A DNA stretch of 43,587 nucleotides. Source: Escherichia phage K1G. The DNA is taken from the sequence record NC_027993.1, one strand, 5' to 3'. Positions within the stretch are counted from its first letter, which is position 1. Every line of letters starts with the position of its first letter. A program made the translations under genes and the position numbers. Under the pieces are notes generated by a model. That model was not told where the DNA came from. It did no database searches and was given only the letters and a program-made list of their open reading frames with translations. This document shows positions 1 to 43,587 of the stretch, one piece after another.

Positions 1-1251
1 ATGAGTATTCAGCTATCCGCACCGCAGGCGCTGTTCCTGAATTGTGATAACAAATATAAGGCATATGTCGGCGGCTTCGGTAGCGGAAAGACATTTGTTG
101 GCTGCCTTGACCTGCTTACGTTTATGCTCAAGCATCCAGGTACGCGCCTGGGTTACTTCGGCCCGACATACCCGGCTATCCGTGACATCTTCTACCCGAC
201 ATTTGAGGAAGCCGCTAACCTGCTCGGCCTCGATGTGCTGGTTAAATCTGGCGACAAAGAAGTCGTGGTTACTCGCGGTAAGACGGTGCTCGGTACAGTT
301 ATCTGCCGTTCTATGGATAACCCAGGCTCGATAGTCGGCTTCAAAATCGCTGCTGCGGTCGTGGATGAGCTTGATGTATTGAGCCGTGAGAAAGCTGAGC
401 TGGCGTGGAACAAAATTGTCGCCCGTATGCGTCTTGTTATTCCTGGTGTAATTAACCACATCTCTGTCACCACGACACCGGAAGGGTTCAAGTTCGTCTA
501 CGCCAAGTTCAAAGAGAACCCGACGCCGAGTTACTCGATGGTGCAGGCTTCTACACACGAGAACGCGCGATTCCTGCCACCTGACTACATTAGTTCGCTG
601 ACCGAGACTTATCCGGCGCAGTTGATTAACGCGTATCTGAATGGTGAGTTCGTCAACCTTACCTCCGGCAGCGTGTATTACGCATATGACCGCCGTAAGC
701 ACCGCAGCAAAGAGGTAATTCAACCGGGCGACACGTTGTACATCGGGCAGGACTTCAACGTTACGAAGAACGCAAGCGCCGTGTATGTGCAACGTAAAGA
801 CGGCTGGCACGCGGTAGCAGAACTGAAAGGCCTGTTCGATACACCGGATACCGTGCGCGTAATTACTGAGAAGTGGAAGTCGCAGGGCCACCGCATAGTC
901 GTTTACCCGGATGCCAGCGGCAAGAACCGCAAGACCAACTCGGCGTCAATATCAGATATTGCGTTACTCCAGCAGGCAGGTTTCGATGTTCGCGCTAAAT
1001 CCGCCAACCCTCCGGTTAAAGACCGTGTTTTAGCCGTGAATACCGCACTGGAAAAAGGTAAGCTGTGGGTTAACGACCACTTATGCCCTGAGATAGCAAA
1101 GACGCTGGAACAGCAGGCATACGACGATAACGGCGAGCCAGCTAAAGACGGCATTATCGACCATATGGCAGATGCGCTTGGCTATCCTGTAGTTTACGAG
1201 ATGCCGGTGGTTAAACCAGTAATCAACATCCCGGTGACTTTCGCACTTTAA
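1..1251 (+). CDS. terminase large subunit
   Basis: 416-aa ORF with N-terminal Walker A-like GGFGSGKT; immediately upstream of portal; preceded (across the window ends) by a terS-like ORF whose stop would overlap this ATG. Confidence 0.85.
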   Translation: MSIQLSAPQALFLNCDNKYKAYVGGFGSGKTFVGCLDLLTFMLKHPGTRLGYFGPTYPAIRDIFYPTFEEAANLLGLDVLVKSGDKEVVVTRGKTVLGTVICRSMDNPGSIVGFKIAAAVVDELDVLSREKAELAWNKIVARMRLVIPGVINHISVTTTPEGFKFVYAKFKENPTPSYSMVQASTHENARFLPPDYISSLTETYPAQLINAYLNGEFVNLTSGSVYYAYDRRKHRSKEVIQPGDTLYIGQDFNVTKNASAVYVQRKDGWHAVAELKGLFDTPDTVRVITEKWKSQGHRIVVYPDASGKNRKTNSASISDIALLQQAGFDVRAKSANPPVKDRVLAVNTALEKGKLWVNDHLCPEIAKTLEQQAYDDNGEPAKDGIIDHMADALGYPVVYEMPVVKPVINIPVTFAL

Positions 1252-1263
1252 GAGGATTATTCA

Positions 1264-2745
1264 ATGTTAACTATGAACGGTCAGAATCAGGGTGTTAAGA
1301 CAAAACACCGGGAATGGCTGCATCACTTCGATAAATGGCAGAAGGTGCGCCACGCACTGGAGGGTGACCTTATCCGCTATCTGCGAAACGTCGGGAAGAA
1401 CGAGCCGGACCCAACTTATGCAGCCCAGCGCCAGGAAGAATACGAGAACGGCGCTATCTGCTACAATTTCACCAAGCGTACCCTGTCGGGTATGGTTGGC
1501 TCGGTAATGCGAAAAGACCCGGAGCAGATTATTCCACGTGAACTGGAATACCTGTTACGCAATGCCGATGGCTCGGGTGTTGGCCTGTGGCAGCACGCGC
1601 AGGATACGCTGATGGAGATTGACTCGGTGGGTCGTGGCGGTTTACTGGTGGATGCGCCGGAGACAGCGGCAGCGACGGCAGCCGAACAGAACGCCGGATT
1701 ATTAAACCCGGTCATCGCATTCTATACCGCAGAGAACATCATCAACTGGCGACTCACTCGCGTAGGCTCTGTTAACCGCGTTACGATGGTAGTGCTGCGT
1801 GAGGTATGGGAATATTCAGAACCTAGAGCCGAGTTTGAAACCAAGTCTGGGGAACAATACCGCGTTCTCGACTTGATTGACGGGCGCTACCGTCAGCGCA
1901 TATACCGATTCGATGCGGAAGGCGGCGCGCAAGACGAAGTAATAGAAATCTTCCCGGAACTGGGCGAACAGTTGCGCGGTAAAATCCCGTTCACGTTCAT
2001 CGGGGCCAGCAACAACGACGCGACGGTTGATGACGCGCCTTTGCTGCCGTTAGCTGAGCTTAATATCGGGCATTTTCGCAACAGCGCAGACAATGAGGAG
2101 TCCAGCTTCGTTGTGGGCCAGCCAACCTTGTTCATTGCGCCAGGTGAGAACATGAGCATGGCTCAGTGGAAAGAAGCTAACCCTCACGGAGTGCGCATGG
2201 GGTCGCGTTCAGGCCATAACATCGGTTACGGCGGCAATGCGTTTCTGATTCAGGCGGGAGAGAACAACCTCGCCAAACAGAACATGTTGGATAAAGAGAA
2301 TCAGGCAATCCAGATTGGTGCACAGCTTATCACGCCTACGCAGCAAATCACCGCCGAATCCGCTCGCCTGCAACGTGCTGCCGATACGTCCGTAATGGCA
2401 ACCATTGCGCGTAACGTAAGCATGGCGTACACCGAAGCGTTGCGTTGGGTGGCTGCGATGCTGGGTCTACGCGAAGGAACAGAAATTGAGTTCAAGCTGA
2501 ATATGGAATTCTTCCTGCAACCAATGACCGCTCAGGACCGTGCGCAGTGGATGACAGACATTAATGCCGGTTTACTACCGGCAACTGCTTACTACGCCGC
2601 GTTGCGTAAGGCTGGGGTAACTGACTGGACTGACGAGGAGATTACAACGGCTATTGAGGATGCACCTGTGCCGTTAGGCGATGTTACTCAGGTAACTGGC
2701 GAGATTCCGCAGTCGGCGCAACAGCAGGATGCCACCCAGCAATAA
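1264..2745 (+). CDS. portal protein
   Basis: 493-aa ORF directly after terL; RBS AAGAGGA 8 nt upstream; size and position typical of portal. Confidence 0.75.
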   Translation: MLTMNGQNQGVKTKHREWLHHFDKWQKVRHALEGDLIRYLRNVGKNEPDPTYAAQRQEEYENGAICYNFTKRTLSGMVGSVMRKDPEQIIPRELEYLLRNADGSGVGLWQHAQDTLMEIDSVGRGGLLVDAPETAAATAAEQNAGLLNPVIAFYTAENIINWRLTRVGSVNRVTMVVLREVWEYSEPRAEFETKSGEQYRVLDLIDGRYRQRIYRFDAEGGAQDEVIEIFPELGEQLRGKIPFTFIGASNNDATVDDAPLLPLAELNIGHFRNSADNEESSFVVGQPTLFIAPGENMSMAQWKEANPHGVRMGSRSGHNIGYGGNAFLIQAGENNLAKQNMLDKENQAIQIGAQLITPTQQITAESARLQRAADTSVMATIARNVSMAYTEALRWVAAMLGLREGTEIEFKLNMEFFLQPMTAQDRAQWMTDINAGLLPATAYYAALRKAGVTDWTDEEITTAIEDAPVPLGDVTQVTGEIPQSAQQQDATQQ

Positions 2746-2755
2746 GTTCACCTGT

Positions 2756-2776
2756 AGCCCCGAAAGGGGCTTTCTT
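2756..2776 (+). terminator. hairpin AGCCCC-GAAA-GGGGCT followed by T-rich run
   Basis: perfect 6-bp GC stem with GAAA loop then TTCTTATAAT; identical hairpin recurs at 4325. Confidence 0.45.
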
Positions 2777-2781
2777 ATAAT

Positions 2782-3858
2782 ATGCTATTAACTTTAGCGC
2801 CACAGGGTTTATTTATGAGCTTACTGACATCATTAATCAGTCACCAGATTTGGCTGCAACGCACCGCATCTGGTGAGGTGAAAGACCTAGCACCATTCAT
2901 TCAGGAGATGCGCGATGAAATCAAACGGCAGGTGTTGTTGTTCGGCGACGACGGGCGAAGCACAGCACGTCTGAATAAATTGTTACGCGACCTAGAAGAA
3001 GCACTGACCGGGTTAACCGGTGACTGGCAAACGAAGCTGACAGAAGACCTTAAGGAACTGGCGGCGTACGAGGCCGAGTGGAATGTGAAGACACTCGCGG
3101 CTAACGTTAACACGGAATTTGTTACCCCTACCGCTGAGCAGGTGTGGTCCGCCGCTGTGTTCCAACCGCTGGCTTTAAGCGACAAGCCAGCAGATTTCAC
3201 GAAACTTATGGAAGGCTGGGGTGAAACAGAAGTGTCGCGCCTAGTAACTGGCGTTAAGATGGGGTTTGTACAGGGCCAGACAACACGGCAGATTATCAAG
3301 AGCGTTGTTGGCTCCGGCGGGCTGGCGGACATCTCAGAGCGCAATGCCGCTACCGTAATCCGCACCGCACTTTCACACGTATCTAACGAAGCCCGCAACG
3401 AGACTTATCGGCAGAACAGCGACATCATCGAGAAATACGAATGGGTGTCAACACTGGACAGCCGTACCAGCACGATATGCAAGGCCAGAGATGGCATGAC
3501 ATGGGAAATCGGTAAAGGCCCTACGCCGCCAGCCCATCCGAATTGTCGAAGTACCACAGCACCTGTAATTAGCTCAGAGTTCGACTTCCTTGATGCAGGC
3601 GCAAAACGTGCTGCCAAAGGTGCTGATGGCGGAACGCAAGTAAGCGCGGATACCACTTACTACGAGTTCCTTAAACAACAACCGGCGTGGTTTCAGGACC
3701 AGGCGCTCGGCCCGGTGCGAGGTAAGATTTTCCGTAACAGCGGTATATCGCCGGAAGAGTTTCGCGTAATATCTGTAGATGGTTTCGGGAATCCGCTCAC
3801 GCTTAAGCAGATGGCGGAACTCGATAAACGTGTTGCTGATTATCTGAAAGGGGAATAA
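2782..3858 (+). CDS. head morphogenesis / minor capsid protein (start uncertain, alt ATG 2815)
   Basis: 358-aa ORF following portal, the usual position of the head-morphogenesis gene in siphovirus late operons; no strong RBS. Confidence 0.55.
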   Translation: MLLTLAPQGLFMSLLTSLISHQIWLQRTASGEVKDLAPFIQEMRDEIKRQVLLFGDDGRSTARLNKLLRDLEEALTGLTGDWQTKLTEDLKELAAYEAEWNVKTLAANVNTEFVTPTAEQVWSAAVFQPLALSDKPADFTKLMEGWGETEVSRLVTGVKMGFVQGQTTRQIIKSVVGSGGLADISERNAATVIRTALSHVSNEARNETYRQNSDIIEKYEWVSTLDSRTSTICKARDGMTWEIGKGPTPPAHPNCRSTTAPVISSEFDFLDAGAKRAAKGADGGTQVSADTTYYEFLKQQPAWFQDQALGPVRGKIFRNSGISPEEFRVISVDGFGNPLTLKQMAELDKRVADYLKGE

Positions 3859-4319
3859 TGATGGGCTTTTTCAAAGTAACTGACGTACCGTCACGCCGCG
3901 TAGTCCAGTACGCCCGCGTGTCTGGCTCTGGTGAGAACGTGGTGTTTATTGATGATGAAAGTGTACTCGGTACACCCGAAGACGATATGCCGTTTGCAGA
4001 TAAAACCGGTATTGCGTTACCCGCGGCGGGCATGCTTTATGAAATTCCGTATCTGGCGGATGCTGGCGACGTGTATTTCTCAGTGCAACCCGCCGATACA
4101 GAACTGGTAGACGGCCGCGCAACTATCACTGTCGAAGTTAAGGCGGGCAAAGCGCCATATGCGTTGACCTGGTACAAAGACGGGAAGGAAGTGGTCAACG
4201 CCCCGGAAGAGGCTTTGTCTCTGAAGGTTAATGCAGTCGGTGAATACTTCGTTAAAGTCACCGATGCCGATGGGGTAGAGGCCGTCAGTAAAGCGGCGAA
4301 GGTTACTAAGCCAGAATAA
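3858..4319 (+). CDS. Ig-like domain structural protein
   Basis: RBS AAGGGGA; C-terminal segment APYALTWYKDGKEV...GEYFVKV resembles Ig-like fold motif shared with ORF 7366..7716. Confidence 0.5.
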   Translation: MMGFFKVTDVPSRRVVQYARVSGSGENVVFIDDESVLGTPEDDMPFADKTGIALPAAGMLYEIPYLADAGDVYFSVQPADTELVDGRATITVEVKAGKAPYALTWYKDGKEVVNAPEEALSLKVNAVGEYFVKVTDADGVEAVSKAAKVTKPE

Positions 4320-4324
4320 ACTGA

Positions 4325-4344
4325 AGCCCCGAAAGGGGCTTTTT
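4325..4344 (+). terminator. rho-independent terminator
   Basis: AGCCCC-GAAA-GGGGCT hairpin followed by TTTTT. Confidence 0.7.
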
Positions 4345-4408
4345 AGTGCCTGTGATTATTCCAGTTATTCCACTCAATTGTAAATGTTGGAATAAACTAT
4401 TCGAATAG

Positions 4409-4437
4409 TTGACTTTTCACCAAAAATGTGCTAAGCT
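4409..4437 (+). promoter_or_regulatory. sigma70-like promoter TTGACT-N17-TAAGCT with TGn extension; -35 overlaps 16-bp perfect palindrome AACTATTCGAATAGTT (4395-4410)
   Basis: hexamers and spacing read directly; -10 is weak (3/6) but preceded by TG. Confidence 0.45.
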
Positions 4438-4617
4438 CCACCTGAGCTTGTGAAGTATGAACAAGCGACCGCGGCGCGGGCAGGTAACGGAGCGGGACGT
4501 AAGTCCTGAGTGTAGTTACGCTGACGCGTTCGGAAGGGCCATAGTCTATCGCTTGTGTAAAAAAGTAACTGGTTTACTGAGATTACGCCGTTTCTATGTT
4601 TAAATGATAAGGACTAG

Positions 4618-4640
4618 CGCCCCGCTTTATGGCGGGGCTT
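4618..4640 (+). promoter_or_regulatory. leader hairpin GCCCCGC-TTTATG-GCGGGGC (possible attenuator or processing site) just upstream of spanin RBS
   Basis: 7-bp GC stem followed by short TTTA; same hairpin in reverse orientation at 36779-36798. Confidence 0.4.
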
Positions 4641-4662
4641 TACTTATCGAGAAAGGAGAAAC

Positions 4663-5049
4663 ATGAATCTTAACGCAACTGTCGTAGCAGGAGCATGTTT
4701 CATCCTCCTGACATACGGCTACGGAATCTACCAGTATCGCAGCGGCTGGAACGAAGGCCGGGCGAATCTCGTTTCGCAGCAACAGCAGAAAGCACAGGCT
4801 GAGTTAGCGAAGAAAACACAACGGCAGCAGCAGGATGAATCAAAGGCCGCAGCCGCTGACAACGAAGGCAAGACGAAATCAGAGGTGATCACACGTGAAG
4901 TCGTTAAGTACATTAAAACGCCTGGTCGCAGCGTGTGCGCTTTTGACCCTGAGCGCGTGCAGCTCAAGTCCCGCGCCGTCGCAAACGCCAATTCCATCCC
5001 CGGATACGACGATGATGCAGCCGCCGTGCAAACTGGCGCCGCCAAGTAG
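4663..5049 (+). CDS. i-spanin (Rz-like)
   Basis: 128 aa; N-terminal TM segment VVAGACFILLTYGYGIY, Gln/Ala-rich coiled-coil periplasmic region; RBS AAGGAG; embedded out-of-frame lipoprotein ORF. Confidence 0.65.
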   Translation: MNLNATVVAGACFILLTYGYGIYQYRSGWNEGRANLVSQQQQKAQAELAKKTQRQQQDESKAAAADNEGKTKSEVITREVVKYIKTPGRSVCAFDPERVQLKSRAVANANSIPGYDDDAAAVQTGAAK

Positions 5050-5158
5050 CGACGCTGACGAGGATTTAGCTGCCGACGTCCGGAACGCCGAATGCGCACG
5101 GCAACTGCGCCTGAAAGTATTCCAGTTGCAGGATTATGTGAGGAATATTCTGGAATAG
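4895..5158 (+). CDS. o-spanin (Rz1-like lipoprotein), GTG start, +1 frame embedded in and extending past i-spanin
   Basis: signal peptide with lipobox LTLSAC, proline-rich mature region; RBS AGAGGTG upstream of GTG. Confidence 0.65.
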   Translation: MKSLSTLKRLVAACALLTLSACSSSPAPSQTPIPSPDTTMMQPPCKLAPPSSDADEDLAADVRNAECARQLRLKVFQLQDYVRNILE

Positions 5159-5240
5159 TTGCCTTGCATGTTGGAATAATTTATTCTTGACATGTAAATC
5201 CGGGTGGCCCGGGTTCCAACGTCCAGGGGACATACTGACT

Positions 5241-5942
5241 ATGAATCGTTTTTTACGTTATCCGTTCCAGGAAGAAGCTGGAGCAGAAGATAAATCAGGC
5301 GGCGGTGACGCACCTAAAATGTACACAGCCGAAGAAGTGCAGGCGCTGATTGAGAAAGAAGTCGCCGGGCTTAAGGCTAACCAGGAAGCATTGCTGAACG
5401 AGAAGAAAGAAGCCGCTCGTAAAGCAAAAGAGGCCGAAGAAGAGCGGCAGCGTGCACACCAGGAGGCCCTGAAAGCCGCCGGTAAGATGGACGAGTTCGA
5501 AAAGACGATTCGTAGCCAGTATGACCCGGTGTTAGCCGAGAAAGATGGTCGCATCTCCAGAATGGCAGAGCGCATCCTCGGCAGCGAACGCAAAGCGGTG
5601 TTAGGTTCTTTCGCGGGTGACTTCATTACCCCGGAAGCAGTAGACATTCTCGCGCCGTTCGTTAAGACTGAGTTTGAAGGTGATGATGTGGTTACTAAGT
5701 TTGTCGGCGCGGATGGCAACGTAGTCACAACTGACCCGGAACAGTTCCGCAAATACCTGCGCGAACATAAAGCGTTTTCGCATTTGATTAAAGCAAATGC
5801 AGCTTCCGGCGGCGGGGCTTCCGGTAGCAAAGGCGGCGGGGCCGCACCAGCGTTTAAAGACATGAGTGAAGCAGAGCGTTTAGCCCTGTATAAATCGAAC
5901 CCTGCCGAATTTGAACGGCAACTTAAAGCCCTGAGGAAATAA
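5241..5942 (+). CDS. scaffolding protein
   Basis: Ala/Glu/Lys-rich coiled-coil protein immediately upstream of major capsid gene; RBS AGGGGA before ATG at 5241 (track ORF begins further upstream at 5187). Confidence 0.55.
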   Translation: MNRFLRYPFQEEAGAEDKSGGGDAPKMYTAEEVQALIEKEVAGLKANQEALLNEKKEAARKAKEAEEERQRAHQEALKAAGKMDEFEKTIRSQYDPVLAEKDGRISRMAERILGSERKAVLGSFAGDFITPEAVDILAPFVKTEFEGDDVVTKFVGADGNVVTTDPEQFRKYLREHKAFSHLIKANAASGGGASGSKGGGAAPAFKDMSEAERLALYKSNPAEFERQLKALRK

Positions 5943-5944
5943 TA

Positions 5945-6994
5945 ATGGCAATTACCACTATCGGCGATATCGTAACTGGCAACATCCCGGTCCTGGCGTC
6001 TTATATGACCGAGGACCCGGTAGAAAAAACCGCGTTCTTCCAGTCTGGTATTCTGACCCCGACTCCGTACGCTGCCGAGATTGCTCGCGGTCCGTCCAAC
6101 GTCGCCAACATTCCTTTCTGGAAAGCGATTGATACTTCTATCGAGCCTAACTACTCGAACGATGTTTATCAGGACATCGCTACCCCGCGTAATGTGCAGA
6201 CTGGCGAGATGATGGCCCGCGTTGCGTACCTGAACGAAGGTTTCGGTCAGGCGGACCTGACTGTCGAACTGACCAGCCAGAACCCTCTGCAATCCGTAGC
6301 GTCCCGTCTGGATAACTTCTGGCAGCGTCAGGCACAACGCCGTCTGATTGCTACCGCGCTCGGTCTGTACAACGACAACGTAGCTGCTACCGATGCTTAC
6401 CATACGCAGAACGATATGGTTATCGACGTGTCCGCTACTCTGGGCTTCGACGCAGGTGCGTTCATCGACGCCACTCAGACTATGGGCGATGCTCTGATGG
6501 GTAACGGTGGTGAGGTGCTGGGCGCTATCGCGATGCACAGCTTCGTTTATGCACAGGCGCGTAAGCAGCAGCTTATCGACTTCATTCGCGACGCTGACAA
6601 CAACACCATGTTTGCTAGCTACCAGGGCTACCGTGTGATTGTTGACGACAGCATGACCGTAGTCGGCACCGGCCCGAGCCGTAAGTTCATCTCCATCATC
6701 TTTGGCAACGGTGCCATCGGTTATGGTGAAGGCAACCCGTCCAACCCGCTGGAATACGAACGTGAAGCGTCCCGCGGCAATGGTGGCGGCGTTGAAACCC
6801 TGTGGACCCGTAAGACCTGGTTGCTGCACCCACTGGGCTACAGCTTCACCAGCGCGGTAATCACCGGCAACGGCACCGAGACTGTCGCCCGCTCCGCTTC
6901 CTGGCAGGACCTGGCGAACGCCTCCAACTGGAACCGTGTGGTTGACCGTAAGCATGTACCGATTGCCTTCCTGGTAACTGGTGTCGGGGCTTAA
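5945..6994 (+). CDS. major capsid protein
   Basis: 349-aa ORF after scaffold, RBS GAGGA, followed by strong terminator; position and size. Confidence 0.7.
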   Translation: MAITTIGDIVTGNIPVLASYMTEDPVEKTAFFQSGILTPTPYAAEIARGPSNVANIPFWKAIDTSIEPNYSNDVYQDIATPRNVQTGEMMARVAYLNEGFGQADLTVELTSQNPLQSVASRLDNFWQRQAQRRLIATALGLYNDNVAATDAYHTQNDMVIDVSATLGFDAGAFIDATQTMGDALMGNGGEVLGAIAMHSFVYAQARKQQLIDFIRDADNNTMFASYQGYRVIVDDSMTVVGTGPSRKFISIIFGNGAIGYGEGNPSNPLEYEREASRGNGGGVETLWTRKTWLLHPLGYSFTSAVITGNGTETVARSASWQDLANASNWNRVVDRKHVPIAFLVTGVGA

Positions 6995-7010
6995 GGTTAA
7001 GATATAATCG

Positions 7011-7037
7011 AGAGGGACTTCGGTCCCTCTTTTCATT
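7011..7037 (+). terminator. rho-independent terminator
   Basis: AGAGGGAC-TTCG-GTCCCTCT hairpin (UUCG tetraloop) followed by TTTCATTT. Confidence 0.7.
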
Positions 7038-7053
7038 TACTAAGAGGTAAATT

Positions 7054-7353
7054 ATGGCTAAGACCGGAAAAGGCTTGCCTCGCAGCCTTCAGAATGTCGA
7101 CTTCGGCGACTTTGACATCCCAGTAACGCCGGCTACTACCAGCGTAGTTGGTGGGGTTAAAAAGTCAGCTACTGTAGCCGCCCCCGCGGCCATTACCGCT
7201 GCCGCCGGGTCGCAGTCCGCTGCGGACCCGACTAAGACCGAGTTCGATGCCCTTGTAGCCGAGTACAACAAACTTCGAACTGATGTAACCGCGCTGCGCA
7301 CTACCGTAGCAAATCTGTTGACTGCGCTTAAAAATGCAGGAACTGTAAGCTAA
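7054..7353 (+). CDS. hypothetical structural protein
   Basis: 99-aa ORF with RBS AAGAGG; in head gene block. Confidence 0.5.
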   Translation: MAKTGKGLPRSLQNVDFGDFDIPVTPATTSVVGGVKKSATVAAPAAITAAAGSQSAADPTKTEFDALVAEYNKLRTDVTALRTTVANLLTALKNAGTVS

Positions 7354-7365
7354 AGGAGCTTAAAA

Positions 7366-7716
7366 ATGGTTGATGTAATCAAACGTCGTATTACTGGTGT
7401 TTCTGATGATTCTCCTGCCGATGGTCAGGTTGAAATCGATATGGCGAATATCTCGCCCGCATCTTTTTCTACCGCACTTGCCGCTACCACTACCAAGTCT
7501 ACGGGGCAGACGATGACCCTTACTGTAGCCGTAATCGGCGGTCTGGCCCCGTACACATACCAGTGGTACAAAGATAACAACGCTATCCCTGGCGCTACCG
7601 CCGCCACCTACGAGAAAACTTCGCTCGCTACTACCGATTCCGGTACGTATAAAGTGGTTGTTCACGATGTGTATGGTAATATTATCTCCAGCAGCACTGT
7701 AGCAACTGTGTCTTAA
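7366..7716 (+). CDS. Ig-like domain protein
   Basis: RBS AAAGGAG; motif APYTYQWYKDNNAI...SGTYKVVV paralogous to C-terminus of 3858..4319. Confidence 0.5.
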   Translation: MVDVIKRRITGVSDDSPADGQVEIDMANISPASFSTALAATTTKSTGQTMTLTVAVIGGLAPYTYQWYKDNNAIPGATAATYEKTSLATTDSGTYKVVVHDVYGNIISSSTVATVS

Positions 7717-7752
7717 TACAACGGCCCTTCGGGGCCGTAATAAGGAAAGGTC

Positions 7753-7932
7753 ATGGCAGATAATTATGTAATCCGCGAAAAGTACACCCACGTTGATATG
7801 GTTGATGGTCAGGTGATACCCGTGCGCGGTGTTGTAGAGGCGGATGAGCTGGTTGCAACCCAACCGGACAGCGAAGAAGCGCACAACAACGGCGGTGGGA
7901 CTAAACGTCGTCGCCGTAAGTCTGAGGAATAG
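7753..7932 (+). CDS. small hypothetical protein (59 aa, below ORF-track cutoff)
   Basis: ATG preceded by AAGGAAAGG RBS and by hairpin ACGGCCC-TTCG-GGGCCGT (7721-7738); basic C-terminus. Confidence 0.4.
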   Translation: MADNYVIREKYTHVDMVDGQVIPVRGVVEADELVATQPDSEEAHNNGGGTKRRRRKSEE

Positions 7933-7986
7933 TAATATCTGGCGTAGTGGTATAATGAATCCATCCTCCATTGAAAAGGGTGAATC

Positions 7987-8736
7987 ATGAACTACGCCAA
8001 AATCTATGAACAGTTAATATCGAACGCAAAAATCAATCCGTTTAGTGGGTATACCGAAAAACATCACATAGTCCCGAAATGCATGGGTGGTGGGGATACT
8101 TTTGACAATATTGTATCTTTGAGCGCTAGACAGCATTTTATTGCGCATTGGCTTCTCTATAAGATACACGGGACTAAAGAACTAGCTTTCGCCTGGAGGG
8201 TTATGTGTATTAACCCTAAAAACAATCAAAGGTCAAAAGTTAACTCACATTCCTTTAAGTTGGCGAAAGAGGCTTGGGCTATAGAGATGTCCAGGTTGAA
8301 TACTGGTGTTAAATTTTCTGATAAACGTATAGAAAATCTCAGACAAGCACATCTAGGGCAAAAGGCGTGGAATAAAGGAATTGCTACCGGGGAAACTGCA
8401 AGTAGAAAAGCCAGAATAGAGCATTACATGGCGAACCCACAACGATGTGTAACATGCGACCAGCCGATCCACTACCGTTTTAAATCACGAGCGCGTAAAT
8501 ATTGCTGCAAGAAATGCCAGTTCGCGGACCCAAATAGAATCGTTGGCAAGGTTAATAGAAAACCTAACTCCGGAAGTTTTAAGAAGGGCCATACGTTAAA
8601 GGGCGAGACTGTCAAGAAAATTTCAGATAAACTTACTGGAATGAAACGCCCGCGCGGGGTATGCCCACATTGCGGAACCGAAGGGGCGCTATCTCTTCTA
8701 AAGAGGTGGCACTTTGATAACTGTAAGAAGGGGTGA
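7987..8736 (+). CDS. HNH endonuclease
   Basis: motif HHIVPKCMGGGDTFDNIVSLSARQHFIAHW (HNH His-Asn-His core) plus C-terminal CxxC pairs; RBS AAAAGGGTG. Confidence 0.8.
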   Translation: MNYAKIYEQLISNAKINPFSGYTEKHHIVPKCMGGGDTFDNIVSLSARQHFIAHWLLYKIHGTKELAFAWRVMCINPKNNQRSKVNSHSFKLAKEAWAIEMSRLNTGVKFSDKRIENLRQAHLGQKAWNKGIATGETASRKARIEHYMANPQRCVTCDQPIHYRFKSRARKYCCKKCQFADPNRIVGKVNRKPNSGSFKKGHTLKGETVKKISDKLTGMKRPRGVCPHCGTEGALSLLKRWHFDNCKKG

Positions 8737-8739
8737 AAA

Positions 8740-9252
8740 GTGTCCTTAACCGTAGAAACAGGTCAAATTATAGAAGGGGCCGATTCGTACATCTCACTGG
8801 CTGACGCCCGCGCGTTAGCGGCTAATTACGGTCTTGAGTTACCTGCCGACGACACTGACGCCGAAGTAGCTCTGCGTAATGGTGCTGCTTATGTCGGGCT
8901 CGCCGAAACGCAGATGTGCGGCCGCCGTGTATCCGCCGAACAGTCTCTGGCGTATCCTCGCACTGGGGTAACGTTAAACGGATTCCCCGTAGCTAACAAC
9001 GTCATCCCGAAGCAGGTAATTCTTGCGCAGGTAATTGCTGCTGTTACCTATGGCGCGGGTACTGAGGTGCGGGCTAACTCAGACGGGCGTTCCGTGCAGA
9101 CTGAGCGTGTCGAGGGTGCGGTGACAGTGACCTACTTCAACAACGGCAACAGCGGGGCTACAACTGCTATTACCGCTGCGGACGACGCTTTACGCCCGTT
9201 ACTGTGTGGCGGTCTTAACAACGGCTTCTCATTTAATGTGTACCGGGGTTAA
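8740..9252 (+). CDS. head-tail connector-region protein (function by position only), GTG start
   Basis: 170-aa ORF between head and tail blocks. Confidence 0.5.
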   Translation: MSLTVETGQIIEGADSYISLADARALAANYGLELPADDTDAEVALRNGAAYVGLAETQMCGRRVSAEQSLAYPRTGVTLNGFPVANNVIPKQVILAQVIAAVTYGAGTEVRANSDGRSVQTERVEGAVTVTYFNNGNSGATTAITAADDALRPLLCGGLNNGFSFNVYRG

Positions 9253-9254
9253 AA

Positions 9255-9701
9255 ATGGCGAAGACTAAAACAGAGATATTTACGCTAATCGGGTCCGAGC
9301 TACCTGACAACACGACCGGGAAAATTACACCAGCTAAATTGCGTGGCGTACTTACGCAGATGGCCGACTCGCCTATTTACACCACTCCTGGGGTGAAAGA
9401 GGTCGAAGTTCTCCGCGCTGCGTCGACCATAGCGCAAGCGCCGACCGCGGTAGATACAGCATTGCAATTAACTTTCGGCTCCGCTAAGGGAAGTGCATCT
9501 GACCCGGTAATGATTAATGCCGCAGGGCTGGTTACGTTCAACACCGCAGGTAACTACGCCGCTCGCATCAAGTTACAGGCGGGGCGTACTGGCGCTAGTG
9601 GGACATCAATCCTGCTATCACGTATTTTAGTAAACGGTGCTCAGTACGGCTCTCCCGCAGCAACTAAGCTGGTAAGCGCGGACGTGACCCATCCCGATTG
9701 A
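9255..9701 (+). CDS. hypothetical structural protein
   Basis: 148-aa ORF; followed by a 260-bp stretch lacking an annotated gene in which the +1 frame stays open. Confidence 0.5.
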   Translation: MAKTKTEIFTLIGSELPDNTTGKITPAKLRGVLTQMADSPIYTTPGVKEVEVLRAASTIAQAPTAVDTALQLTFGSAKGSASDPVMINAAGLVTFNTAGNYAARIKLQAGRTGASGTSILLSRILVNGAQYGSPAATKLVSADVTHPD

Positions 9702-9870
9702 ATCCCGCGTCGTTATTAACCCCGCAGCAGGCCAGACGTTTGCCGTTCAGATTATGCGGGATGGTGCCGGAAGCAACTTCGGCGGCGTGTACCCACAAGC
9801 CGCTACCGTAACAGCATGGGGCACAGCACCGTCCGCGCTACTGGTTATTTCGAGACTGGAGGCCGCTTGA
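9688..9870 (+). other. stop-free +1 frame segment downstream of 9255..9701 (possible frameshifted C-terminal extension, pseudogene fragment or small unannotated gene)
   Basis: 60 sense codons reading ...INPAAGQTFAVQIMRDGAGSNFGGVYPQAATVTAWGTAPSALLVISRLEAA with no RBS-linked start; overlaps upstream stop at CCC GAU UGA. Confidence 0.3.
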
Positions 9871-9964
9871 TGAATAAGTTCACATGTGGTGTAGTTTTTG
9901 GTTTTCTTACCGCGGTAGTCTTGCACAGTTACGGTGTTCTTTTGACGCTGCAAGAGGTGCTAAA

Positions 9965-10324
9965 ATGAGCACCGCTTTCAGTAAACGTATGCAAGGCGTG
10001 GGTACGCGCCTGCTAACCAAATTCGGTAGCACGGTATCTCTGATTCGCGCTGGTTCAAAAGTATGGGATGAAGTTCTCGGTGAGTACGTATGGTCTGACG
10101 ATGAAGTGTTGCCGTTGAAGGCCGTTCCGGTTCCGGTAAACGCGGGACTGGTAAATGGTATGACGATTCAGGCCGGCGACATGATTGTTAAAGCTGATTG
10201 CAGTGTCGTTCCGAAGATGGAAGACAAGGTGCAATTCGGCGGCGAGCAATGGTCCATCGTAGCTATTGAGAAGAAGATGGTTAACGATGACGTCGTGGCG
10301 TACTTTATTCAGGTGAGAAAATGA
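9965..10324 (+). CDS. hypothetical head-tail joining protein
   Basis: ATG at 9965 with RBS GAGGTG; track ORF 9884 extension upstream is not protein-like. Confidence 0.5.
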   Translation: MSTAFSKRMQGVGTRLLTKFGSTVSLIRAGSKVWDEVLGEYVWSDDEVLPLKAVPVPVNAGLVNGMTIQAGDMIVKADCSVVPKMEDKVQFGGEQWSIVAIEKKMVNDDVVAYFIQVRK

Positions 10325-10716
10325 GTTTCGCGCTCGATGTCTCTAAGTTCGTGGAAAAGGCGAAGAAGAACCCTGAGAAGGTGATGCGTCAGGTGTCTAT
10401 CAAGCTGTTTTCCGCTATCATAAAGGCGAGTCCGGTAGACACGGGCCGCTTTCGTATGAACTGGATGGCATCTGGCGGTACTCCTGCTTCCGGGATTACG
10501 GACGCTACGGATAAATCAGGAAACACAGCAACCGGAAACGCTACGAGTTTCGTGCTGAAAGCCGCTGACTGGCATGAGTTCACGCTGACAAATAATCTGC
10601 CGTATGCGCAACGGCTGGAGTATGGTTGGTCGCAACAGGCGCCAGCCGGGGTTGTCAGGACTAATGTGTCTCGCTTCCAGCAACTCATTAACGAAGAAGC
10701 CAACAAGGTGAAATGA
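10321..10716 (+). CDS. hypothetical tail-associated protein
   Basis: ATGA start/stop overlap with upstream gene; in tail block. Confidence 0.55.
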   Translation: MSFALDVSKFVEKAKKNPEKVMRQVSIKLFSAIIKASPVDTGRFRMNWMASGGTPASGITDATDKSGNTATGNATSFVLKAADWHEFTLTNNLPYAQRLEYGWSQQAPAGVVRTNVSRFQQLINEEANKVK

Positions 10717-11129
10717 TGGGCTACTTTGAGGACTTAACAAAAGCGTTCGATGTTCCGCTGGTAGCCTTCGGAACCGCCAACGGCATCAAGGTCGCGCTTG
10801 AAAACATCGACGCGCCGACGTCAACCGATACGCCATATCTGGCAAGTTACATGTTACTGGCGGATACCGAGCAAGCAGATTTGTTCTTCACGGAACAACG
10901 CGCGGGTGTTTATCAGGTCGACATTAACTACGCATCGGTGAAAGGTAGCGCGCCAATCAATAAAATGGCAGACTTACTTAACACGGCATTCAAAGCAGGT
11001 AAGTCATTTTCTCGTAACGACATCTGCGCCGAGGTTCAATCGGTTAGCCTGGGGCCGCTGATTGTAGAAAACGGATGGGCCAAACGACCATTGTCAATTA
11101 ACTTTATTGCATTCACCAAGAGGCTGTGA
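10713..11129 (+). CDS. hypothetical tail-associated protein
   Basis: ATGA overlap with upstream gene. Confidence 0.55.
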   Translation: MMGYFEDLTKAFDVPLVAFGTANGIKVALENIDAPTSTDTPYLASYMLLADTEQADLFFTEQRAGVYQVDINYASVKGSAPINKMADLLNTAFKAGKSFSRNDICAEVQSVSLGPLIVENGWAKRPLSINFIAFTKRL

Positions 11130-11131
11130 AT

Positions 11132-12298
11132 ATGGCTACAACTCCTTTTAAGGGCGCGAATACTGCGCAATTCTATGTGGCAGAAACTACCCCTGGCGTA
11201 ACACCGACTAACCCGGTCTGGTCGCCATTGCGTAACACAGGTGGCGTTCCTGCCATTACCCGCGACACGCTGACCTCCAACGAACTGGACGGCAGCCGTG
11301 AAACTACGTCAATCCGCACCGGTAACAAGCAGGTTAGCGGAGAATACGCTATTGAGCTTAGCTCGAAAAGCCAGGACGACTGGCTGGCGGGTGCTTTAGG
11401 CTCTACATGGCAATCCGGTAGTTCTCTGACCGGGCTATCAATTACCGTCGCGCCTGCAGACAAGACCTTTACCCGTGCCGAAGGTAGCTTTATTTCTGAC
11501 GGCGTTGAAGTGGGCGACCTGATTGCGTTTACCGACTTAACCGGTGACAACGCAAAACCGTTTATCGTAACTGCAGTAGAGGCGCTGGTAGTGACCGGGG
11601 CGGGTATCCAGCATACCCTGACCACAGAGACAGTAACTACCGCCGCTAAGACAGGGGATAAACTGGAAACGGGAAGCCAGTGCAAGACGTTCTCTATTCT
11701 CACCTGGTACAAAGGCCAGTGCGGCGGGACTGACGCGTACACACTAACCAAAGGCGTGGAAGTTTCTGGTTTTACCATCGAACAGGCTGTTAACGCTATG
11801 GTAACTGGCAGCTTCCCGTTCATCGGTCGCAGTCAGGAGATTCTCACCACGCAGCCGTCTGGTTCTGATTTCTCCTCTGTTACGTTTGGTGACGAGCCAT
11901 TCTCCTCGGTCGATGTTTCTGTGTTCGACGGTTCTACGCCGTTGCGTTGCGACAGCCTGACCATCACCAACGACAACAGCGCGTCCGCACAGTTCGAACT
12001 CGGCAACACTAACGTAGCGTTTGTGGAGCGTAGCCGAGCAGCTAACACCTTCTCCATCTCCGGTAAGCTGTACGACATGGCGATGATTCAGAAGTTTATC
12101 AACGAGCAGCAGGTGGAGATTAACTCTATTCTGGCGGGGGTAAACGGGGCTATGTCTTTCAGTTTGAAACGTGCAGAACTTACGGCGGTTACACCTGAGA
12201 TTGGAGGACCTGAGTCAATCACTCAGTCTATTGAAGGCCAGGCTACCGGCAACCAGTACCAGTCGTCTATTGTTATTCAGCGTATCACATACGCATAA
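11132..12298 (+). CDS. major tail protein (by position)
   Basis: 389-aa Thr/Ser/Gly-rich protein upstream of chaperone and tape measure genes, followed by strong terminator; RBS AGAGG before ATG 11132. Confidence 0.55.
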   Translation: MATTPFKGANTAQFYVAETTPGVTPTNPVWSPLRNTGGVPAITRDTLTSNELDGSRETTSIRTGNKQVSGEYAIELSSKSQDDWLAGALGSTWQSGSSLTGLSITVAPADKTFTRAEGSFISDGVEVGDLIAFTDLTGDNAKPFIVTAVEALVVTGAGIQHTLTTETVTTAAKTGDKLETGSQCKTFSILTWYKGQCGGTDAYTLTKGVEVSGFTIEQAVNAMVTGSFPFIGRSQEILTTQPSGSDFSSVTFGDEPFSSVDVSVFDGSTPLRCDSLTITNDNSASAQFELGNTNVAFVERSRAANTFSISGKLYDMAMIQKFINEQQVEINSILAGVNGAMSFSLKRAELTAVTPEIGGPESITQSIEGQATGNQYQSSIVIQRITYA

Positions 12299-12302
12299 AA
12301 CT

Positions 12303-12328
12303 AAGGCCCCGTTTGGGGCCTTTTTCTT
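12303..12328 (+). terminator. rho-independent terminator (convergent junction)
   Basis: AAGGCCCC-GTTT-GGGGCCTT hairpin then TTTCTT; reverse complement of the hairpin at 24829. Confidence 0.7.
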
Positions 12329-12881
12329 ACAAACCTAATCTTAAAGCAATGCCTATAGCGTTCGATTTAACGTAACCCGGTATGATGTAGGTGTCATAAT
12401 CTTTTACACCATCAATATCGTACAGGTAACCGCGGCTGTCCCCTTCAAACGTATGGCCGTCTCTGTGCAAGCGGACGATTCTCACATCATGCCCTGCGGC
12501 AACGATAGGGGCTACTTCGCTGGCGAACCCGCCATCAGACACCACAAAAACTTCGTCGCCGTCGGGCAAGTTTCCGGCAAGATACTTACCGAAATAATCA
12601 TCACCGAATACCGGTTTAATGAATTGCTCGGAAATGGCAATCATTAACTGACGCCGAGACAACCCGTTAAGGAAACCCTCTGGCTTTTCTTTCCGCGCCC
12701 GGTCGTCGTAGCCGTCGAGAAACTCGCGGTAAGCATCCTGGCCTAACGCAGCCATAGCAATATTGAACATCGGATTCTTGAAACTGGCGACACCCTTCGC
12801 AAAGCCCATTTCTACCAGCGCCCTAGCAAGTGTGTCTTTCCCGCAGCCCGCAGGACCATTAAGAATAATTACCTTAGCCAT
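12327..12881 (-). CDS. P-loop nucleotide/polynucleotide kinase (dNMP-kinase-like or Pnk-kinase-like)
   Basis: Walker A GPAGCGKDT near N-terminus; 184 aa; start overlaps stop of upstream HAD gene. Confidence 0.75.
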   Translation of the reverse strand: MAKVIILNGPAGCGKDTLARALVEMGFAKGVASFKNPMFNIAMAALGQDAYREFLDGYDDRARKEKPEGFLNGLSRRQLMIAISEQFIKPVFGDDYFGKYLAGNLPDGDEVFVVSDGGFASEVAPIVAAGHDVRIVRLHRDGHTFEGDSRGYLYDIDGVKDYDTYIIPGYVKSNAIGIALRLGL

Positions 12882-13366
12882 TATTTATCACTCCCATGTG
12901 GTTTTAAGTGTGTAGAGTTCCCGTTACAGTCGTATTCAGTAACTGCGTGAGTGGTTATGCCGAGTTCGCGGAAATGCTTTATTACCGCTGGAGAGTCGTC
13001 GAATGCACACAAGATTCTCTCCGGCCCAATAGCACGCAACACCTCTTCTTTAATTACGATGTCTTTTCTGTTGTCGTGTTTGCTGCGCATGATTAACTGA
13101 TAAAATTCGACGCGGTGGCGCTGCAACCACATTCTGGTTTCTTTTTCCGCGTCATCACTACGGCCTGTTAAGATAATAACGGCATAGCGACGATTAAGGG
13201 CGTTACACAGTTCGATGTTATCTTTAATGGGTGCATCGTCTTTGCACGCCATGTTAAATGGTTTCCACGCCCAGGTTTCGCCGTAGTTATCTTTCGGCAG
13301 CAGGTGTAAACGATGAGTACCATCTGCCAATGTCCCGTCTAAATCGAAAATCACAATATCTTTCAT
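12881..13366 (-). CDS. HAD-superfamily phosphatase (polynucleotide 3'-phosphatase-like or 5'-nucleotidase-like)
   Basis: HAD motif I FDLDGTLAD, motif II ILTGR, motif IV AFDDSP; 161 aa. Confidence 0.75.
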   Translation of the reverse strand: MKDIVIFDLDGTLADGTHRLHLLPKDNYGETWAWKPFNMACKDDAPIKDNIELCNALNRRYAVIILTGRSDDAEKETRMWLQRHRVEFYQLIMRSKHDNRKDIVIKEEVLRAIGPERILCAFDDSPAVIKHFRELGITTHAVTEYDCNGNSTHLKPHGSDK

Positions 13367-14493
13367 CCAAGCATCTCCGGTGAAATAGTTAAACGTGCGA
13401 CCTCGCCATATTCGGCGCTATAAGTAATTACGTTTGCGCTACGGCCTGACATCCACCCGCCGCGGGAAGCATATGCATCTTTCGCCGCTAAGGTGCGATG
13501 TTGCTCAACAACCATGTTACGGCTTTCTACAATCTTTTGGTGGTGGAGATGCCCGACATGTGCGTAACTGTACTCGCTTTCGCCGAACGCTTTGCGGAAC
13601 TTGGCGATCATAACCGGTTCGATAGCATCGAAGCGTGCTTTATGGCCGTGGTGAAAGAACAGCGTAGTTTTGCCGTGTTGCACCATCTTGTAAACATCCG
13701 GCGACGTATCGACGAACACACGCGGCTCATTGTCGTACAGCGTACTAAACATCTCAGCTAACCAAATCATTCCGCTTTCGTCGTGGTTACCTTGCACAAT
13801 AAGCAAGCGAACATTTTTATGCTTAACAAGGGCCATATCAACGACACGGCGGACCATACGAATCATGTAGCGGACCAGTTTCTGATAGCGCGTGTCCGCA
13901 TCGAGAACATGACCACTTGCCGGTGTAACGGCGTCCAGACTATCGAAATGCGCAAGGTCGCCCAGCAGATTAATAACTCCTGTTCCGGCATCCGGTGCTT
14001 TCTGGAACGCTGCGTCGAACCAGCGGGAGAACAGGTCTTCCGCAATCTTCATGTCCCAGTCGTCGCCGCTCTCGTCAGCCCAGGCCAGCATACCGAGATG
14101 GAAATCAGACACAGTGTAAAGGTTGAGTAGCTTGTCGTCTCGTTTGGCGCGAACGGCTTTAACAGGTGCAACTGGTGTAATCTCCGACTTCATGCCTTCG
14201 ATTACGGCTTTCATCAATTCAACCTGACGTTCGGCATCGGTGTCGGTCTTAACCCATTGCAACTTGGTGTTGCCAAACTCATCCACCAGTGATGACGTTC
14301 CTTTAATCTTGTAGCCGTCCGGTACAAGGTAACTAACGTCACGCCCGTGGCCTACACCTTTCTTAGCCAGCTTCGCTTTACGGATACGAATAACGCGGTC
14401 GGAGATGCCGTATTTACGGGCGATGTCGATATTCTTCATACCGGCGTTCAATTCTTCCTGTAACTGTTCGTCGGTTATTTTCTTCCTGGCCAT
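13363..14493 (-). CDS. calcineurin-like metallophosphoesterase with N-terminal HTH
   Basis: motifs DFHLG, GDLAHFD, GNHDE, GHLHH in order; N-terminal segment NIDIARKYGISDRVIRIRK HTH-like; RBS GAGGAA. Confidence 0.75.
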   Translation of the reverse strand: MARKKITDEQLQEELNAGMKNIDIARKYGISDRVIRIRKAKLAKKGVGHGRDVSYLVPDGYKIKGTSSLVDEFGNTKLQWVKTDTDAERQVELMKAVIEGMKSEITPVAPVKAVRAKRDDKLLNLYTVSDFHLGMLAWADESGDDWDMKIAEDLFSRWFDAAFQKAPDAGTGVINLLGDLAHFDSLDAVTPASGHVLDADTRYQKLVRYMIRMVRRVVDMALVKHKNVRLLIVQGNHDESGMIWLAEMFSTLYDNEPRVFVDTSPDVYKMVQHGKTTLFFHHGHKARFDAIEPVMIAKFRKAFGESEYSYAHVGHLHHQKIVESRNMVVEQHRTLAAKDAYASRGGWMSGRSANVITYSAEYGEVARLTISPEMLG

Positions 14494-14530
14494 GCTTATT
14501 CCTCGTGTTTAGGATTTGTCCTATACTAGC

Positions 14531-14722
14531 TCACTTCTCTTTGACATTCGAGTTGCACGCCCAGATTAAGATAAATACCCACGGCAGCAGAACCCAACCA
14601 AGAAACAGATTAGCCATGAATATCGCTAACTTCGCTTTATGGTTACGGAAGTACGCAACCAGGAAAGGCGCGAAATAAGCGAGCAGTGCAAACAGAATTA
14701 AGGAAACTGGTAAACTGGACAT
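14531..14722 (-). CDS. small 2-TM membrane protein, superinfection-immunity-like (Imm-type motif)
   Basis: 63 aa from ATG 14722 (RBS AAGGGG; track ORF starts 15 nt upstream); motif RNHK...NLFLGWVLLPWVFILIWA recalled as typical of Imm_superinfect family. Confidence 0.5.
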   Translation of the reverse strand: MSSLPVSLILFALLAYFAPFLVAYFRNHKAKLAIFMANLFLGWVLLPWVFILIWACNSNVKEK

Positions 14723-14752
14723 TTTAAACCCCTTCATTGTTGGTGTAAGTGA

Positions 14753-14781
14753 ATAGTACCCTATTATATTGGGGTGTGCAA
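14753..14781 (-). promoter_or_regulatory. early-type promoter TTGCAC-N17-TACTAT (family 2) driving the antisense cassette
   Basis: minus-strand sequence cTTGCACaccccaatataatagggTACTATtcac nearly identical to + strand promoter at 37043; contains AATAG-N4-CTATT. Confidence 0.5.
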
Positions 14782-14889
14782 GTAATGTGATAGAATAAGT
14801 TTGCGCCTAGTGTCGCACACGAAAAGCGGGTGGTTCCCGTCTGGCGCATTTATCGTTAACCTGTAACCTCTTAACCAAAGGATTAAAGA

Positions 14890-15306
14890 ATGAAACTTTC
14901 TGATTTTTATTTCGAAGAGAAAGCACTGGTAGGCAAGAAGATGCCCATTCTGCTGCCAAACGGCGAAGACTCCGGTGAATGGCTTAACGTTGTAAGTCCC
15001 GATGCGGATGTCGCCGTTAAAGCGGGGCGTGCTTTCATTATTGCGTACCGTCGCGGGTTGGCGCGTTTCGAAGAACTGGAAAAAGCCGCCAAAGAATCCG
15101 GCGACTATACTGAATATAACCTGGCTATTAACGAACTGGCGGAAGACCTCAACCGGCAACTCGCGGCAGAAGTCGTAAACGGCTGGAGCTTTGATGAGCC
15201 TTTCTCTAAAGAAGCATTTAACAAATTGCTGGACCAGTTCAAGGCATTAGGCACACAGGTAGCAGCGTTCCATAACGCTGAGCGCAAAGCATTACAGGAA
15301 AAGTAG
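14890..15306 (+). CDS. tail assembly chaperone (G-like)
   Basis: 138-aa acidic ORF immediately upstream of tape measure gene; -1 frame ORF overlaps its 3' end. Confidence 0.55.
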   Translation: MKLSDFYFEEKALVGKKMPILLPNGEDSGEWLNVVSPDADVAVKAGRAFIIAYRRGLARFEELEKAAKESGDYTEYNLAINELAEDLNRQLAAEVVNGWSFDEPFSKEAFNKLLDQFKALGTQVAAFHNAERKALQEK

Positions 15307-15671
15307 ACGCGCTGTACAGGTTCGCCACCTATGAGTTTGTGGATAAGCATAAAATCAGAGAGTTTGATTCTATAGCCGACGGACACGAACAGGCGCTTAT
15401 CGCGATGGGTGTAATCGATAAGAAAAAACGTGCAGCGCGACGGGGTGGGCCAGAATGCCCGCCCCTTTTTATATCCACCTTCGAGACGTACTGCGACATT
15501 AAGTTTACGCGACACGTGCGCGAGGACGCTGTAGTATTGTTCGCAAGAGAATCCGTTACGTGGCAAGACCTGAAAGCCTATCTCGATGTTACGCAAAAAC
15601 AGCTTAGCCTGTTCGAGATAGACATTATCATGGGCTTAGAAGCAATCTTTGAAGGTAGAAATCATGGCTGA
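14890..15671 (+). CDS. putative G-T fusion via -1 frameshift near 15298-15304
   Basis: -1 frame is open from 15282 to 15671 and overlaps tape measure start; slippage candidate GAA AAG UAG (Lys tRNA AAG to AAA next to stop). Confidence 0.4.
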
Positions 15672-17937
15672 TACCGCTAGCTTGATCGTACGAGTATCAT
15701 CGACCGGCGTCGATAAAACCACATCACAACTGAACGGGCTTACCAAAGCCGCGGGGGCCGCCGCCGCTGCCGTTGTCAGTCTGGAAACTGCCAAACAGGT
15801 GTTCAGTGCGCTGGTGGACTCCCAGCGCAACTTCGATAAGCTGAACTCCGGCCTCATCACAATGACCGGGAGCGCCGAGAACGCTGCTAAGGCATTCAGC
15901 GTCCTGCAACAGTTCGCAAAAGAAACTCCGTATGGCCTCAATCAGGCGGTAGAGGGGTTTACCAAGCTCGTGGCGCTAGGTCTTAACCCCAGCAAAGAGG
16001 CGTTAATATCCTACGGCAACACCGCCGCAGCTATGGGCAAAGACCTTAACCAAATGATTGAGGCAGTTGCCGACGCCAGTACATTTGAATTTGAGCGCTT
16101 AAAAGAGTTCGGTATCAAGTCTTCCCAACAGGCGGATACAGTTTCGTTTACGTTCCGTGGCGTAACGACCACGGTTAAAAAGAACTCCGAAGAGATTCAG
16201 AAATACCTGCTAAATATCGGTAACACTGATTTCGCCGGAGCGATGGAGACGCGCTCGAAGACCTTAGATGGTCAGTTATCTAGCCTGGCGGACTCCTTCG
16301 ATGGTCTTGTTCTTGCGGTAGCGCAATCCGGTTTTGGCGACGCGGTAGGCGAACAAGCGGCAACAGCGGAAGATGCTATCACCGCACTCACCGACGCCAT
16401 CGCGTCCAATGAGATCTCCGCCACGCTCCAGGATTGGGTGACACTGTTCAATGAGTCGTTCAAGTTTATTTCTGATGCCCTGAATGACCTGGCATTCGAT
16501 ACCGAGGACAAATCCGTTGATATGTCCGACTCGCTGGGGGATATACCGGATGCCATCCGTGAGTGGTTGCCGGATATCCAGCAGACATTCCACGAGGTTA
16601 TTGCGTGGTTCCAGCGCATTGACGACTACGCGGTAGCGTTAGGCCAGACCCTTGCTGATGTGTTTGACCCGAGCAAAACGTCGGCGCTCACATTTAAAAA
16701 ACTGACTGCAGAGGCTGATGCCGCATACGACGCCAGTATAAAACGTGCAGAGGCCGAATCCCAAGCCATTACCGACAGGTCTAAGCAGCGTAAGAAAGAA
16801 ATTGAGGAACAGCGCAAGCAGTACGACGAGCGTAAGAAGCAAGAAATTGACTTAGCCAGCCTTGTTAATAAAAAGGGCGGAACTGGTGGGGTGGGGACAA
16901 CCGACGATAAAGCAGCAAAAGCCGCCGCCAAGAAAGCAGAGCAATTGCGGAATCAGGCGCAAGATTACCTCGACACTTTGGCCCGTCAGAACAACGACGA
17001 GTTAAAGGCTATCGACGCGCAGGAACAGCAGAAACTGGCTAAGGCAAAAGAGTTCTACAGCCAGGGCGCGTTGTCCCTGAAAGAATATGAACAAGCTAAA
17101 ACAGCTATCGTCCTCGAAGCCGGGCAAAAACGACAAGATGAACTGGATAAACGCCAGAAAGAAGCCCAGGAAAAGCAACAGAAAGGTGACGACTTCATGG
17201 CTCAGATTATGGGCCAGAACGCTACTGAGCTTGAGCTTCTCGACATCCAGGAACAGCAGAAGCTGGCGGTAGCAGATAAGTACCGTGAGCAGGGACTTAT
17301 TAGCGAGAAGCAGTATCAGGCCGCGCTTAACGCCATCAACGAGCAATACGCCACCAAGCGCGCCGACGCAACGGCAACCGCCTTCGGTAACATGGCCTCA
17401 AACATCGGGTCTGCGTTGGGTGAGGCTTCCGGCGCGTACAAAGCATTCGCTATTGTGCAGGCCACTATCGCCACGTACACCGCGGCTATTGAGGCGTACA
17501 AGTCTACGGCGGCTATCCCTGTTGTTGGCCCCTTTCTGGCTCCTGTAGCCGCTGCCGCTGCCGTTGGGGCGGGTATGGCGCAGATTTCCGCTATCAGGTC
17601 AGCACGTGAACAGGGCGGTCAGTTATCCGCGGGGCAGGCTTCTACTATCGCTGAACGTGGTAAACCCGAAGTTATCATGCCCGCTGGCGCATCGCGTGTG
17701 CGCACTGCACAGCAGATGAAAGAAATTATGGGGCAAAACGGGTCTTCCTCCGGCCCATCTAATGTTACCATTGTAAATAATACATCGAGTCAGATTGGCA
17801 ACGTATCCACCGAGCAGGATGATGAAGGCCGTCTGCGTATCATCATAGAAGAGCAAGTTGCTGCATCTTTGCAGAACAGCAACAGTAAGATTAGCAAGGC
17901 CCGCAAGGCCACAAGAAACGCGCCGGGGTTTAAATAA
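15649..17937 (+). CDS. tail tape measure protein
   Basis: 762 aa, Ala/Gln/Glu/Lys-rich coiled-coil, located after G/GT. Confidence 0.8.
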   Translation: MKVEIMADTASLIVRVSSTGVDKTTSQLNGLTKAAGAAAAAVVSLETAKQVFSALVDSQRNFDKLNSGLITMTGSAENAAKAFSVLQQFAKETPYGLNQAVEGFTKLVALGLNPSKEALISYGNTAAAMGKDLNQMIEAVADASTFEFERLKEFGIKSSQQADTVSFTFRGVTTTVKKNSEEIQKYLLNIGNTDFAGAMETRSKTLDGQLSSLADSFDGLVLAVAQSGFGDAVGEQAATAEDAITALTDAIASNEISATLQDWVTLFNESFKFISDALNDLAFDTEDKSVDMSDSLGDIPDAIREWLPDIQQTFHEVIAWFQRIDDYAVALGQTLADVFDPSKTSALTFKKLTAEADAAYDASIKRAEAESQAITDRSKQRKKEIEEQRKQYDERKKQEIDLASLVNKKGGTGGVGTTDDKAAKAAAKKAEQLRNQAQDYLDTLARQNNDELKAIDAQEQQKLAKAKEFYSQGALSLKEYEQAKTAIVLEAGQKRQDELDKRQKEAQEKQQKGDDFMAQIMGQNATELELLDIQEQQKLAVADKYREQGLISEKQYQAALNAINEQYATKRADATATAFGNMASNIGSALGEASGAYKAFAIVQATIATYTAAIEAYKSTAAIPVVGPFLAPVAAAAAVGAGMAQISAIRSAREQGGQLSAGQASTIAERGKPEVIMPAGASRVRTAQQMKEIMGQNGSSSGPSNVTIVNNTSSQIGNVSTEQDDEGRLRIIIEEQVAASLQNSNSKISKARKATRNAPGFK

Positions 17938-18437
17938 TGAGCGACTTATATTTCCCACGTAGCCTTAAGCCGGTGGTGTCGAAAGGCTATTCGATGACCA
18001 GACGCAACAACGTCTGGAGTGTTGATTTAGCTGGCGGCGGTGTACGTCAGGGGCGCGACACGTATTACGACGTGTTCCCGATAAGCGTAACCCTGATTAC
18101 CTCAGCGCTGGGGCGTCAGGCGTTTCTGTCGTTCCTCGAAAAAGTCGATGGTGGTGCGTCAAGTTTCTGGATGGCGCATGACTTCGGCATGGGTATTCAG
18201 GATTACCAAGTAACAATCACGTCAACCATCGCAGAGTCCACAGAAGACGGCATTAACTGGACGATTACTTTCACGGCAACCGCCGAGAAGTCACCGTTCC
18301 AGGACCTTGAGAACCAGTGCCTGATTAACAATCTGCCGGATTTGTTTGGTTGCTATGGTGACGGGCTGGGGTGTTTCCTTAAAGCCTACGGAACCGCGCA
18401 ATCAACGTTTCCACGAATTTGGGACCCGATGCAATGA
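17937..18437 (+). CDS. minor tail protein
   Basis: follows tape measure with TAATG overlap. Confidence 0.55.
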   Translation: MSDLYFPRSLKPVVSKGYSMTRRNNVWSVDLAGGGVRQGRDTYYDVFPISVTLITSALGRQAFLSFLEKVDGGASSFWMAHDFGMGIQDYQVTITSTIAESTEDGINWTITFTATAEKSPFQDLENQCLINNLPDLFGCYGDGLGCFLKAYGTAQSTFPRIWDPMQ

Positions 18438-18949
18438 GTCAGGAATCAGTAGAAGCAGCCTACCGCCGTAAGCTGGCGTCGAACCCAGATGGTGAGATGG
18501 ACTACATCACGTTGCAAATCAGCCACCCGTTGCTGTCAAAGACGTATTATCTTGTGCGCGGGCTACAGGAACTTACGGCAACACTGGAGACAGGCGAAAC
18601 AATAACATTCGAGCCAACCCCGATGGAGGCGTCGGGCGCGGCTAACAACAGTGACATGGACCAGACGACCACGTTTACTCTACCGGATATCCTCAATCAA
18701 CTTGATGATGAGATGGATAAAATCCCGATGAGTAACACCGAGTTGCCGAAGTTCGTATTTCGCCGTTACGTCAGCACCGACCTGTCTTACCCGGCTGACG
18801 GCCCGGTCGTGTACGAGTTACAGGCCATCAACCAGGAGAATGGCGAGTTCTCCGCAGATGTTGGTACACCTATGCTGAACCAACGAAGCACTGGTATACT
18901 GATGACACCTAAAGAGATACCGTTATTACGCGGCCTGTTGACCACATGA
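18434..18949 (+). CDS. minor tail protein
   Basis: ATGA overlap with upstream gene (track start 18419 is TTG). Confidence 0.55.
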   Translation: MSQESVEAAYRRKLASNPDGEMDYITLQISHPLLSKTYYLVRGLQELTATLETGETITFEPTPMEASGAANNSDMDQTTTFTLPDILNQLDDEMDKIPMSNTELPKFVFRRYVSTDLSYPADGPVVYELQAINQENGEFSADVGTPMLNQRSTGILMTPKEIPLLRGLLTT

Positions 18950-19311
18950 ATATTAACGACTACACGGGCATACCTTACGACTTTCGCAAGCGCAATTGCT
19001 GGCATCACGTGCGCATTGTCCGCGCGGATGCCGGGTTAGAAACCCCGGCGTTCGACGTCACAAGCCCAACGGCAATTAATGAAGCGTTCGACGAAGGACA
19101 TCGCAACACGAAGGGGCTTACGAAAATAGATAAGCCTGAAAACTTCTGTGCGGTGCTTATGGGGTATCGCCGTGGTGGTCGTATCGTGTGGCACGCAGGA
19201 GTATACTTCGACGGGATGGTTAGCCATTGCGAGCTTGCTTCTCGTCAGGTACGGCTTGACAGGCTGGCGGACCTCAGAGACACGTACACGGAGATTGAAT
19301 TTTGGCGATAA
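18946..19311 (+). CDS. tail assembly protein (gpK-like position)
   Basis: 121 aa with conserved Cys/His (RKRNCWHHV ... HAGVYFDGMVSHCE) suggestive of NlpC/P60-like fold. Confidence 0.5.
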   Translation: MNINDYTGIPYDFRKRNCWHHVRIVRADAGLETPAFDVTSPTAINEAFDEGHRNTKGLTKIDKPENFCAVLMGYRRGGRIVWHAGVYFDGMVSHCELASRQVRLDRLADLRDTYTEIEFWR

Positions 19312-21815
19312 TCCTGCACTACACGCGAAACGCTGATGGCGCTTTCGACCGTACAAAACACGTCGGGATGCCGATGGAGTTTGTCGTTAACCGTATCCCG
19401 GACGGCGTGCCGGTGCGCGTCTACCTCGGCGAAATTGGTGATGATACCGACGTAACTGACGACTTCGACGCACTCAAAGACGAAGACGCCGTGTACCACA
19501 TTATAGAGGGTGCTGGTAGCGGGGCGCTTGGTGCCGTTAGTAAGGTGTTCGGTTTTATCCTTAAGCCAATCGCTAAGTTGTTTGGTCTGAACATGTCCGC
19601 AAACGCCAACTATACGGCGACTAACAACCAGACAACATCACCAAATAACAGCCTCACAGACCGCTCAAACAAACCACGCCCTTACGAGCGCTCCTATGAC
19701 ATCTGCGGGACTGTGCAGACAATCCCTAACGACCTGATGCAGACGTATAAAGCGTTCAACTCCACGGGTGCTTTGCTGGAGTATTCGTATTATGACGCGG
19801 GGCGTGGGCATCTGCATATTGAGGCTGATGGCGTAACGGAAGGCGACACCCTGATAAGCGACATCACAGGTTCTTCTGTTGCCGTATACGCGCCGTATAC
19901 CTCCCCGAACAACACCACATCGCCGCAACTACAAATCGGCGACGTCATTGATCAGAAACTCTATGTGACATACTCCAACGACGACGTTGACGGTATTGTG
20001 CTGAAAGCGCCAAACGACATCGGAGCTAACCCAAGCTCCGACGGCACCGCCAAACGTATTTCAAACACCGGCTACATTTATGACCCGTCTGGTGATTCTG
20101 CTTTTTCTGAGTTTCTTAGCGTCGGTGATGTCGCGGTGCTGAGCAACTTTGACGTTGCTGATGTCACTAACCTGAACGGCTCGTTTGAGGTTTTATACGT
20201 TGACGACTTCGAAGTAAGATTAGCGGTAAACGGTGCGTCTAACTGGGCGGCGTTGACCAGCGGGCAGACGTACACGTTAACAGAGCGTTCAGATACGTTT
20301 ATGGGCCCGAGCAACACCTATGACGTATCCCTTACCGACTGGTATTACATGGTGCGCGGAGAAGTTGACCGAGTACTTGCTAACGTTGCCGGGCAGAACG
20401 GCCTCTACAAATACGACGGTGGCTATAATCGCACCAGCGTAACGGTAGAACTCCAGTACCAGATGATTGACTCTCGGCGCAACCCATTGAGCGATATTTA
20501 CACAGTACAGGCTACAATTACCGGTAATAGCACGGATTACGTCGGTACGTCTATCTACGGGCAATTGCCTACTGCATCGCGTTTCCGCGCCCGTATGCGC
20601 CGTATAACGAATTTTGATAAGGACTACAACGGTACAGTAAGCGACGAGATAACCTTCATCAACCTGTACGGGCAGTCGCTGGACACAACCCCACACTACG
20701 GCAACCGAACTACCGTGCATTGCGCACGTAAACAGACGCCGCGTGCCGCCAGTATCGACAACCCAGAACTGCGCATGATTGCGACCGAGATGTGTTACAA
20801 ATACCTCGGCAATGGGGTATTCGATACAGTAATGACGCCTAATACACAGGCGGTGCAGTCGCTAATCAGACTGGCGCGTGACCCGGCGGTTGGTAATCTG
20901 GAGCTGACAACGGCAAACATGGACAAGTTACTTGCTGTGCAGGAAGAGATTGAATCTTATTTTGGCAGCGAATTAGCCGGGCAATTCTGCTACACGTTCG
21001 ACGACTACGACACGACGATGCAGGACATTGTTCAGACCATAGCTGAAGCCGTGTTCTGTACTGCGTACCGTAAAGGCGCGGACATTATGCTGCGTTTCGA
21101 CCGTCCGGTTGCAGGGCCTGAAATGGTGTTCACCCACCGTAGTAAGACGACCGGTACGGAGAAATGGACACGCACGTTCAACGATTCTACGACCTACGAT
21201 AGCCTGTCGTTCTCGTACATCGACCCGGATACGAACGTACAGGAAACGATTTATATCCCGGAAGAACTCGGTGCAAACACTGAGGAGTACGAATCGAAGG
21301 GCGTGCGCAACTATCAGCAGGCGTACTGGCTGGCATGGCGTCGCTACCAGCGCAATGCGTTAAGTAAAGTTGTCGTAGAGTTCGAAGCTACCGAAGAGGG
21401 GGCACTCGCTACACCGGGCGGCGTAATCAGCGTGGTTAAAGGCTCACGCATCGCGCCGCAGGATGGTTATGTTGTTGCCGTTAACGGGCTTACGCTTACG
21501 CTGTCTCAGCCAGTTACGTTTACCCCCGGAGACGACCACTCCATCATCCTCAAGAAGCGCGATGGCTCTGTGCAGAGTATCTCGGTTATCAAAGGAAGCC
21601 ACGACCGCGAGGTGATTATGCTCTCCGCGCCGGAAGAAGCAATCTACACGGGGAATAGCGCGCTAAAAACTGAGTTTTCATTCGGCAACGAAGCAAGGCA
21701 TAATGCTCAGAAGATAGTTGTTTCTTCAATCGACCCGGGCGACGACCGCACGGTCAAGATTACTGGCTACAACTATGACGACGGATTCTATAAATACGAC
21801 GGCGTCGCGCCATAA
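19302..21815 (+). CDS. tail tip / central tail fibre protein (gpJ-like); start uncertain
   Basis: 837-aa ORF between tail assembly genes and tailspike. Confidence 0.65.
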   Translation: MAIILHYTRNADGAFDRTKHVGMPMEFVVNRIPDGVPVRVYLGEIGDDTDVTDDFDALKDEDAVYHIIEGAGSGALGAVSKVFGFILKPIAKLFGLNMSANANYTATNNQTTSPNNSLTDRSNKPRPYERSYDICGTVQTIPNDLMQTYKAFNSTGALLEYSYYDAGRGHLHIEADGVTEGDTLISDITGSSVAVYAPYTSPNNTTSPQLQIGDVIDQKLYVTYSNDDVDGIVLKAPNDIGANPSSDGTAKRISNTGYIYDPSGDSAFSEFLSVGDVAVLSNFDVADVTNLNGSFEVLYVDDFEVRLAVNGASNWAALTSGQTYTLTERSDTFMGPSNTYDVSLTDWYYMVRGEVDRVLANVAGQNGLYKYDGGYNRTSVTVELQYQMIDSRRNPLSDIYTVQATITGNSTDYVGTSIYGQLPTASRFRARMRRITNFDKDYNGTVSDEITFINLYGQSLDTTPHYGNRTTVHCARKQTPRAASIDNPELRMIATEMCYKYLGNGVFDTVMTPNTQAVQSLIRLARDPAVGNLELTTANMDKLLAVQEEIESYFGSELAGQFCYTFDDYDTTMQDIVQTIAEAVFCTAYRKGADIMLRFDRPVAGPEMVFTHRSKTTGTEKWTRTFNDSTTYDSLSFSYIDPDTNVQETIYIPEELGANTEEYESKGVRNYQQAYWLAWRRYQRNALSKVVVEFEATEEGALATPGGVISVVKGSRIAPQDGYVVAVNGLTLTLSQPVTFTPGDDHSIILKKRDGSVQSISVIKGSHDREVIMLSAPEEAIYTGNSALKTEFSFGNEARHNAQKIVVSSIDPGDDRTVKITGYNYDDGFYKYDGVAP

Positions 21816-21869
21816 GGCAGCGGTTTCTCCGATGGATTCAGCAATGGTTTTAATTAAAGAGGACTCTAT

Positions 21870-24824
21870 ATGTCAAGCGGATGTGGTGACGTTTTAAGCC
21901 TGGCGGATTTACAGACCGCCAAGAAGCACCAGATTTTTGAAGCCGAGGTTATCACGGGTAAATCCGGCGGAGTAGCCGGGGGCGCAGATATTGATTACGC
22001 GACAAACCAGGTTACAGGGCAGACCCAGAAGACACTACCTGCCGTGTTGCGTGACGCTGGTTTTAAACTGGCAGATTTTGATTTCACGTCAGGCGGTACA
22101 CTATCCGCTAACGACCGAAACACCGCAGTTTTGTGGCCGTCGTCCTCTGGCGGTGACGGGGATTGGTACTATTGGTTGGGTGCTCTACCAAAAATTATCC
22201 CGGCGTCATCTTCTCCGCAGTCCACCGGTGGCGTGGCAGATGGGGCGTGGCAGCCTGTCGGGTCGGTCATACTGCGGCAGCAAATATCTGATGTAAACGG
22301 TGCAATTCTGTACCCAGATTTACATGTGGCGCGATGGAAGGACGAATACGACCCGCGCGCATGGGGCGCCGTGGGCGACGGCGTAACTGATGATACTCAA
22401 TCTATTTTTAATGTATTAGCAGCTTCCCCCAACAATTGGATTATAGACGGCAGGGGTTTGACTTATAAAGTTTCCCAATTACCTGACATTAGTAAATTTA
22501 AGAATGCTGCATTCGTTTACGAGCGCGTAGCCGGGCAACCGCTTACTTATGTAGCTGATGGCTTCTTTAACGGTTCACTAACTAAGGTGACGGATACCCC
22601 GTTCTACAACGCATGGACGCAGGATAAAACTTTCGTCTACGACCATGTTATTTACGCCCCGTTTATGGCGGGCGAACGACATGGTGTTCAAAACTTACAT
22701 GTAGCTTGGGTTCGCTCTGGAGACGACGGGCAGACTTGGTCAATGCCTGAGTGGTTGACTCCAATCCATGCTGACTATAATGCTAGTGTTTCTACGGACA
22801 GAGTTAACTACCACTGCATGAGCATGGGTACGTGCGGCAACCGATTATATGCAGTTATAGAAACCCGCTACTTATCTAATATGCGGATGAAGAAGGCAGA
22901 ACTTTGGTCACGCCCAATGCCGTATTTTAGACACCCAACCGGCGGAATAACTATTAGTTCTGGCTCCACTACTGCTACCATTGTCATAGAAAATCATGGC
23001 CTAAAAGCAGGAGATGCGGTTAACTTCTCTAATACATCGGCAACTGGCGTATCGGGTAATATGACGGTTTCGTCTATAATTAACCGAAATACGTTCACTG
23101 TTACGCTCTCAAGCCCGGCGAGTTCCACCATAAACAATGCGGGTGTTACCTGGAACTTCGCAACGCGATTCTGGGACAGCCCGTGGGAAATTACCGAATT
23201 GCCTGGGGTAGCATACTCCACTAACGCTGATTTGTGTGTCACGGAGACACATAGTTTTGCGGTTATAGATGATGTTAACTACACTATCGCTGTCGGCTAT
23301 CACAACGGCGATGTGTCCCCTAGGCGTCTCGGTGTCTTGTATTTTAGTAACGTGTATGACAATCCTGGCGTATTCGTTCGTCGCACTGTCGCTCAGGCAT
23401 ACGCTGATAACGCTTCTGAGCCGTGCGTGAAAAGTTATGGTGGTGTGTTATACCTTACCACACGCGGCACATTACCTACTTCCCCTGGCTCTACACTGGC
23501 GATGAGCACCGATTCTGGGCAAAACTGGAGCTACTTGCGATTTCCGAACAATGTACATCACTCCAATCTTCCGTTCGCTAAAGTAGGTGACTATCTCTAC
23601 ATCTTTGGTACAGAACGTGCCTTTGGTGAGTGGGAAGGTGGCGAGCAGGACAGCCGCTATGAAGGTTCGTATCCGAGGACCTTTATGTGCAAAGTTAATG
23701 TGTCGTCCTGGCCTTCATCTTTAGATGATGTTCAGTGGTTTAATATTACCGACCAAATATACCAGGGTCATATCGTTAACTCTGCTGTCGGCGTCGGCTC
23801 GGTCTGTGTTAAAGATGGCTGGTTGTACTATATCTTTGGTGGGGAAGACTTCTTCTCTCCCTGGAGCATAGGGGATAACAGTGCGAAGTTATGGTACAAA
23901 CATGATGGGCATCCGGCTGACTTATATAGCTACCGGATAAAGATTGAAGACCACCCGTACGTATCACGTGATTTCAAATACGGAGCAACTCCTAACCGTA
24001 CAATACCTGTCGCCATGGGGGTAGATGGTGTACGCCATGTAGAAGCACCTTTAACGTTTGACAATGATGTAAGCGTGTACTCCCTGCATGTAACGGGGCT
24101 GGAATACGATGGTACACAACAGTCTGCCGTGCGCGCACGGTTTGATGGTGATTACGGGCTGATTTCAAAAACAGTCCCCACTAAAACCCCATCGGCTCAA
24201 AGACTGATAGTTAGCGGTGGTGATGGCGCATCCAGTTCCGATGGTGCGTTGCTGCAACTGTACGGGGCAAACCATGCAACGCCTAACAGGGCTATTATGT
24301 ATGCGTCAGGAGGCTTCTACTCATACAACAATTTCCTTCCTTACTTAGACTCGCAAGTGTCTTTAGGTTCGGCAGGTAATAGGTGGACTACGGTGTACGC
24401 GACCACCGGTACGATAAACACGTCTGATGGTACACTTAAGACGAACAAAGAGGAAATTGAGGGACAACTCCTTACCGCATGGGAAGATATACATGTAATA
24501 TCTTTTAAGTGGCTTGAAAGCCTAGCAATCAAGGGTGACACTGCAAGGATACACTTCGGTGTGATAGCCCAAGATGTGCGAGACATCTTGGTCAACCATG
24601 GGCTTATGGAGAAAGATTCTACCAGTTGTAAATATGCTTTCTTGTGCTACGACTCAATTGAAGCTGCGTATGATATTGATGAAGATGGCCAGACTGTACA
24701 AGTATCCCCTCCCGGCGGCAGATGGGGAGTTAGGGCGGACCAGATGTTCTTCATAGAGATTGCCTATCAGCGTAAGAAGATGCGCGAGTTCGAGAAGAGG
24801 CTGGCAGCACTAGAAGATAAATAA
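21870..24824 (+). CDS. endosialidase tailspike (endo-N-acetylneuraminidase) with C-terminal intramolecular chaperone domain
   Basis: 984 aa; Asp-box motifs SGDDGQTW and STDSGQNW; long stretches matching recalled K1F-type endosialidase (e.g. GDGVTDDT, NYHCMSMG, HNVHHSNLPFAKVGD, ARIHFGVIAQDVRD); RBS AAAGAGGA. Confidence 0.85.
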   Translation: MSSGCGDVLSLADLQTAKKHQIFEAEVITGKSGGVAGGADIDYATNQVTGQTQKTLPAVLRDAGFKLADFDFTSGGTLSANDRNTAVLWPSSSGGDGDWYYWLGALPKIIPASSSPQSTGGVADGAWQPVGSVILRQQISDVNGAILYPDLHVARWKDEYDPRAWGAVGDGVTDDTQSIFNVLAASPNNWIIDGRGLTYKVSQLPDISKFKNAAFVYERVAGQPLTYVADGFFNGSLTKVTDTPFYNAWTQDKTFVYDHVIYAPFMAGERHGVQNLHVAWVRSGDDGQTWSMPEWLTPIHADYNASVSTDRVNYHCMSMGTCGNRLYAVIETRYLSNMRMKKAELWSRPMPYFRHPTGGITISSGSTTATIVIENHGLKAGDAVNFSNTSATGVSGNMTVSSIINRNTFTVTLSSPASSTINNAGVTWNFATRFWDSPWEITELPGVAYSTNADLCVTETHSFAVIDDVNYTIAVGYHNGDVSPRRLGVLYFSNVYDNPGVFVRRTVAQAYADNASEPCVKSYGGVLYLTTRGTLPTSPGSTLAMSTDSGQNWSYLRFPNNVHHSNLPFAKVGDYLYIFGTERAFGEWEGGEQDSRYEGSYPRTFMCKVNVSSWPSSLDDVQWFNITDQIYQGHIVNSAVGVGSVCVKDGWLYYIFGGEDFFSPWSIGDNSAKLWYKHDGHPADLYSYRIKIEDHPYVSRDFKYGATPNRTIPVAMGVDGVRHVEAPLTFDNDVSVYSLHVTGLEYDGTQQSAVRARFDGDYGLISKTVPTKTPSAQRLIVSGGDGASSSDGALLQLYGANHATPNRAIMYASGGFYSYNNFLPYLDSQVSLGSAGNRWTTVYATTGTINTSDGTLKTNKEEIEGQLLTAWEDIHVISFKWLESLAIKGDTARIHFGVIAQDVRDILVNHGLMEKDSTSCKYAFLCYDSIEAAYDIDEDGQTVQVSPPGGRWGVRADQMFFIEIAYQRKKMREFEKRLAALEDK

Positions 24825-24828
24825 AACT

Positions 24829-24854
24829 AAGGCCCCAAACGGGGCCTTTTCTCT
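24829..24854 (+). terminator. rho-independent terminator (convergent junction, bidirectional)
   Basis: AAGGCCCC-AAAC-GGGGCCTT hairpin then TTCTCT. Confidence 0.7.
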
Positions 24855-24990
24855 ACTCTTCTGATAGCTTCTCCAGTACAAACGCCAGTTGCGCATTAGC
24901 GGCGTCTCTTTGCTGTCGTAGTCGTAGAACCTCTTCTTCGAGTTCCTTGATACGTTTTTGCAATGCGGGAATCGGGGCTATGACGTTCAT
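24853..24990 (-). CDS. small coiled-coil protein (45 aa)
   Basis: ATG overlaps stop of upstream gene (ATGA); sequence MNVIAPIPALQKRIKELEEEV... Confidence 0.3.
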   Translation of the reverse strand: MNVIAPIPALQKRIKELEEEVLRLRQQRDAANAQLAFVLEKLSEE

Positions 24991-25172
24991 TTCTTACCTT
25001 CGCTTTTCTTGAAACTGCGCTTTATATCCGGCAGAGTGTAGCATCGTGAATTTTCGTACTTACCGTCCGAGCTTACCAAAACAAAGCTGTTGCCGTCTTT
25101 TGATATGTACTCGATGGTGAAAGTATTGAATGAATGTACGCTGTATATTTCGTCTCCAACATTAAGTTTCAT
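24987..25172 (-). CDS. hypothetical protein
   Basis: 61-aa ORF, start overlaps helicase stop. Confidence 0.45.
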   Translation of the reverse strand: MKLNVGDEIYSVHSFNTFTIEYISKDGNSFVLVSSDGKYENSRCYTLPDIKRSFKKSEGKK

Positions 25173-26593
25173 TTCTTACCTCGTCTCTTCATATAATTAA
25201 GCAACTCTTCTTGCACAGATTTCTTTTCGTCAGTACGCGCGGCGACAACCTCGTCCAGCGTGTCTTTAGCAACGATGTGGTACAGGAACACCGGCCTCTC
25301 GTGTCCTGCCTGTTTCTGGCGGACCGGGCCTATTCGCTCGACAACCTGCAAATAGTGCTCAAGGTTCCAGCCTTGCGAGATGAATGCCAGATGATGTCCG
25401 CCGTCCTGTAAATTCAAACCATGTCCGGCCGACGCAGGATGCACGCATAAGATTTCGATTTCGCCGCGGTTCCATGCTTCCATCTGCTTATTACCCTTAG
25501 CACCTTTCGCGAATGCCTGCGCCTGCGGGAAACGTTTCAGGATACGCTCCAGTTCGTGCTTGAACTGATAGGCTACCAGTAGCGGAGCACCCTGTAACTC
25601 CTCAACAATTGACTCCAGCGCATCCAGTTTCATGTCGTGCACTTTCTCCCAGTCTTTGGTTGCTTCTCCGTCTGGCCCTGATACATACACAGCACCAGAA
25701 GCAATCTGCAAACACTTTGACGTCTTTGCCGCGGCGTTAGCCGCTTCAACTTCTCCGCTTTCCAGTTCCGCGAATAACTTTTCCTCCATATCGATGTACG
25801 CCTGACGCGCTTTCTTCGGCAGATCTATTTCAACCGGCACTATAATAGGCGCTTCACAACCGAACCACTCAGCGGCGTCAATCGTGAGACTAATGTCCTT
25901 CATCTTCTGGTGGATCTCATTATCTGCACCAGGACGCGCATGATACTCCCGCGCCATCGCCGACTTACCTTTTTGCACAGAGTTGAACCAGCGGTCGGTG
26001 AACGCAGTGTACGATGAACCGAGGCGCTCGCCAGCGTCGATAAACCAGTTCTGGCCCCACAGGTCTTTGAGGCCGTTAGGCGACGGTGTGCCCGTCAGAT
26101 TGATGAAACGCTTAACTTTACCGAACGCCACTTTGCTGAGCGCCTTTGCCCGCTTGCTACCACCAGAACGGCTACGGAATGACTTCAGTTTCGTACTCTC
26201 ATCTGCAACGATAACCGTAAAAGGCCAGTCGTCTTTGCCGTAGTAGTCAATCAGCCACTCGATAACTTCGTAGTTGGTACACACCACGTTAACATCTGAC
26301 TCCAGCGCCGCGATGCGGCGTTTCTCTGAACCTGTCGCATCTACGACACGCAGGCACGGGAATCGCCATTTCTCTTGTTCTGCCGGCCATGTACCTGATG
26401 CAACGCGCAACGGGGCGAGAATTAACACGCGGTCGTCGTCCGTAAGTTGCCCGTTGCGGAACAGGCGGTTTAAAGTCCACAGGACGCTGCCAGTCTTCCC
26501 GGCGCCCATGCTCGCCCAAATATTACAGCGATGGTGTTGCAGCATGAACGAAGTCATGAGCTTCTGGTATTCGCGCCTTTGAAACTTACTCAT
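25169..26593 (-). CDS. SNF2-family DNA helicase/ATPase
   Basis: motif I GAGKTG, motif II DESTKL, LTGTP; 474 aa. Confidence 0.8.
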   Translation of the reverse strand: MSKFQRREYQKLMTSFMLQHHRCNIWASMGAGKTGSVLWTLNRLFRNGQLTDDDRVLILAPLRVASGTWPAEQEKWRFPCLRVVDATGSEKRRIAALESDVNVVCTNYEVIEWLIDYYGKDDWPFTVIVADESTKLKSFRSRSGGSKRAKALSKVAFGKVKRFINLTGTPSPNGLKDLWGQNWFIDAGERLGSSYTAFTDRWFNSVQKGKSAMAREYHARPGADNEIHQKMKDISLTIDAAEWFGCEAPIIVPVEIDLPKKARQAYIDMEEKLFAELESGEVEAANAAAKTSKCLQIASGAVYVSGPDGEATKDWEKVHDMKLDALESIVEELQGAPLLVAYQFKHELERILKRFPQAQAFAKGAKGNKQMEAWNRGEIEILCVHPASAGHGLNLQDGGHHLAFISQGWNLEHYLQVVERIGPVRQKQAGHERPVFLYHIVAKDTLDEVVAARTDEKKSVQEELLNYMKRRGKK

Positions 26594-27410
26594 TTACGGC
26601 CCCCATAAACGCCTTTATAAATTCGGCGGCTACTTGCGGGACGATGGCATTGCCGTAACCGCGCAATCGTCCCACTCTTGCGGGTATCCCATTAGCCAGC
26701 GGGAATGCGCCGGGTTCAACCGGCCGGAACTTTCCATCACGGCATCCGAGCCAGTCAGCATCTGACCAGAAGCCGTGGTGCGGGTTGGTTGACTCGCTTT
26801 CAATCCCTGCTCTGTTGAGTAGTCCAGCCTGTCGAATGTTCTGTCCCTCCCGTCCGTGCGAATCACTGTCTCTCCGCTCCCTCTGAAGTCGTTCGCTGTC
26901 GGTGTAGGCCAGTTCGTGCGCGCCAAAGAAGAGTCGTTCTCTTTTGTGCGGTGCGCCGACGCTACAAGCTGGGAGTACAGCAAACCCGACGGCGTAGTCT
27001 TCTCCTTCCAGGTGAGCTTGTAAATCGCACATCCACGATTTTGCAATTGCTGCCGCAACCTGCTCCCCAAAGATGACTGGAGGGCGGCACTCGCTGATGA
27101 GGTCGAGGAAGACCGGCGCGAGGTGTCTCGGGTCGAACTGTCCGAGTTGCTTTCCCGCCGCGCTAAACGGTTGGCAAGGCGGGCTTCCCGTCCAGAGAGG
27201 CGCATCTTCCGGAACTCCCGCAAGTCTGAGCGCGAGAGGCCAGCCGCCGATACCCGCGAAAAAATGACACTGGGTGAACCCGTCAAGGTCTTCTGGCTTA
27301 ACTTCGGTAATGCTTCTTTCATCTACAACTCCAAAAGGTATGTGACCCTGTTTTATCAACTCACGCAGCCACGCGGCTGCGCCTTTATCCCATTCATTGT
27401 AATAGTTCAT
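26586..27410 (-). CDS. DNA (cytosine-5)-methyltransferase
   Basis: motif I FFAGIGGW, motif [19 protein letters not shown] (ENV-like), C-terminal GYGNAIVP. Confidence 0.8.
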
Positions 27411-27598
27411 TTCGCCACCAGAACTAACTCTTTACGCCCGAACGCCGTAACGTTACCGGTTACATCTTCGATAACCAGTTTACCGTTCGACTCGACGAAC
27501 ACCGTATCAACGGCAACAGGTTGACGTGTCTTAACGTTGAAAATCATGTCACCCGGTACGATGTCACGTGCTGGTTTGCGGTCATATTCGTGTTTCAT
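27407..27598 (-). CDS. hypothetical protein
   Basis: 63 aa, RBS AAGGAA, first gene downstream of promoter at 27632-27660. Confidence 0.5.
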   Translation of the reverse strand: MKHEYDRKPARDIVPGDMIFNVKTRQPVAVDTVFVESNGKLVIEDVTGNVTAFGRKELVLVAK

Positions 27599-27628
27599 TT
27601 CTCAATTCCTTATATTGTTGGTGTAGGA

Positions 27629-27913
27629 CTAACTATAATAGCTAGCTATTAGGTCGTCAACCTGTTTAAACGAACCAACGACAAAAACATTCGCACCACG
27701 TTTACGCATCCGCTCATGTTCCCGTAGCTGGTGCGGGTCTGGCTTCGTGTTCTCGTCTTTCTTAACCTCGACGAACCAGACTATGCCGCCGGGGAGAATT
27801 ACCAGCAGGTCTGGGGCGCCGGAACGCCCCTCGTAGGAGAGTTTGCGAACGAGGCCGCCAAGGGCCTCGAATCGGTCTTTTGCGTATTTCTGTACGCGGC
27901 CCTCTTTAGTCAT
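27629..27913 (-). CDS. VRR-NUC domain nuclease
   Basis: PD-(D/E)xK signature GAPDLLV...VEVKK; ATG at 27913 overlaps upstream stop. Confidence 0.6.
   Translation of the reverse strand: MTKEGRVQKYAKDRFEALGGLVRKLSYEGRSGAPDLLVILPGGIVWFVEVKKDENTKPDPHQLREHERMRKRGANVFVVGSFKQVDDLIASYYS
27632..27660 (-). promoter_or_regulatory. early promoter TTGACG-N17-TATAGT (family 1) with 16-bp perfect palindrome TAATAGCTAGCTATTA in spacer
   Basis: read on minus strand: TTGACGacctAATAGCTAGCTATTATAGTT. Confidence 0.6.
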
Positions 27914-28062
27914 GAGCGTAGATCCCAAGTAAGGAAAGCCCCTCCTAGAACGGCGACACCGACAAACTTAAAGAACAGGCCGTAACAGAACATCGCGGCT
28001 ATTCCTGCACCGAGTAGCAGTGCGAGCATGGTTACTATCACCCGAAATACGAACATTGTCAT
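27910..28062 (-). CDS. small membrane protein (50 aa, 2 predicted TM)
   Basis: strong RBS GGGAGGGG 9 nt upstream of ATG; hydrophobic MTMFVFRVIVTMLALLLGAGIAAMF... Confidence 0.4.
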   Translation of the reverse strand: MTMFVFRVIVTMLALLLGAGIAAMFCYGLFFKFVGVAVLGGAFLTWDLRS

Positions 28063-28144
28063 AATACGCACCCCTCCCGTTTGGTATGCTCAATTCCGCA
28101 GCGCGGGCAGATTCGACAGTCTTCTTCATAAAACCAGTAAATTT

Positions 28145-28276
28145 TCATTCCAGCACCCACAGATAAATTGCGATGAACATGCCCAATATGGCAACCATCA
28201 TGCCGTATTGACCCTCGTGACAGTAGACACCGGCAGCAAATCCCGCCAGTACCGCGATAATCAGTTTACTTGGCAT
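28145..28276 (-). CDS. small membrane protein (43 aa)
   Basis: ATG overlaps 3' end of polymerase gene; hydrophobic sequence MPSKLIIAVLAGFAAGVYCHEGQYGMMVAILGMFIAIYLWVLE. Confidence 0.3.
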   Translation of the reverse strand: MPSKLIIAVLAGFAAGVYCHEGQYGMMVAILGMFIAIYLWVLE

Positions 28277-30446
28277 AACGCTTCATCTCCGCGCCTTCTG
28301 CTACAAGAGGGAACCCCTCGGCCCACTCTGGTAATTCGCACATCAATCGTTCCAGTTCTGCGACATTGTATTCTGGTAAATCTGGTGTCTCGCAGATAAT
28401 CTCATCGTGAACATGAAGCACAATCGGGTAGCCGTTTGCTTCGACGTTCAGCAGTGCATTAGCCAACAAATCACGGCACAGCGCCTGAGTGCAGTTTTCC
28501 ACCAGTTTACCAGAGTAGGTGTACTGGAAGCCCCACTGACGGGTTAACTGGTTTTCGCCCTGGTACTTGATGCGCACGTTGGTAGACACCTTCCCGTCTT
28601 CGTCTGTCTCTTTCGACACGCTTAGCCCAACACCCGGATAAGACATAACGCGGCCCGACGGCAACGTCATCCGCAACCACCAACCGGCGACTTTGTTGCC
28701 GTTGTTGTCCGTTTCTACGTTGCGCGAAAACTTAACTCCCCGCGGCCCTGCGGTGAACTCTTTGCCCGGATTGCGGATAGCTGCCATAGCTGCGTCTTCA
28801 ATATCCCGCCAGAAAGCTACTGTTTCCGGGTGTGACTCACGCCACATACGCTTGATAGCGTCGCAGGTACGCCACACTTTCTTATCAAGAATATAAGATG
28901 GTCGGTCATCATTTTCACCTGGACGTGGTGGTCGCTTGGCTTCCTGAATACGCGCCCACTCATATCCACGTGCGGTAGCAGCCCAGATGTAGTCGGGGAA
29001 AGTCCCGTCCATTGTTTTTGCCATATCAACGAGGTCAAGGCCGAGGTTCTTGGCGAACTGTACGAATGCGCCGACACCACCCGCGTAGCCAAGTCCAAGT
29101 TCGCATGCCTTACCAATCTGGCGTAAGTCTTTACGTTCTTTCTTAATGTAATCCGGCTCCATGCCGAACATCTTGCCTGCGGTTACGCAGTAAATATCCA
29201 GCCCGGCACGGAACGTATCAAGCGCGGTTTCTTCGCCAGCCAGCCACGCCAAACCGCGGCCTTCAACGTTCGAGTAGTCGGCGACGACAAACTTATGTCC
29301 GGCTTCCGGGATAATGCAGCTGCGAACCGTAGATGCCGTTAGCTTGGCTACATCAAAACGGCGATGTGCTCGGCCCTTAAGTAATGCTGAAATACCTTTA
29401 TCCAGTTCATCATCGTGATAGTACCCACGCGCCAGGTTCTGCGGCTGGAAGCCTTTACCCGCAAATCGTAACGTACGTTTAGCTCCACCATACTGGATGC
29501 AACCGCGACGGCGGTCGTCAGACGAGCGGCCTAACAGCAGCGGGTTATATTTCGTTGACGCAGTGGATGCCGCCCCGAGGCGCATTTCTATAATCGTGCG
29601 GGCGTCGTCCGGTAAATCATCGTCAGCAAGCAGGTCGTTAAGCGTAGACTTCTGCGCGTTGTGGATGCGATGCGCAGGTGCCAGTTCACGCAGAATCGGC
29701 AGGAAGTCCTTACCTGTAAGCGAGCCGCCGTATTTACGTTGGGCTTCTTCCTGTAACTGTGCCTTGTGTTTCTCCACAGCTTCAATTGCGGCTTCCGCCA
29801 GCGCAACGTCGACCTTAAACCCGCGGTCGTTAATTAACTGGTCCAGTTCCAGTACACGGTCTTCGAACTCGGAGTTACCCCAACGCGGCAACTTATGGAA
29901 CACTTCACGCATCGCGGTGATGTCGCTAACGGCGTACTTGATGAACAGCGCCCACTCATCCGGGTGCGTTTCAGCAGTGTAGCGGCGAATTTTGTAGTTC
30001 TTCGGCGTCGGTTTAGAGAAACGCTGAATAAGCGCTTTGCCTCGTTTGTCTTTCGCGTTGTCTGCAGACACGCCAAGCACTTCGCACAATGCGTCGAGTG
30101 AACCCGGCAGCGCGTGACGAAACGCCCAAATCATCGTATCAATGGTGTTGCTTACGGGAATATCAAAACCCCAGCAGTGCTTCATGATGAGTCTGTCGAA
30201 CATTGAGCCGTTGTGCCACACCATCTTAATACGGCTGTTTGGTTTCACCAGACGGCGTAACGCGCGGTGCAAATCACCCGGCATGTCGCTGCCGTTGGTG
30301 CAATCCCATACCTGCACAGGCTCGTCGTCAAAAGCATATGTGCAGATTAGAACTTCGGTGGTTGGATGTTCGGCGTAAGCGTAGGAGCCGACTTTCTTCA
30401 AATCGGCTTCGGAGAATGTTTCAAAGTCTAAGAACAGGTAACTCAT
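28266..30446 (-). CDS. family-A DNA polymerase with 3'-5' exonuclease domain
   Basis: N-terminal Exo I motif FLDFETFS, C-terminal motif C HVHDEIICE; 726 aa. Confidence 0.85.
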   Translation of the reverse strand: MSYLFLDFETFSEADLKKVGSYAYAEHPTTEVLICTYAFDDEPVQVWDCTNGSDMPGDLHRALRRLVKPNSRIKMVWHNGSMFDRLIMKHCWGFDIPVSNTIDTMIWAFRHALPGSLDALCEVLGVSADNAKDKRGKALIQRFSKPTPKNYKIRRYTAETHPDEWALFIKYAVSDITAMREVFHKLPRWGNSEFEDRVLELDQLINDRGFKVDVALAEAAIEAVEKHKAQLQEEAQRKYGGSLTGKDFLPILRELAPAHRIHNAQKSTLNDLLADDDLPDDARTIIEMRLGAASTASTKYNPLLLGRSSDDRRRGCIQYGGAKRTLRFAGKGFQPQNLARGYYHDDELDKGISALLKGRAHRRFDVAKLTASTVRSCIIPEAGHKFVVADYSNVEGRGLAWLAGEETALDTFRAGLDIYCVTAGKMFGMEPDYIKKERKDLRQIGKACELGLGYAGGVGAFVQFAKNLGLDLVDMAKTMDGTFPDYIWAATARGYEWARIQEAKRPPRPGENDDRPSYILDKKVWRTCDAIKRMWRESHPETVAFWRDIEDAAMAAIRNPGKEFTAGPRGVKFSRNVETDNNGNKVAGWWLRMTLPSGRVMSYPGVGLSVSKETDEDGKVSTNVRIKYQGENQLTRQWGFQYTYSGKLVENCTQALCRDLLANALLNVEANGYPIVLHVHDEIICETPDLPEYNVAELERLMCELPEWAEGFPLVAEGAEMKRYAK

Positions 30447-30460
30447 TATTTTTGACCCTT

Positions 30461-30486
30461 AGTAAAAAGGCCCAATGAAGGGCCTT
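30461..30486 (-). terminator. rho-independent terminator for leftward transcripts
   Basis: minus-strand AAGGCCC-UUCAUU-GGGCCUU followed by UUUAC. Confidence 0.6.
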
Positions 30487-30505
30487 AGTTAAATTGATTC
30501 AGATA

Positions 30506-31132
30506 TTAGCGACGACGACGCTCGCGGCGCGGTGCTTCATCTTCTTCGTCGTCTTCCAGGTCATTTACGCTGGCAGCGACTTTAGAACCGCCAAACGCTT
30601 TACCTTCACCAACGTATTTAATAGCCAGCAGGTTAACGCCGAGGACTTTGTATTTCTGGCTGAACCAGATTTCAACGCTTACGTTAGCGACGCAGCCGCT
30701 GTAAACCTGTTCACCTTCAATCTGTTCGCCGTCTACATTGAAGTCCTGTTCTACCTGAGTCTCGCCTTTTTTAGAGGTTACAATCAGTGGCTGTTTCTGT
30801 GCCTTCGCCTTGAAGTAGAAGCCTTCCGGGAAGTCTTCAAACGGATTGTCGCGCTCGGCAATGTCTTTAATCGCACATTTATCCATGTGCTTACCTTCGC
30901 CGTAGTTGGACTTCATCCACTTCTCAGCGGCAGCTGCGCCCAACGCTTCTTCAACCACAGCGTAAACGGTGTCGTAGAGCGCGTCGATTTGTGCGTGGTC
31001 AGACGGCAGGATGATAGTCGCGCTGTACTGGCCTTTAGTGATTGAGCCATCATCGTTTTCACGGTCTTTTTCGCGTTCGAATACGTTAACCCATGCAGTG
31101 TTTACTTTACGCAGATTCAGTTTAATACCCAT
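30506..31132 (-). CDS. ssDNA-binding protein (DUF2815-like) with acidic C-terminal tail
   Basis: 208 aa, C-terminus DLEDDEEDEAPRRERRRR; adjacent to Cas4-like exonuclease and polymerase as in known phage replication modules. Confidence 0.65.
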   Translation of the reverse strand: MGIKLNLRKVNTAWVNVFEREKDRENDDGSITKGQYSATIILPSDHAQIDALYDTVYAVVEEALGAAAAEKWMKSNYGEGKHMDKCAIKDIAERDNPFEDFPEGFYFKAKAQKQPLIVTSKKGETQVEQDFNVDGEQIEGEQVYSGCVANVSVEIWFSQKYKVLGVNLLAIKYVGEGKAFGGSKVAASVNDLEDDEEDEAPRRERRRR

Positions 31133-31185
31133 CGTGATTTCTCGCTTTTCAGTTTACTCCGGGAACTGCCCGGCCAGTGATTAGA

Positions 31186-31214
31186 ACTATAATAGCTAAC
31201 TATTCGGGTGTCAA
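31186..31214 (-). promoter_or_regulatory. early promoter TTGACA-N17-TATAGT (family 1)
   Basis: minus strand TTGACAcccgAATAGTTAGCTATTATAGTT; near-palindromic AATAG-N4-CTATT. Confidence 0.6.
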
Positions 31215-31218
31215 CACT

Positions 31219-32469
31219 TTATTCCAAATCTTCTTCACTAACCTGATTCCACTCAGGACGTTTGTCGTCTGCCGTTGCGACACATGGTGCGCCTGGCTTA
31301 CGGGTAATAAACGGCTCAAGCGCTGCCATCTCATCCGCAGAAAGAACTTTTGCTGCCTCCGTAGGGGACATCAATACCTCTTTTTTGAGAATGTCGCCGT
31401 GTGACACTTCAATCGCATCGGCATCTTTCCACGCACGATTACCCAGGCGGCCTTCTACCAGTTTGTACCCTGGCACTTTATTACCGGAATGCAATGCGGC
31501 GGACATCGCTTTCTCAACCTTGTCGATGTGCTGGCGCAACAGCGGCAACTTCTCATACTCAACTACGAGTTGCTCCGTCGTCAGTTCCAGCACAAAGTCG
31601 TCTTCAAGTTCTTCCGCTAGTACAGAATTAACCGTCTTTGTACGCGCGGCACACTGTTCAGAGAACCGGCACCACTGGCAACCATCGACCGACGGTTTAA
31701 AGTCCGACGCTTTCAGGTTCTTCTTTCCACGGAAATAAGCATCAAGCGCTAACAGTGCCCGTTTCTGTGCGAACTTAGCGAACAGTTCCAGACCTTCGAC
31801 CGAGATGTCCCACTCTGACGCACCCCCCGCGTACGGCTGGAAGATGACCAGGCGCACTACTGTGATGTTATAACGTCTCTTGAGTCGGCGATAAACACCG
31901 AGAGCGTAAAGCATAAGCTGCTTGTTTTCTTTCGCTTCAACACGATGCCGTCCAGTTTTAAGGTCGCCAATAATGAGCATGTGCTCGTCGGTGTTCGCCA
32001 GTTCCTGGACAGCAACGAGGTCAGCCGTTCCGAACGTCTCGACACCTTCATACCCAGGATGCAATACCTCAGTAAGATTGACTCGCATTTCCAGCTTGGC
32101 GTAAGTCGCTACGTCGATAATCGCTTTGCAGTAGTCGGTGTACTTGCGCACCTGCTCAATCATGTCCGCCGTAATCAGTACCGCGCCTTTCATTGGGCTG
32201 ATTAGCGCCTTAATCTGGCCTTTACCTTCATCCAGCACGTAAGCGCCGACTTCACGCTCTAATGGCAGAGCAGTGCCTTTGATGTACTGGTTAAGGTGCA
32301 TCTCCGCTATGGTGTGGCATGCAGTCCCTGTAACGGCGGCTTTACCAGACGTGTTGGGAATATCTTTCTCACAGGCCAGTGATGCACTGCACGCCAGCCA
32401 CTTTTTAGCGCCAGACGGCGACAGTAAGGCGTGCACATCGTTATTGCCGCCGCGTTCCTTTAAAATCAT
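31219..32469 (-). CDS. Cas4/RecB-like PD-(D/E)xK exonuclease (DUF2800-like)
   Basis: N-terminal LLSPSGAKKWLACSA, nuclease motif IIGDLKTG...QLMLYA, C-terminal Cys cluster CQWCRFSEQC; ATG at 32469 with RBS GGGAGAG. Confidence 0.7.
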   Translation of the reverse strand: MILKERGGNNDVHALLSPSGAKKWLACSASLACEKDIPNTSGKAAVTGTACHTIAEMHLNQYIKGTALPLEREVGAYVLDEGKGQIKALISPMKGAVLITADMIEQVRKYTDYCKAIIDVATYAKLEMRVNLTEVLHPGYEGVETFGTADLVAVQELANTDEHMLIIGDLKTGRHRVEAKENKQLMLYALGVYRRLKRRYNITVVRLVIFQPYAGGASEWDISVEGLELFAKFAQKRALLALDAYFRGKKNLKASDFKPSVDGCQWCRFSEQCAARTKTVNSVLAEELEDDFVLELTTEQLVVEYEKLPLLRQHIDKVEKAMSAALHSGNKVPGYKLVEGRLGNRAWKDADAIEVSHGDILKKEVLMSPTEAAKVLSADEMAALEPFITRKPGAPCVATADDKRPEWNQVSEEDLE

Positions 32470-32738
32470 ACCCTGCTCTCCCACTGGTCAATTAAATGTC
32501 GTGTCTTATGGTCGCAGTGCATAGCCCAGCCATACATCGACTCGAAGACGTAAAAGTCCGGTTTGGCGAAAGTCGAGCGCTTAATATGTGACACGTGGCG
32601 GCCTATGTCTTTAGGCCGTGGCACTTTGCCTAAGTACGCCATATCTTCCATCTGGTGTGCACCGGACGGCGCACGCAATAACCATAGTGCCTCTGTGTTA
32701 TCCCGCCGGTCAACGGCGCGGTATAGTTGGTAAATCAT
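32466..32738 (-). CDS. hypothetical protein
   Basis: 90-aa ORF, stop overlaps exonuclease start. Confidence 0.5.
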   Translation of the reverse strand: MIYQLYRAVDRRDNTEALWLLRAPSGAHQMEDMAYLGKVPRPKDIGRHVSHIKRSTFAKPDFYVFESMYGWAMHCDHKTRHLIDQWESRV

Positions 32739-32781
32739 AATCCCGACCCTCAGTTAAAGCGGCCCGAAGGCCGCGGGATAG

Positions 32782-33303
32782 TTATTCTTCTTCGAAATAC
32801 TTGTTCTTGATTGCTGTCAGGCGCTCCAGATACTCAGCCAGGTCTTCGTCTTTAATCGCTGCAATCTTCATCTTCTTACCGGTAAACTCTTCCAGCAGTT
32901 CGTCAGAATCGTCGCACGCGGCATCGCTTGGGCCTTCGTTAATCGCATCGTCGATAGCCTGAATCTGGTCGCGCAGAGACTGGTAATCGACTTCTTCTTT
33001 CTCTTCTTCCGGCTCTGGCGTTGGTTCCTCTACTTTGTCCTTACGCGGCTTGCGCTTCGGCTTCTCTTCTTCTGCTGGTTTAGTGTCGACGATGTCTTCA
33101 CCTTCAACCGGGATTTCTTTCGCCTTCTCGACTTCTTCAAGTGCTTTAGCCAGTTCTTTTTTAACTGTCTCTACCCCAGTTACCGCGACGTCAACAGTCA
33201 ATTCACCTACAGATTTGCTAGTCGGTTGTTTCACACTGTTTGCAGCAATCAGTTCGTGGGCGACTACGAAACGTTCCAGTAATACCAAGAATTTCTCTAA
33301 CAT
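32782..33303 (-). CDS. acidic early protein
   Basis: 173 aa, strongly acidic C-terminal two thirds; strong RBS GAGGAGAG; first gene after promoter 33335-33363. Confidence 0.6.
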   Translation of the reverse strand: MLEKFLVLLERFVVAHELIAANSVKQPTSKSVGELTVDVAVTGVETVKKELAKALEEVEKAKEIPVEGEDIVDTKPAEEEKPKRKPRKDKVEEPTPEPEEEKEEVDYQSLRDQIQAIDDAINEGPSDAACDDSDELLEEFTGKKMKIAAIKDEDLAEYLERLTAIKNKYFEEE

Positions 33304-33334
33304 TTGTTTCTCTCCTCTCGTTTGGTATGGGCTA

Positions 33335-33363
33335 ACTATAATAGCGAACTATTCACTTGTCAA
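33335..33363 (-). promoter_or_regulatory. early promoter TTGACA-N17-TATAGT (family 1)
   Basis: minus strand TTGACAagtgAATAGTTCGCTATTATAGTT. Confidence 0.6.
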
Positions 33364-33427
33364 TGGGCTTTTCTAAAATAATTAATATGGTACTATTCAC
33401 ATATCAACTGACTAAGGAGTAATTGGC

Positions 33428-33643
33428 ATGCAACCATCTGAACTAGGTATCCGTGTAGAGCAACGCCGTAAAGAACTCGGTATCTCCCAGCGCCATCTGG
33501 CTGTCCTGGCCGGTGTTTCCCAAGGCGCGATTAACCAGCTGGCACTTGGGGTAACTCAGGACGTCCGCCCAGCGACGCTGTTTAAACTGGCGGAAGTGCT
33601 GCAAGTAGACGCCAAGTGGCTGGCGTTCGGTGAAGGGGCTTAA
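33428..33643 (+). CDS. XRE/Cro-type HTH transcriptional regulator
   Basis: 71 aa; HTH segment ISQRHLAVLAGVSQGAINQL; RBS AAGGAG; divergent from leftward early operon. Confidence 0.7.
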   Translation: MQPSELGIRVEQRRKELGISQRHLAVLAGVSQGAINQLALGVTQDVRPATLFKLAEVLQVDAKWLAFGEGA

Positions 33644-33660
33644 CGCCCCTTTCTTTTTAT
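33635..33660 (+). terminator. rho-independent terminator
   Basis: GGGGC-TTAAC-GCCCC hairpin followed by TTTCTTTTTAT. Confidence 0.7.
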
Positions 33661-33854
33661 TGCACCTTTATCGGGTATCTTTTGCGAAACTTACCTAACC
33701 CGCAGTATACGCTGTAAGCCTCTGTGTAACTGTACACAACATGATACCCGCGCCCGTAAGGAACTACGTTAAGAACTTCCACTACTTCGCCTCTGTGGTT
33801 GGTGTATTTATTACCTTTAAGTTCGTCGCTTACTTCTTTAAATTTACCGCTCAT
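33657..33854 (-). CDS. hypothetical protein
   Basis: 65-aa ORF, start overlaps primase-helicase stop. Confidence 0.5.
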   Translation of the reverse strand: MSGKFKEVSDELKGNKYTNHRGEVVEVLNVVPYGRGYHVVYSYTEAYSVYCGLGKFRKRYPIKVQ

Positions 33855-36118
33855 TCCAAATCCTCCTCTGTCACTGTCAGCATCTCATTCGGTTCATATA
33901 TTGTCTTCGGAATCTTGTTATCAGTTATCCGGGTGTTCAGCCTGTAACGGCCAGGGATTATCTGATTGTTTTCGTCAGTCCCCGGAACAAGATACCCAGC
34001 CTCAACCATTTTCTTAATCTTCCCGCGTTCTATGGCTTCTTTGGAGTTAAACGCCTTTGCATTGGGGTCAGACTGTGCGAGCTTATTAGCGGCGGCGACT
34101 GTGATGCCTTCGTTGCCGTTGTAGGTTCCTTCCGCCAGTTCAAACGCCGCCAGTATCGTGGCTTCTGAACTGTTGACGGCGTTCTCTATGGTTTTACGTA
34201 CGTTTTCTTTACCTTCTTTCGTCAACCCTTCTTCCCGCTCTTTCTCCTCGTCAGTCTTGAACGGCTCGAAACCCCACGGCATTAACACAAGTGCCTTATG
34301 CGGCTCCGGCAGGTCTAGGTTTACGATTGTGCCGTATTCCTCCGTGCTACCGAGGAACTCAACCGCACGGTACTCTTTCGGCGGCGGCGCTTCACGGAAC
34401 TGTACAGACTCCAGCACCATACCAACCGTCTTCTGTTGAGGCCCGTGCTTGAATTTCGAGTGGTATACATTTATCTGGCGGTCGGTAGCTCGTTCGATTG
34501 TCAGTTCCACGTCGACGCCAGCATACAGCGCCCCACTGCCACGGGCTTTCTTTCCGCCCTTCGGCGTATGGTGGACAACGCCTACCGCAGCTTTAGTCGC
34601 GTCACGTACTTCTTTCAGGATGGCGATAACCTTACCCATGCCGATTGCCGTTGATGAACTGTTCTCGTCGAACTTATCAATCGTCAGGGCTAGCGTCTGG
34701 TTGAGGGTGTCGAACGCAACCATGCCGATGGGTTCGTCACCCGCAGTTTCACGCATCAACTTAATCAGGCTTTTCAGTTTTCCGACTTCGCCCATGTCGA
34801 TGACATGTACATAATCTTTACCTTCCTCGCTATACTTAGCTGCGAGCGCATCGATACGGGTGCGTGTAGCTGCGCCGCCCTCACCGTCGATATAAAAATG
34901 GTGGCAACGCTGCGTATCTGCCCCCGCAAACCGGTATCCGGCGGCGCTCAGGTACATCATCCCCAGCGTATAGAACGATTTGTACGTGCCGGATTCCCCG
35001 ACAATATCCCAGATACAATCTGACGGCATGTACCCTTCAACGACGAAATCCGCCTTTACCGGTTCCGGTAACTCGTCATCCTCTGAGTCCTCGTCATCTT
35101 CCAGGTCGTCGAGGCTGCATGAAACAGATTCACGTGCACCCCATCCGATGGCCTCTGCGACTTCACTGAACGGCAGCCCCGTCGCATCGCACGCATACTT
35201 CCACACCTCTTTCGGTGACATGCCTTCGGTCGCCGTAATGTCAGTGTCGTGAATCATGGTTACGTTCGGCGCCTCATATCCCTCTCGCGGGAAGCACAGC
35301 AGGAAGTCATCCGGGCGCGGCGTCGGGTCGCTGTAGTTTTCTGCGTGTTCTGGCGTAGCTGGCATCTTAAGGCCTCGTGGCGTCATGATACCGCCATACT
35401 CGAACGCCAGTGCCTCGAACGCGTCGGTAAACGCGGTGCGCAGTTCTTCCGGTATCTGGTAATCCGATGCGCTGCTAACGTCAACGGCGGGGATGCCTTC
35501 CAGTAACTCGTCCGGGTCAATCAGGTCGTTGCGGCGTGACCAGATAACGGTAGAGCCAACCGGAGGCAGGTACATCGGTTGCGAAAGAGTGAACCCGCTG
35601 CGGTCAGCACCCATGCTTTTGAAGAAGTGTTCCAGCAATCCATGGCGAACACGGATGATGTCACCACCTTCGACCGGACGGGCCAGCGGCATGACGACGC
35701 GAAAGCGCGGGGACTCGTCGGTATGTGATGCCGTGGTATAGATACACATGCCCCGGCGGCTGCGTTTAACTAAGCGCACCGCTTCCTGATACTCTTCTGG
35801 TGTTGCGCTGTCGAAGTCCAGATACGCCAGCGACGATTTGCTTACAGACGCGTCACAGCGATAGAAAAAGCCTTTACGCGCTTGCTTAAAGTCGCCGGTT
35901 TCCGGGTCTTTTACAGTGCTGTGCGTCGAGTCGCACGCGGCGGTGATATAACCGGGCGCGGTCTTCGGGTTAATTCCGTCACGGACAGCATCGAGTGGCT
36001 GGATTAACTCTTTCAGGTCGTCCAGTGTTGCCGTGTGTGTGGTTCTGACGTTTATATCCTTTTTCTCAGCCCGCGCGTTGCGACGCGACCACGAGTAGGA
36101 TAAAATTACATCGGACAT
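33851..36118 (-). CDS. DNA primase/helicase (RecA-fold ATPase)
   Basis: 755 aa; Walker A-like GESGTYKSF, large N-terminal domain; RBS GAAGGAAA. Confidence 0.7.
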   Translation of the reverse strand: MSDVILSYSWSRRNARAEKKDINVRTTHTATLDDLKELIQPLDAVRDGINPKTAPGYITAACDSTHSTVKDPETGDFKQARKGFFYRCDASVSKSSLAYLDFDSATPEEYQEAVRLVKRSRRGMCIYTTASHTDESPRFRVVMPLARPVEGGDIIRVRHGLLEHFFKSMGADRSGFTLSQPMYLPPVGSTVIWSRRNDLIDPDELLEGIPAVDVSSASDYQIPEELRTAFTDAFEALAFEYGGIMTPRGLKMPATPEHAENYSDPTPRPDDFLLCFPREGYEAPNVTMIHDTDITATEGMSPKEVWKYACDATGLPFSEVAEAIGWGARESVSCSLDDLEDDEDSEDDELPEPVKADFVVEGYMPSDCIWDIVGESGTYKSFYTLGMMYLSAAGYRFAGADTQRCHHFYIDGEGGAATRTRIDALAAKYSEEGKDYVHVIDMGEVGKLKSLIKLMRETAGDEPIGMVAFDTLNQTLALTIDKFDENSSSTAIGMGKVIAILKEVRDATKAAVGVVHHTPKGGKKARGSGALYAGVDVELTIERATDRQINVYHSKFKHGPQQKTVGMVLESVQFREAPPPKEYRAVEFLGSTEEYGTIVNLDLPEPHKALVLMPWGFEPFKTDEEKEREEGLTKEGKENVRKTIENAVNSSEATILAAFELAEGTYNGNEGITVAAANKLAQSDPNAKAFNSKEAIERGKIKKMVEAGYLVPGTDENNQIIPGRYRLNTRITDNKIPKTIYEPNEMLTVTEEDLE

Positions 36119-36176
36119 GTTATATTTCCTTCAGCAAGTAATTTGGCCTCGGCGTTCACCGCGTCGGGGCTTTCTT

Positions 36177-36452
36177 TTATTCCAGGTCGCGGGAGATATT
36201 ACCCTCGGGCACCAACACTTTTCCAATACTTCTCGCTTTCTCTGTAATAGGCGTCGCTCTTGTTGCCCGATAAAACTTTCCTTTATTAAGAATCTCACCA
36301 TGTCGCTCGAGCACATCTAAAGCATGTTTGATCGGGTTTACACCGTAATTATCCAACCGGTATCTCCGAAGCCCGTCTACCGTAAAAGCGCCGTTCGCTT
36401 CGGTCAGTCTGCGTGCACACATTAATATGTGTTTCTGGAATTTAGTTAGCAT
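36177..36452 (-). CDS. hypothetical protein
   Basis: ATG at 36452 with RBS AAGGAG; overlaps 3' end of upstream HTH gene. Confidence 0.45.
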   Translation of the reverse strand: MLTKFQKHILMCARRLTEANGAFTVDGLRRYRLDNYGVNPIKHALDVLERHGEILNKGKFYRATRATPITEKARSIGKVLVPEGNISRDLE

Positions 36453-36621
36453 CTTTAACGTTCTCCTTAATCCACGCCTCCACAGTAGCGCGGTCAAAGG
36501 TACCTGGCTGACGGTAGCCGTTGATAACGCGGCAACACTCCGGGAACTTTCCTGACCGAAGCCAGCGATTAAGAGTCATAGGGGAAACCCCGATTAAGTC
36601 TGCTACTTCTTTCTGTGTCAT
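36442..36621 (-). CDS. AlpA/Xis-like HTH DNA-binding protein
   Basis: MTQKEVADLIGVSPMTLNRWLRSGKFP; ATG at 36621 with RBS GAGGG (track ORF begins at TTG 36651). Confidence 0.6.
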   Translation of the reverse strand: MTQKEVADLIGVSPMTLNRWLRSGKFPECCRVINGYRQPGTFDRATVEAWIKENVKDAN

Positions 36622-36778
36622 TTTACGCGCCCTCTCTATCAAGTGAAACAACTATAACACCTACAATAGACAAACACAACCTATTGACAAAATAAAATGT
36701 AGCTGTAAAATCAACGTATCGAATGGCTTTAGTTAAGAATTACTTAGAAACAATATTCTTAAGTCTCGGGTACTTAAA

Positions 36779-36798
36779 GCCCCGCCATAAAGCGGGGC
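36779..36798 (-). promoter_or_regulatory. leader hairpin, reverse-orientation copy of the 4618-4637 hairpin
   Basis: GCCCCGC-CATAAA-GCGGGGC on + strand equals reverse complement of the spanin leader hairpin. Confidence 0.35.
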
Positions 36799-37042
36799 GC
36801 TAAATAGTACTCTTGGTAACGTTAGTATCTAAGTTTCCTCAAAGTAACAGCAAGTGGCAAGAAAGCCCCCGTCTATTTAAATTTTACCCTCCTTCATAAG
36901 CCACTGATAATTAAAAGTTTCTATAGTTGCCGTAAACGTGGAAGAGAGTACTTCACTTCGCTGGGGTGGGCTAACGCCCACCCACTGCGTTGCGTACTCT
37001 TTTAAGAAACGAAAGAATCACAACGGCAACGTAACTATTCTC

Positions 37043-37071
37043 TTGCACACCCCAACATAATAGGATACTAT
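37043..37071 (+). promoter_or_regulatory. early promoter TTGCAC-N17-TACTAT (family 2)
   Basis: cTTGCACaccccaacatAATAGGATACTATTcac. Confidence 0.5.
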
Positions 37072-37096
37072 TCACTTATCGAAACGAGACAGAGGA

Positions 37097-37297
37097 GTGA
37101 GGGTTATGTTTAAACGTGGTCAGTTGGTTAAATACTCCGACGATAAACACGGCATAATTGAATTAAAATCTGCTTTATTTCCAGGAAAGTACGTAGTTAC
37201 CGTGCAAAATGTGAGAGGAGTAAATTCACAAATATACGTAGCGGAGGAGAACTTAAAACTCATCGGCAACAATTTTAAATTTAAAGGGGGAGGGTGA
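37097..37297 (+). CDS. hypothetical early protein
   Basis: 66 aa, RBS GAGGAGTGAGGG. Confidence 0.5.
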   Translation: MRVMFKRGQLVKYSDDKHGIIELKSALFPGKYVVTVQNVRGVNSQIYVAEENLKLIGNNFKFKGGG

Positions 37298-37301
37298 AGT
37301 G

Positions 37302-37502
37302 ATGGAAGAATTATTTGAAGAACTGAAACATCATGATTTCGAGGAAATATATTTCGTAGCTGAACGCTACGAGGTGCATCTGGCGGACGGTATAACGGTT
37401 ATTACATCTACCAGCGAGCGAATGTTAAATAGCTTACGAGCAATACGAACGGCATCGAATCATGATGCTTGTGCCGACGACGCTGAGGGAGGTTGCCGTT
37501 AA
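37302..37502 (+). CDS. hypothetical early protein
   Basis: 66 aa from ATG 37302, RBS GGGGGAGGG. Confidence 0.5.
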   Translation: MEELFEELKHHDFEEIYFVAERYEVHLADGITVITSTSERMLNSLRAIRTASNHDACADDAEGGCR

Positions 37503-37705
37503 TGCGAATCCGTATAACTGACCGCAGGCTTATCCGTATAACTGACCGCAGGCTTATCCGTATAACTGACCGCAGGCTTATAGATTTCGGTATCTCGGTA
37601 GGTGATGTTTTTCCGGCGTTCAGCATCAACCATTATGGTTTTATGATTGAGTACAAAGGGTCGTTATTGTTCGTGTATCGGGATGAATGTGAGGTTCTGG
37701 TATGA
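37502..37705 (+). CDS. small protein containing three RITDRRLI repeats
   Basis: ATG overlaps upstream stop (TAATG), RBS GAGGGAGG; 3 x 24 bp tandem repeat is in frame. Confidence 0.4.
   Translation: MRIRITDRRLIRITDRRLIRITDRRLIDFGISVGDVFPAFSINHYGFMIEYKGSLLFVYRDECEVLV
37510..37581 (+). repeat. perfect tandem direct repeat, 3 x 24 bp (CCGTATAACTGACCGCAGGCTTAT)
   Basis: three identical consecutive 24-mers read directly. Confidence 0.9.
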
Positions 37706-37857
37706 GAGAAGCATTTGAACGGTGGGCTGTGGTCGAGGGTCTGCCGGTTAACAAGGGTTCAAAGAAAGAGTACCTGAACGTTAAGACGCGTCTCGCGTGG
37801 CGGGCGTGGAAAGCTGGTGTGCAATCCTTGATTGAAAGAGGTGTGAGGTATGGGTGA
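37702..37857 (+). CDS. small hypothetical protein (51 aa)
   Basis: ATGA overlap with upstream gene; sequence MREAFERWAVVEGLPVNKGSKKEYLNVKTRLAWRAWKAG... Confidence 0.4.
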   Translation: MREAFERWAVVEGLPVNKGSKKEYLNVKTRLAWRAWKAGVQSLIERGVRYG

Positions 37858-38050
37858 GTGGATTAAGTGTAGTGAGATGCTGCCGGGTAATGGGTATACG
37901 GATAAAGAGTTCCTGGTGTATGAAACGTTAAATAACGCAGTTCAGCACGATTATTACATAGTTCCTGATGACGGGAGAAAGCCTTTCTGGAATCACTACG
38001 ATAAGTACGTGACGCACTGGATGCCGTTACCCGAGCCGCCAGAAGTGTGA
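37850..38050 (+). CDS. DUF551-like protein
   Basis: N-terminus MGEWIKCSEMLPGNG resembles DUF551 proteins (W-I...LP motif). Confidence 0.5.
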   Translation: MGEWIKCSEMLPGNGYTDKEFLVYETLNNAVQHDYYIVPDDGRKPFWNHYDKYVTHWMPLPEPPEV

Positions 38051-38184
38051 TGTTCAATAGTTTGGGATTTTACTGAGTGACTTACGCTGCTACACAGCAG
38101 CGTACAACTTTAACTTAGTGTCGTCAAAAGGCGACACTTTCATCAAACGCAACAATCGAAGCGACTATTGCAGGAGATGCAACA

Positions 38185-38358
38185 ATGATTACTAAAGAAC
38201 AGGCTGAACGACTAATCACGTTAATCGACACGATGGTTGATGCGAAAACCGATTTAGCAACGGCAACAGAGGAATCCGCTACCTGGTCGCTTGAAGAAAG
38301 AGAAGCAGAAGCGGAAAGGGAGTTACTGGCGTTCATCGACTCTATAACACACCAATAA
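38185..38358 (+). CDS. small acidic hypothetical protein (57 aa)
   Basis: RBS AGGAG 10 nt upstream of ATG. Confidence 0.45.
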   Translation: MITKEQAERLITLIDTMVDAKTDLATATEESATWSLEEREAEAERELLAFIDSITHQ

Positions 38359-38365
38359 AATTTAC

Positions 38366-38394
38366 TTGCACACTAAGATAGAATAGGCTACTAT
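38366..38394 (+). promoter_or_regulatory. early promoter TTGCAC-N17-TACTAT (family 2)
   Basis: cTTGCACactaagatagAATAGGCTACTATTcat. Confidence 0.5.
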
Positions 38395-38425
38395 TCATTT
38401 ACACAAACGAGAGGAGAGACGGAAG

Positions 38426-38614
38426 ATGTTTAATTCAAACGAGCATTTGATTAAGGTTACCCCGTGTTGGGCCGGGTATCAGTTGGCGCACGACGGAAAG
38501 CACGTACCTAAACTTGTATTTGCCAATTATGAAGTTGCCCGCGGTTGGGTTAGCGCCGGAAAGAAAGGCGAACGCGGAATAATGAAGGTTGGATTTGTAG
38601 GAGATACGAAATGA
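38426..38614 (+). CDS. hypothetical early protein
   Basis: 62 aa, RBS GAGAGGAGAG. Confidence 0.5.
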   Translation: MFNSNEHLIKVTPCWAGYQLAHDGKHVPKLVFANYEVARGWVSAGKKGERGIMKVGFVGDTK

Positions 38615-39039
38615 ATAACAACGACGCAGTATTCGAGTACTTGGTAGCGGCAATGCACCTAACACTGGACGAACGTAAGGCGCACAAGCAGCAGTGCGAA
38701 GACCTGGCGCACGAGGTGCAGTCACTTAAGAACCAGTTACGTGATGCTTCGGCGCAGATTAAGGAGCTACACATGGCGTTGGCTACTGCTACAGGCGACG
38801 TGGAGGCGTACAAACTTATCCGCAAGGGCGAGCAATCTGGTTGCCGTAAGGAAGACGTTCAGGGATGCGTGCACGAGTGGGCGCTTGATGAAAAAGGTGA
38901 CTACTTCGTTTGCACTAAATGCGGTAAGCAAGAAGCGGAATTGAACGATTGCCAACACACTAATACTGTTGGTTTGCGTAAGGGTTTTGCGCCGGGGTTT
39001 ACTAAAAAGTGTCTGGATTGCGGGGCTAAACTGAAATGA
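38611..39039 (+). CDS. coiled-coil plus Zn-ribbon protein
   Basis: C-terminal CVHEW...CTKCGK...CLDCG; paralogous motif to 41292 and 41530 ORFs. Confidence 0.55.
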   Translation: MNNNDAVFEYLVAAMHLTLDERKAHKQQCEDLAHEVQSLKNQLRDASAQIKELHMALATATGDVEAYKLIRKGEQSGCRKEDVQGCVHEWALDEKGDYFVCTKCGKQEAELNDCQHTNTVGLRKGFAPGFTKKCLDCGAKLK

Positions 39040-39239
39040 CCAGCATCTTATTTATCTGGGTACTGTCGGCGGGCCAGATGCAACTAGCGGCATCGGAAAC
39101 GTTTTATTCGATGGAGGCGTGCCAGTCAGCGGCACGCGCCGCAGAGAACGCGCACTTTCTGTTTCAGGGTGACAAGCCCAACGATTCAGAGGTACGCGCT
39201 ATCTGCTCACCTAAGCGACTTGGTAAACAGGAGAAATAA
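39036..39239 (+). CDS. small protein with N-terminal hydrophobic/signal segment
   Basis: 67 aa, ATGA overlap. Confidence 0.5.
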   Translation: MTSILFIWVLSAGQMQLAASETFYSMEACQSAARAAENAHFLFQGDKPNDSEVRAICSPKRLGKQEK

Positions 39240-39532
39240 TGTCGTTAGCAACTGACATCCTGAAACGAAGCGGCCTTGCGCCGCTGTCGCCGAGAGCGAA
39301 TACGCGTATACACAAGCGCCGCCGTAATGCACTGTACCCCGAGATTCAGGCCAGACGCAAAGCGGTACGCGCCTGTGGATTCCAGAACGGGAAGGCTGTG
39401 AATCTCGGTGAGTTTAAAACACAGGAACGCGCAGCAATCGCTAATCGGCTATTTAATTACTGGAAATCGTTGGGATACGATGATATTCCGACGAAACCAC
39501 AGAGACGACAATACATCTGGCGCCATAAATAA
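39239..39532 (+). CDS. hypothetical basic protein
   Basis: 97 aa, Arg/Lys-rich. Confidence 0.5.
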   Translation: MSLATDILKRSGLAPLSPRANTRIHKRRRNALYPEIQARRKAVRACGFQNGKAVNLGEFKTQERAAIANRLFNYWKSLGYDDIPTKPQRRQYIWRHK

Positions 39533-39607
39533 ACCGTTATTAAGATAATTCCTACCCGTGGTATCCTCCAGTTACTGCATACTTAATACGCACCTGGAGG
39601 ATTCATC

Positions 39608-39916
39608 TTGGATAAATTTACTGAAACAGTGACGGGGTGGCTTCTCGCCGCCGCACTGGTCGGTGGATTGGTCGGGCTAAGACAACATAAAAAGTCTATA
39701 TCCGGGCCGATTGACGGACTGGTATTTCTTCTCACCGGCTTCGCGTGTGCTATTTTCGGTGCACCTCTTGCCGCTCAATGGTTCGGTATTACCGGTGAGC
39801 GTGAGATAGCTGGCCTCGGATTCATCATTGCCATTCTCTGGATGCCTATCTATTCCCGCCTTTCTGGCATCGTATCGGGTGGCGATATTGCCCGCCCAGG
39901 AGGACCGCATGACTGA
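39608..39916 (+). CDS. holin candidate (TTG start)
   Basis: 102 aa with 2-3 hydrophobic helices; RBS GGAGGA 6 nt upstream of TTG; immediately upstream of endolysin cassette. Confidence 0.5.
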   Translation: MDKFTETVTGWLLAAALVGGLVGLRQHKKSISGPIDGLVFLLTGFACAIFGAPLAAQWFGITGEREIAGLGFIIAILWMPIYSRLSGIVSGGDIARPGGPHD

Positions 39917-40181
39917 GCTATTCTGGTTTGTCACAATGCTTTCAATGGGCGCTTCGTCCCTGTTCAACGTGTATAATGAACGCGTGGACGACGGGCTGTT
40001 CGGGCGTGTTCTCTATATCCTGACTGCTATCGTCTGTGCCGCCGGATGTGTTCACCTGTTACAGGGCAGCATGTCGCCTACGCTGCCTGAGACATTAATC
40101 ACATTAGTCGCGCTGCGCCAGATTCGCCAGGCGTGGCTGTCATACGGAGGACATAAGCGTGTCTCGAAATATTTCAGATAA
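39909..40181 (+). CDS. second holin-like membrane protein (holin/antiholin)
   Basis: ATG 39909 with RBS AGGAGG; two hydrophobic segments; overlaps neighbours. Confidence 0.5.
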   Translation: MTELFWFVTMLSMGASSLFNVYNERVDDGLFGRVLYILTAIVCAAGCVHLLQGSMSPTLPETLITLVALRQIRQAWLSYGGHKRVSKYFR

Positions 40182-40644
40182 TGGATTGCATTTCTGTGCC
40201 GCGTTCGAGGGATTCCGCGGAACTGCGTATCGCGCTACGCCGAATGAGAAGTATCTTACTATTGGCTACGGTCACTACGGGCCAGACGTAACACCAGGTA
40301 AGACCATCACACCAGGACAGGGCTTGCTGTTACTGAATCGCGATATGGCTAAGGCTGTAGCTGCTGTTGACGCAGCAGCACACCATTCGCTTACACAGGC
40401 ACAGTTCGATGCGGTGTGTGACCTGGTCTATAACGTGGGGGCTGGCGTGATTTCGGCTACTACCGGTACAGGTAAGGCACTGCGCTCCGGTGATATCGCG
40501 ACGTTACGGGCTAAGCTGGCGCTGTTCATCAACCAGAACGGCAAACCACTACTTGGCCTGCGTCGCCGTACAGCCGGGCGTCTGGCGCTGTTCGACGGTA
40601 AACCGTGGCAAGAGGCTGAGGCTATCGGTAGGGCGGTTAAATGA
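40159..40644 (+). CDS. endolysin, T4-lysozyme-like (GH24), GTG start
   Basis: AAFEGFRGTAY...TIGYGHYG catalytic-region motif; RBS ACGGAGGA. Confidence 0.8.
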   Translation: MSRNISDNGLHFCAAFEGFRGTAYRATPNEKYLTIGYGHYGPDVTPGKTITPGQGLLLLNRDMAKAVAAVDAAAHHSLTQAQFDAVCDLVYNVGAGVISATTGTGKALRSGDIATLRAKLALFINQNGKPLLGLRRRTAGRLALFDGKPWQEAEAIGRAVK

Positions 40645-40771
40645 TGGACGAATACGAAGGCGTTTAGTAAACTTACATCCACGCTGTTTGTGCCTGCATA
40701 CTAAGCCCCGGTAAACCCGAAGCAGCAGCCCAAGCGGTGGAGACTGCGTAGGGTTCAGGGGCTTATGCCCG

Positions 40772-40803
40772 AAACCCGGACCGCGAATCCGGGTTTTATT
40801 TTA
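40772..40803 (+). terminator. rho-independent terminator
   Basis: ACCCGGA-CCGCGAA-TCCGGGT hairpin followed by TTTATTTTA. Confidence 0.6.
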
Positions 40804-40807
40804 CCAA

Positions 40808-40836
40808 TTGACACCTGAGACTAATCCGACGATACT
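40808..40836 (+). promoter_or_regulatory. candidate promoter TTGACA-N17-GATACT
   Basis: perfect -35, 4/6 -10; sits between two terminators. Confidence 0.35.
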
Positions 40837-40842
40837 TAAATC

Positions 40843-40909
40843 ACCTCCTGTTCCATCCCTCTGCTCTCCAGTTTTATCCCGGCCCTTACCCAGCCGGGAT
40901 TTTTTTTAT
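40843..40909 (+). ncRNA. candidate ~65-nt small RNA with anti-Shine-Dalgarno-like motif AUCACCUCCU
   Basis: promoter-terminator unit with no ORF; C/U-rich body; 10-nt match to 16S rRNA 3' end sequence. Confidence 0.25.
40878..40909 (+). terminator. rho-independent terminator
   Basis: CCCGGC-CCTTACCCA-GCCGGG hairpin followed by ATTTTTTTT. Confidence 0.7.
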
Positions 40910-40929
40910 CCGTTTTCTGTAATGACTAG

Positions 40930-40958
40930 TTGACTATTACCTTAGACCCTATTATATT
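40930..40958 (+). promoter_or_regulatory. promoter TTGACT-N17-TATATT
   Basis: hexamers and 17-bp spacer read directly; upstream of ORF 40992. Confidence 0.5.
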
Positions 40959-40991
40959 TACTCCATCGACAACGAGAACGGAGTAGAGAAA

Positions 40992-41141
40992 ATGAAAATC
41001 ACAGACATCGAAGCATTCAAAGACGCACAACTGATGGCACGCATCGCCGTTAGTAACCTGAGCAACAGCATTCCAGCGGACGCGTTCTGGTTCGCTGCGA
41101 TGCAGACACTTAAAGCAGCTTATGCAGGAGAGAAGAAATGA
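40992..41141 (+). CDS. small hypothetical protein (49 aa)
   Basis: RBS GGAGTAGAG; ATGA overlap with next ORF. Confidence 0.45.
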   Translation: MKITDIEAFKDAQLMARIAVSNLSNSIPADAFWFAAMQTLKAAYAGEKK

Positions 41142-41299
41142 GCGAACAAGGCCCAGTAAGCCAGCCGTTACGAGTAGGCCGTAAAGTCAGTCACACCCCG
41201 TTCCCGACACGCGAGGAACTGATGAAACGTAACAGTTTCCCCGGCCCGGACAAGAACAAGTATCTCAATCGCATGTGGGGAGAGTGTAAAAATGACTGA
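41138..41299 (+). CDS. small hypothetical protein (53 aa)
   Basis: translationally coupled chain of ORFs. Confidence 0.4.
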   Translation: MSEQGPVSQPLRVGRKVSHTPFPTREELMKRNSFPGPDKNKYLNRMWGECKND

Positions 41300-41537
41300 C
41301 CGTGAATACGAAAAGATGATGGTTGAGGCCGTTAACGGCGGCGCAGACATTAGCCATGTGATGCACGTCCTGAATACTAAAATCGCTGTAGCTGAGCAAA
41401 TGGTTGAGTCGCTTTATGAGACGCGCCGTGAACTGATTAACCGCTTCAACCTGAACAAGTGCGAACATGAGTTCGACTACAATCCGAAGGATATGTGTGG
41501 GCAGTGTATTAAATGCGGGGTACAGCGTCATGCCTAA
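41292..41537 (+). CDS. small Zn-ribbon protein
   Basis: C-terminal CEHEFDYNPKDMCGQCIKCG. Confidence 0.5.
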   Translation: MTDREYEKMMVEAVNGGADISHVMHVLNTKIAVAEQMVESLYETRRELINRFNLNKCEHEFDYNPKDMCGQCIKCGVQRHA

Positions 41538-41778
41538 AATCACAATCGCATCGCTCGAGCGCCGTATTCTGGTGCTTGAGTCGGAGAAACAGACGCTAGG
41601 CGGGCAACTGTCGATTAACGGTGAGTACCAGTTAGCCGCATTTAAGGTTCTTCTCATGTTGTTGAGAGGAGAAGAGGAAAAGATGAACGCCTGCGAGCAT
41701 GATTACCGCCTGCATTTAGTTGATGGGGAGCATCGAGTCACATGCTTAAAATGCGGTAAAGCGTATGAAAGCGCCTGA
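41530..41778 (+). CDS. small Zn-ribbon protein (paralog)
   Basis: ATG 41530; C-terminal CEHDYRLHLVDGEHRVTCLKCGK. Confidence 0.5.
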   Translation: MPKITIASLERRILVLESEKQTLGGQLSINGEYQLAAFKVLLMLLRGEEEKMNACEHDYRLHLVDGEHRVTCLKCGKAYESA

Positions 41779-41947
41779 ACCCGTAGTTATCGATGGCGTC
41801 CTGTGGAAACCATACTCGGTTAACCACATCGACGCCGACGGGAAGAAGTTCAGCTTCTACATTTTTGCAATTAGCCGTGAGCACGCCGCTTGTGTGGTCG
41901 ACGATATACGAGAAACGGCGTGGCTCGGTGATGAGATAGTGGGGTGA
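41765..41947 (+). CDS. hypothetical protein
   Basis: 60-aa ORF in coupled series. Confidence 0.45.
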   Translation: MKAPEPVVIDGVLWKPYSVNHIDADGKKFSFYIFAISREHAACVVDDIRETAWLGDEIVG

Positions 41948-42180
41948 GTATGTTTCACGAACTGAAGATATTACCTGATCATTTTGAGCCTGTTATGGCG
42001 GGAATCAAGCGGGCGGAACTTCGATTAAACGACCGCGACTTTAAGGAATATGACACTCTGTGCCTGCGAGAATACGAAAACGGTGAGTACACAGGCCGTA
42101 TCGTTTACCGCCGCATCATTCATGTTGCGGACGTAGGGGCTTACCTACCAGGGTACGTGCTATTAAGTATGGAGGGTTGA
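41944..42180 (+). CDS. ASCH/PUA-like (DUF3850-like) protein
   Basis: HELKILPDHFEPVMAGIKRAELRLNDRDFKEYDTLCLREY matches recalled DUF3850 pattern. Confidence 0.5.
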   Translation: MSMFHELKILPDHFEPVMAGIKRAELRLNDRDFKEYDTLCLREYENGEYTGRIVYRRIIHVADVGAYLPGYVLLSMEG

Positions 42181-42182
42181 GT

Positions 42183-42275
42183 ATGAGTCTTGAGGTGGTT
42201 ATTGGCCTTGTCGCAGCAGGTTATTTTATCGGCGTATTGATTGGGTTTATGTGGGGTAGAGACAGTGTTCAGTGA
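42183..42275 (+). CDS. tiny hydrophobic peptide (30 aa)
   Basis: RBS GGAGGG; single predicted TM segment. Confidence 0.3.
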   Translation: MSLEVVIGLVAAGYFIGVLIGFMWGRDSVQ

Positions 42276-42435
42276 CATTAATGCGGCAATCGAAGAAGCA
42301 ATCTGGCGACGCTACAACGGTGAGCAACAACGGCACTTCTGCCTGGTGCAACGCGGAAACATGATTGCTGTGGTACAGGACCGTGATAATAAATATCCGA
42401 ATGCGATGTGGACAACGAGGAATTTCTTAGGATGA
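42241..42435 (+). CDS. hypothetical protein, start uncertain (TTG/GTG)
   Basis: ORF-track ORF; no ATG start. Confidence 0.35.
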   Translation: MGLCGVETVFSDINAAIEEAIWRRYNGEQQRHFCLVQRGNMIAVVQDRDNKYPNAMWTTRNFLG

Positions 42436-42668
42436 TTACCAGCATTCCGAACCTGATTAAAGAATTTGGCACGATGGCGGAGACATGCCGACAAACCGGC
42501 ATCAACGAAATGACGATTGCGAAGTACAGCAAAGACGTCGATTGTGAACGCCATGTAATTTATAACAATCGTCTGATGACGCACGTTAAGACAAGCCCGG
42601 TGTTATTCACGCGCCGGGGTATTACTAAAACAGAGCAACGTATTGCTAAAGAGGAGAGTGGGGAATGA
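42432..42668 (+). CDS. hypothetical protein with HTH-like segment
   Basis: ATG 42432 with RBS GAGGAA; TCRQTGINEMTIAKYSKD. Confidence 0.45.
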   Translation: MITSIPNLIKEFGTMAETCRQTGINEMTIAKYSKDVDCERHVIYNNRLMTHVKTSPVLFTRRGITKTEQRIAKEESGE

Positions 42669-42823
42669 TTAGTATTCTGGAGTTCATCGACAACCAAGTT
42701 TGGTACGAGCCAGAGTTAAATAAGTATTCAGTTAATGGGAAAATATTTCGGCGCAAAGGCCAGGCAGAGCGTTACGCAGCTAAACTATACCGCCAGCTTG
42801 TCAAGGATGGTTTCTTCAAATGA
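42665..42823 (+). CDS. small hypothetical protein (52 aa)
   Basis: ATGA overlap with upstream gene. Confidence 0.4.
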   Translation: MISILEFIDNQVWYEPELNKYSVNGKIFRRKGQAERYAAKLYRQLVKDGFFK

Positions 42824-42925
42824 GACTACTAATCATCCCTAACGCCTGGGCCATTCCCGTAGCTAACGACCATTACGGCGGCGACGGTAAAAGAGCACCA
42901 CGCCACGGCCTATACAACTGATACA

Positions 42926-42949
42926 AGCCCTCTACCGAGGGCTTTTCTG
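42926..42949 (+). terminator. rho-independent terminator ending the early rightward operon
   Basis: AGCCCTC-TACC-GAGGGCT hairpin followed by TTTCTGT. Confidence 0.6.
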
Positions 42950-43042
42950 TACATCCCGCCCAATCCCCTTATATAATCCCTTTAGACGCGTAGGGCGCGT
43001 CTGATGCGCTCTGATGGTCAGACGCATATGCAAGGGGATTCT

Positions 43043-43587
43043 ATGAAGCTGAAACTCAAGCAGCCATCGCCAGAGGTGGTGCAAGCTGCACATGAAGAAG
43101 CTGTTAGCGCAAACCGCCGACGTAAACGACCGCGCGGTAAACAGAGCCTTTATCAATCGTCCCGTAATTCCGCAGCGTTGTGGGACCCGGACTATTGCGA
43201 CGAATTAATTCGTTTCTTCGACCGCACGTCATGGGAGGCTATGCCGACAGGAGCGCACGGAGACTACAAAGCAGTCATTGCGGATAAACCGCCATCACTG
43301 GCTCGCTTCGCCTTACACATCGGTGTAACTATCCCGATTATTAAGCTGTGGCTGCGTGAGATTCCCGCATTTGCAGAAGCCTATGAAACAGCACAGGCGC
43401 TGGAAGAGGCATATTTCACTGAGACAGGGGCCGCGGGCATCTCGGCTACATTTGCTGCCGCTAAGCTGAGCCTCGGCAAAGAGAAACCAGTTGAATCCAC
43501 CGAAGAAACGGCACCGACCGAGATTATTTTTAGTGTTGCAGAGCCTGTAGGTAAAATTGTAACAACGAATATGGGTGAGGTAGAGGA
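43043..43587 (+). CDS. putative terminase small subunit, 3' end runs off window (continues into position 1-4 if circularised)
   Basis: RBS AGGGGA; 181 codons open to the window end; last partial codon GA + A(1) then TGA(2-4) overlapping terL ATG; position upstream of terL. Confidence 0.55.
   Translation, partial: MKLKLKQPSPEVVQAAHEEAVSANRRRKRPRGKQSLYQSSRNSAALWDPDYCDELIRFFDRTSWEAMPTGAHGDYKAVIADKPPSLARFALHIGVTIPIIKLWLREIPAFAEAYETAQALEEAYFTETGAAGISATFAAAKLSLGKEKPVESTEETAPTEIIFSVAEPVGKIVTTNMGEVE

What the first reader, a model, noticed from the sequence alone, without database searches (positions are those of the whole stretch)
3858..7716. Ig-like domain duplicated in two separate small structural genes
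ORFs 3858..4319 and 7366..7716 share the motif PY-x-x-x-WYKD-x-x and a following GxY-x-VKV/KVVV strand pattern typical of Ig-like (I-set/BIG) domains. In many phages such domains are appended to capsid or tail proteins; here they are free-standing, suggesting accessory decoration proteins.
Basis: seen in the sequence. Interest (0 to 1): 0.3.

Follow-up and report, generated by a model that had tools for sequence, protein, structure and literature searches.

The report
Two unrelated-origin Ig-domain virion accessory proteins
Two small genes in the head module of this Kagunavirus-like E. coli phage each encode a short N-terminal anchor plus one immunoglobulin-like domain, which makes them ordinary, already-annotated putative "Hoc-like" decoration proteins and not a duplicated pair.

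Summary
ORF-A (3858-4319, 153 aa) and ORF-B (7366-7716, 116 aa) are real, conserved genes. They share the PYxxxWYK(D)...GxYxV motif (BLASTP E 8e-8, 41% over 54 aa), and it occurs nowhere else in the window.

AlphaFold2 with Foldseek, plus PDB and PHROG sequence matches, show a C-terminal I-set/Ig_3-type Ig domain in both. The nearest structures are phage decoration proteins (N4 gp17, Moo19, T5 pb10, RB49 Hoc).

The window is a near-complete Kagunavirus genome, 92-94% identical to Bas70 and KMB35. In such genomes both genes are already annotated "Hoc-like head decoration", and in Ent2 (2014) "putative head decoration/Hoc".

"Duplicated" is not supported. ORF-B's Ig domain is closer to T5 pb10, to tail-tube C-terminal Ig domains and to RB16 fibritin (55-69 bits) than to ORF-A (34 bits). 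The motif is the signature of a widespread phage Ig subclass. ORF-A is older, being present in Serratia phage Eta, which has no ORF-B.

Neither protein is a bare Ig domain. ORF-A has a 70-aa lineage-specific N-terminal module. ORF-B has about 29 N-terminal residues homologous to the end of a tail-tube domain.

Virion location is unproven. Capsid decoration is the likeliest reading. Interest is low.

The parts
3858..4319 (+). ORF-A gene (153 aa), a putative decoration protein and the last gene of the terL-portal-MuF operon
   Evidence: ORF listing. phrog_3945 'Hoc-like head decoration', E 5e-85, full length. 487 phage records carry it. Same position in Bas70, wksl3, Jersey, Ent2 and Serratia Eta.
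3858..4067 (+). ORF-A residues 1-70: a lineage-specific N-terminal module, the presumed virion anchor
   Evidence: More conserved than the Ig part (0.45 vs 0.65 bits entropy over 121 sequences). AF2 pLDDT <50. No Pfam or PDB homologue. Only 14 hits among 1.84 billion representative proteins. The remote homologue P0253 keeps this module with a different C-terminal domain.
4068..4316 (+). ORF-A residues 71-153: Ig-like (I-set/Ig_3-type) domain
   Evidence: AF2 pLDDT about 75-94 with a 7-8-strand sandwich. Foldseek PDB: N4 gp17 E 1.6e-5, MALT1 Ig, Axl, Moo19, Robo, titin. BFVD: outer capsid, decorating and tail proteins. PDB sequence hit to titin I-set, E 5e-10.
4155..4181 (+). PYALTWYKD motif (end of strand B through strand C) in ORF-A
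   Evidence: Regex and translation.
4324..4341 (.). GC-rich hairpin with a T-run: an intrinsic terminator directly after ORF-A
   Evidence: Sequence GCCCCGAAAGGGGCTTTTT. Reported by the scan. An equivalent terminator is annotated after Eta gene 44.
5945..6994 (+). Major capsid protein (SPP1 gp13-like), the most likely binding partner
   Evidence: PDB 4an5 and 6r3a, E 1e-42. phrog_247.
7010..7031 (+). Terminator-like hairpin after the capsid gene, which would lower expression of the two downstream accessory genes
7054..7353 (+). 99-aa 'head fibre' gene: a conserved 24-aa N-terminus, an Ala/Thr-rich linker and a C-terminal coiled coil. It is always immediately upstream of ORF-B.
   Evidence: phrog_4366, E 1.6e-42. 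Weak phi29 head-fibre C-terminal match. Variants in Jersey and Ent2 keep only the N-terminus.
7366..7716 (+). ORF-B gene (116 aa), a putative Hoc/pb10-like accessory protein
   Evidence: phrog_4069, E 1e-57, full length. About 500 phage records with >=80% coverage. Annotated 'Hoc-like head decoration' or 'putative Hoc protein'.
7366..7452 (+). ORF-B residues 1-29: a near-invariant N-terminal segment. Residues 9-29 are homologous to the last strands and linker of a tail-tube domain.
   Evidence: Alignment to Klebsiella phage 6991 and Vibrio pYD38-A major tail protein residues 140-160. Found in 455 records, none from Serratia.
7453..7713 (+). ORF-B residues 30-116: Ig-like domain of the 'GGxxPYTYQWYK' phage subclass
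   Evidence: PDB sequence hits: 9ncf_S E 3e-29, 9c2d_S E 4e-24, T5 pb10 8zvi and 5lxk E 1e-13. Pfam Ig_3 28.6 bits, Ig_2, SprB, I-set, all just below cut-offs. AF2 and Foldseek.
7549..7575 (+). PYTYQWYKD motif in ORF-B
2782..3858 (+). MuF/SPP1 gp7-like head morphogenesis gene. Its stop codon overlaps the ORF-A start by 1 nt.
   Evidence: Pfam PF04233, E 3.5e-13. Junction sequence.

Best explanation
ORF-A and ORF-B are two separately acquired virion-surface accessory proteins of a Kagunavirus (Guernseyvirinae) siphophage. They are not recent paralogues. Each has a conserved N-terminal anchor and one solvent-exposed C-terminal I-set/Ig_3-type immunoglobulin-like domain.

ORF-A (70-aa anchor plus Ig) matches T5 pb10 in architecture and gene position, since both are encoded just downstream of the portal region. 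It most likely sits on the SPP1-like T=7 capsid, for example one copy per hexamer.

ORF-B (about 29-aa anchor plus Ig) is encoded with a small 'head fibre' gene right after the capsid gene, behind an attenuating terminator. It most likely forms a second head decoration, or is attached to the head fibre.

By analogy with Hoc and pb10, the exposed Ig domains would give weak, non-essential adhesion to glycans (host surface polysaccharide or mucus) and/or modest capsid stabilisation.

Shown: gene reality, conservation, Ig fold, domain architecture, non-sister relationship, synteny. Inferred: virion incorporation, capsid as the binding site, stoichiometry, ligand.
For: - Ig fold. Sequence matches to solved phage Ig domains, including T5 pb10 and Ig-decorated tail proteins.
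- Family assignment: phrog_3945 and phrog_4069, full length.
- Late structural operon context with a terminator after ORF-A and after the capsid gene.
- Synteny is conserved in Bas70, wksl3, Jersey and Ent2.
- Anchor-plus-display architecture. The ORF-A N-terminus is more conserved than its Ig part. The remote homologue P0253 keeps the anchor (hhalign 97.7%, E 2e-12) but carries a different Ig-like C-terminus, in a podovirus-like contig that has no long tail tube.
- pb10 analogy. In a T5-like phage the 163-aa pb10 gene directly follows and overlaps the portal gene. pb10 is an N-terminal capsid-binding domain plus a C-terminal Ig domain bound at hexamer centres (PMC5292684).
- Not a duplication. 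The B-family HMM scores pb10 66, JenP2 tube 66, RB16 wac 60, Kp6991 tube 59, and ORF-A only 23 bits. tblastn with ORF-B finds one place per Kagunavirus genome. The NJ tree gives A and B as separate 100% clades that are never sisters. ORF-A is present in Serratia Eta but ORF-B and the head fibre are not.
- Precedent for two decoration proteins on one capsid: Sf14 (PMC11821841).
Against: - No direct evidence places either protein in the virion. The Eta proteome covered only gel bands of 38 kDa or more. The T102 and wksl3 tables could not be read. No related capsid structure is in the PDB, and a 2026 paper calls the group structurally uncharacterized.
- Neither anchor resembles a known capsid-binding domain. 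pb10's N-terminal domain is alpha-helical, whereas the low-confidence ORF-A model shows strands.
- ORF-B's closest relatives include tail-tube C-terminal domains, and its N-terminus derives from a tube domain, so a tail location is possible.
- Public annotations disagree: tail protein, neck whiskers, fibritin, decoration.
- The AF2 alignments were shallow (24 sequences at >=66% identity), and the ORF-B model is only moderately confident.
Confidence: 0.6

Rival explanations
1. Intragenomic duplication: one Ig-domain gene was duplicated within this phage lineage and the two copies diverged.
For: - The two are detectably homologous.
- With the ORF-A family profile, the window's ORF-B is the best non-self hit among the 16 domains tested, at 38.5 bits.
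- They are the only two such domains in the genome.
Against: - The relationship is not reciprocal. The ORF-B profile ranks ORF-A last, at 23 bits, behind pb10, three tail-tube proteins, RB16 fibritin and a Felixounavirus I-set protein.
- The Jerseyvirus ORF-B scores only 20 bits with the A profile, so the window-specific resemblance lies in the generic GGxxPYxxxWYKD signature shared by the whole subclass (alignment).
- All ORF-A orthologues share a 3-residue deletion in the C'-E region that is absent from ORF-B and the others.
- The N-terminal parts are unrelated.
- Phyletic ranges differ: Eta has A but not B.
Confidence: 0.08
2. One or both proteins sit on the tail or neck rather than the capsid. 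ORF-B would be a detached tail-tube Ig module that decorates the tube or acts as a collar/whisker protein. ORF-A could be a portal-proximal or tailspike-associated protein.
For: - ORF-B residues 9-101 are 43% identical (68 bits) to the C-terminal 93 residues of the 250-aa major tail proteins of Klebsiella phage 6991 and Vibrio pYD38-A, including the pre-Ig segment ITGxxxxxPxDG.
- The window's own tube protein is homologous to the JenP2 tube but lacks JenP2's C-terminal Ig, which is 43% identical to ORF-B.
- Ig domains of this subclass occur on RB16 fibritin and on a solved 'neck whiskers protein'.
- Many records annotate the genes as tail or whisker proteins.
- ORF-A follows the portal and MuF genes. 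Its remote homologue lies next to a tail-fibre gene whose N-terminus matches the family of the window's tailspike N-terminus.
Against: - Both genes lie in the head half of the module, upstream of the head-tail adaptor.
- ORF-B is paired with a head-fibre-like gene directly after the capsid gene.
- By visual comparison with JenP2's C-terminus in the sequences printed, the window tube protein appears to keep its own terminal hairpin, so nothing obvious is left to complement. No alignment was computed for that segment, because the BLAST alignment stops before it.
- The 'tail' and 'whisker' names are similarity-transfer labels, not experiments.
- The pb10 gene also follows the portal gene yet pb10 is a capsid protein.
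Confidence: 0.25
3. The proteins are not virion components. They could be assembly factors or proteins acting in the infected cell or lysate.
For: No proteomic detection was found. The ORF-A N-terminus is predicted as disordered or uncertain.
Against: - Every characterised relative of this Ig subclass is displayed on a virion: pb10, Hoc, N4 gp17, tube and fibritin domains.
- The genes are in late structural operons, and neither translated sequence begins with an obvious hydrophobic signal-peptide-like stretch (read by eye from the translations; no signal-peptide predictor was run).
- The Eta study excised only bands of 38 kDa or more, so non-detection there is uninformative.
Confidence: 0.06
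4. The Ig domains are really added to a neighbouring structural protein (MuF or head fibre) by programmed frameshift or readthrough, as in many phages, and are not independent proteins.
For: ORF-A overlaps the MuF stop by 1 nt. ORF-B is in the same frame as the head-fibre ORF in this window, separated by one stop codon plus 12 nt.
Against: - Both have their own ATG and Shine-Dalgarno sequence.
- The junctions vary among relatives. MuF/ORF-A shows a 1-nt overlap here, a 2-nt gap in wksl3, Jersey and Ent2, and a 10-nt gap in Eta. Head fibre and ORF-B are in different frames in Jersey.
- No slippery site was seen by eye in the two junction sequences, and no dedicated frameshift-site search was run.
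Confidence: 0.02

Closest known systems
T5 decoration protein pb10 (PDB 5lxk, 8zvi; Vernhes et al. 2017, PMC5292684)
   Same: - It is a small protein (164 aa) with an N-terminal anchor and a single C-terminal Ig domain, and it is monomeric and non-essential.
- The ORF-B Ig domain is 49% identical to pb10's (65.5 bits; PDB E 1e-13).
- ORF-A has the same two-domain size and layout, and a similar gene position just after the portal region.
   Different: - pb10's N-terminal domain is alpha-helical and has no sequence similarity to either anchor.
- ORF-B's anchor is only about 29 residues.
- T5 has a T=13 capsid of a different MCP family, whereas here the MCP is SPP1-like.
- Binding at hexamer centres is unproven here.
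T4 Hoc and 'Hoc-like' decoration proteins (PHROGs 3945, 4069, 2973; RB49 Hoc 3shs; Sf14 gp20)
   Same: Ig-like domains displayed from the capsid. The window proteins are full-length members of PHROG families 3945 and 4069, which carry this label. RB49 Hoc appears among the Foldseek hits.
   Different: True Hoc has three or four tandem Ig-like domains at the N-terminus and a C-terminal capsid-binding domain (PMC10385173 abstract). Here there is one Ig domain and the anchor is N-terminal. 'Hoc-like' is a functional label, not evidence of orthology.
C-terminal Ig domains of siphophage tail-tube proteins (Roufvirus pYD38-A / Klebsiella phage 6991 major tail protein; JenP2 tail protein; lambda gpV-C type arrangement)
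   Same: These are the best full-length pairwise matches to ORF-B: 43% identity and 68-69 bits, and for 6991 and pYD38-A the match includes the pre-Ig segment.
   Different: In those phages the domain is covalently fused to the tube protein. ORF-B lacks the tube domain, has its own start codon, and lies in the head module.
Phage N4 gp17 / Moo19 Ig-like capsid decoration proteins (PDB 9e99, 9d7z)
   Same: These are the top structural matches to both AF2 models. They are capsid-surface Ig proteins.
   Different: They are larger (about 180-280 aa) with a different anchoring region, low sequence identity (21-36%), and belong to podoviruses with other MCP lineages.

Membership tests
Immunoglobulin-like beta-sandwich, I-set/Ig_3 type (Pfam clan Ig) | Seven- to nine-strand Greek-key beta-sandwich fold | tested here: met
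   AF2 strands at residues 73-150 (ORF-A) and 39-108 (ORF-B). Foldseek probability 1.00 to I-set domains and phage Ig decorations.
Immunoglobulin-like beta-sandwich, I-set/Ig_3 type (Pfam clan Ig) | Score at or above Pfam gathering threshold for an Ig family model | tested here: not met
   ORF-B scores Ig_3 28.6 vs 30, Ig_2 24.4 vs 27 and I-set 19.9 vs 23.7. ORF-A scores Ig_3 19.4 vs 30. Close homologues of ORF-B do carry precomputed PF13927, PF13895 and PF07679 hits. This is a near miss, not an exclusion.
Immunoglobulin-like beta-sandwich, I-set/Ig_3 type (Pfam clan Ig) | Core sequence signatures: the conserved Trp of strand C and the D-x-G-x-Y 'tyrosine corner' before strand F | tested here: met
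   W105 and W67 are present. ORF-B has DSGTY. ORF-A has a degenerate form, A-V-G-E-Y, with no Asp. Both Trp residues are invariant in the alignments. The B-F disulfide cysteines are absent, as in pb10.
   E 0.063 and 13.7 bits vs cut-off 22.8 for ORF-A. No hit for ORF-B.
PHROG 3945 / PHROG 4069 ('Hoc-like head decoration') | Full-length HMM match | tested here: met
   ORF-A matches phrog_3945 at E 5e-85, positions 1-152 of 152. ORF-B matches phrog_4069 at E 1e-57, positions 1-116 of 116.
PHROG 3945 / PHROG 4069 ('Hoc-like head decoration') | Experimentally shown location on the capsid | not testable with these tools
   No proteomic or structural data were found for any member.
T5 pb10 family | C-terminal Ig domain homologous to pb10's C-terminal domain | tested here: met
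   ORF-B: PDB 5lxk and 8zvi at E 1e-13, and 49% identity to Epseptimavirus pb10. ORF-A only weakly: E 0.008, 31.6 bits.
T5 pb10 family | N-terminal alpha-helical capsid-binding domain homologous to pb10's N-terminal domain | tested here: not met
   All alignments to pb10 cover the Ig part only. A profile of the ORF-A N-terminus finds nothing in the PDB.
T5 pb10 family | Binds the centre of capsid hexamers | not testable with these tools
   This needs cryo-EM or binding assays.
T4 Hoc family proper | Tandem N-terminal Ig-like domains followed by a C-terminal capsid-binding domain | tested here: not met
   There is a single Ig domain at the C-terminus and the non-Ig part is N-terminal.
Tail-tube protein with C-terminal Ig domain | Tail-tube fold domain N-terminal to the Ig domain | tested here: not met
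   ORF-B aligns only to residues 140-232 of the 250-aa tube proteins. Only about 20 residues of the tube domain remain.

The most novel reading that the evidence does not exclude
ORF-B is a tail-tube Ig module that became a separate gene. It would be a 3' fragment of a tube-Ig fusion gene, keeping the last strands of the tube fold, that now works in trans. It would dock through that remnant hairpin onto the tube, the neck or the head fibre, so that this phage group decorates its virion with a 'split' version of what JenP2-like phages encode as one polypeptide. Together with ORF-A and the head fibre, this would form a three-part system of conserved anchor plus swappable tip.
Probability: 0.12. 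Interest if true: 0.45.

Novelty: already known. Interest (0 to 1): 0.15.

Why it matters
It matters little beyond annotation quality. Public records of this very common phage group (about 490 genomes) call these two genes tail protein, fibritin, neck whiskers, Hoc or decoration protein, with no experiment behind any label.

This analysis shows three things. They are single Ig-domain proteins with distinct anchors. They do not arise from one duplication. ORF-B is related to pb10 and to tube-appended domains.

If they are confirmed as dispensable surface proteins, they would be convenient display sites on small Kagunavirus chassis used for phage engineering. They would also be candidates for glycan- or mucus-adherence effects in therapeutic phages.

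Tried and rejected
- **Frameshift or readthrough fusion to MuF or the head fibre.** Rejected, because both genes have their own SD and ATG and the junctions are variable.
- **Homology of the ORF-A N-terminus to pb10's N-terminal domain or any solved structure.** None was found. The 1.84-billion-protein profile search gave only orthologues, fragments, assembly chimeras and one remote homologue.
- **Virion proteomics.** The Eta tables cover only bands of 38 kDa or more. The T102 supplement, the wksl3 paper and the Jerseyvirinae paper are not held. JSSK01 identified only the coat protein.
- **A related solved virion.** Only the SPP1 coat protein and one distant tail protein turned up.
- **A third Ig domain of this class in the window** (tube, hub, tailspike). 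None was found.
- **RNA elements in the ORF-A/spanin intergenic region.** No Rfam or tRNA hit and an unremarkable fold.
- **The NJ tree.** Its deep branches are unresolved (bootstraps 5-42%), so it is used only to show that A and B are not sisters.

Full report
**Context**

The window is an almost complete genome of a Kagunavirus-like siphophage (Guernseyvirinae). The segment 3700-7800 is 92-94% identical at nucleotide level to E. coli phages KMB35, ST20, Bas70 and Bas75, and 483 phage records match it.

The gene order is as follows:
- TerL, 1-1251
- portal, 1264-2745
- MuF/SPP1-gp7-like head morphogenesis protein, 2782-3858
- ORF-A, 3858-4319
- spanins, 4663-5158
- scaffold, 5187-5942
- SPP1-like major capsid protein, 5945-6994
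- a 99-aa 'head fibre', 7054-7353
- ORF-B, 7366-7716
- a conserved 59-aa ORF
- an inserted HNH homing endonuclease
- then the head-tail adaptor and tail genes

**Observation check**

The ORF-A start ATG uses the last A of the MuF TAA stop as its first base, with GGGG upstream. ORF-B has AAGGAG 7 nt before its ATG.

The motif is real: PYALTWYKD...GEYFVKVTD in ORF-A and PYTYQWYKD...GTYKVVVHD in ORF-B. A six-frame search finds it only at these two places. Pairwise BLASTP gives E 8e-8 with 22/54 identities. HMMs of each family's Ig region detect the other ORF and nothing else in the window.

**What the shared segment is**

AlphaFold2 on alignments of homologues gives a confident beta-sandwich for ORF-A residues 71-153 (block pLDDT about 75-94). 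For ORF-B residues ~38-110 the sandwich is moderately confident (67-85). The N-terminal parts have low confidence.

Foldseek against the PDB returns, for both models:
- the Ig-like capsid decoration proteins of phage N4 (9e99) and Moo19 (9d7z);
- I-set domains of MALT1 for both models, plus Axl, Robo and titin for ORF-A;
- for ORF-B, also T5 pb10 and RB49 Hoc.

Against predicted viral structures, the ORF-A model hits outer-capsid, 'decorating' and tail proteins.

By sequence, ORF-B matches Ig-repeat tail proteins (9ncf_S E 3e-29, 9c2d_S E 4e-24) and T5 pb10 (E 1e-13). ORF-A matches titin I-set domains (E 5e-10) and, weakly, pb10.

Pfam hits are Ig_3, Ig_2, I-set and SprB, all just under their gathering scores. 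Big_2 is not supported.

**Already annotated**

- ORF-A is a full-length member of phrog_3945 and ORF-B of phrog_4069, both labelled 'Hoc-like head decoration'.
- Bas70, wksl3 and Jersey annotate both genes that way.
- Ent2 already called them 'putative head decoration protein' and 'putative Hoc protein'.
- Other records call the same genes tail protein, fibritin or neck whiskers. The labels are similarity transfers, not experiments.

**Not a duplicated pair**

1. The ORF-B-family Ig profile gives the following scores:

| Target | Bits |
|---|---|
| T5-like pb10 | 66.3 |
| JenP2 tube protein | 66.0 |
| RB16 fibritin domains | 46-60 |
| Klebsiella phage 6991 tube protein | 59.0 |
| Sortsne tail protein | 55.2 |
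| Felixounavirus I-set protein | 35-37 |
| ORF-A orthologues | 23-33 |

2. Pairwise BLASTP of ORF-B gives 68 bits to the 6991 and JenP2 tube proteins and 65.5 to pb10, but 34-37 to ORF-A orthologues.

3. tblastn with ORF-B at E<=1e-3 finds one place per Kagunavirus genome. It does not find ORF-A, yet it finds Ig domains in 1,730 phage records.

4. With the ORF-A profile, the window's ORF-B is the top outside hit (38.5 bits), but the Jerseyvirus ORF-B scores only 20. The window-specific resemblance lies in the GGxxPYxxxW(Y/K)K signature. That signature is shared by pb10, tube proteins and fibritin domains alike (alignment).

5. All ORF-A orthologues share a 3-residue deletion between strands C' and E. 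In an NJ tree, A and B form separate 100% clades and are never sisters, although the deep nodes are unresolved.

6. The phyletic ranges differ.
   - ORF-A occurs in 487 records, including Serratia, Enterobacter and Hafnia phages. Serratia Eta has it at 54% identity, again after the MuF gene and followed by a terminator.
   - ORF-B's N-terminus occurs in 455 records, none from Serratia. Eta has neither ORF-B nor the head fibre.

The simplest reading is two separate captures from the mobile pool of phage Ig domains. That such domains are promiscuously exchanged among phage structural proteins is established knowledge (Fraser et al. 2006, cited from memory).

**Neither is a bare Ig domain**

*ORF-A.* Residues 1-70 form a distinct module.
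- It is more conserved than the Ig part (0.45 vs 0.65 bits mean column entropy across 121 sequences).
- It has no Pfam or PDB relative.
- It has only 14 hits among 1.84 billion representative proteins. These are orthologues, fragments, chimeric mis-assemblies and one informative remote homologue, P0253.
- P0253 keeps the N-terminal module (hhalign probability 97.7%, E 2e-12; phrog_3945 E 2e-11). It carries a different Ig-like C-terminus (phrog_13745). It lies in a 35-kb podovirus-like contig between a T7-type TerL and a tail-fibre gene.

This is the pattern expected of a constant anchor with a swappable displayed domain. It also argues against a long-tail-tube binding site for the anchor.

*ORF-B.* Residues 1-29 are nearly invariant. 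Residues 9-29 align to the segment ...ITGSVEFKPYDGSTVDVSSIED... that ends the tube domain of the 250-aa major tail proteins of Klebsiella phage 6991 and Vibrio pYD38-A. The alignment runs on through the Ig domain, at 43% identity over 94 columns.

ORF-B therefore looks like the 3' part of a tube-Ig gene that acquired its own start. The window's own tube protein (11126-12298) is homologous to the JenP2 tube protein but stops where JenP2's Ig domain begins, and that domain is 43% identical to ORF-B.

**Expression context**

Hairpin terminators follow the portal gene, ORF-A (GCCCCGAAAGGGGCTTTTT at 4324-4345) and the capsid gene (7010-7031). A hairpin without a T-run follows ORF-B.

ORF-A thus closes the terL-portal-MuF operon. 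The head fibre and ORF-B lie behind an attenuator after the capsid gene. That placement would fit sub-stoichiometric decoration, such as 60 hexamer sites against about 415 capsid subunits if the capsid is T=7. The stoichiometry is inference.

**Likely mechanism (inferred)**

ORF-A resembles T5 pb10 in size, in domain order, and in being encoded just after the portal region. In the T5-like phage TrudiRoth the 163-aa pb10 gene overlaps the portal gene's end.

pb10 binds hexamer centres through its N-terminal domain, exposes its Ig domain, and protects the capsid only under extreme conditions (PMC5292684).

I therefore commit to the following reading. ORF-A is a monomeric capsid decoration anchored by residues 1-70. 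ORF-B is a second Ig-bearing accessory protein of the head, attached to the capsid or to the head fibre by its about 29-residue N-terminus. The Ig domains mediate weak glycan adhesion and/or minor stabilisation. Two decoration proteins on one capsid have precedent in Sf14 (PMC11821841).

Approximate confidence by step:

| Step | Confidence |
|---|---|
| Ig fold | 0.97 |
| Independent origin | 0.85 |
| Virion surface | 0.8 |
| Capsid rather than neck or tail | 0.55 |

**What is missing**

No experiment places either protein in a virion.
- The Eta virion proteome covered only gel bands of 38 kDa or more. It did find the MuF-like protein, portal, capsid and tail proteins.
- The T102 table, the wksl3 paper and the Jerseyvirinae paper could not be read.
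- A 2026 paper calls Guernseyvirinae structurally uncharacterized.
- The PDB holds no related virion.

A tail or neck location, especially for ORF-B, remains a live rival (about 0.25).

**Verdict**

The sequence observation is confirmed and the Ig and accessory-protein interpretation is essentially right, but it is already standard annotation for this abundant phage group. The 'duplication' framing is wrong. The tube-domain remnant at the start of ORF-B and the anchor-swap homologue of ORF-A are small points I did not see mentioned in the annotations and papers read here. Interest is low (0.15).

Noticed in passing
window 7054-7353: The 99-aa 'head fibre' gene has a conserved 24-aa N-terminus, but its middle and C-terminal parts are replaced in Jersey and Ent2 (123 aa). 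It always lies directly upstream of ORF-B and is absent, together with ORF-B, from Serratia phage Eta. In the Bas70 record the gene is frameshifted and is annotated as 67 aa. The break appears, by eye, to be near the window's C5 run (about 7185-7189).
   Followed up: partly
window 7987-8736: An HNH homing endonuclease (phrog_655) is inserted between the conserved 59-aa ORF (7753-7932) and the head-tail adaptor gene. It is absent at this site in Bas70, wksl3, Jersey and Ent2.
   Followed up: partly
window 4320-4662: The intergenic region after ORF-A has a promoter-like TTGACT-N17-TAAGCT (about 4409-4437), then about 200 nt ending in a strong terminator (4619-4638) just before the spanin gene. 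This could be a small transcript or a leader. There is no Rfam or tRNA match, and the fold z-score is -1.7.
   Followed up: partly
window 4663-5158: The spanin genes sit in the middle of the head-gene module, between ORF-A and the scaffold gene. This unusual placement was also remarked for Serratia phage Eta (PMC3918226).
   Followed up: no
window 11126-12298: The tail-tube protein (phrog_290) is homologous to the Nonagvirus JenP2 tube protein. It lacks JenP2's C-terminal Ig domain and instead has about 60 extra internal residues relative to the PHROG profile.
   Followed up: partly
L011 8001-8480 (metagenome contig SRR12366591_5105): A podovirus-like 35-kb contig encodes a remote homologue of the ORF-A anchor fused to a different Ig-like domain, between a T7-type TerL and a tail fibre. 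The fibre's N-terminus weakly matches phrog_13893, the family of the window's tailspike N-terminus.
   Followed up: partly
window 2756-2771, 4324-4341, 7010-7031, 7726-7741: GC-rich GNRA/UUCG-type hairpins follow the portal gene, ORF-A, the capsid gene and ORF-B. This suggests the late operon is punctuated by attenuators.
   Followed up: no

What the first reader, a model, noticed from the sequence alone, without database searches (positions are those of the whole stretch)
4344..5215. Spanin pair set apart from the holin/endolysin cassette in its own promoter-flanked module
The embedded i-spanin/o-spanin genes (4663-5158) sit between head genes, about 7.6 kb (around the circle) from the holin and endolysin at 39.6-40.6 kb. 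They are preceded by a terminator, a promoter whose -35 overlaps the 16-bp palindrome AACTATTCGAATAGTT, and a ~200-nt structured leader. The 12-mer ATGTTGGAATAA occurs both upstream (4384-4395) and downstream (5168-5179) of the module, each time 7-13 bp before a TTGAC(A/T) hexamer, with GGAATAGTTG also repeated (4403-4412, 5152-5161).
Basis: seen in the sequence. Interest (0 to 1): 0.45.

Follow-up and report, generated by a model that had tools for sequence, protein, structure and literature searches.

The report
Spanin cassette with structured leader RNA
The two spanin (outer-membrane lysis) genes of this Kagunavirus phage form their own small transcription unit, which is already known, but in front of them lies a conserved ~200-base folded non-coding RNA that matches no described RNA family.

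Summary
The window is a Kagunavirus (Guernseyvirinae) genome. Three corrections apply. The spanin genes overlap rather than being embedded. The downstream TTGACA is not conserved. The separation itself is present in about 480 relatives and is already published. The new part is the "leader". An extended -10 sigma-70 promoter (4409-4437) starts a non-coding RNA. Its 5' domain (4444-4549) is a short hairpin plus a 22-bp irregular hairpin, with strong covariation support (97.7% of cells paired; 17 of 28 pairs compensatory). The RNA ends in a terminator-like hairpin (4606-4648) 15 nt before the i-spanin start codon. It has no Rfam match, no E. coli homologue and no significant similarity to HK022 put. 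In some Kagunaviruses the promoter plus 5' domain also heads the early-right operon. GGAATAA/TTATTCC motifs cluster at the promoters on both sides of the spanins. Most likely this is a cis-acting leader/attenuator that gates transcription into the spanins. The mechanism is inferred, not shown.

The parts
4324..4341 (.). T1: bidirectional terminator hairpin AAGCCCC-GAAA-GGGGCTT (followed by TTT) after the Hoc-like gene
   Evidence: and direct reading. The same 18-mer hairpin recurs at 2756-2773 after the portal gene.
4356..4371 (+). Two direct TTATTCC repeats (4356-4362 and 4365-4371; period 9 bp)
   Evidence: ATTATTCCAGTTATTCC is invariant between Kagunavirus and Jerseyvirus (A1) and present in Cornellvirus-type phages (A4).
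4384..4395 (+). 12-mer ATGTTGGAATAA. Its TGGAATAA forms an inverted repeat with TTATTCCA (4365-4372) across 15 bp.
   Evidence: exact match. The GGAATA core is conserved in Jersey and Cornell types.
4395..4410 (.). 16-bp perfect palindrome AACTATTCGAATAGTT, abutting and overlapping the -35
   Evidence: TATTC.AA.AGT is conserved in A1.
4409..4437 (+). P_up: -35 TTGACT (4409-4414), 17-bp spacer, extended -10 TGc-TAAGCT (4429-4437)
   Evidence: Direct reading. TGnTAnnCT is kept in Kagunavirus late and early copies and in Jersey and Cornell types, while the -35 varies (TCGACT, TAGACT, GTGGAT, TTTACT). No transcript mapping.
4444..4549 (+). Leader RNA 5' domain. P1 4446-4451/4461-4466. P2 4469-4471 + 4473-4478 / 4525-4533. 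P3 4481-4488/4515-4523. Asymmetric internal loop GGAGC / GAGUGUA. P4 4494-4498/4503-4507. Then the conserved AAGGGCC (4534-4540).
   Evidence: The MFE fold gives the same architecture in 10 divergent Kagunavirus copies (one variant, L056, folds differently). Covariance model R1. Pair counts: 97.7% paired, 17 of 28 pairs compensatory, slid controls 30-39%. Plus strand -40.3 kcal/mol against -28.6 for the minus strand.
4550..4605 (+). Leader 3' half. A second copy of the P1 5' strand GCTTGTG (4551-4557); small hairpin AGTAA/TTACT (4564-4578); conserved AGATTACGCCGT.
   Evidence: Direct reading; A1 and A11. Jerseyviruses likewise repeat their own P1 strand (GCTTTCAG). Structure here is not supported by covariation.
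4606..4648 (+). T2: long terminator-like hairpin. Outer stem GATAAG/CTTATC (4606-4611/4643-4648); inner stem 4619-4625/4632-4638; tail TTTACTTATC.
   Evidence: One inner pair takes four Watson-Crick forms (C:G 5, G:C 4, A:U 1, U:A 1). The outer stem covaries between Kagunavirus and Jerseyvirus (GAUAAG/CUUAUC against UAUACG/CGUAUA, read from A11). An identical 28-mer lies at 36775-36802 on the minus strand.
4653..4658 (+). Shine-Dalgarno AAGGAG of the i-spanin gene
   Evidence: Direct reading; 4 nt before the ATG at 4663.
4663..5049 (+). i-spanin (128 aa; hydrophobic N-terminal segment VVAGACFILLTYGYGIY)
   Evidence: phrog_2536 Rz-like spanin, E 1e-56; annotated as spanin in relatives.
4895..5158 (+). 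o-spanin (87 aa; lipobox LSAC), in another frame, overlapping the i-spanin 3' end
   Evidence: phrog_5672 and phrog_1267 Rz-like spanin, E 2e-28 and 6e-20. Weak Pfam LysC/Rz1-like match, E 0.054.
5117..5161 (+). GGAATA motif cluster inside the o-spanin 3' end: GTATTCCAGTT (5117-5127), AGGAATATTCTGGAATAGTTG (5141-5161)
   Evidence: conserved in A5.
5159..5187 (+). P_down for the scaffold/head genes. Candidate -35 TTGCCT (5159-5164) and -10 TATTCT (5182-5187). The second 12-mer copy (5168-5179) and the extended -10-like TGGAATAAT (5172-5180) lie in the spacer.
   Evidence: Conserved in Kagunavirus, Jerseyvirus, Cornellvirus SP-031 and (TTGCCC-17-TATATT) Serratia phage Smarc3. In SP-031 it stays with the scaffold gene although a reverse gene separates it from the o-spanin.
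5194..5240 (+). Scaffold gene 5' UTR with two small hairpins, CCGGG-TGG-CCCGG (5200-5212) and GTCC-AGG-GGAC (5221-5231)
   Evidence: Invariant from Kagunavirus to the Serratia phage in A5.

Best explanation
This is the self-contained spanin expression cassette of a Guernseyvirinae phage. Its control region is a promoter-coupled, cis-acting structured leader RNA.

Proposed sequence of events:
1. T1 stops transcription coming from the terminase/portal/decoration genes.
2. P_up, an extended -10 sigma-70 promoter preceded by an array of GGAATAA/TTATTCC sites (probably bound by an unidentified regulator), starts a non-coding RNA at about 4444.
3. The RNA folds at once into a 5' hairpin (P1) and a 22-bp irregular hairpin (P2-P4) carrying a conserved purine-rich internal loop and a conserved 3' AAGGGCC tail.
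4. About 170 nt after the start, the polymerase meets a strong GC hairpin (T2) 15 nt before the i-spanin start codon.
5. Only transcripts that pass T2 encode the spanins. They then run on into the head genes, which get a second promoter (P_down).

I therefore read the leader plus T2 as an attenuator that sets how much, and possibly when, spanin mRNA is made. I read the 5' domain as the part that makes the transcript or elongation complex competent to continue, by antitermination, by binding a factor, or by protecting the 5' end.

Shown: the anatomy, conservation, covariation, strand specificity, absence of coding, and the second genomic placement. Inferred: promoter activity, the start site, termination at T2, and any effect of the 5' domain on read-through.
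For: - Anatomy: terminator, promoter, leader, hairpin, Shine-Dalgarno sequence, spanin genes.
- No promoter-like site lies between T2 and the spanin start, and T1 lies upstream. Spanin expression therefore has to pass T2.
- The intergenic region is 95-99% identical in 177 phages, while flanking genes are 74-97%.
- 177 of 179 records carry 4357-4665 as one uninterrupted block, whereas insertions are common just upstream at 4317-4357.
- RNA structure: 97.7% of cells paired against 30-39% in slid controls, 17 of 28 pairs with compensatory changes, invariant G:U pairs. The plus strand folds 12 kcal/mol better than the minus strand.
- The T2 hairpin covaries.
- Diverged but homologous or analogous structured leaders precede the spanins in Jerseyvirus and Cornellvirus-type phages.
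- The promoter plus 5' domain also forms the 5' end of the early-right operon leader in Ec1-ASingh, phiEc3/4, 22664BS2, G AB-2017, RP180 and Schulenburg, and in metagenomic Kagunavirus contigs. There it has a different 3' continuation. This argues for a 5'-leader (cis) role rather than a defined trans RNA.
- Phages whose spanin promoter is consensus TTGACA/TATAAT (Shemara, Pantoea AH01) lack the GGAATAA array. This fits the array being an activator site for weak -35 promoters.
Against: - There is no transcript data. The one Kagunavirus RNA-seq paper does not analyse non-coding regions.
- T2 has a weak U tract in the window (TTTACTTAT) and a poorer one in Jersey and Cornell types, so it may not terminate much.
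- I found no alternative (antiterminator) pairing that competes with T2.
- The early-right copies are not followed by an obvious intrinsic terminator inside the leader.
- Very high sequence conservation extends to unpaired stretches, which a purely structural leader would not need.
- The alignment used for pair counts was fitted to the model. That inflates the percentage paired, although independent MFE folds reproduce the architecture in the Kagunavirus copies (except variant L056); the Jerseyvirus copies do not fold this way on their own.
Confidence: 0.5

Rival explanations
1. Factor-independent processive antiterminator RNA, working like HK022 put. The nascent 5' domain binds RNA polymerase and lets it read through T2 and the later terminators of the head-tail operon. 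In phages with the early copy, it does the same for the early-right operon. This is a specific sub-case of the cis-leader reading.
For: - Two adjacent stem-loops start within about 3 nt of the predicted start site. They are separated by 1-2 nt, and the second is long and irregular, the same gross layout as putL.
- The element occurs in two copies, one at the head of each of two long operons, like putL and putR.
- A terminator-like hairpin follows immediately and must be passed.
- Further plus-strand terminators lie downstream, for example at 7010 after the capsid gene.
- No Q- or N-like protein was found among about 30 small ORFs scanned.
Against: - Model R1 finds nothing in the HK022 immunity region.
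- The best local alignment to putL is matched by 69 of 1000 shuffles.
- Head genes also have P_down, whose transcripts lack the element.
- The window and the K1ind phages do without the early copy.
- T2-type hairpins have weak U tracts, so no antitermination may be needed.
Confidence: 0.2
2. RNA processing or stability element. The 5'-terminal hairpin and the 22-bp irregular hairpin protect the long untranslated leader from 5'-end-dependent decay or Rho, or serve as an RNase III site as in T7 and lambda N leaders. They have no effect on termination.
For: - P1 starts about 2 nt from the predicted 5' end.
- P2+P3+P4 add up to about 22 bp with an asymmetric internal loop, the size and shape of phage RNase III sites (comparison from established knowledge, not tested).
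- The same module heads two unrelated operons.
- The early and late leaders also share the pre-SD sequence ACTTATCGA.
Against: - A simple stabiliser would not need conserved loop and tail sequences such as GGAAGGGCC and the GAGUGUA loop.
- Nothing here tests cleavage.
Confidence: 0.2
3. A trans-acting small RNA gene (about 195 nt, from P_up to T2) that acts on host or phage targets or titrates a factor. Spanin expression would be incidental read-through.
For: - A strong promoter and a hairpin terminator bracket a non-coding RNA.
- 95-99% identity extends to unpaired AU-rich stretches, higher than in the neighbouring genes.
Against: - The early-right copies share only the 5' domain and continue into mRNA.
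- Jerseyvirus and Kagunavirus differ in most unpaired sequence.
- Complementarity to the rest of the phage does not exceed chance (11-12-mers).
- There is no E. coli homologue.
- The U tail is short for an Hfq-type sRNA.
- The unit is never separated from the spanins.
Confidence: 0.12
4. The conservation reflects a DNA-level feature (recombination junction, homing-endonuclease target, small protein gene) rather than an RNA.
For: - Relatives carry HNH endonuclease and other insertions right next to it, at 4317-4357.
- Some annotators call a small CDS here, for example Sciku gene 007.
- A 48-codon ORF exists at 4457-4603.
Against: - Compensatory changes, invariant G:U pairs and strand asymmetry point to a sense-strand RNA.
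- The ORF is truncated to 9-19 codons in K1ind1 and the early copies, its ATG is absent in Jerseyviruses, and it matches no protein family.
Confidence: 0.03

Closest known systems
Lambda late leader: pR' promoter, 194-nt 6S RNA, tR' terminator (Q-dependent antitermination unit)
   Same: A sigma-70 promoter is followed by a ~200-nt non-coding transcript that ends at a hairpin terminator immediately upstream of lysis/late genes. Read-through is required for downstream expression. A DNA element adjoins the promoter.
   Different: No Q-like protein was found. In lambda the whole lysis cassette and the structural genes follow; here only the spanins sit between the leader and a second promoter. The lambda 6S leader is not known for a conserved covarying structure like P1-P4 (my knowledge).
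HK022 putL/putR cis-acting antiterminator RNAs
   Same: A promoter-proximal pair of stem-loops, the second long and irregular. Two paralogous copies head two operons. They sit upstream of terminators.
   Different: No sequence or covariance-model similarity. The present element is longer (~90-106 nt against ~72 nt). The host is a virulent siphovirus rather than a lambdoid phage. Activity is untested.
Two-component spanins (lambda Rz/Rz1 type) encoded away from holin and endolysin, as in T4 and as reported for Guernseyvirinae phage Schulenberg
   Same: An overlapping i-spanin/o-spanin pair, genetically separate from the holin/antiholin and endolysin genes (PMC6763661). The same layout occurs in about 480 relatives.
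   Different: Nothing differs for the genes themselves. The upstream leader RNA and the promoter motifs have not been described in the papers I could search.
Phage RNase III processing hairpins (T7 R sites, lambda N leader) and 5'-terminal stabiliser hairpins (ompA type)
   Same: An irregular hairpin of about 22 bp with an asymmetric internal loop in an untranslated leader, and a hairpin at the very 5' end.
   Different: Resemblance only, recalled from established knowledge. No cleavage or stability data and no family model to test against.

Membership tests
Two-component spanin (Rz/Rz1-like) | i-spanin homologous to known Rz-like proteins, with an N-terminal membrane anchor | tested here: met
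   phrog_2536, E 1e-56 over the full length. The hydrophobic segment VVAGACFILLTYGYGIY was read. No TM-prediction tool was run.
Two-component spanin (Rz/Rz1-like) | o-spanin: a small lipoprotein (lipobox + Cys) encoded in another frame, embedded in or overlapping the i-spanin gene | tested here: met
   phrog_5672 and phrog_1267, E 2e-28 and 6e-20. The LSAC lipobox was read. The architecture is overlapped (4895-5158 against 4663-5049), not embedded.
Intrinsic (Rho-independent) terminator, for T2 | GC-rich hairpin followed directly by a U tract | tested here: inconclusive
   The scan calls it (8 pairs, 7 GC, tail TTTACTTATC) and the stem covaries. The U tract is interrupted and is paired with upstream GAUAAG in the MFE fold. 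It is poorer still in Jersey and Cornell types.
HK022 put antiterminator RNA | Sequence/structure homology to putL or putR | tested here: not met
   R1 gives no match in the HK022 PL/PR region at E up to 1. The local alignment score is reached by 69 of 1000 shuffles.
HK022 put antiterminator RNA | Acts in cis on RNA polymerase (beta' zinc-binding domain) to suppress pausing and termination without protein factors | not testable with these tools
   Needs in vitro transcription and rpoC mutants.
Lambda-type Q-dependent late unit | A Q-family antiterminator gene in the genome | tested here: not met
   No Q, N or other antiterminator family among about 30 early/right-arm ORFs scanned with Pfam and PHROGs. 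Not every ORF of the genome was scanned.
Lambda-type Q-dependent late unit | Promoter, ~200-nt leader and terminator directly upstream of late/lysis genes | tested here: met
   Anatomy.
Any described RNA family (Rfam 15) | Covariance-model match at or near the gathering score | tested here: not met
   No match in the whole window at gathering thresholds. Only chance-level matches (E above 1) in 4300-5300. No tRNA or tmRNA.
Trans-acting base-pairing sRNA | Own promoter and terminator, plus a conserved seed complementary to targets | tested here: inconclusive
   A promoter and terminator are present. No complementarity beyond chance within the phage. Host targets were not searched.

The most novel reading that the evidence does not exclude
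The 5' domain (P1 plus the P2-P4 hairpin with its conserved internal loop and GGAAGGGCC tail) is a new family of promoter-coupled, cis-acting antitermination/processivity RNAs in virulent siphophages. It is unrelated in sequence to HK022 put. It is placed at the head of the late (spanin-head-tail) operon and, in some phages, of the early-right operon that carries the holin and endolysin. In this way it would co-ordinate the physically split lysis genes.
Probability: 0.15. Interest if true: 0.8.

Novelty: new variant of a known kind. Interest (0 to 1): 0.5.

Why it matters
The spanin placement itself is ordinary for this phage subfamily.

The leader is worth recording for four reasons:
- It is a covariation-supported RNA motif absent from Rfam.
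- It is confined, as far as pattern scans can see, to Guernseyvirinae phages. These are common E. coli and Salmonella phages used in therapy and biocontrol work.
- It is more conserved than the genes around it.
- It is re-used, together with its promoter, at a second operon.

If it controls read-through, it would be only the second kind of cis-acting RNA-based antitermination known in phages. If it is a stability or processing module, it is a compact, portable expression part. Either way, annotators currently mislabel it as a hypothetical protein.

Tried and rejected
- Rfam at gathering and at E up to 10: nothing. ARAGORN: nothing. The tRNA-Ser annotated nearby in phage templet lies on the other strand over the T1 equivalent and is not this element.
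- The 48-aa ORF 4457-4603 is not conserved and has no family match.
- A MAFFT alignment plus RNAalifold recovered only the outer helix, because the inner helices were misaligned. I replaced it with a covariance model built from five near-collinear copies with a hand-written structure, followed by model-guided alignment.
- Pairing between the pre-RNA CCACCT and the AAGGGCC tail: not maintained in Jerseyviruses, and probably upstream of the start site.
- A riboswitch-style antiterminator competing with T2: no convincing alternative pairing found by inspection.
- Similarity to putL: not significant.
- Host origin: no match in 5,426 complete E. coli genomes.
- Wider distribution: the genome-contig scan gave 5 pattern hits. 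Two are true, both short contigs that look like mis-binned or contaminating phage DNA. The metagenome scan gave 38 true hits of 42, the larger ones on ~44-kb Kagunavirus-like contigs, with no sign of a position other than the late and early-right ones; the flanks of individual hits were not inspected.
- Candidate regulators for the GGAATAA array: only an HTH_17 (Xis/MerR-like) protein, a weak NinH-like match and a DUF3850/ASCH protein were recognisable. None could be linked to the motif.
- Comparison of the motif with E. coli regulator consensus sites from memory gave no convincing match.
Full report
IDENTITY AND CONTEXT. The window is a Kagunavirus (Guernseyvirinae) genome. Positions 3800-5900 are 92-96% identical to many Escherichia phages and collinear with K1ind1. 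Genes from about 37 kb, through the ends, to about 24 kb are almost all on the plus strand. The order is early-right small genes, holins (39608-39916, about 39903-40181), endolysin (40159-40644), more small genes, terminase, portal, head morphogenesis, Hoc-like decoration (3858-4319), the spanins, scaffold (5241-5942), major capsid, and tail genes. Family scans confirm these assignments.

CHECK OF THE OBSERVATION. The coordinates of the spanins, the upstream terminator (4324-4341), the palindrome (4395-4410) and both copies of ATGTTGGAATAA (4384-4395, 5168-5179) are right. The 7.6-kb distance to the endolysin holds around the circle.

Corrections:
- The o-spanin overlaps the i-spanin and extends beyond it. 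It is not embedded.
- The second repeat is the 9-mer GAATAGTTG.
- The downstream TTGACA (5187-5192) has no -10 partner and is TTGTTA in Jerseyviruses.

A 12-mer repeat is by itself at chance level genome-wide. Its core is not: GGAATAA and TGGAATA each occur 13 times against about 4.5 expected (0 of 100 shuffles reach 13). More than half of the occurrences lie in 4356-4395 and 5118-5179.

THE ARRANGEMENT IS THE RULE IN THIS SUBFAMILY. About 480-496 phage records share this region with spanins between the decoration and scaffold genes. [quoted passage not shown] The headline of the finding is therefore already known.

THE TWO PROMOTER REGIONS. Upstream, TTGACT (4409-4414), a 17-bp spacer and TGc-TAAGCT (4429-4437) form an extended -10 promoter. 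The pattern TGnTAnnCT is kept in every Kagunavirus, Jerseyvirus and Cornellvirus-type copy, while the -35 drifts (TCGACT, TAGACT, GTGGAT, TTTACT).

Before it lie two direct TTATTCC repeats (4356-4371), an inverted TGGAATAA (4388-4395) and the palindrome. ATTATTCCAGTTATTCC and GGAATA are invariant between genera. Two phages whose spanin promoter is consensus TTGACA/TATAAT (Shemara, Pantoea AH01) lack the array. This suggests an activator site, but no binding protein could be assigned.

Downstream of the spanins, the block GGAATAGTTGCCTT...TGGAATAATTTATTCTTG is conserved in three genera. In Cornellvirus SP-031 it stays with the scaffold gene even though a reverse gene separates it from the o-spanin. 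The Serratia phage Smarc3 has TTGCCC-17-TATATT at the same place. I therefore place the scaffold promoter at TTGCCT (5159-5164) / TATTCT (5182-5187), with TGGAATAAT (5172-5180) as an alternative extended -10. The two -35 regions are paralogous (GAATAG-TTGACT-T and GAATAG-TTGCCT-T).

THE LEADER IS A REAL, NON-CODING, SENSE-STRAND RNA STRUCTURE.
- Conservation. The 4357-4665 block is 95-99% identical in 177 phages and is never interrupted. It is more conserved than the flanking genes.
- Non-coding. The 48-codon ORF inside it is truncated or lacks its ATG in relatives and matches no family.
- Structure. Independent MFE folds of ten divergent Kagunavirus copies (one variant, L056, folds differently) give one architecture. 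It consists of P1 (6 bp, starting about 2 nt after the predicted start), a 1-2 nt linker, and a long hairpin: P2 (9 bp with a bulged C), P3 (8 bp with a bulge), an asymmetric purine-rich internal loop (GGAGC / GAGUGUA), and P4 (5 bp plus a tetraloop). The conserved AAGGGCC follows.
- Model search. A covariance model built from five copies finds every Kagunavirus and Jerseyvirus copy. It finds nothing else in the window, and nothing in Cornellvirus-type leaders, the Serratia phage or HK022.
- Covariation. On the model-guided alignment of 21 distinct sequences, 97.7% of cells pair against 30-39% when partners are slid. Seventeen of 28 pairs show changes on both sides, and the covariation score is 0.424 against 0.127 for shuffles. 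The caveat is that this alignment is fitted to the model. However, RNAalifold on plain MAFFT alignments already shows C:G/U:A/A:U exchange in P2 and U:A/G:C/A:U exchange in P3.
- Strand. Invariant G:U pairs and a 12 kcal/mol advantage of the plus strand fix the strand.

3' HALF AND T2. After the 5' domain come a second copy of the P1 5' strand (GCTTGTG, 4551-4557; Jerseyviruses likewise repeat their own GCTTTCAG) and a small hairpin. Then comes a long hairpin whose inner stem (4619-4638) is called a terminator by the scan. One inner pair takes four Watson-Crick forms across phages. The outer stem covaries between genera (GAUAAG/CUUAUC against UAUACG/CGUAUA). The U tract is interrupted, and it is worse in Jersey and Cornell types, so termination efficiency is uncertain. 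No promoter-like site lies between T2 and the spanin start.

A SECOND PLACEMENT. In Ec1-ASingh, phiEc3/4, 22664BS2, G AB-2017, RP180, Schulenburg and several metagenomic contigs, the same promoter (from the -35) plus 5' domain forms the start of the early-right operon leader. This lies between the divergent HTH gene and the first rightward gene. These copies are 76-88% identical to the late copies and carry most of the compensatory changes. Their 3' continuation differs, but it rejoins the late leader at ACTTATCGA just before the Shine-Dalgarno sequence. The window itself, like K1ind1, has a different segment there.

DISTRIBUTION. Pattern scans of 100,044 species genomes and of JGI/ENA metagenomes found the element only on phage-like contigs; the hits score as late-type or early-right-type copies, though I did not inspect their flanks. 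No E. coli genome has a homologue.

WHAT IT MOST LIKELY DOES. Because the 5' domain always sits at the 5' end of an mRNA leader, travels with its promoter and has no common 3' end, I favour a cis role. In the window, the spanins can only be reached through T2. The unit therefore looks like an attenuator, and the 5' domain is the obvious candidate for deciding whether transcripts continue.

I cannot decide how it does this. It resembles HK022 put in layout and in its two-copy placement, but shows no detectable homology. It resembles the lambda pR'-6S-tR' unit in anatomy, but no Q-like gene was found. Its size and internal loop also fit an RNase III or stability element. The conserved loop and tail would suit a protein partner. 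A trans-acting sRNA remains possible but fits the early copies poorly. All activity statements are inferences.

COMPARISON AND NOVELTY. The genes and their separation are known. The leader RNA, its covariation-supported structure, its duplication at the early-right operon and the shared GGAATAA promoter motifs were not found in Rfam or in the literature I could search. I rate it a new variant of a known kind: a promoter-proximal structured leader with an attenuator hairpin. Interest is moderate.

Noticed in passing
window 36770-36910, minus strand: An identical 28-nt copy of the T2 hairpin (36775-36802) lies inverted in the early regulatory region, about 80 nt downstream of a minus-strand promoter-like site (TTATCA-18-TAAAAT, 36910-36881). 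Together they would give a ~100-nt RNA antisense to the early-right leader. It folds with z = -4.43.
   Followed up: partly
window 2756-2773 and 4324-4341: The same terminator hairpin AGCCCCGAAAGGGGCTTT is used twice, after the portal gene and after the Hoc-like gene.
   Followed up: no
window 37508-37581: A perfect 24-bp x 3.1 tandem repeat lies inside ORF 37493-37705 and encodes LIRITDRR three times.
   Followed up: no
window 4317-4357 (relatives: Golestan, XY2, fEg-Eco19, SZH-1 and others): This is an insertion hot spot between T1 and the TTATTCC array. Relatives carry 0.3-1.2 kb inserts here, including genes annotated as HNH homing endonuclease and DNA polymerase III beta clamp.
   Followed up: partly
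window 5194-5240: The scaffold gene 5' UTR has two small hairpins (CCGGGTGGCCCGG and GTCCAGGGGAC). It is invariant from Kagunavirus to the Serratia phage Smarc3, a likely translational or stability element of its own.
   Followed up: no
L003 690-767 (Salmonella phage templet), minus strand: A tRNA-Ser is annotated over the end of the decoration gene and its terminator in phages templet and celemicas. ARAGORN finds no tRNA in the window, so this is probably an annotation artefact.
   Followed up: partly
L005 1230-1330; L006 1190-1270; L137: The spanin leaders of Serratia phage Smarc3 and of Cornellvirus-type phages are differently arranged. They still contain a long irregular hairpin with a UAGCG(U/A)/GAAGCG loop motif and a CGGAAGG sequence. 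This hints at a wider, permuted family that model R1 does not detect.
   Followed up: partly
window 1530-1550 and 5141-5151: An inverted TATTCCA-N7-TGGAATA lies inside the portal gene. AGGAATATTCT at the o-spanin 3' end resembles, from memory, the RcsAB box. Neither was tested.
   Followed up: no
window 27632-27660, 31186-31214, 33335-33363, minus strand: Three near-consensus TTGAC(A/G)-17-TATAGT promoters are spaced along the leftward replication genes.
   Followed up: no

Follow-up and report, generated by a model that had tools for sequence, protein, structure and literature searches.

A repeated dyad in phage K1G

The window analysed here is the whole 43,587-nt stretch of record NC_027993.1, from Escherichia phage K1G, a Kagunavirus (K1G-like), and is about 90% coding. 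Its plus-strand gene at 33428..33643, which has a terminator-like hairpin at its end (33632-33652), codes for a 71-aa Cro-like protein of the HTH_3 (XRE) family, and the divergent region upstream of this gene contains two copies, O1 and O2, of the inverted repeat AATAG-N4-CTATT. Exact copies of this dyad start at 14752, 27637, 31191, 33340 (O1), 37059 and 38382. An earlier reading made from the letters alone (the sequence-only reading) had placed them at these coordinates with a chance expectation of about 0.04, and both statements were confirmed: dinucleotide shuffles of the window give 0.04 expected copies, and none of 100 shuffles had six or more. When all 5-mer dyads with gaps of 0 to 10 were scanned without bias, AATAG-N4-CTATT ranked first in the window. 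Allowing one mismatch adds the copies at 4404, 33384 (O2) and 40925, making nine against 1.24 expected. With two mismatches there were 23 matches for about 16 expected, mostly coding, and these are background. Despite the high coding density, the scan of coding and non-coding sequence found none of the nine copies with zero or one mismatch inside the body of a gene; all are non-coding or lie at a gene end. The dyad is also the most repeated conserved 14-20-mer.

A hairpin or terminator role was considered and rejected, since the dyads fold with only -0.9 to -3.5 kcal/mol (z about 0 at five of the six sites) and their position, upstream of start sites, is also against it. No known RNA family was found within the window.

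Predicted promoters at the sites

All copies with zero or one mismatch sit on the -10, the spacer or the -35 of predicted promoters, as had been claimed from the sequence, and two main arrangements could be distinguished. In class 1 (27637, 31191 and 33340) the spacer is taken up by the dyad, which runs up against a -10 TATAGT and has its centre at about -18.5. O1 (33340..33353, minus strand) lies in the spacer of TTGACA(33363-33358)-17-TATAGT(33340-33335), a leftward promoter predicted to drive the operon of an acidic 173-aa protein, a 90-aa ORF and an exonuclease. The dyad at 31191..31204 (minus strand), in the spacer of TTGACA(31214-31209)-17-TATAGT(31191-31186), is upstream of the operon with a DUF2815/SSB-like gene and the DNA polymerase. 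The third, at 27637..27650 (minus strand), is a perfect 16-bp palindrome, TAATAGCTAGCTATTA, in the spacer of TTGACG(27660-27655)-17-TATAGT(27637-27632), which would drive a 63-aa ORF, a methyltransferase and an SNF2 helicase. This copy is embedded in the 3' end of a VRR-NUC ORF (27629-27928, last 22 nt), and the intergenic placement proposed in the sequence-only reading, correct for most copies, does not strictly apply to it.

In class 2 (14752, 37059, 38382 and 33384) the -10, TACTAT, is made by the right arm of the dyad, whose centre is at about -12.5. The exact dyad at 37059..37072 (plus strand; -10 at 37066-37071, -35 TTGCAC at 37043-37048) belongs to a putative promoter of a rightward cluster of small early genes (37097-38050), and that at 38382..38395 (plus strand; -10 TACTAT at 38389-38394, -35 TTGCAC at 38366-38371) to a putative promoter of the small genes at 38426-39532. 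At 14752..14765 (minus strand) a putative leftward promoter (TTGCAC 14781-14776, TACTAT 14758-14753) precedes an Imm-like superinfection-immunity/phosphoesterase operon embedded in the structural module, where 14531-14737 has the Pfam domain Imm_superinfect; orthologous sites are found at 15289 in phage Schulenburg and at 15245 in SETP3. Finally, O2 (33384..33397, plus strand, AATATGGTACTATT, 9/10) overlaps the predicted promoter of the Cro-like gene itself (-10 TACTAT at 33391-33396), with its centre 44 bp from that of O1. The mismatched T of O2 makes the TG of an extended -10 (33388-33389).

Two further places are less clear. The weak dyad at 40925..40938 (plus strand, ACTAGTTGACTATT, 9/10) follows a terminator T-run and overlaps the -35 of TTGACT(40930)-17-TATATT(40958), a promoter leading to the rightmost small-gene cluster and the terminase genes. 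It is kept at 9/10 in all Kagunavirus loci and is also found in Jerseyvirus, there with the mismatch in the other arm; its function as an operator is uncertain. At 4395..4417 (plus strand), on the -35 TTGACT of a late promoter, an everted repeat (4395-4410) overlaps a copy with one mismatch, AATAGTTGACTTTT (4404-4417). The sequence-only reading had counted at least seven recurrences; the six exact copies stand, and the seventh was this everted arrangement, whose arms read CTATT-CG-AATAG, a geometry unlike that of the dyad. It was found only in the window and in Schulenburg, and two Kagunavirus contigs (L020 and L027) have unrelated upstream sequence at this position with the promoter core retained. 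Probably it is not a functional operator.

By their hexamers, spacers of 16-18 bp and position upstream of genes, these would be promoters of the sigma-70 type read by the host RNA polymerase, with predicted starts. The three class-1 promoters score 10-11 of 12 in a sigma-70 scan, as does the one at 40930; the class-2 promoters (TTGCAC-17-TACTAT) score 7 of 12, below the threshold of the scan, and were read by eye and from conservation. For class 2 an alternative -10 was considered (NATAAT ending in the left arm); only the site at 14752 offers a -35 to go with it, and this reading was rejected as a general architecture. A -35 of the TTGACA or TTGCAC type is always paired with the dyad, 17-18 bp from a -10. 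The first base of the -10 hexamer falls at dyad position 8, 11 or 14, and there are 1-nt indels between the -35 and the dyad. This variable register leaves the left arm without a fixed sigma-70 role and sets the dyad apart as an element of its own, outside any fixed promoter consensus.

The same elements have been published under another name. In fBC-Eco01, also a Kagunavirus, seven 20-mers (PP1-PP7, consensus tgAATAGTa-ccTATTat-T) detected with PHIRE were labelled 'Phage RNAP promoter' (PMC9825357). They are the dyads described here at orthologous positions, O2 (33384) being PP5 of Table S2 (PMC9825357). We consider the probability that the dyad is the promoter of a phage-encoded RNA polymerase to be negligible. 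Pfam assigned the tested window ORFs of at least 376 aa to tape-measure, endosialidase, DNA pol A, AAA_25, SNF2, phosphoesterase and tail-tube domains and to no RNA polymerase, five related genomes have none annotated either, and the label is wrong because no such polymerase is encoded. Furthermore, PHIRE detects repeated sequences, not polymerase specificity, and the motif is symmetric, is used in both orientations and takes three registers against near-consensus sigma-70 hexamers. This reading is effectively refuted. In the literature on Jerseyvirinae and Kagunavirus promoters, on MB78 and on Guernseyvirinae with Cro, we found nothing on regulation through the dyad beyond the PHIRE label.

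Conservation in related phages

The sites were compared in 39 Kagunavirus sequences (37 fetched loci, phage Schulenburg and the window). All loci were retrieved through the Cro-like protein, and its universal presence among them is by construction. Orthologous promoters were located with motif-independent anchors, taking the best match per locus. The dyad is exact at 161 of 169 such promoters: O1 in 39 of 39 sequences, the site at 31191 in 33 of 35 loci, 27637 in 31 of 34, 37059 in 35 of 35 and 38382 in 23 of 26. O2 (AATATGGTACTATT) is invariant in 37 loci, mismatch included. The arms deviate from the consensus at 0.5-0.6% of positions, the central N4 at about 10-10.6% and the flanks at 5.5-8.5%, making the arms 10-20 times more conserved than their surroundings and the centre. 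Moreover, the left arm is as invariant as the right one.

These figures bear on the improbable alternative that the dyad has no dedicated regulator, being either a duplicated promoter cassette kept for promoter strength or the site of a host protein. The right arm is indeed part of the -10 in class 2 or abuts it in class 1, and the promoter flanks are also well conserved. However, the left arm has different positions relative to the -10 in the two classes and is nevertheless just as invariant, and the N4 and the linker drift where the arms do not. In Cornellvirus both arms change together, the orthologous promoters showing the symmetric TATTAG-N4-STAATA instead of TAATAG-N4-CTATTA. A clean swap to ATTAG-N4-CTAAT holds only partly there (no exact site and three with one mismatch); the actual pattern, TAWTAS-N4-STAWTA, is looser and includes hybrid class-1 sites. 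As for a host factor, Jerseyvirus and Cornellvirus share the host Salmonella and yet their dyads differ. Dyads of the same family also stand next to homologous HTH genes in unrelated phages that differ in composition (see below). In Jerseyvirus the sites nearest the Cro-like gene are imperfect (9/10 at O1 and 8/10 at the gene's own promoter), and the flanks of the dyad are genus-specific between Kagunavirus and Jerseyvirus.

Candidate regulators

The sequence-only reading had named two candidate binders, the Cro-like and an AlpA-like protein. The first (33428..33643) matches Pfam HTH_3 (PF01381) with E=9.7e-12 and 45 bits against a cut-off of 23, and is assigned to transcriptional repressor families in PHROG. 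Its best PDB sequence match is 434 Cro, over the full length (E=5e-7, 40% identity). The AF2 model (pLDDT 89.6) has five helices (5-17, 21-28, 32-40, 48-57 and 62-67), and the top PDB matches in Foldseek were 2cro (TM 0.82/0.89), 1pra and 3jxb. Identity within the genus is 93-99%, except for one locus (L042, 77%), and the recognition helix, GVSQGAINQLALG, is nearly invariant across Kagunavirus loci.

The second candidate is encoded at 36442..36651 (minus strand; true start probably M11) and has the Pfam domain HTH_17 of AlpA/excisionase/MerR-like proteins. The AlpA of P. aeruginosa is a factor loaded at promoters, and the HTH_17 protein might act likewise at the dyad, or as a repressor. It occurs only in the two genera that have the exact dyad, Kagunavirus and Jerseyvirus, and is absent from Cornellvirus. 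This phyletic match is, however, a single clade-level contrast, and Cornellvirus keeps a related dyad in the absence of the protein. L027 and L020, with six and three dyads, have no HTH_17-like ORF by tblastn and HMM, the gene being replaced by a 149-aa and a 47-aa zinc-ribbon-like protein; both are partial contigs, which makes this lack of co-occurrence strong but not absolute evidence. In addition, HTH_17 identity varies from 60 to 100% within the genus, recognition helix included, against an invariant dyad, and there is no dyad near the gene's own promoter. Taken together, this candidate is disfavoured and we would give it little credence.

The recognition helices pose a difficulty for the Cro-like protein as well, since that of Kagunavirus (QGAINQ) and that of Jerseyvirus (QSLITH) differ at four positions and the core dyad is shared. 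The difference between K1G and SETP3 was at first counted in favour of the HTH_17 protein, a judgement that was reversed after L027 and L020 and the temperate loci. In other homologues the half-site covaries with the recognition helix, the QQ type going with ACAA and SQPSYGD with AAAGG.

Six independent loci of temperate type (L057, L059-L062 and L064), found by protein homology only, contain 14 dyads of the form A[AT]TAG-N4-CTA[AT]T in 84 kb, for about 0.12 expected. Half of them (7 of the 14) are no more than 200 nt upstream of the homologue, in the interval between divergent HTH genes. The partner in L060 is a confirmed HTH_3+Peptidase_S24 repressor (cI-type), and the other partners tested are HTH_3 proteins. 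Both helix types co-occur at the same operator sets in these loci, which, with the genus-specific flanks, softens the objection from the helices but does not remove it. No experimental characterisation of the immunity regions of these six loci was found in the literature.

The sequence-only reading had seen in the dyad an operator for a dimeric DNA-binding protein. This remains the best-supported interpretation, by the conservation of the arms, the shifting register, the symmetric change in Cornellvirus and the presence of the same dyads by temperate cI/Cro genes. The kinship with 434 Cro, the dyads flanking the gene and the association of its homologues with such dyads support the Cro-like protein as the binder, and AATAG-N4-CTATT is probably the operator of this 71-aa protein of the phage. 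It is possible, although unlikely, that the operator belongs to another phage protein, or that the Cro-like protein is an activator or dual regulator, acting for instance positively at the weak sites on the -35 of late promoters. Many small ORFs are uncharacterised, and there are conserved 9/10 sites on the -35 of the promoter ahead of the terminase. Against this, no other DNA-binding domain was detected in the neighbours tested, and the strong sites are placed on the -10 or the spacer of promoters whose 17-18 bp spacing is optimal, and from this geometry occlusion would be expected. To our knowledge, 71-aa Cro-type proteins have no known activation surface.

Proposed regulation and its implications

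We infer that a dimer of the Cro-like protein binds the 14-bp dyad, as 434 Cro binds its operators. Host RNA polymerase would read the sigma-70-type promoters whose core the operators cross, and because they cover this core their occupancy should exclude the polymerase. As the protein builds up after infection, the early small-gene clusters, the three replication/recombination operons and the Imm operon would be turned down, resembling the action of lambdoid Cro on PL and PR. With a conserved weakened operator at its own promoter, the Cro-like gene would be autoregulated last. The function of the dyad is most likely the repression of early and replication promoters, a textbook Cro-type repression with no new principle. 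The coordination of early transcription on both strands suggested in the sequence-only reading fits the gene content of the controlled operons, and under the proposed scheme it would be negative in direction and set in as the protein accumulates. The motif published as a phage RNAP promoter is most likely an ordinary Cro-type gene switch.

For the early-to-late transcription programme of these phages the scheme makes a definite prediction. Phages of Kagunavirus and Jerseyvirus are widely isolated with therapy or food biocontrol in view, and the screening of their genomes for safety includes 'repressor' genes. Here the XRE/Cro-like gene does not look like a lysogeny function: it appears to regulate the lytic cycle, through a regulon of about eight promoters. 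The protein and its dyad also make a compact candidate repressor-operator pair for synthetic biology, with naturally repressible promoters for a small siphophage chassis.

More speculatively, and with rather low probability, these strictly virulent phages could be running a 'Cro-only' remnant of a temperate immunity switch, with an operator specificity shared with extant temperate cI repressors. If so, a resident prophage with A[AT]TAG-N4-CTA[AT]T specificity could silence eight promoters of an incoming virulent Kagunavirus or Jerseyvirus, a repressor-mediated immunity against a lytic phage, and the phage Cro-like protein could conversely interfere with such prophages. At the DNA level, a search of 5,426 genomes gave no E. 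coli prophage counterpart; all that turned up was a CRISPR spacer. The plating of some Kagunaviruses is restricted to E. coli K-12 cured of its cryptic prophages, a separate observation on which a shared specificity might also bear.

Comparison with known systems

The temperate loci described above resemble K1G in protein family (36-44% identity), helix types and dyad family, and differ in having divergent HTH gene pairs, clustered operators and a predominance of ATTAG half-sites. Another close likeness is to phage 434, with its 71-aa five-helix HTH_3 Cro and its 14-bp operators of 5-N4-5 form with a free centre, which overlap divergent promoters beside the gene. Its OR1-3, as read from locus L068, are ACAAGAAAGTTTGT, ACAAGATACATTGT and ACAAGAAAAACTGT. 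Both systems have A as the outermost base of the operator and Gln at the first position of the helix; the half-sites (AATAG in K1G, ACAAG in 434) and the helices (QGAINQ and QQSIQL) differ. Its HTH_3 domain, five-helix fold, 14-bp dyad, predicted operators by its own gene and similar ones near relatives place the K1G protein among the 434-like ones. K1G, being virulent, differs from 434 in having no partner cI, S24 peptidase or integrase: neither the ORFs of the window nor the annotations of relatives include an integrase or a repressor with an S24 peptidase. Lacking a cI partner and lysogeny functions, it would have a Cro-only circuit and not the complete lambdoid immunity switch. The layout differs too: K1G has single sites at at least seven promoters spread over 26 kb on both strands, whereas 434 has two clusters of three, acting as cooperative triplets. 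Lambda Cro differs in fold and has operators of 17 bp, and the likeness to it would be functional only: a small repressor, expressed early, that lowers early promoters in lytic growth and represses its own gene weakly.

Genome organization

The window represents the whole, or nearly the whole, genome of a Kagunavirus (Guernseyvirinae), a virulent siphophage specific for K1-capsulated E. coli. It matched 449 Kagunavirus/Jerseyvirus records and shows 97.5% identity with phage K1H over the early region. The gene order was read by comparison with annotated relatives. Structural genes fill the first ~24.8 kb of the plus strand, with a leftward Imm/phosphoesterase operon (12.3-14.7 kb) breaking into the module, and are followed by leftward replication and recombination operons (25-36.6 kb) and by rightward small-gene clusters and lysis genes (37-43.6 kb). 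At operon boundaries we found four copies (7070, 12303, 24829, 30467) of a G+C-rich hairpin, AAGGCCCC-N4-GGGGCCTT, that has the look of a terminator on either strand and is kept in the relatives Schulenburg (Kagunavirus), SETP3 (Jerseyvirus) and Shemara (Cornellvirus). A gap of ~400 bp without genes (36652-37058) contains a rightward near-consensus promoter, TTGACA-16-TAAAAT (36684-36711), with two G+C-rich hairpins downstream (36779-36799 and 36960-36983). The gap has no Rfam match and is a possible source of a small non-coding RNA or leader.

Abundance and location of the dyad

When every 5-mer dyad with gaps of 0-10 was scanned, AATAG-N4-CTATT ranked first for over-representation in the window; beyond it, only G+C-rich terminator hairpins recurred. 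The six exact copies of the sequence-only reading are all present (14752-14765, 27637-27650, 31191-31204, 33340-33353, 37059-37072 and 38382-38395) against an expectation of 0.04, a number reached in none of 100 shuffles. The seventh copy proposed there, an inverted arrangement at 4395-4410, has everted arms, is not the same element and is not conserved in two of the four relatives covering the region. Allowing one mismatch added copies at 4404, 33384 and 40925, for a total of nine versus 1.24 expected; two-mismatch matches (23 versus about 16 expected, mostly coding) are background only. The pattern scan included the coding regions, which make up ~90% of the window, and all nine copies were non-coding except 27637, which lies within the final 22 nt of an ORF. 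A hairpin role of the dyad was ruled out by folding energy and position.

Promoter architecture

Once oriented by the downstream gene, most copies could be sorted into two architectures. In class 1 (27637, 31191 and 33340, all leftward) the dyad fills the spacer, TTGAC(A/G)-N4/5-AATAG-N4-CTAT-TATAGT, and its final base is the first base of the -10 hexamer; all three promoters scored 10-11 of 12 in a sigma-70 promoter scan. Class 2 (14752, leftward; 37059, 38382 and the single-mismatch copy 33384, rightward) has the form TTGCAC-N10-AATAGGNTACTATT, with the -10 hexamer TACTAT inside the right arm. These promoters scored 7 of 12, under the scan threshold, and their assignment is our own reading, supported by the invariant TTGCAC and 17-bp spacing in 54 distinct contexts. 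At 33384 the lone mismatch, a T for G, gives rise to an extended -10 TG; the promoter there has no good -35. The copy at 40925 overlaps a -35 hexamer, TTGACT; a similar overlap at 4404 is less convincing. Taking the -10 hexamer as -12 to -7, dyad centres lie at about -18.5 (class 1), -12.5 (class 2) and -33.5 (40925). Transcription is predicted to begin some 7 nt beyond TATAGT or TACTAT.

The class 2 promoter at 14752 stands above the first gene of its leftward operon (14531-14737, minus strand), whose product is homologous to the T4-type superinfection immunity protein (Pfam Imm_superinfect, E=9e-13). First under the 33340 site comes a gene (32782-33303, minus strand) for a very acidic, E/D-rich product of 173 aa, without a Pfam domain and in a PHROG of unknown function, that is kept in all three genera at 49-99% identity.

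The recurrence of the motif is already in print, wrongly interpreted: identical sites in phage fBC-Eco01 were labelled as a phage RNA polymerase promoter (PMC9825357). This label fails because no such polymerase is encoded, according to a domain search of the window's large ORFs and the annotations of relatives, and because the motif is symmetric and lies inside sigma-70-type promoters. The sole context at odds with a promoter operator is found in seven other Kagunavirus loci, where an exact dyad (e.g. AATAGGTTACTATT) stands, away from any promoter, between preceding GGTGTAACAGG direct repeats and a hairpin (gtgacttacgctgct...) that comes after it; its counterpart in the window (38056-38069) has decayed to AATAGTTTGGGATT.

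Conservation across genera

De novo ranking placed the same dyad first in Schulenburg, with 7 copies, and in SETP3, where the 5 copies extend to TAATAG-N4-CTATTA, and did not find it in Shemara. Among loci from viral contigs it was top in nearly all of 37 Kagunavirus and 11 Jerseyvirus loci, being tied or second in the two with the lowest counts, and was absent from four Cornellvirus-type and seven more distant loci. Orthologous promoters were located through downstream anchors that left out the dyad and the -10, and the exact dyad was present in 33/35 (31191), 39/39 (33340), 31/34 (27637), 35/35 (37059) and 23/26 (38382). In these alignments the arms deviated from consensus in 0.5-0.6% of cells versus 10.6% for the N4, 8.5% for the ten upstream bases and 5.5% for the ten downstream. 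Indels of 1 nt were seen in the stretch from the -35 to the dyad and in no case on its -10 side. At the orthologous Imm promoter the -10 begins at dyad position 8 in K1G and at position 11 in SETP3. Sigma-70 recognition cannot explain a left arm that is invariant yet shifted relative to the polymerase contacts.

The equivalent Cornellvirus promoters carry TATTAG-N4-(C/G)TAATA, with TAATAT in place of TATTAT as the -10, so that both arms have changed together; the relaxed form TAWTAS-N4-STAWTA is significantly enriched there (3 versus 0.02 expected). A host factor is an improbable binder, since Jerseyvirus and Cornellvirus both infect Salmonella and nevertheless have different dyads. The contrast between arms and N4, the shifting register and the paired arm change are the signature of a dyad-symmetric protein-binding site, in agreement with the operator proposed in the sequence-only reading, and we consider it highly probable that the dyad is a protein operator.

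Candidate binding protein

The window encodes two small HTH proteins, both previously named as candidate binders: a 71-aa HTH_3 (Cro-like) product of 33428-33643 and an AlpA/excisionase-like HTH_17 product of 36442-36651. The best solved-structure match of the former is 434 Cro, both in sequence (E=5e-7, over the full length) and in predicted fold (pLDDT 89.6, TM 0.82/0.89), followed by 434 repressor and P22 c2. Its gene belongs to a divergent promoter region and is placed between two dyads, one exact and the other conserved with a single mismatch. Within this region, a 33-nt stretch (33359-33391) recurs with 100% identity in an annotated CRISPR of the E. coli chromosome NZ_AP025214.2 (4038667-4038699), where it forms a natural spacer directed at this phage group. 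Among 5,426 E. coli genomes there was no further match to the regulatory region.

At first view the HTH_17 protein agreed with the motif in phyletic range, and the recognition helices spoke against the Cro-like protein: K1G (QGAINQL) and SETP3 (QSLITHL) have the dyad in common, despite the SETP3 helix being nearer to that of Shemara (QSAISHL). This objection was overturned by three observations. Firstly, two Kagunavirus loci that keep the dyads, the partial contigs L027 (six) and L020 (three), lack any HTH_17-like ORF by tblastn or HMM and have unrelated genes at its site. Secondly, the HTH_17 protein varies (60-100%) while the Cro-like helix hardly changes inside a genus, even where overall identity falls to 77%. 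Thirdly, the more distant loci, for which homology to the Cro-like protein was the sole criterion of retrieval, resemble temperate immunity regions (in L060 an HTH_3+Peptidase_S24 repressor and a small HTH protein are divergently encoded) and contain 14 A[AT]TAG-N4-CTA[AT]T dyads in 84 kb versus about 0.12 expected, 7 of them at most 200 nt upstream of the Cro-like homologue. In these regions one partner has a SQGxIxQ helix (K1G type) and the other TQSAISH/Q (Jerseyvirus/Cornellvirus type), indicating that both helix types are paired with the same operator family. We regard this association as decisive for the Cro-like protein as the putative binder; the HTH_17 protein is disfavoured. In L027 (12559-13144) and L020, a 149-aa protein and a 47-aa CxxC...CxxC zinc-ribbon-like protein replace the HTH_17 gene and its neighbour, a module swap heading the helicase-primase operon.

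Controls gave the expected result: ACAA-type 14-bp operators accompany the helices of phage 434 (QQSIQL) and of a Klebsiella phage homologue (QQTIQQ), and AAAGG-N4-CCTTT that of a Moraxella phage homologue (SQPSYGD). Across the family the 5-N4-5 layout does not change, and the half-site follows the helix.

Proposed regulation and comparison with known systems

Family, placement, conservation and protein-operator association were computed, and we infer binding, stoichiometry, direction and timing as follows. A Cro-like dimer would sit on the dyad operators and shut out host RNA polymerase; as the protein builds up, the early small-gene clusters, the three replication/recombination operons and the Imm operon would be turned down, and afterwards the Cro-like gene would repress itself more weakly via its conserved imperfect operator. 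Taken as a whole, this scheme is probably correct, with less assurance than the operator itself.

The link between dyad and Cro-like protein was not found in the searchable literature and appears not to have been made there before. It should be of use for annotation, phage-therapy safety calls and engineering; a specialist is unlikely to be surprised. Annotation-based safety screens miss or misread the gene: the paper on phage EcoPhCCP1 (PMC12919940) reports no repressor genes, yet that genome codes for a product, annotated as hypothetical, with 97% identity to the Cro-like regulator.

The system would work in the manner of the 434-type Cro/CI family of HTH proteins and operators and, by the criteria tested, belongs to it. 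Neither a cI partner nor lysogeny genes were found, so it is not a full immunity switch. In place of two operator triplets, it has single sites scattered among seven or more promoters, on both strands.

What the first reader, a model, noticed from the sequence alone, without database searches (positions are those of the whole stretch)
7987..8736. Free-standing HNH endonuclease inserted between head and head-tail connector genes
A 249-aa HNH protein with extra CxxC zinc-finger-like pairs sits alone in the structural operon, preceded by a hairpin and a small ORF. It could be a homing endonuclease or a packaging-associated nuclease.
Basis: partly seen in the sequence, partly recalled or inferred. 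Interest (0 to 1): 0.35.

Follow-up and report, generated by a model that had tools for sequence, protein, structure and literature searches.

The report
Mobile HNH homing endonuclease in coliphage
This is an ordinary selfish mobile gene, a Mob-like HNH homing endonuclease, that has copied itself in front of the head-tail adaptor gene of a Kagunavirus E. coli phage and is absent from almost all related phages.

Summary
The ORF is real: 7987..8736, + strand, 249 aa. The window is a Kagunavirus (Guernseyvirinae) E. coli phage.

The protein matches phrog_655 "homing endonuclease" (E 1.8e-55). It aligns over its full length, at about 32% identity, with T-even MobE-type free-standing HNH endonucleases. 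It keeps the invariant HH...N...H...H motif and two zinc-finger cysteine clusters.

Evidence for mobility:
- GC is 43%, against 53-56% in the flanks.
- 398 of 463 related phage records carry the uninterrupted empty site, where 3 nt separate the small-ORF stop from the adaptor ATG. Only one other record (PQ579973) has the gene.
- That copy shares a 99.4%-identical tract (7906-8800) set in flanks only 88-90% identical.
- The tract includes a recoded first 60 nt of the adaptor gene, about 50% identical to empty-site alleles.
- Ten metagenomic relatives (46-85% aa identity) all sit directly upstream of an adaptor (Pfam DnaT_2, or its N-terminal motif) gene, even when the upstream neighbours differ.
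- dN/dS is about 0.08.

A start-site-sequestering RNA structure precedes the gene, as in T-even homing endonuclease genes.

The homing reading is supported and the packaging-nuclease alternative is rejected. This is a new member of a known kind, of low to moderate interest.

The parts
7753..7932 (+). Conserved 59-aa ORF of unknown function (phrog_4451). It is the last resident gene before the insertion. In empty-site relatives its stop codon lies 3 nt before the adaptor ATG.
7906..8800 (+). Tract shared at 99.4% with the only other carrier, phage MirsaeidiM_Esher4. This is the inferred transferred or co-converted cassette. Flanks outside it are about 90% (left) and 88% (right) identical.
7933..7986 (+). 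54-nt leader brought in with the endonuclease gene. It holds a -10-like box with an upstream TG (TGGTATAAT, 7948-7956) and an SD (AAGGGTGA, about 7976-7983).
   Evidence: the promoter scan found no full sigma-70 site
7940..7998 (+). RNA structure that encloses the SD and AUG. The outer 9-bp stem pairs 7940-7948 with codons 2-4 of the endonuclease (7990-7998). The inner imperfect hairpin spans 7955-7988. Stronger SD-sequestering hairpins occupy the same place in 7 relatives.
7987..8736 (+). Free-standing Mob-like HNH homing endonuclease gene, 249 aa, GC 42.8%.
8050..8157 (+). HNH catalytic core, aa 22-57 (YTEKHHIVPKCMGGGDTFDNIVSLSARQHFIAHWLL). The model predicts a beta-beta-alpha fold (E23-27, E42-46, H47-61) with pLDDT above 90.
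8446..8517 (+). Internal zinc finger, C154-x2-C157 ... C173-x3-C177. It shows weak YacG-like similarity.
8662..8724 (+). C-terminal CxxC...HxxxC zinc finger (CPHCG...LKRWHFDNC), invariant across the family.
8725..8742 (+). SD for the adaptor gene (AAGAAGGGG), embedded in the last codons of the endonuclease gene. It is followed by the TGA stop, then AAA, then a GTG start that replaces the ATG of empty-site alleles.
8740..8799 (+). Recoded first 60 nt (20 codons) of the adaptor gene. It is 60/60 identical to the other carrier and 29-33/60 identical to empty-site alleles. Both Ser codons switch between AGY and TCN. This is the inferred target-site or immunity patch.
8740..9252 (+). Head-tail adaptor Ad1 (Pfam DnaT_2, phrog_477). 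It is the gene that this endonuclease clade always precedes, and the inferred target gene.

Best explanation
The ORF at 7987-8736 is a free-standing HNH homing endonuclease gene of the T-even 'Mob-like' type: an N-terminal HNH nuclease followed by NUMOD3-type and zinc-finger DNA-binding modules. It is a selfish mobile cassette resident in a Kagunavirus genome.

Inferred mechanism: during co-infection with a relative that lacks the gene, the enzyme nicks or cuts that genome in the first ~60 nt of the head-tail adaptor (Ad1) gene. Recombinational repair from the carrier genome then copies in the whole cassette. The cassette comprises a 54-nt leader, the endonuclease ORF, and a recoded 5' end of Ad1 with its own SD and GTG start. 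The recoded patch most likely makes carrier genomes uncleavable.

Translation of the endonuclease is probably held down on read-through late-operon mRNA by an RNA structure that buries its SD and AUG, as in T-even homing endonuclease genes.

Shown: homology, sporadic distribution, empty sites, transfer between backbones, fidelity to the Ad1 gene, purifying selection, and the predicted RNA structure.

Inferred: cleavage activity, the exact target, immunity conferred by the patch, and the regulatory role of the structure.
For: Homology:
- phrog_655 'homing endonuclease' E 1.8e-55.
- Full-length tblastn matches to MobE of T6 and T4-like phages, 32-34% identity over 99-100% of the query, E 1e-20 to 1e-24.
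- The family profile hits the HNH domains of a group II intron maturase (E 2e-4), McrA and Cas8-HNH.
- HH/N/H/H are invariant. A beta-beta-alpha fold is predicted with pLDDT above 90.
- NUMOD3 is found in 18 of 28 aligned family sequences.

Foreign composition: GC is 0.428, against 0.556 (Ad1) and 0.531 (left flank).

Sporadic distribution:
- 477 phage records match the flanks, but only PQ579973 has the gene, at 99.5% nt identity.
- The uninterrupted junction is present in 398 of 463 records.

Recent transfer: window and PQ579973 share 7906-8800 at 99.4%, while their flanks are ~90% and ~88% identical. The window's left flank is 99-100% identical to the gene-less phages phiEc3 and Bas70.

Target inference:
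- The first 60 nt of Ad1 are 48-55% identical to empty alleles. The next 30 nt are 93-97% identical.
- Relatives at 85, 72, 66, 55, 54, 53, 50 and 50% aa identity all sit directly upstream of a DnaT_2 adaptor gene, even where the upstream genes differ.
- Relatives at 47% and 46% identity (L107, L106) sit directly upstream of an ORF with the Ad1 N-terminal motif and weak BLASTP similarity to Ad1.
- L107 has a 34-nt direct repeat (33/34) of the Ad1 5' end flanking the gene.
- L106 keeps an upstream 'MALIVEDGSIVNG' remnant of the Ad1 N-terminus.

Function maintained: dN/dS is 0.08, and all 8 ORFs whose coding sequences were translated are intact.

RNA structure.

Precedents: MobE nicks the 5' region of the downstream gene nrdB, and the recombination point maps there (PMC2790892). 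SD-sequestering hairpins regulate I-TevI/II/III, segB and Aeh1 mobE (PMC2988022).
Against: - No biochemical evidence of cleavage exists, and the target is inferred only from recombination boundaries.
- The window protein scores below Pfam's HNH gathering threshold (18.8 vs 21.4 bits) and has no NUMOD3 call of its own.
- Five E. coli phage records that lack the endonuclease carry the same 'type B' Ad1 5' end, next to a 50-aa Cys-rich ORF at the same site. The patch may therefore be an older allele rather than something created by or for the endonuclease.
- The inner hairpin in the window itself is no more stable than shuffled sequence (z -0.06).
- No significant remnant of the displaced Ad1 5' end is detectable in the window's leader.
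Confidence: 0.85

Rival explanations
1. It is a packaging-associated HNH nuclease, a terminase cofactor of the HK97 gp74 type that is needed for genome cutting during head filling.
For: It is an HNH protein with zinc-binding cysteine clusters in the late structural operon. Phage HNH proteins next to terminase genes are a known class (abstract of PMC3592412).
Against: It is absent from at least 398 related phages, which therefore package DNA without it. It lies 5-7 kb downstream of the large terminase (1-1251) and portal (1264-2745), after the capsid genes. It is 249 aa long, with full-length homology to Mob-type homing endonucleases. Its GC content is foreign.
Confidence: 0.03
2. It is a stranded or inactive endonuclease gene. 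It no longer homes and is kept only because the essential adaptor gene now depends on the SD and start context embedded in its 3' end.
For: The Ad1 SD (8725-8733) lies inside the endonuclease ORF, and the Ad1 start is GTG. The T4 review notes that embedding host signals favours retention of such genes. The gene is rare in sequenced isolates: one other record among 477.
Against: Purifying selection acts over the whole protein (dN/dS 0.08). The catalytic residues are invariant and all eight ORFs whose coding sequences were translated are intact. A 99.4%-identical cassette sits on two backbones that differ by 10-12%, which implies a recent transfer with tight boundaries.
Confidence: 0.1
3. Its main selected role is inter-phage competition: it cuts the adaptor gene of co-infecting relatives to exclude their markers or reduce their yield. 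Self-propagation would be a by-product.
For: This is compatible with every observation that supports homing. The inferred target is an essential virion gene. T-even homing endonucleases cause marker exclusion in T4 x T2 crosses (PMC2988022).
Against: Nothing here separates this reading from plain selfish homing. The element is rare among isolates, which argues against a strong advantage to the carrier.
Confidence: 0.2

Closest known systems
MobE of phages T4/T6 (free-standing HNH homing endonuclease between nrdA and nrdB)
   Same: It aligns over its full length at about 32% identity (E 9e-24 to T6 mobE), and the window protein falls in the same PHROG family annotated as homing endonuclease (phrog_655). 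The layout is the same: N-terminal HNH, then DNA-binding modules. Both are free-standing and sit immediately upstream of the gene that carries the inferred target. In both, the recombination point is in the 5' end of the downstream gene (PMC2790892).
   Different: The host lineage differs: a ~44-kb Guernseyvirinae siphovirus rather than a T-even myovirus. The target gene differs: head-tail adaptor rather than ribonucleotide reductase. This gene has an internal YacG-like zinc finger. T4 mobE is promoterless with an internal terminator, whereas this gene has a leader with a -10-like box and a start-sequestering structure.
mobE of Aeromonas phage Aeh1, and I-TevI/II/III and segB of T4 (hairpin-regulated homing endonuclease genes)
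   Same: An RNA structure buries the SD or AUG of the endonuclease gene, and a promoter-like box lies in or next to the 5' arm (PMC2988022).
   Different: Here the regulation is only predicted. In the window most of the stability comes from an outer stem pairing the leader with codons 2-4, not from the inner hairpin. Aeh1 mobE splits its host gene into two functional pieces. This element instead supplies a replacement 5' end.
I-HmuI (SPO1 intron-encoded HNH nicking endonuclease)
   Same: From my own knowledge, not tested here: it is a modular HNH catalytic domain followed by extended DNA-binding modules, and it acts as a strand-specific nickase.
   Different: I-HmuI is intron-encoded. No sequence or structure match to I-HmuI was recovered in the PDB searches.
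HK97 gp74-type terminase-associated HNH proteins
   Same: They carry an HNH motif, are phage-encoded, and lie in the late region.
   Different: Those proteins are small, adjacent to the terminase and cos site, and conserved within their lineage. This gene is 249 aa, distant from terminase, and absent from nearly all relatives.

Membership tests
HNH (beta-beta-alpha-metal) nuclease superfamily | Conserved His (general base), Asn and His motif residues | tested here: met
   H26, H27, N41, H50 and H54 are invariant in 28 sequences. phmmer aligns residues 16-55 to the McrA HNH domain (E 0.0044). The family profile hits the group II intron maturase HNH domain (E 2e-4).
HNH (beta-beta-alpha-metal) nuclease superfamily | Score above the Pfam PF01844 gathering threshold | tested here: not met
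   The window protein scores 18.8 bits against a cut-off of 21.4. Eleven of 28 aligned family sequences match HNH at E <= 0.01. The shortfall is marginal and does not outweigh the motif evidence.
HNH (beta-beta-alpha-metal) nuclease superfamily | Beta-beta-alpha fold around the motif | tested here: inconclusive
Mob-like free-standing HNH homing endonucleases (phrog_655; T-even MobA-E type) | Full-length sequence homology to family members | tested here: met
   phrog_655 E 1.8e-55 over residues 1-249. tblastn gives 99-100% coverage and 32-34% identity to annotated MobE and Mob-like genes.
Mob-like free-standing HNH homing endonucleases (phrog_655; T-even MobA-E type) | C-terminal NUMOD3-type DNA-binding modules | tested here: inconclusive
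   NUMOD3 (PF07460) is called in 18 of 28 aligned sequences, but not in the window protein at E <= 0.01. The aligned region, aa 105-131 and 196-220, is conserved.
Mob-like free-standing HNH homing endonucleases (phrog_655; T-even MobA-E type) | Free-standing: its own SD and start, not inside an intron or intein | tested here: met
   It has its own SD and ATG. It lies between the small ORF and Ad1, and the flanking genes are intact.
Homing endonuclease gene (functional class) | Sporadic presence, with intact empty-site alleles in close relatives | tested here: met
   One carrier among 477 flank-matching records. The junction is contiguous in 398 of 463 records.
Homing endonuclease gene (functional class) | Same insertion site relative to a conserved target gene in divergent genomes | tested here: met
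   In all 12 contexts examined (window, Esher4 and 10 metagenomic loci), the gene lies immediately upstream of the adaptor gene. Ten contexts have a DnaT_2 call or annotation. In the other two the downstream ORF has the Ad1 N-terminal motif.
Homing endonuclease gene (functional class) | Cassette more similar between carriers than their flanks (horizontal transfer or co-conversion) | tested here: met
   7906-8800 is 99.4% identical, against ~90% and ~88% for the flanks.
Homing endonuclease gene (functional class) | Site-specific cleavage or nicking of the gene-less allele, and resistance of the carrier allele | not testable with these tools
   This needs an enzyme assay. It is inferred only from the recoded 60-nt patch.
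Homing endonuclease gene (functional class) | Super-Mendelian inheritance in mixed infection | not testable with these tools
   This needs phage crosses.
Terminase-associated HNH (HK97 gp74 type) | Adjacent to the terminase, portal or cos region | tested here: not met
   The large terminase is at 1-1251 and the portal at 1264-2745. The HNH gene is at 7987-8736, after the capsid genes.
Terminase-associated HNH (HK97 gp74 type) | Conserved across the phage lineage because it is needed for packaging | tested here: not met
   It is absent from nearly all Kagunavirus and Jerseyvirus relatives.

The most novel reading that the evidence does not exclude
This endonuclease clade is a specialist of the siphovirus head-tail adaptor gene. 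It travels as a self-contained module made of a regulated endonuclease gene plus a recoded replacement 5' end of its target gene, including SD, start codon and the first 20 codons.

Each homing event would therefore rewrite the N-terminus of an essential virion protein, with 8 of the first 20 residues changed, while also conferring immunity to further cutting. The same intergenic site would be a contested hotspot, with three states in nature: empty, a 50-aa Cys-rich ORF, and the endonuclease. The endonuclease would then be driving allelic turnover of a structural gene across Guernseyvirinae and more distant phages.
Probability: 0.35. Interest if true: 0.45.

Novelty: new member of a known kind. 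Interest (0 to 1): 0.25.

Why it matters
Free-standing homing endonucleases have been worked out mostly in T-even phages. This is a clean natural example in a small, easily handled E. coli siphovirus group, Kagunavirus, which is represented in the BASEL collection.

Sequenced donor, empty-site and third-state alleles are all available. The target, the immunity patch and the co-conversion tracts could therefore be tested directly by crosses.

It also explains a local mosaic breakpoint and an N-terminal allele switch in the head-tail adaptor gene. For annotators, it shows that the gene is neither a packaging nor a structural component. None of this changes current understanding of homing endonucleases.

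Tried and rejected
- IMG/VR scan for close relatives. It returned only distant (35% or lower) Mob-like genes, so it did not help with the insertion-site question. Close relatives came from the protein search and contig look-ups instead.
- Remnant of the displaced adaptor 5' end in the window's 54-nt leader. None was significant (p 0.5-0.8 against shuffles). Remnants or duplications are clear only in L107, suggestive in L098 (p 0.016), and visible at the protein level in L106.
- Sigma-70 promoter scan. It found no full promoter in 7000-9300. The TGGTATAAT box is therefore only a -10-like match preceded by TG.
- Formal covariation count on the leader hairpin. I abandoned it because the stems are in different registers in the MAFFT alignment. 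Per-sequence folding with shuffles was used instead.
- Is the 50-aa Cys-rich ORF of the third allele a decayed endonuclease? No nucleotide similarity to the endonuclease gene was found.

Full report
**1. The observation**

Its neighbours are late structural genes:
- large terminase, 1-1251
- portal, 1264-2745
- head morphogenesis protein, 2782-3858
- scaffold, about 5244-5942
- major head protein, 5945-6994
- head fibre, 7054-7353
- Hoc-like decoration protein, 7366-7716
- a conserved 59-aa ORF, 7753-7932
- the HNH gene
- head-tail adaptor Ad1 (Pfam DnaT_2, E 6.7e-51; phrog_477), 8740-9252
- neck and tail genes

The cysteine pairs are real and conserved. They are C154-x2-C157 with C173-x3-C177, and C226-x2-C229 with H242-x3-C246.

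The GC hairpin at 7722-7737 precedes the small ORF, not the HNH gene. It is invariant in relatives that lack the HNH gene, so it belongs to the host phage.

**2. What the window is**

Megablast of 6500-10500 finds 477 phage records, led by E. coli Kagunavirus (Guernseyvirinae) at 86-94% identity. Salmonella Jerseyvirus-like phages follow at lower identity.

**3. What the protein is**

- It matches phrog_655 "homing endonuclease" over its whole length (E 1.8e-55).
- tblastn against phage genomes gives 99-100% coverage at 32-34% identity to genes annotated MobE, mobD, Mob-like or HNH homing endonuclease in T4-like phages. This includes T6 mobE next to nrdA.
- The Pfam HNH match is just below threshold (18.8 vs 21.4 bits).
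- In a 28-sequence alignment Y22, E24, H26, H27, P30, G35, N41, L45, H50, H54 and L57 are invariant.
- The family profile hits the HNH domains of a group II intron maturase (E 2e-4), McrA and Cas8-HNH.
- The AlphaFold model (mean pLDDT 80.5) predicts strand 23-27, strand 42-46 and helix 47-61 at pLDDT above 90. That is a beta-beta-alpha unit.
- NUMOD3 is called in 18 of the 28 aligned sequences, though not in the window protein itself.
- Residues 148-204 resemble the YacG zinc finger (profile E 0.007; NCBIfam E 0.0049, far below its cut-off).
- Whole-model structure searches added little.

**4. Evidence that it is a mobile insertion**

*Composition.* GC is 0.428 for the gene, against 0.556 for Ad1 and 0.531 for the kilobase to its left (profile).

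*Distribution.* Megablast with the gene alone finds one record, Escherichia phage MirsaeidiM_Esher4 (PQ579973), at 99.5% identity, annotated simply "endonuclease".

In fFiEco03, phiEc3 and Bas70 the small-ORF stop is followed by 3 nt and then the Ad1 ATG. A 161-nt query across that empty junction is matched contiguously in 398 of 463 records.

*Transfer between backbones.* Window and Esher4 are identical from 7906 to 8800 apart from four substitutions and one 1-nt indel (99.4%). They are about 90% identical over 7753-7905 and about 88% identical over 8801-9252. The window's left flank (7000-7800) is 99-100% identical to the gene-less phages phiEc3 and Bas70.

*Selection.* dN/dS is 0.08 for window vs the 85% relative, and 0.08 between two 55%-class relatives. 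All eight ORFs whose coding sequences were translated are intact.

**5. The mobile unit is larger than the ORF**

On the right, the first 60 nt of Ad1 are 60/60 identical between the two carriers. They are only 29-33/60 identical to three empty-site alleles, and those alleles are 83-93% identical to each other over the same stretch. The next 30 nt are 28-29/30 identical in every comparison.

Within the patch, 8 of the first 20 residues differ. Both conserved serines are encoded by TCN instead of AGY, and the start codon is GTG instead of ATG.

The SD for Ad1 (AAGAAGGGG, 8725-8733) lies inside the last codons of the endonuclease gene.

On the left, a 54-nt leader (7933-7986) has no counterpart in empty alleles.

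**6. Fidelity to the adaptor gene**

The large protein search found a graded series of relatives at 85, 72, 69, 66, 56-52, 50 and 47-46% identity. I looked up the contigs of ten of them.

In eight, the endonuclease gene lies directly upstream of a DnaT_2 adaptor gene. In the other two (L106, L107), it lies directly upstream of an ORF with the Ad1 N-terminal motif and weak BLASTP similarity to Ad1.

The upstream neighbours vary:
- the small ORF, in Kagunavirus-like contigs
- a Gp13-like capsid gene plus a 60-aa ORF (L098)
- a Lar-like gene cluster (L101)
- unrelated ORFs (L102)
- glycosyltransferase and methyltransferase genes (L106)

In L107 the gene is flanked by a 34-nt direct repeat (33/34) of the adaptor's 5' end. 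In L106 the sequence just upstream still reads MALIVEDGSIVNG, the type-A adaptor N-terminus.

These cases place the ancestral insertion point at roughly nt 37-43 of the adaptor gene. They also show that the element carries a replacement 5' end.

Carrier alleles always differ from empty alleles at codons 9-13: QIIEG, QIIAG, QIIDG or GKSD, against xIVPN.

By the logic of double-strand-break repair, the cut must lie inside the tract copied from the donor. I therefore infer a target in the first ~60 nt of type-A Ad1.

This mirrors T4 MobE. MobE nicks the 5' region of the downstream nrdB gene, and its recombination point maps to the first 189 nt of nrdB (PMC2790892).

**7. Regulation (inferred)**

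In seven relatives, a hairpin immediately upstream of the start codon places the SD in its 3' arm. Free energies are -7.8 to -23.3 kcal/mol. Six of the seven have z between -2.2 and -6.5, and L014 has z -1.25. The stems differ in sequence but keep a common loop, CAUCUUCUAC.

In the window the inner hairpin is weak (z -0.06). However, a 9-bp outer stem (7940-7948 with 7990-7998, that is, codons 2-4) encloses the SD and AUG. The whole structure is -21.9 kcal/mol, z -2.9. The same outer stem occurs in Esher4, L095 and L098.

A -10-like box (TGGTATAAT, 7948-7956) lies at or in the 5' arm. No full sigma-70 promoter was found.

SD-sequestering hairpins with an embedded promoter are the documented control for I-TevI/II/III, segB and Aeh1 mobE (PMC2988022).

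**8. A caveat on the immunity patch**

Five E. coli phage records have no endonuclease: M01, CR01, ST20, LM02P1 and AMO_3701M. At the same site they carry a 153-nt ORF for a 50-aa Cys-rich protein, together with the same type-B Ad1 5' end (MLIVETGQIIEGADSYISL). Four Salmonella phage records have a 75%-identical copy of that small ORF.

The type-B patch is therefore not exclusive to endonuclease carriers. It may be an older allele linked to any insert at this hotspot. Those phages may also have replaced an endonuclease.

**9. Rivals**

- A packaging HNH of the HK97 gp74 type is rejected on position, size, homology and dispensability.
- A stranded, inactive element is unlikely, given dN/dS of 0.08 and the recent transfer. 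It cannot be excluded without an assay.
- A role in competition between phages is compatible with the data but not distinguishable from plain homing here.

**10. Verdict**

This is a free-standing Mob-like HNH homing endonuclease cassette in a Kagunavirus. It is a new member of a known kind. GenBank already annotates it generically as "endonuclease" in one record.

Interest is low to moderate.

The useful extras are the clade's strict association with the adaptor gene, the portable recoded 5' end, and a three-state insertion hotspot with sequenced alleles ready for crosses.

Noticed in passing
window 9255-9870 (frameshift near 9688): The gene downstream of Ad1 (phrog_3614) is 615 nt (204 aa) in relatives. 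In the window it stops at 9701 (148 aa), because one extra base near 9688 shifts the frame (GACGTGACCCATCCC vs GATACTA-CAATCCC). The downstream sequence still aligns. This could be a sequencing error, a pseudogene or a real frameshift.
   Followed up: partly
L005 1052-1204 (phage M01); also CR01, ST20, LM02P1, AMO_3701M and four Salmonella phage records: There is a third allele of the same insertion site. A 50-aa Cys-rich ORF (MNIMRRLLCTHKY...CQECTKCG...) lies between the small ORF and Ad1. In the four phages read (M01, CR01, ST20, LM02P1) it is linked to the same type-B Ad1 5' end as the endonuclease carriers. It has no nucleotide similarity to the endonuclease gene, and only a weak NCBIfam Cys_rich_47 hit (E 0.006).
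   Followed up: partly
window 8446-8590 (endonuclease aa 153-201): The internal zinc finger resembles the DNA gyrase inhibitor YacG (PDB 1lv3/4tma: phmmer E 0.026, family profile E 0.007; Pfam YacG in 3 of 28 aligned relatives). It is probably just a shared zinc-ribbon. It explains why JGI names some homologues 'inhibitor of DNA gyrase'.
   Followed up: partly
window 7722-7737: A perfect GC hairpin with a TTCG loop (CGGCCC-TTCG-GGGCCG) lies right after the Hoc-like gene. It is invariant in all five phages aligned, whether or not they carry the endonuclease. No T-run follows, so the terminator scan did not flag it. One relative's record annotates a 'terminator' somewhere in the matched 4-kb region.
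   Followed up: no
window 6000-7700: The capsid-decoration region is sharply mosaic. 6000-7100 is essentially identical to Esher4 (100% in all but one 100-nt bin, 93/100 at 6600-6699) but 79-97% identical (bin by bin) to phiEc3 and Bas70. 7100-7600 is 99-100% identical to phiEc3 and Bas70 but about 75-82% identical, with indels, to Esher4. This implies recombination breakpoints near 7050-7100 and about 7600, independent of the endonuclease cassette.
   Followed up: no
L107 about 2455-2500 and 3429-3475; L106 about 2470-2510: In distant relatives the endonuclease gene is inserted inside the adaptor gene's 5' end. L107 has a 34-nt direct repeat (33/34) of that 5' end on both sides of the gene. 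L106 keeps an upstream remnant that reads MALIVEDGSIVNG.
   Followed up: partly
L014 2971-3001: The database gene call for relative P0015 (242 aa) is N-terminally truncated. An ATG 30 nt upstream, directly after the conserved hairpin, restores the family N-terminus (MNCSIIYTSLMDRAKNR).
   Followed up: yes
OR992644.1 20328-21116 (Escherichia phage EP-B-K_E2): Another Kagunavirus-like phage carries a 32%-identical Mob-like endonuclease at a different genomic position. The group therefore hosts more than one homing endonuclease lineage.
   Followed up: no
window 36600-37200: This is the lowest-GC stretch of the window (0.395). It contains only small ORFs of 73 aa or fewer and is probably an early or regulatory region. 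No endonuclease-family ORF was found there.
   Followed up: partly

What the first reader, a model, noticed from the sequence alone, without database searches (positions are those of the whole stretch)
9688..9870. Gap in the head-tail gene block with an open +1 frame continuing past the stop of ORF 9255..9701
The structural genes are otherwise tightly packed with overlapping stops and starts, but 9702-9964 has no annotated gene. The +1 frame is stop-free from 9688 to 9870 and encodes protein-like sequence with no RBS-linked start; the upstream gene ends at CCC GAU UGA, where a +1 slip would join the frames. This could be programmed recoding, an inactivating frameshift or a sequencing indel.
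Basis: seen in the sequence. Interest (0 to 1): 0.4.

Follow-up and report, generated by a model that had tools for sequence, protein, structure and literature searches.

The report
One-base frameshift splits phage neck-module gene
One extra C in the genome record of coliphage K1G splits a conserved 204-residue virion-module gene into two reading frames; this is an ordinary broken gene or a sequencing slip, not a programmed ribosomal frameshift.

Summary
ORF 9255..9701 stops at TGA 9699-9701, and the +1 frame is open from 9688 to TGA 9868-9870. The window is Escherichia phage K1G (Kagunavirus). The 148-aa product is GenBank ADA82259.1.

In relatives the two pieces form one 615-nt, 204-aa gene (phrog_3614). 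K1G has 616 nt because of one extra C in the run CCC at 9688-9690. Removing one C restores a protein that matches the family profile end to end (E 1.8e-109). A Logan contig that is 99.6% identical to K1G encodes exactly that protein, and in this gene it differs from K1G only by that C. Two IMG/VR contigs with the same local sequence also read CC.

The +1 segment shows strong purifying selection (dN/dS 0.02-0.09). It encodes the last three strands of a C1q/TNF-like jelly roll. I found no frameshift stimulator.

Programmed recoding is therefore not supported. What remains is a genuine recent loss-of-function insertion or a homopolymer error in the deposited record, and reads are needed to decide between them. 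I lean towards a real mutation. Sister phage K1H carries a 387-bp in-frame deletion of the same domain, and two other assemblies carry independent deletions, so the gene is dispensable and is lost repeatedly. Interest is low.

The parts
9255..9701 (+). 5' part of the disrupted gene. It encodes residues 1-144 of the family protein, then three out-of-frame codons (H-P-D) and the premature stop TGA at 9699-9701. This is GenBank ADA82259.1 / YP_009168795.1, 148 aa.
9688..9690 (+). The CCC run that carries the one extra base. Relatives, including a 99.6%-identical contig, read CC or an equivalent two bases here.
9691..9870 (+). 3' part of the same gene, displaced into the +1 frame. It encodes residues 145-204 (IPIESRVV...LVISRLEAA) and ends at the stop TGA 9868-9870. 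It contains the last three beta-strands of the C1q/TNF-like domain and the conserved residues R168, G172, G176 and W188.
9870..9968 (+). 32-codon hydrophobic ORF (MNKFTCGVVFGFLTAVVLHSYGVLLTLQEVLK). Its ATG overlaps the TGA of the +1 segment, and its own TGA overlaps the ATG of the next gene. A GGAGG lies at 9858-9862.
8740..9252 (+). Upstream neighbour: head-tail adaptor Ad1 (phrog_477; Pfam DnaT_2).
9965..10324 (+). Downstream neighbour: head-closure / Neck1-type connector protein (phrog_17193, phrog_161).
9438..9449 (+). Left copy of a short imperfect direct repeat, GCGCCGACCGCG. The right copy is GCACCGTCCGCG at 9826-9837. These two copies flank the 387-bp in-frame deletion seen in sister phage K1H.

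Best explanation
A single-base insertion (CC to CCC at 9688-9690) splits a conserved 204-codon gene of the head-tail connector module. The gene encodes an N-terminal segment of about 45 residues followed by a C1q/TNF-like jelly-roll 'knob'. As written, the record encodes a 148-residue product that lacks the last three strands of the domain, so the domain should not fold. The remaining 60 codons sit untranslated in the +1 frame. I take this to be most likely a genuine, very recent loss-of-function mutation in the K1G stock, tolerated because the knob domain is dispensable for growth on the laboratory host. Shown by the data: the insertion, its uniqueness to this record, the intact orthologues, and the dispensability of the domain (the K1H deletion). 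Inferred: that the extra C is in the phage DNA rather than only in the record, and that the protein sits on the neck.
For: The gene is 615 nt and 204 aa in all five relatives I inspected. The top 120 homologue clusters are 187-237 aa, mostly 204 or 205. In the phage collection, 513 of 535 matching records cover at least 80% of the protein, and all 60 sampled rows are a single piece. All sampled DNA hits are one base shorter than the window across 9600-9800. Deleting one C gives a protein that matches phrog_3614 over 1-204 of 204 positions, E 1.8e-109. That exact protein is encoded on contig SRR28381660_699, which is 99.64% identical to the window over 15.4 kb. Within the gene the extra C is the only difference. 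The +1 segment has dN/dS 0.016-0.092 against five relatives. The AF2 model has pLDDT 90 and a jelly roll spanning residues 46-204. Its best Foldseek matches in the PDB are BclA, Caprin-2 C1q, 4-1BBL and a phage spike knob. For a real mutation rather than an error: K1H, from the same series of GenBank accessions, has a 387-bp in-frame deletion that removes residues 66-194 of the same gene. Two unrelated assemblies carry a 375-bp in-frame deletion and a 145-bp out-of-frame deletion in it. This is the only frame break inside an annotated gene when the whole window is compared with K1ind1 and fTaEco03, so the record is not generally error-ridden. The depositors annotated a -1 fusion product in the very next gene, which suggests they attended to reading frames.
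Against: No reads and no independent K1G sequence were available. The 148-aa product occurs on a single contig, the GenBank record itself. The lesion is a one-base length change in a homopolymer, which is the typical error of pyrosequencing-era assemblies. The other one-base difference from the 99.6% relative is also in a homopolymer (A6 versus A7). The gene carries no other change, so nothing shows that the break has persisted over evolutionary time. The family is under strong purifying selection in nature.
Confidence: 0.55

Rival explanations
1. Sequencing or assembly error. The phage really has CC and an intact 204-codon gene, and the deposited record over-calls one C in a homopolymer.
For: The extra base lies in a C run. 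It is the only difference in the gene from a 99.6%-identical contig. Two IMG/VR contigs with the same 37-nt context read CC. The gene is conserved and under purifying selection. The downstream translational-coupling overlaps are intact. The second one-base difference from the same relative is also a homopolymer length change. The record dates from about 2009-2010; this date is from memory, and the sequencing method could not be checked.
Against: A random error has only about a 1.4% chance (616 of 43,587 nt) of landing in the one gene that is independently deleted in sister phage K1H and in two other assemblies. No other frame break was found in annotated genes of the window. A run of two or three bases is a weak error context. 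The paper that describes the genome was not available.
Confidence: 0.38
2. Programmed or functionally relevant +1 ribosomal frameshifting. Ribosomes slip within ACC CAU CCC GAU UGA, most plausibly tRNA-Pro moving from CCC to CCG, and make a full-length protein (...VTHPIESR...).
For: The frames overlap by only 11 nt (9688-9698). This stretch contains a CCC-G site at which P-site tRNA-Pro can re-pair in the +1 frame, with a UGA stop two codons later. The shifted product would differ from orthologues by a single residue. Established knowledge: CCC-N is a known +1-prone site in enterobacteria, and Listeria phage PSA uses a +1 shift at a proline codon in structural genes.
Against: The arrangement is unique to this record among more than 350 DNA hits and 535 protein-level hits. 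It is absent from near-identical contigs, so there has been no evolutionary time for a recoding signal to be selected. There is no Shine-Dalgarno-like stimulator upstream. Downstream RNA folds no better than shuffled sequence (z -0.41 and +0.51). The A-site codon GAU is common and the stop is not adjacent to CCC. At best this would be background slippage of about 1% or less; that figure is from memory of the tRNA-Pro/EF-P literature and was not measured here.
Confidence: 0.04
3. Two separate natural genes, or a natural gene end followed by a non-coding spacer.
For: GenBank annotates only the 148-aa ORF.
Against: Every orthologue is a single ORF. The +1 segment has no start codon with a ribosome-binding site. 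It encodes integral strands of one domain.
Confidence: 0.01

Closest known systems
phrog_3614 / Guernseyvirinae 'putative neck protein' (also labelled 'C1q domain protein' or 'complement C1Q-like protein' in some records), e.g. K1ind1 YP_009597294.1 and fTaEco03 QNO11948.1
   Same: Same locus, between the Ad1 adaptor and the Hc1/Neck1 gene. Protein identity is 88-96% once one C is removed. The profile match is full length.
   Different: The K1G record carries a +1 frame break after codon 144. The annotated product is 148 aa instead of 204.
The disrupted allele in sister phage K1H (ADA82306.1, 75 aa)
   Same: Same gene and same series of GenBank accessions. The C1q-like domain is lost while the N-terminal segment and the coupling to the downstream small ORF are kept.
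   Different: K1H has a 387-bp in-frame deletion between short direct repeats. K1G has a one-base insertion.
Programmed +1 frameshifting (E. coli prfB; capsid and tail genes of Listeria phage PSA)
   Same: A short frame overlap close to a stop codon, with a proline codon (CCC) that could re-pair in the +1 frame.
   Different: The site is not conserved. There is no Shine-Dalgarno stimulator or RNA structure, and the stop is not in the A site next to the slippery codon.
C1q/TNF-like trimeric knob domains (BclA C-terminal domain 1wck; phage phi812 central spike knob 9eul; Caprin-2 C1q 4ous)
   Same: The predicted fold of residues 46-204 matches these (Foldseek E about 4e-6, target-normalised TM 0.6-0.77).
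   Different: Sequence identity is only 12-16%. Trimerisation and location on the virion were not tested.

Membership tests
phrog_3614 (Guernseyvirinae 204-aa neck-module protein) | Full-length match to the family profile | tested here: met
As written in the record, the match is split over two frames.
phrog_3614 (Guernseyvirinae 204-aa neck-module protein) | Conserved position between the Ad1 adaptor gene and the Hc1/Neck1 gene | tested here: met
phrog_3614 (Guernseyvirinae 204-aa neck-module protein) | A single uninterrupted ORF of about 204 codons | tested here: not met
   The window has 616 nt, with a stop at 9699-9701. The remaining codons are in the +1 frame.
Programmed +1 ribosomal frameshift site | The frame arrangement and slippery site are conserved among relatives | tested here: not met
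   All sampled relatives are in frame and one base shorter.
Programmed +1 ribosomal frameshift site | A P-site codon that allows tRNA re-pairing in the +1 frame | tested here: met
   CCC-G at 9693-9696 lies inside the 11-nt overlap. Re-pairing ability is taken from established tRNA-Pro knowledge.
Programmed +1 ribosomal frameshift site | A stimulator: an upstream SD-like element, a slow or stop codon in the A site, or downstream RNA structure | tested here: not met
   There is no SD-like sequence upstream, and the A-site codon is GAU. Fold z-scores are -0.41 and +0.51.
Programmed +1 ribosomal frameshift site | A trans-frame protein product is detected | not testable with these tools
   This needs virion mass spectrometry or a reporter assay.
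C1q/TNF-like jelly-roll domain | A jelly-roll beta-sandwich fold of about 10 strands | tested here: met
   The AF2 model has pLDDT 90. The top Foldseek PDB hits are BclA, C1q and TNF-ligand domains, at probability 1.00.
C1q/TNF-like jelly-roll domain | Homotrimeric assembly | not tested
   Only a monomer was modelled.

The most novel reading that the evidence does not exclude
The CCC allele is real, and the CCC-G site two codons before UGA supports enough spontaneous +1 slippage by tRNA-Pro to supply a small amount of full-length knob protein to K1G virions. That would be an accidental, newly arisen 'leaky' recoding site. A more modest version of the novel reading is that the C1q-like neck knob is repeatedly lost in Kagunaviruses, including both K1-capsule-dependent phages of one study, because losing it is advantageous on encapsulated hosts.
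Probability: 0.06. Interest if true: 0.35.

Novelty: already known. Interest (0 to 1): 0.12.

Why it matters
The main value is for annotation. K1G gp15 (YP_009168795.1, 148 aa) is a truncated version of a 204-aa family protein and should be flagged as disrupted or checked by re-sequencing. It should not be used as a family representative, and it should not be cited as a case of recoding. There is a smaller biological point. This conserved C1q-like protein of the connector module is dispensable and has been lost independently several times (K1G?, K1H and two metagenomic phages). That makes it an accessory virion decoration whose role, for example surface or glycan binding, could be tested with these natural knock-outs.

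Tried and rejected
- Downstream RNA structure as a frameshift stimulator: folds of 9699-9790 and 9660-9760 are no better than shuffled sequence.
- Rfam scan of the whole window: no hit.
- Sequencing method of K1G: the Bull, Vimr and Molineux 2010 paper is not held, either by DOI or as PMC2843586. Two later papers that mention K1G or come from the same group say nothing about this gene.
- Recovering the rest of contig SRR28381660_699 through another K1G protein: one call failed because I gave the wrong coordinates. The corrected call returned other phages only.
- Literature on the virion location of the protein: nothing relevant found.
- Sequence search of the PDB: only marginal hits, E 0.03. 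Pfam: no family above threshold.
- An internal restart for the +1 segment (ATG 9754) was rejected. It has no ribosome-binding site and lies inside a beta-strand domain.

Full report
**Identity of the window.** The window is Escherichia phage K1G (Kagunavirus, Guernseyvirinae).
- The 148-aa product of 9255..9698 is exactly ADA82259.1 / YP_009168795.1, 'hypothetical protein APL43_gp15 [Escherichia phage K1G]', recorded on one contig of 43,587 bp.
- The neighbouring proteins are also K1G entries.
- The closest records in the phage collection are K1ind1, K1ind2 and K1ind3, at 92-93% identity over the first 20 kb. K1G itself is not in that collection.

**The observation.**
- Frame 0 reads ...GAC GTG ACC CAT CCC GAT TGA, with the stop at 9699-9701.
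- The +1 frame has a TGA at 9685-9687. It is then open from 9688 to TGA 9868-9870, so the two frames overlap by only 11 nt.
- The TGA at 9868-9870 shares its A with an ATG at 9870. This ATG starts a 32-codon hydrophobic ORF preceded by GGAGG at 9858-9862.
- The stop of that small ORF (9966-9968) overlaps the ATG at 9965 of the next connector gene.
- The gene packing therefore continues through the +1 frame, as if the +1 frame were the translated one.

**What relatives show.**
- In fTaEco03, ORH_001, Bas71, ST20 and K1ind1 the region between the Ad1 adaptor gene and the next gene is a single 615-nt, 204-codon ORF.
- The window's equivalent is 616 nt. The alignment places one extra base in the window at ACC-C-AT, where relatives have A-CAAT or ACC ATC.
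- Deleting one C of the run at 9688-9690 gives ...SADVT IPIESRVV..., which is colinear with every orthologue. The repaired protein matches phrog_3614 over positions 1-204 of 204, E 1.8e-109.
- A 201-nt query across the site finds 356 phage records. In the 60 evenly sampled rows, full-length matches span 200 nt, so the window is the outlier.
- At protein level, 513 of 535 records cover at least 80% of the repaired protein, and all 60 sampled rows are a single piece.
- The 120 best protein clusters are 187-237 aa, mostly 204 or 205.
- K1ind1 and fTaEco03 ORFs map to the window in two frames that abut at 9691-9695.

**The closest relative.**
- The exact repaired 204-aa sequence exists in a Logan assembly, SRR28381660_699.
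- Its contig is 99.64% identical to window 4445-19870. The differences are 9 substitutions and 3 gaps.
- Within the gene, the only difference is the extra C.
- A pattern search allowing one or two bases at the site found two IMG/VR contigs, and both read CC.
- The break is therefore either extremely recent or not real.

**The +1 segment is functional coding sequence.**
- Against five relatives, its dN/dS is 0.016-0.092, with 15-30 synonymous differences. This is as low as in the upstream part, which gives 0.026-0.140.
- An alignment of 97 family members at 29-73% identity has invariant or near-invariant residues R168, G172, G176 and W188, all inside this segment.
- The AlphaFold2 model (pLDDT 90.1; about 97 for residues 46-204) is a beta-sandwich. 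Its strands are at 47-57, 85-87, 93-95, 101-112, 118-126, 129-139, 143-154, 161-168 and 194-203.
- Foldseek against the PDB returns C1q/TNF-like jelly rolls: BclA C-terminal domain, Caprin-2 C1q, 4-1BBL, C1q head and the phage phi812 spike knob. E is about 4e-6 to 1e-4, at probability 1.00.
- The 148-aa K1G product would lose half of strand 143-154 and both following strands. I infer that it cannot form the domain.
- In distant homologues this domain of about 155 residues is usually the C-terminal end of proteins of 180-1250 aa, as expected of a terminal knob.
- Its placement on the neck rests only on gene position and on database labels ('putative neck protein'). I could not test it.

**Is it programmed recoding?**
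- Within the 11-nt overlap, the only codon that allows +1 re-pairing is CCC-G (tRNA-Pro, CCC to CCG). The product would be ...VTHPIESR..., one residue different from orthologues.
- The A-site codon is the common GAU and the UGA is one codon further on. There is no Shine-Dalgarno-like element upstream.
- Downstream RNA folds no better than shuffled sequence: z -0.41 for 9699-9790 and +0.51 for 9660-9760.
- Above all, the arrangement is not conserved. It occurs in one record and is absent from near-identical genomes.
- A selected recoding signal is therefore excluded for practical purposes. Background slippage on CCC-G cannot be excluded, but it would be incidental.

**Real mutation or record error?** Sequence alone cannot decide this.
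- For an error:
  - The change is a one-base over-call in a homopolymer, in a record that I recall as dating from about 2009-2010.
  - The only other one-base difference from the 99.6% relative is also a homopolymer change, A6 versus A7 at 4559-4564.
  - No independent K1G sequence exists in the collections searched.
- For a real mutation:
  - This is the only frame break inside an annotated gene when the whole window is compared with two complete relatives.
  - The depositors annotated a -1 fusion product in the adjacent gene: ADA82258.1...FIQVRK|MSFALD....
  - Most tellingly, the same gene is damaged in sister phage K1H (GU196278). Its ORF11 is 75 aa, made of residues 1-65 plus the last 10. 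This is a 387-bp in-frame deletion between GCGCCGACCGCG (window 9438-9449) and GCACCGTCCGCG (9826-9837).
  - Two further assemblies carry independent lesions. ERR14846392_582 has a 375-bp in-frame deletion (79 aa). ERR14033286_39076 has a 145-bp out-of-frame deletion (91 aa).
  - The knob domain is therefore dispensable and is lost recurrently. A random sequencing error would have only about a 1.4% chance of landing in this particular gene.
- My rough weighting, which is a judgement and not a computed posterior: about 0.55 for a real loss-of-function mutation, 0.38 for a record error, 0.04 for functionally relevant +1 slippage, and 0.01 for two separate genes, with the small remainder unassigned.

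**Novelty and interest.** A frameshifted accessory gene, or a homopolymer error, in an old phage record is ordinary. The finding corrects an annotation: gp15 of K1G is a truncated phrog_3614 member. It also adds a minor biological note on the recurrent loss of a C1q-like protein of the connector module in Kagunaviruses. Interest is 0.12.

Noticed in passing
L021 (K1H GU196278) 759-986; window 9438-9449 and 9826-9837: Sister phage K1H has a 387-bp in-frame deletion of the same gene. The 75-aa product consists of residues 1-65 plus 195-204. The deletion lies between short imperfect direct repeats, and coupling to the downstream 32-aa ORF is retained.
   Followed up: yes
L022 1201-1440 (ERR14846392_582); L023 1201-1476 (ERR14033286_39076): There are two more independent lesions of the same gene in public assemblies. 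One is a 375-bp in-frame deletion (79 aa) and the other a 145-bp out-of-frame deletion (91 aa). Loss of the C1q-like domain is therefore recurrent.
   Followed up: partly
window 9870-9968: A 32-codon hydrophobic ORF with a single predicted transmembrane-like helix and a strong GGAGG. It is wedged between the knob gene and the Hc1/Neck1 gene with overlapping stop and start codons on both sides. It is present in K1G, K1H, fTaEco03, Bas71 and L008, but absent from K1ind1 and ST20. No family match was found.
   Followed up: partly
window 10316-10324 (junction of 9965..10324 and 10321..10716): GenBank K1G and K1ind1 annotate a 250-aa fusion of the two connector proteins through a -1 slip at AGA AAA UGA (...FIQVRK|MSFALD...). 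phrog_17193 is a 250-position profile that covers both halves. The site is not a canonical X XXY YYZ heptamer, so the arrangement may be either real recoding or simple ATGA coupling.
   Followed up: partly
window 7987-8736, especially 8050-8094: A 249-aa ORF with a weak HNH match (residues 21-45) sits between the head and connector genes and is absent from K1ind1. The 99.6% relative L008 lacks 45 bp that encode YTEKHHIVPKCMGGG, which is the HNH motif itself.
   Followed up: partly
window 4320-4660 (A run at 4559-4564): A non-coding stretch of about 340 nt between the head-decoration and spanin genes ends in a terminator-like hairpin at 4619-4638. It differs from L008 by A6 versus A7. fTaEco03 annotates a 36-aa ORF here. 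There is no Rfam hit.
   Followed up: partly
window 7366-7716: A 116-aa protein with weak Ig-domain matches (Ig_3, Ig_2), annotated in relatives as a Hoc-like head decoration protein. It is another accessory surface-display protein in the same block.
   Followed up: no
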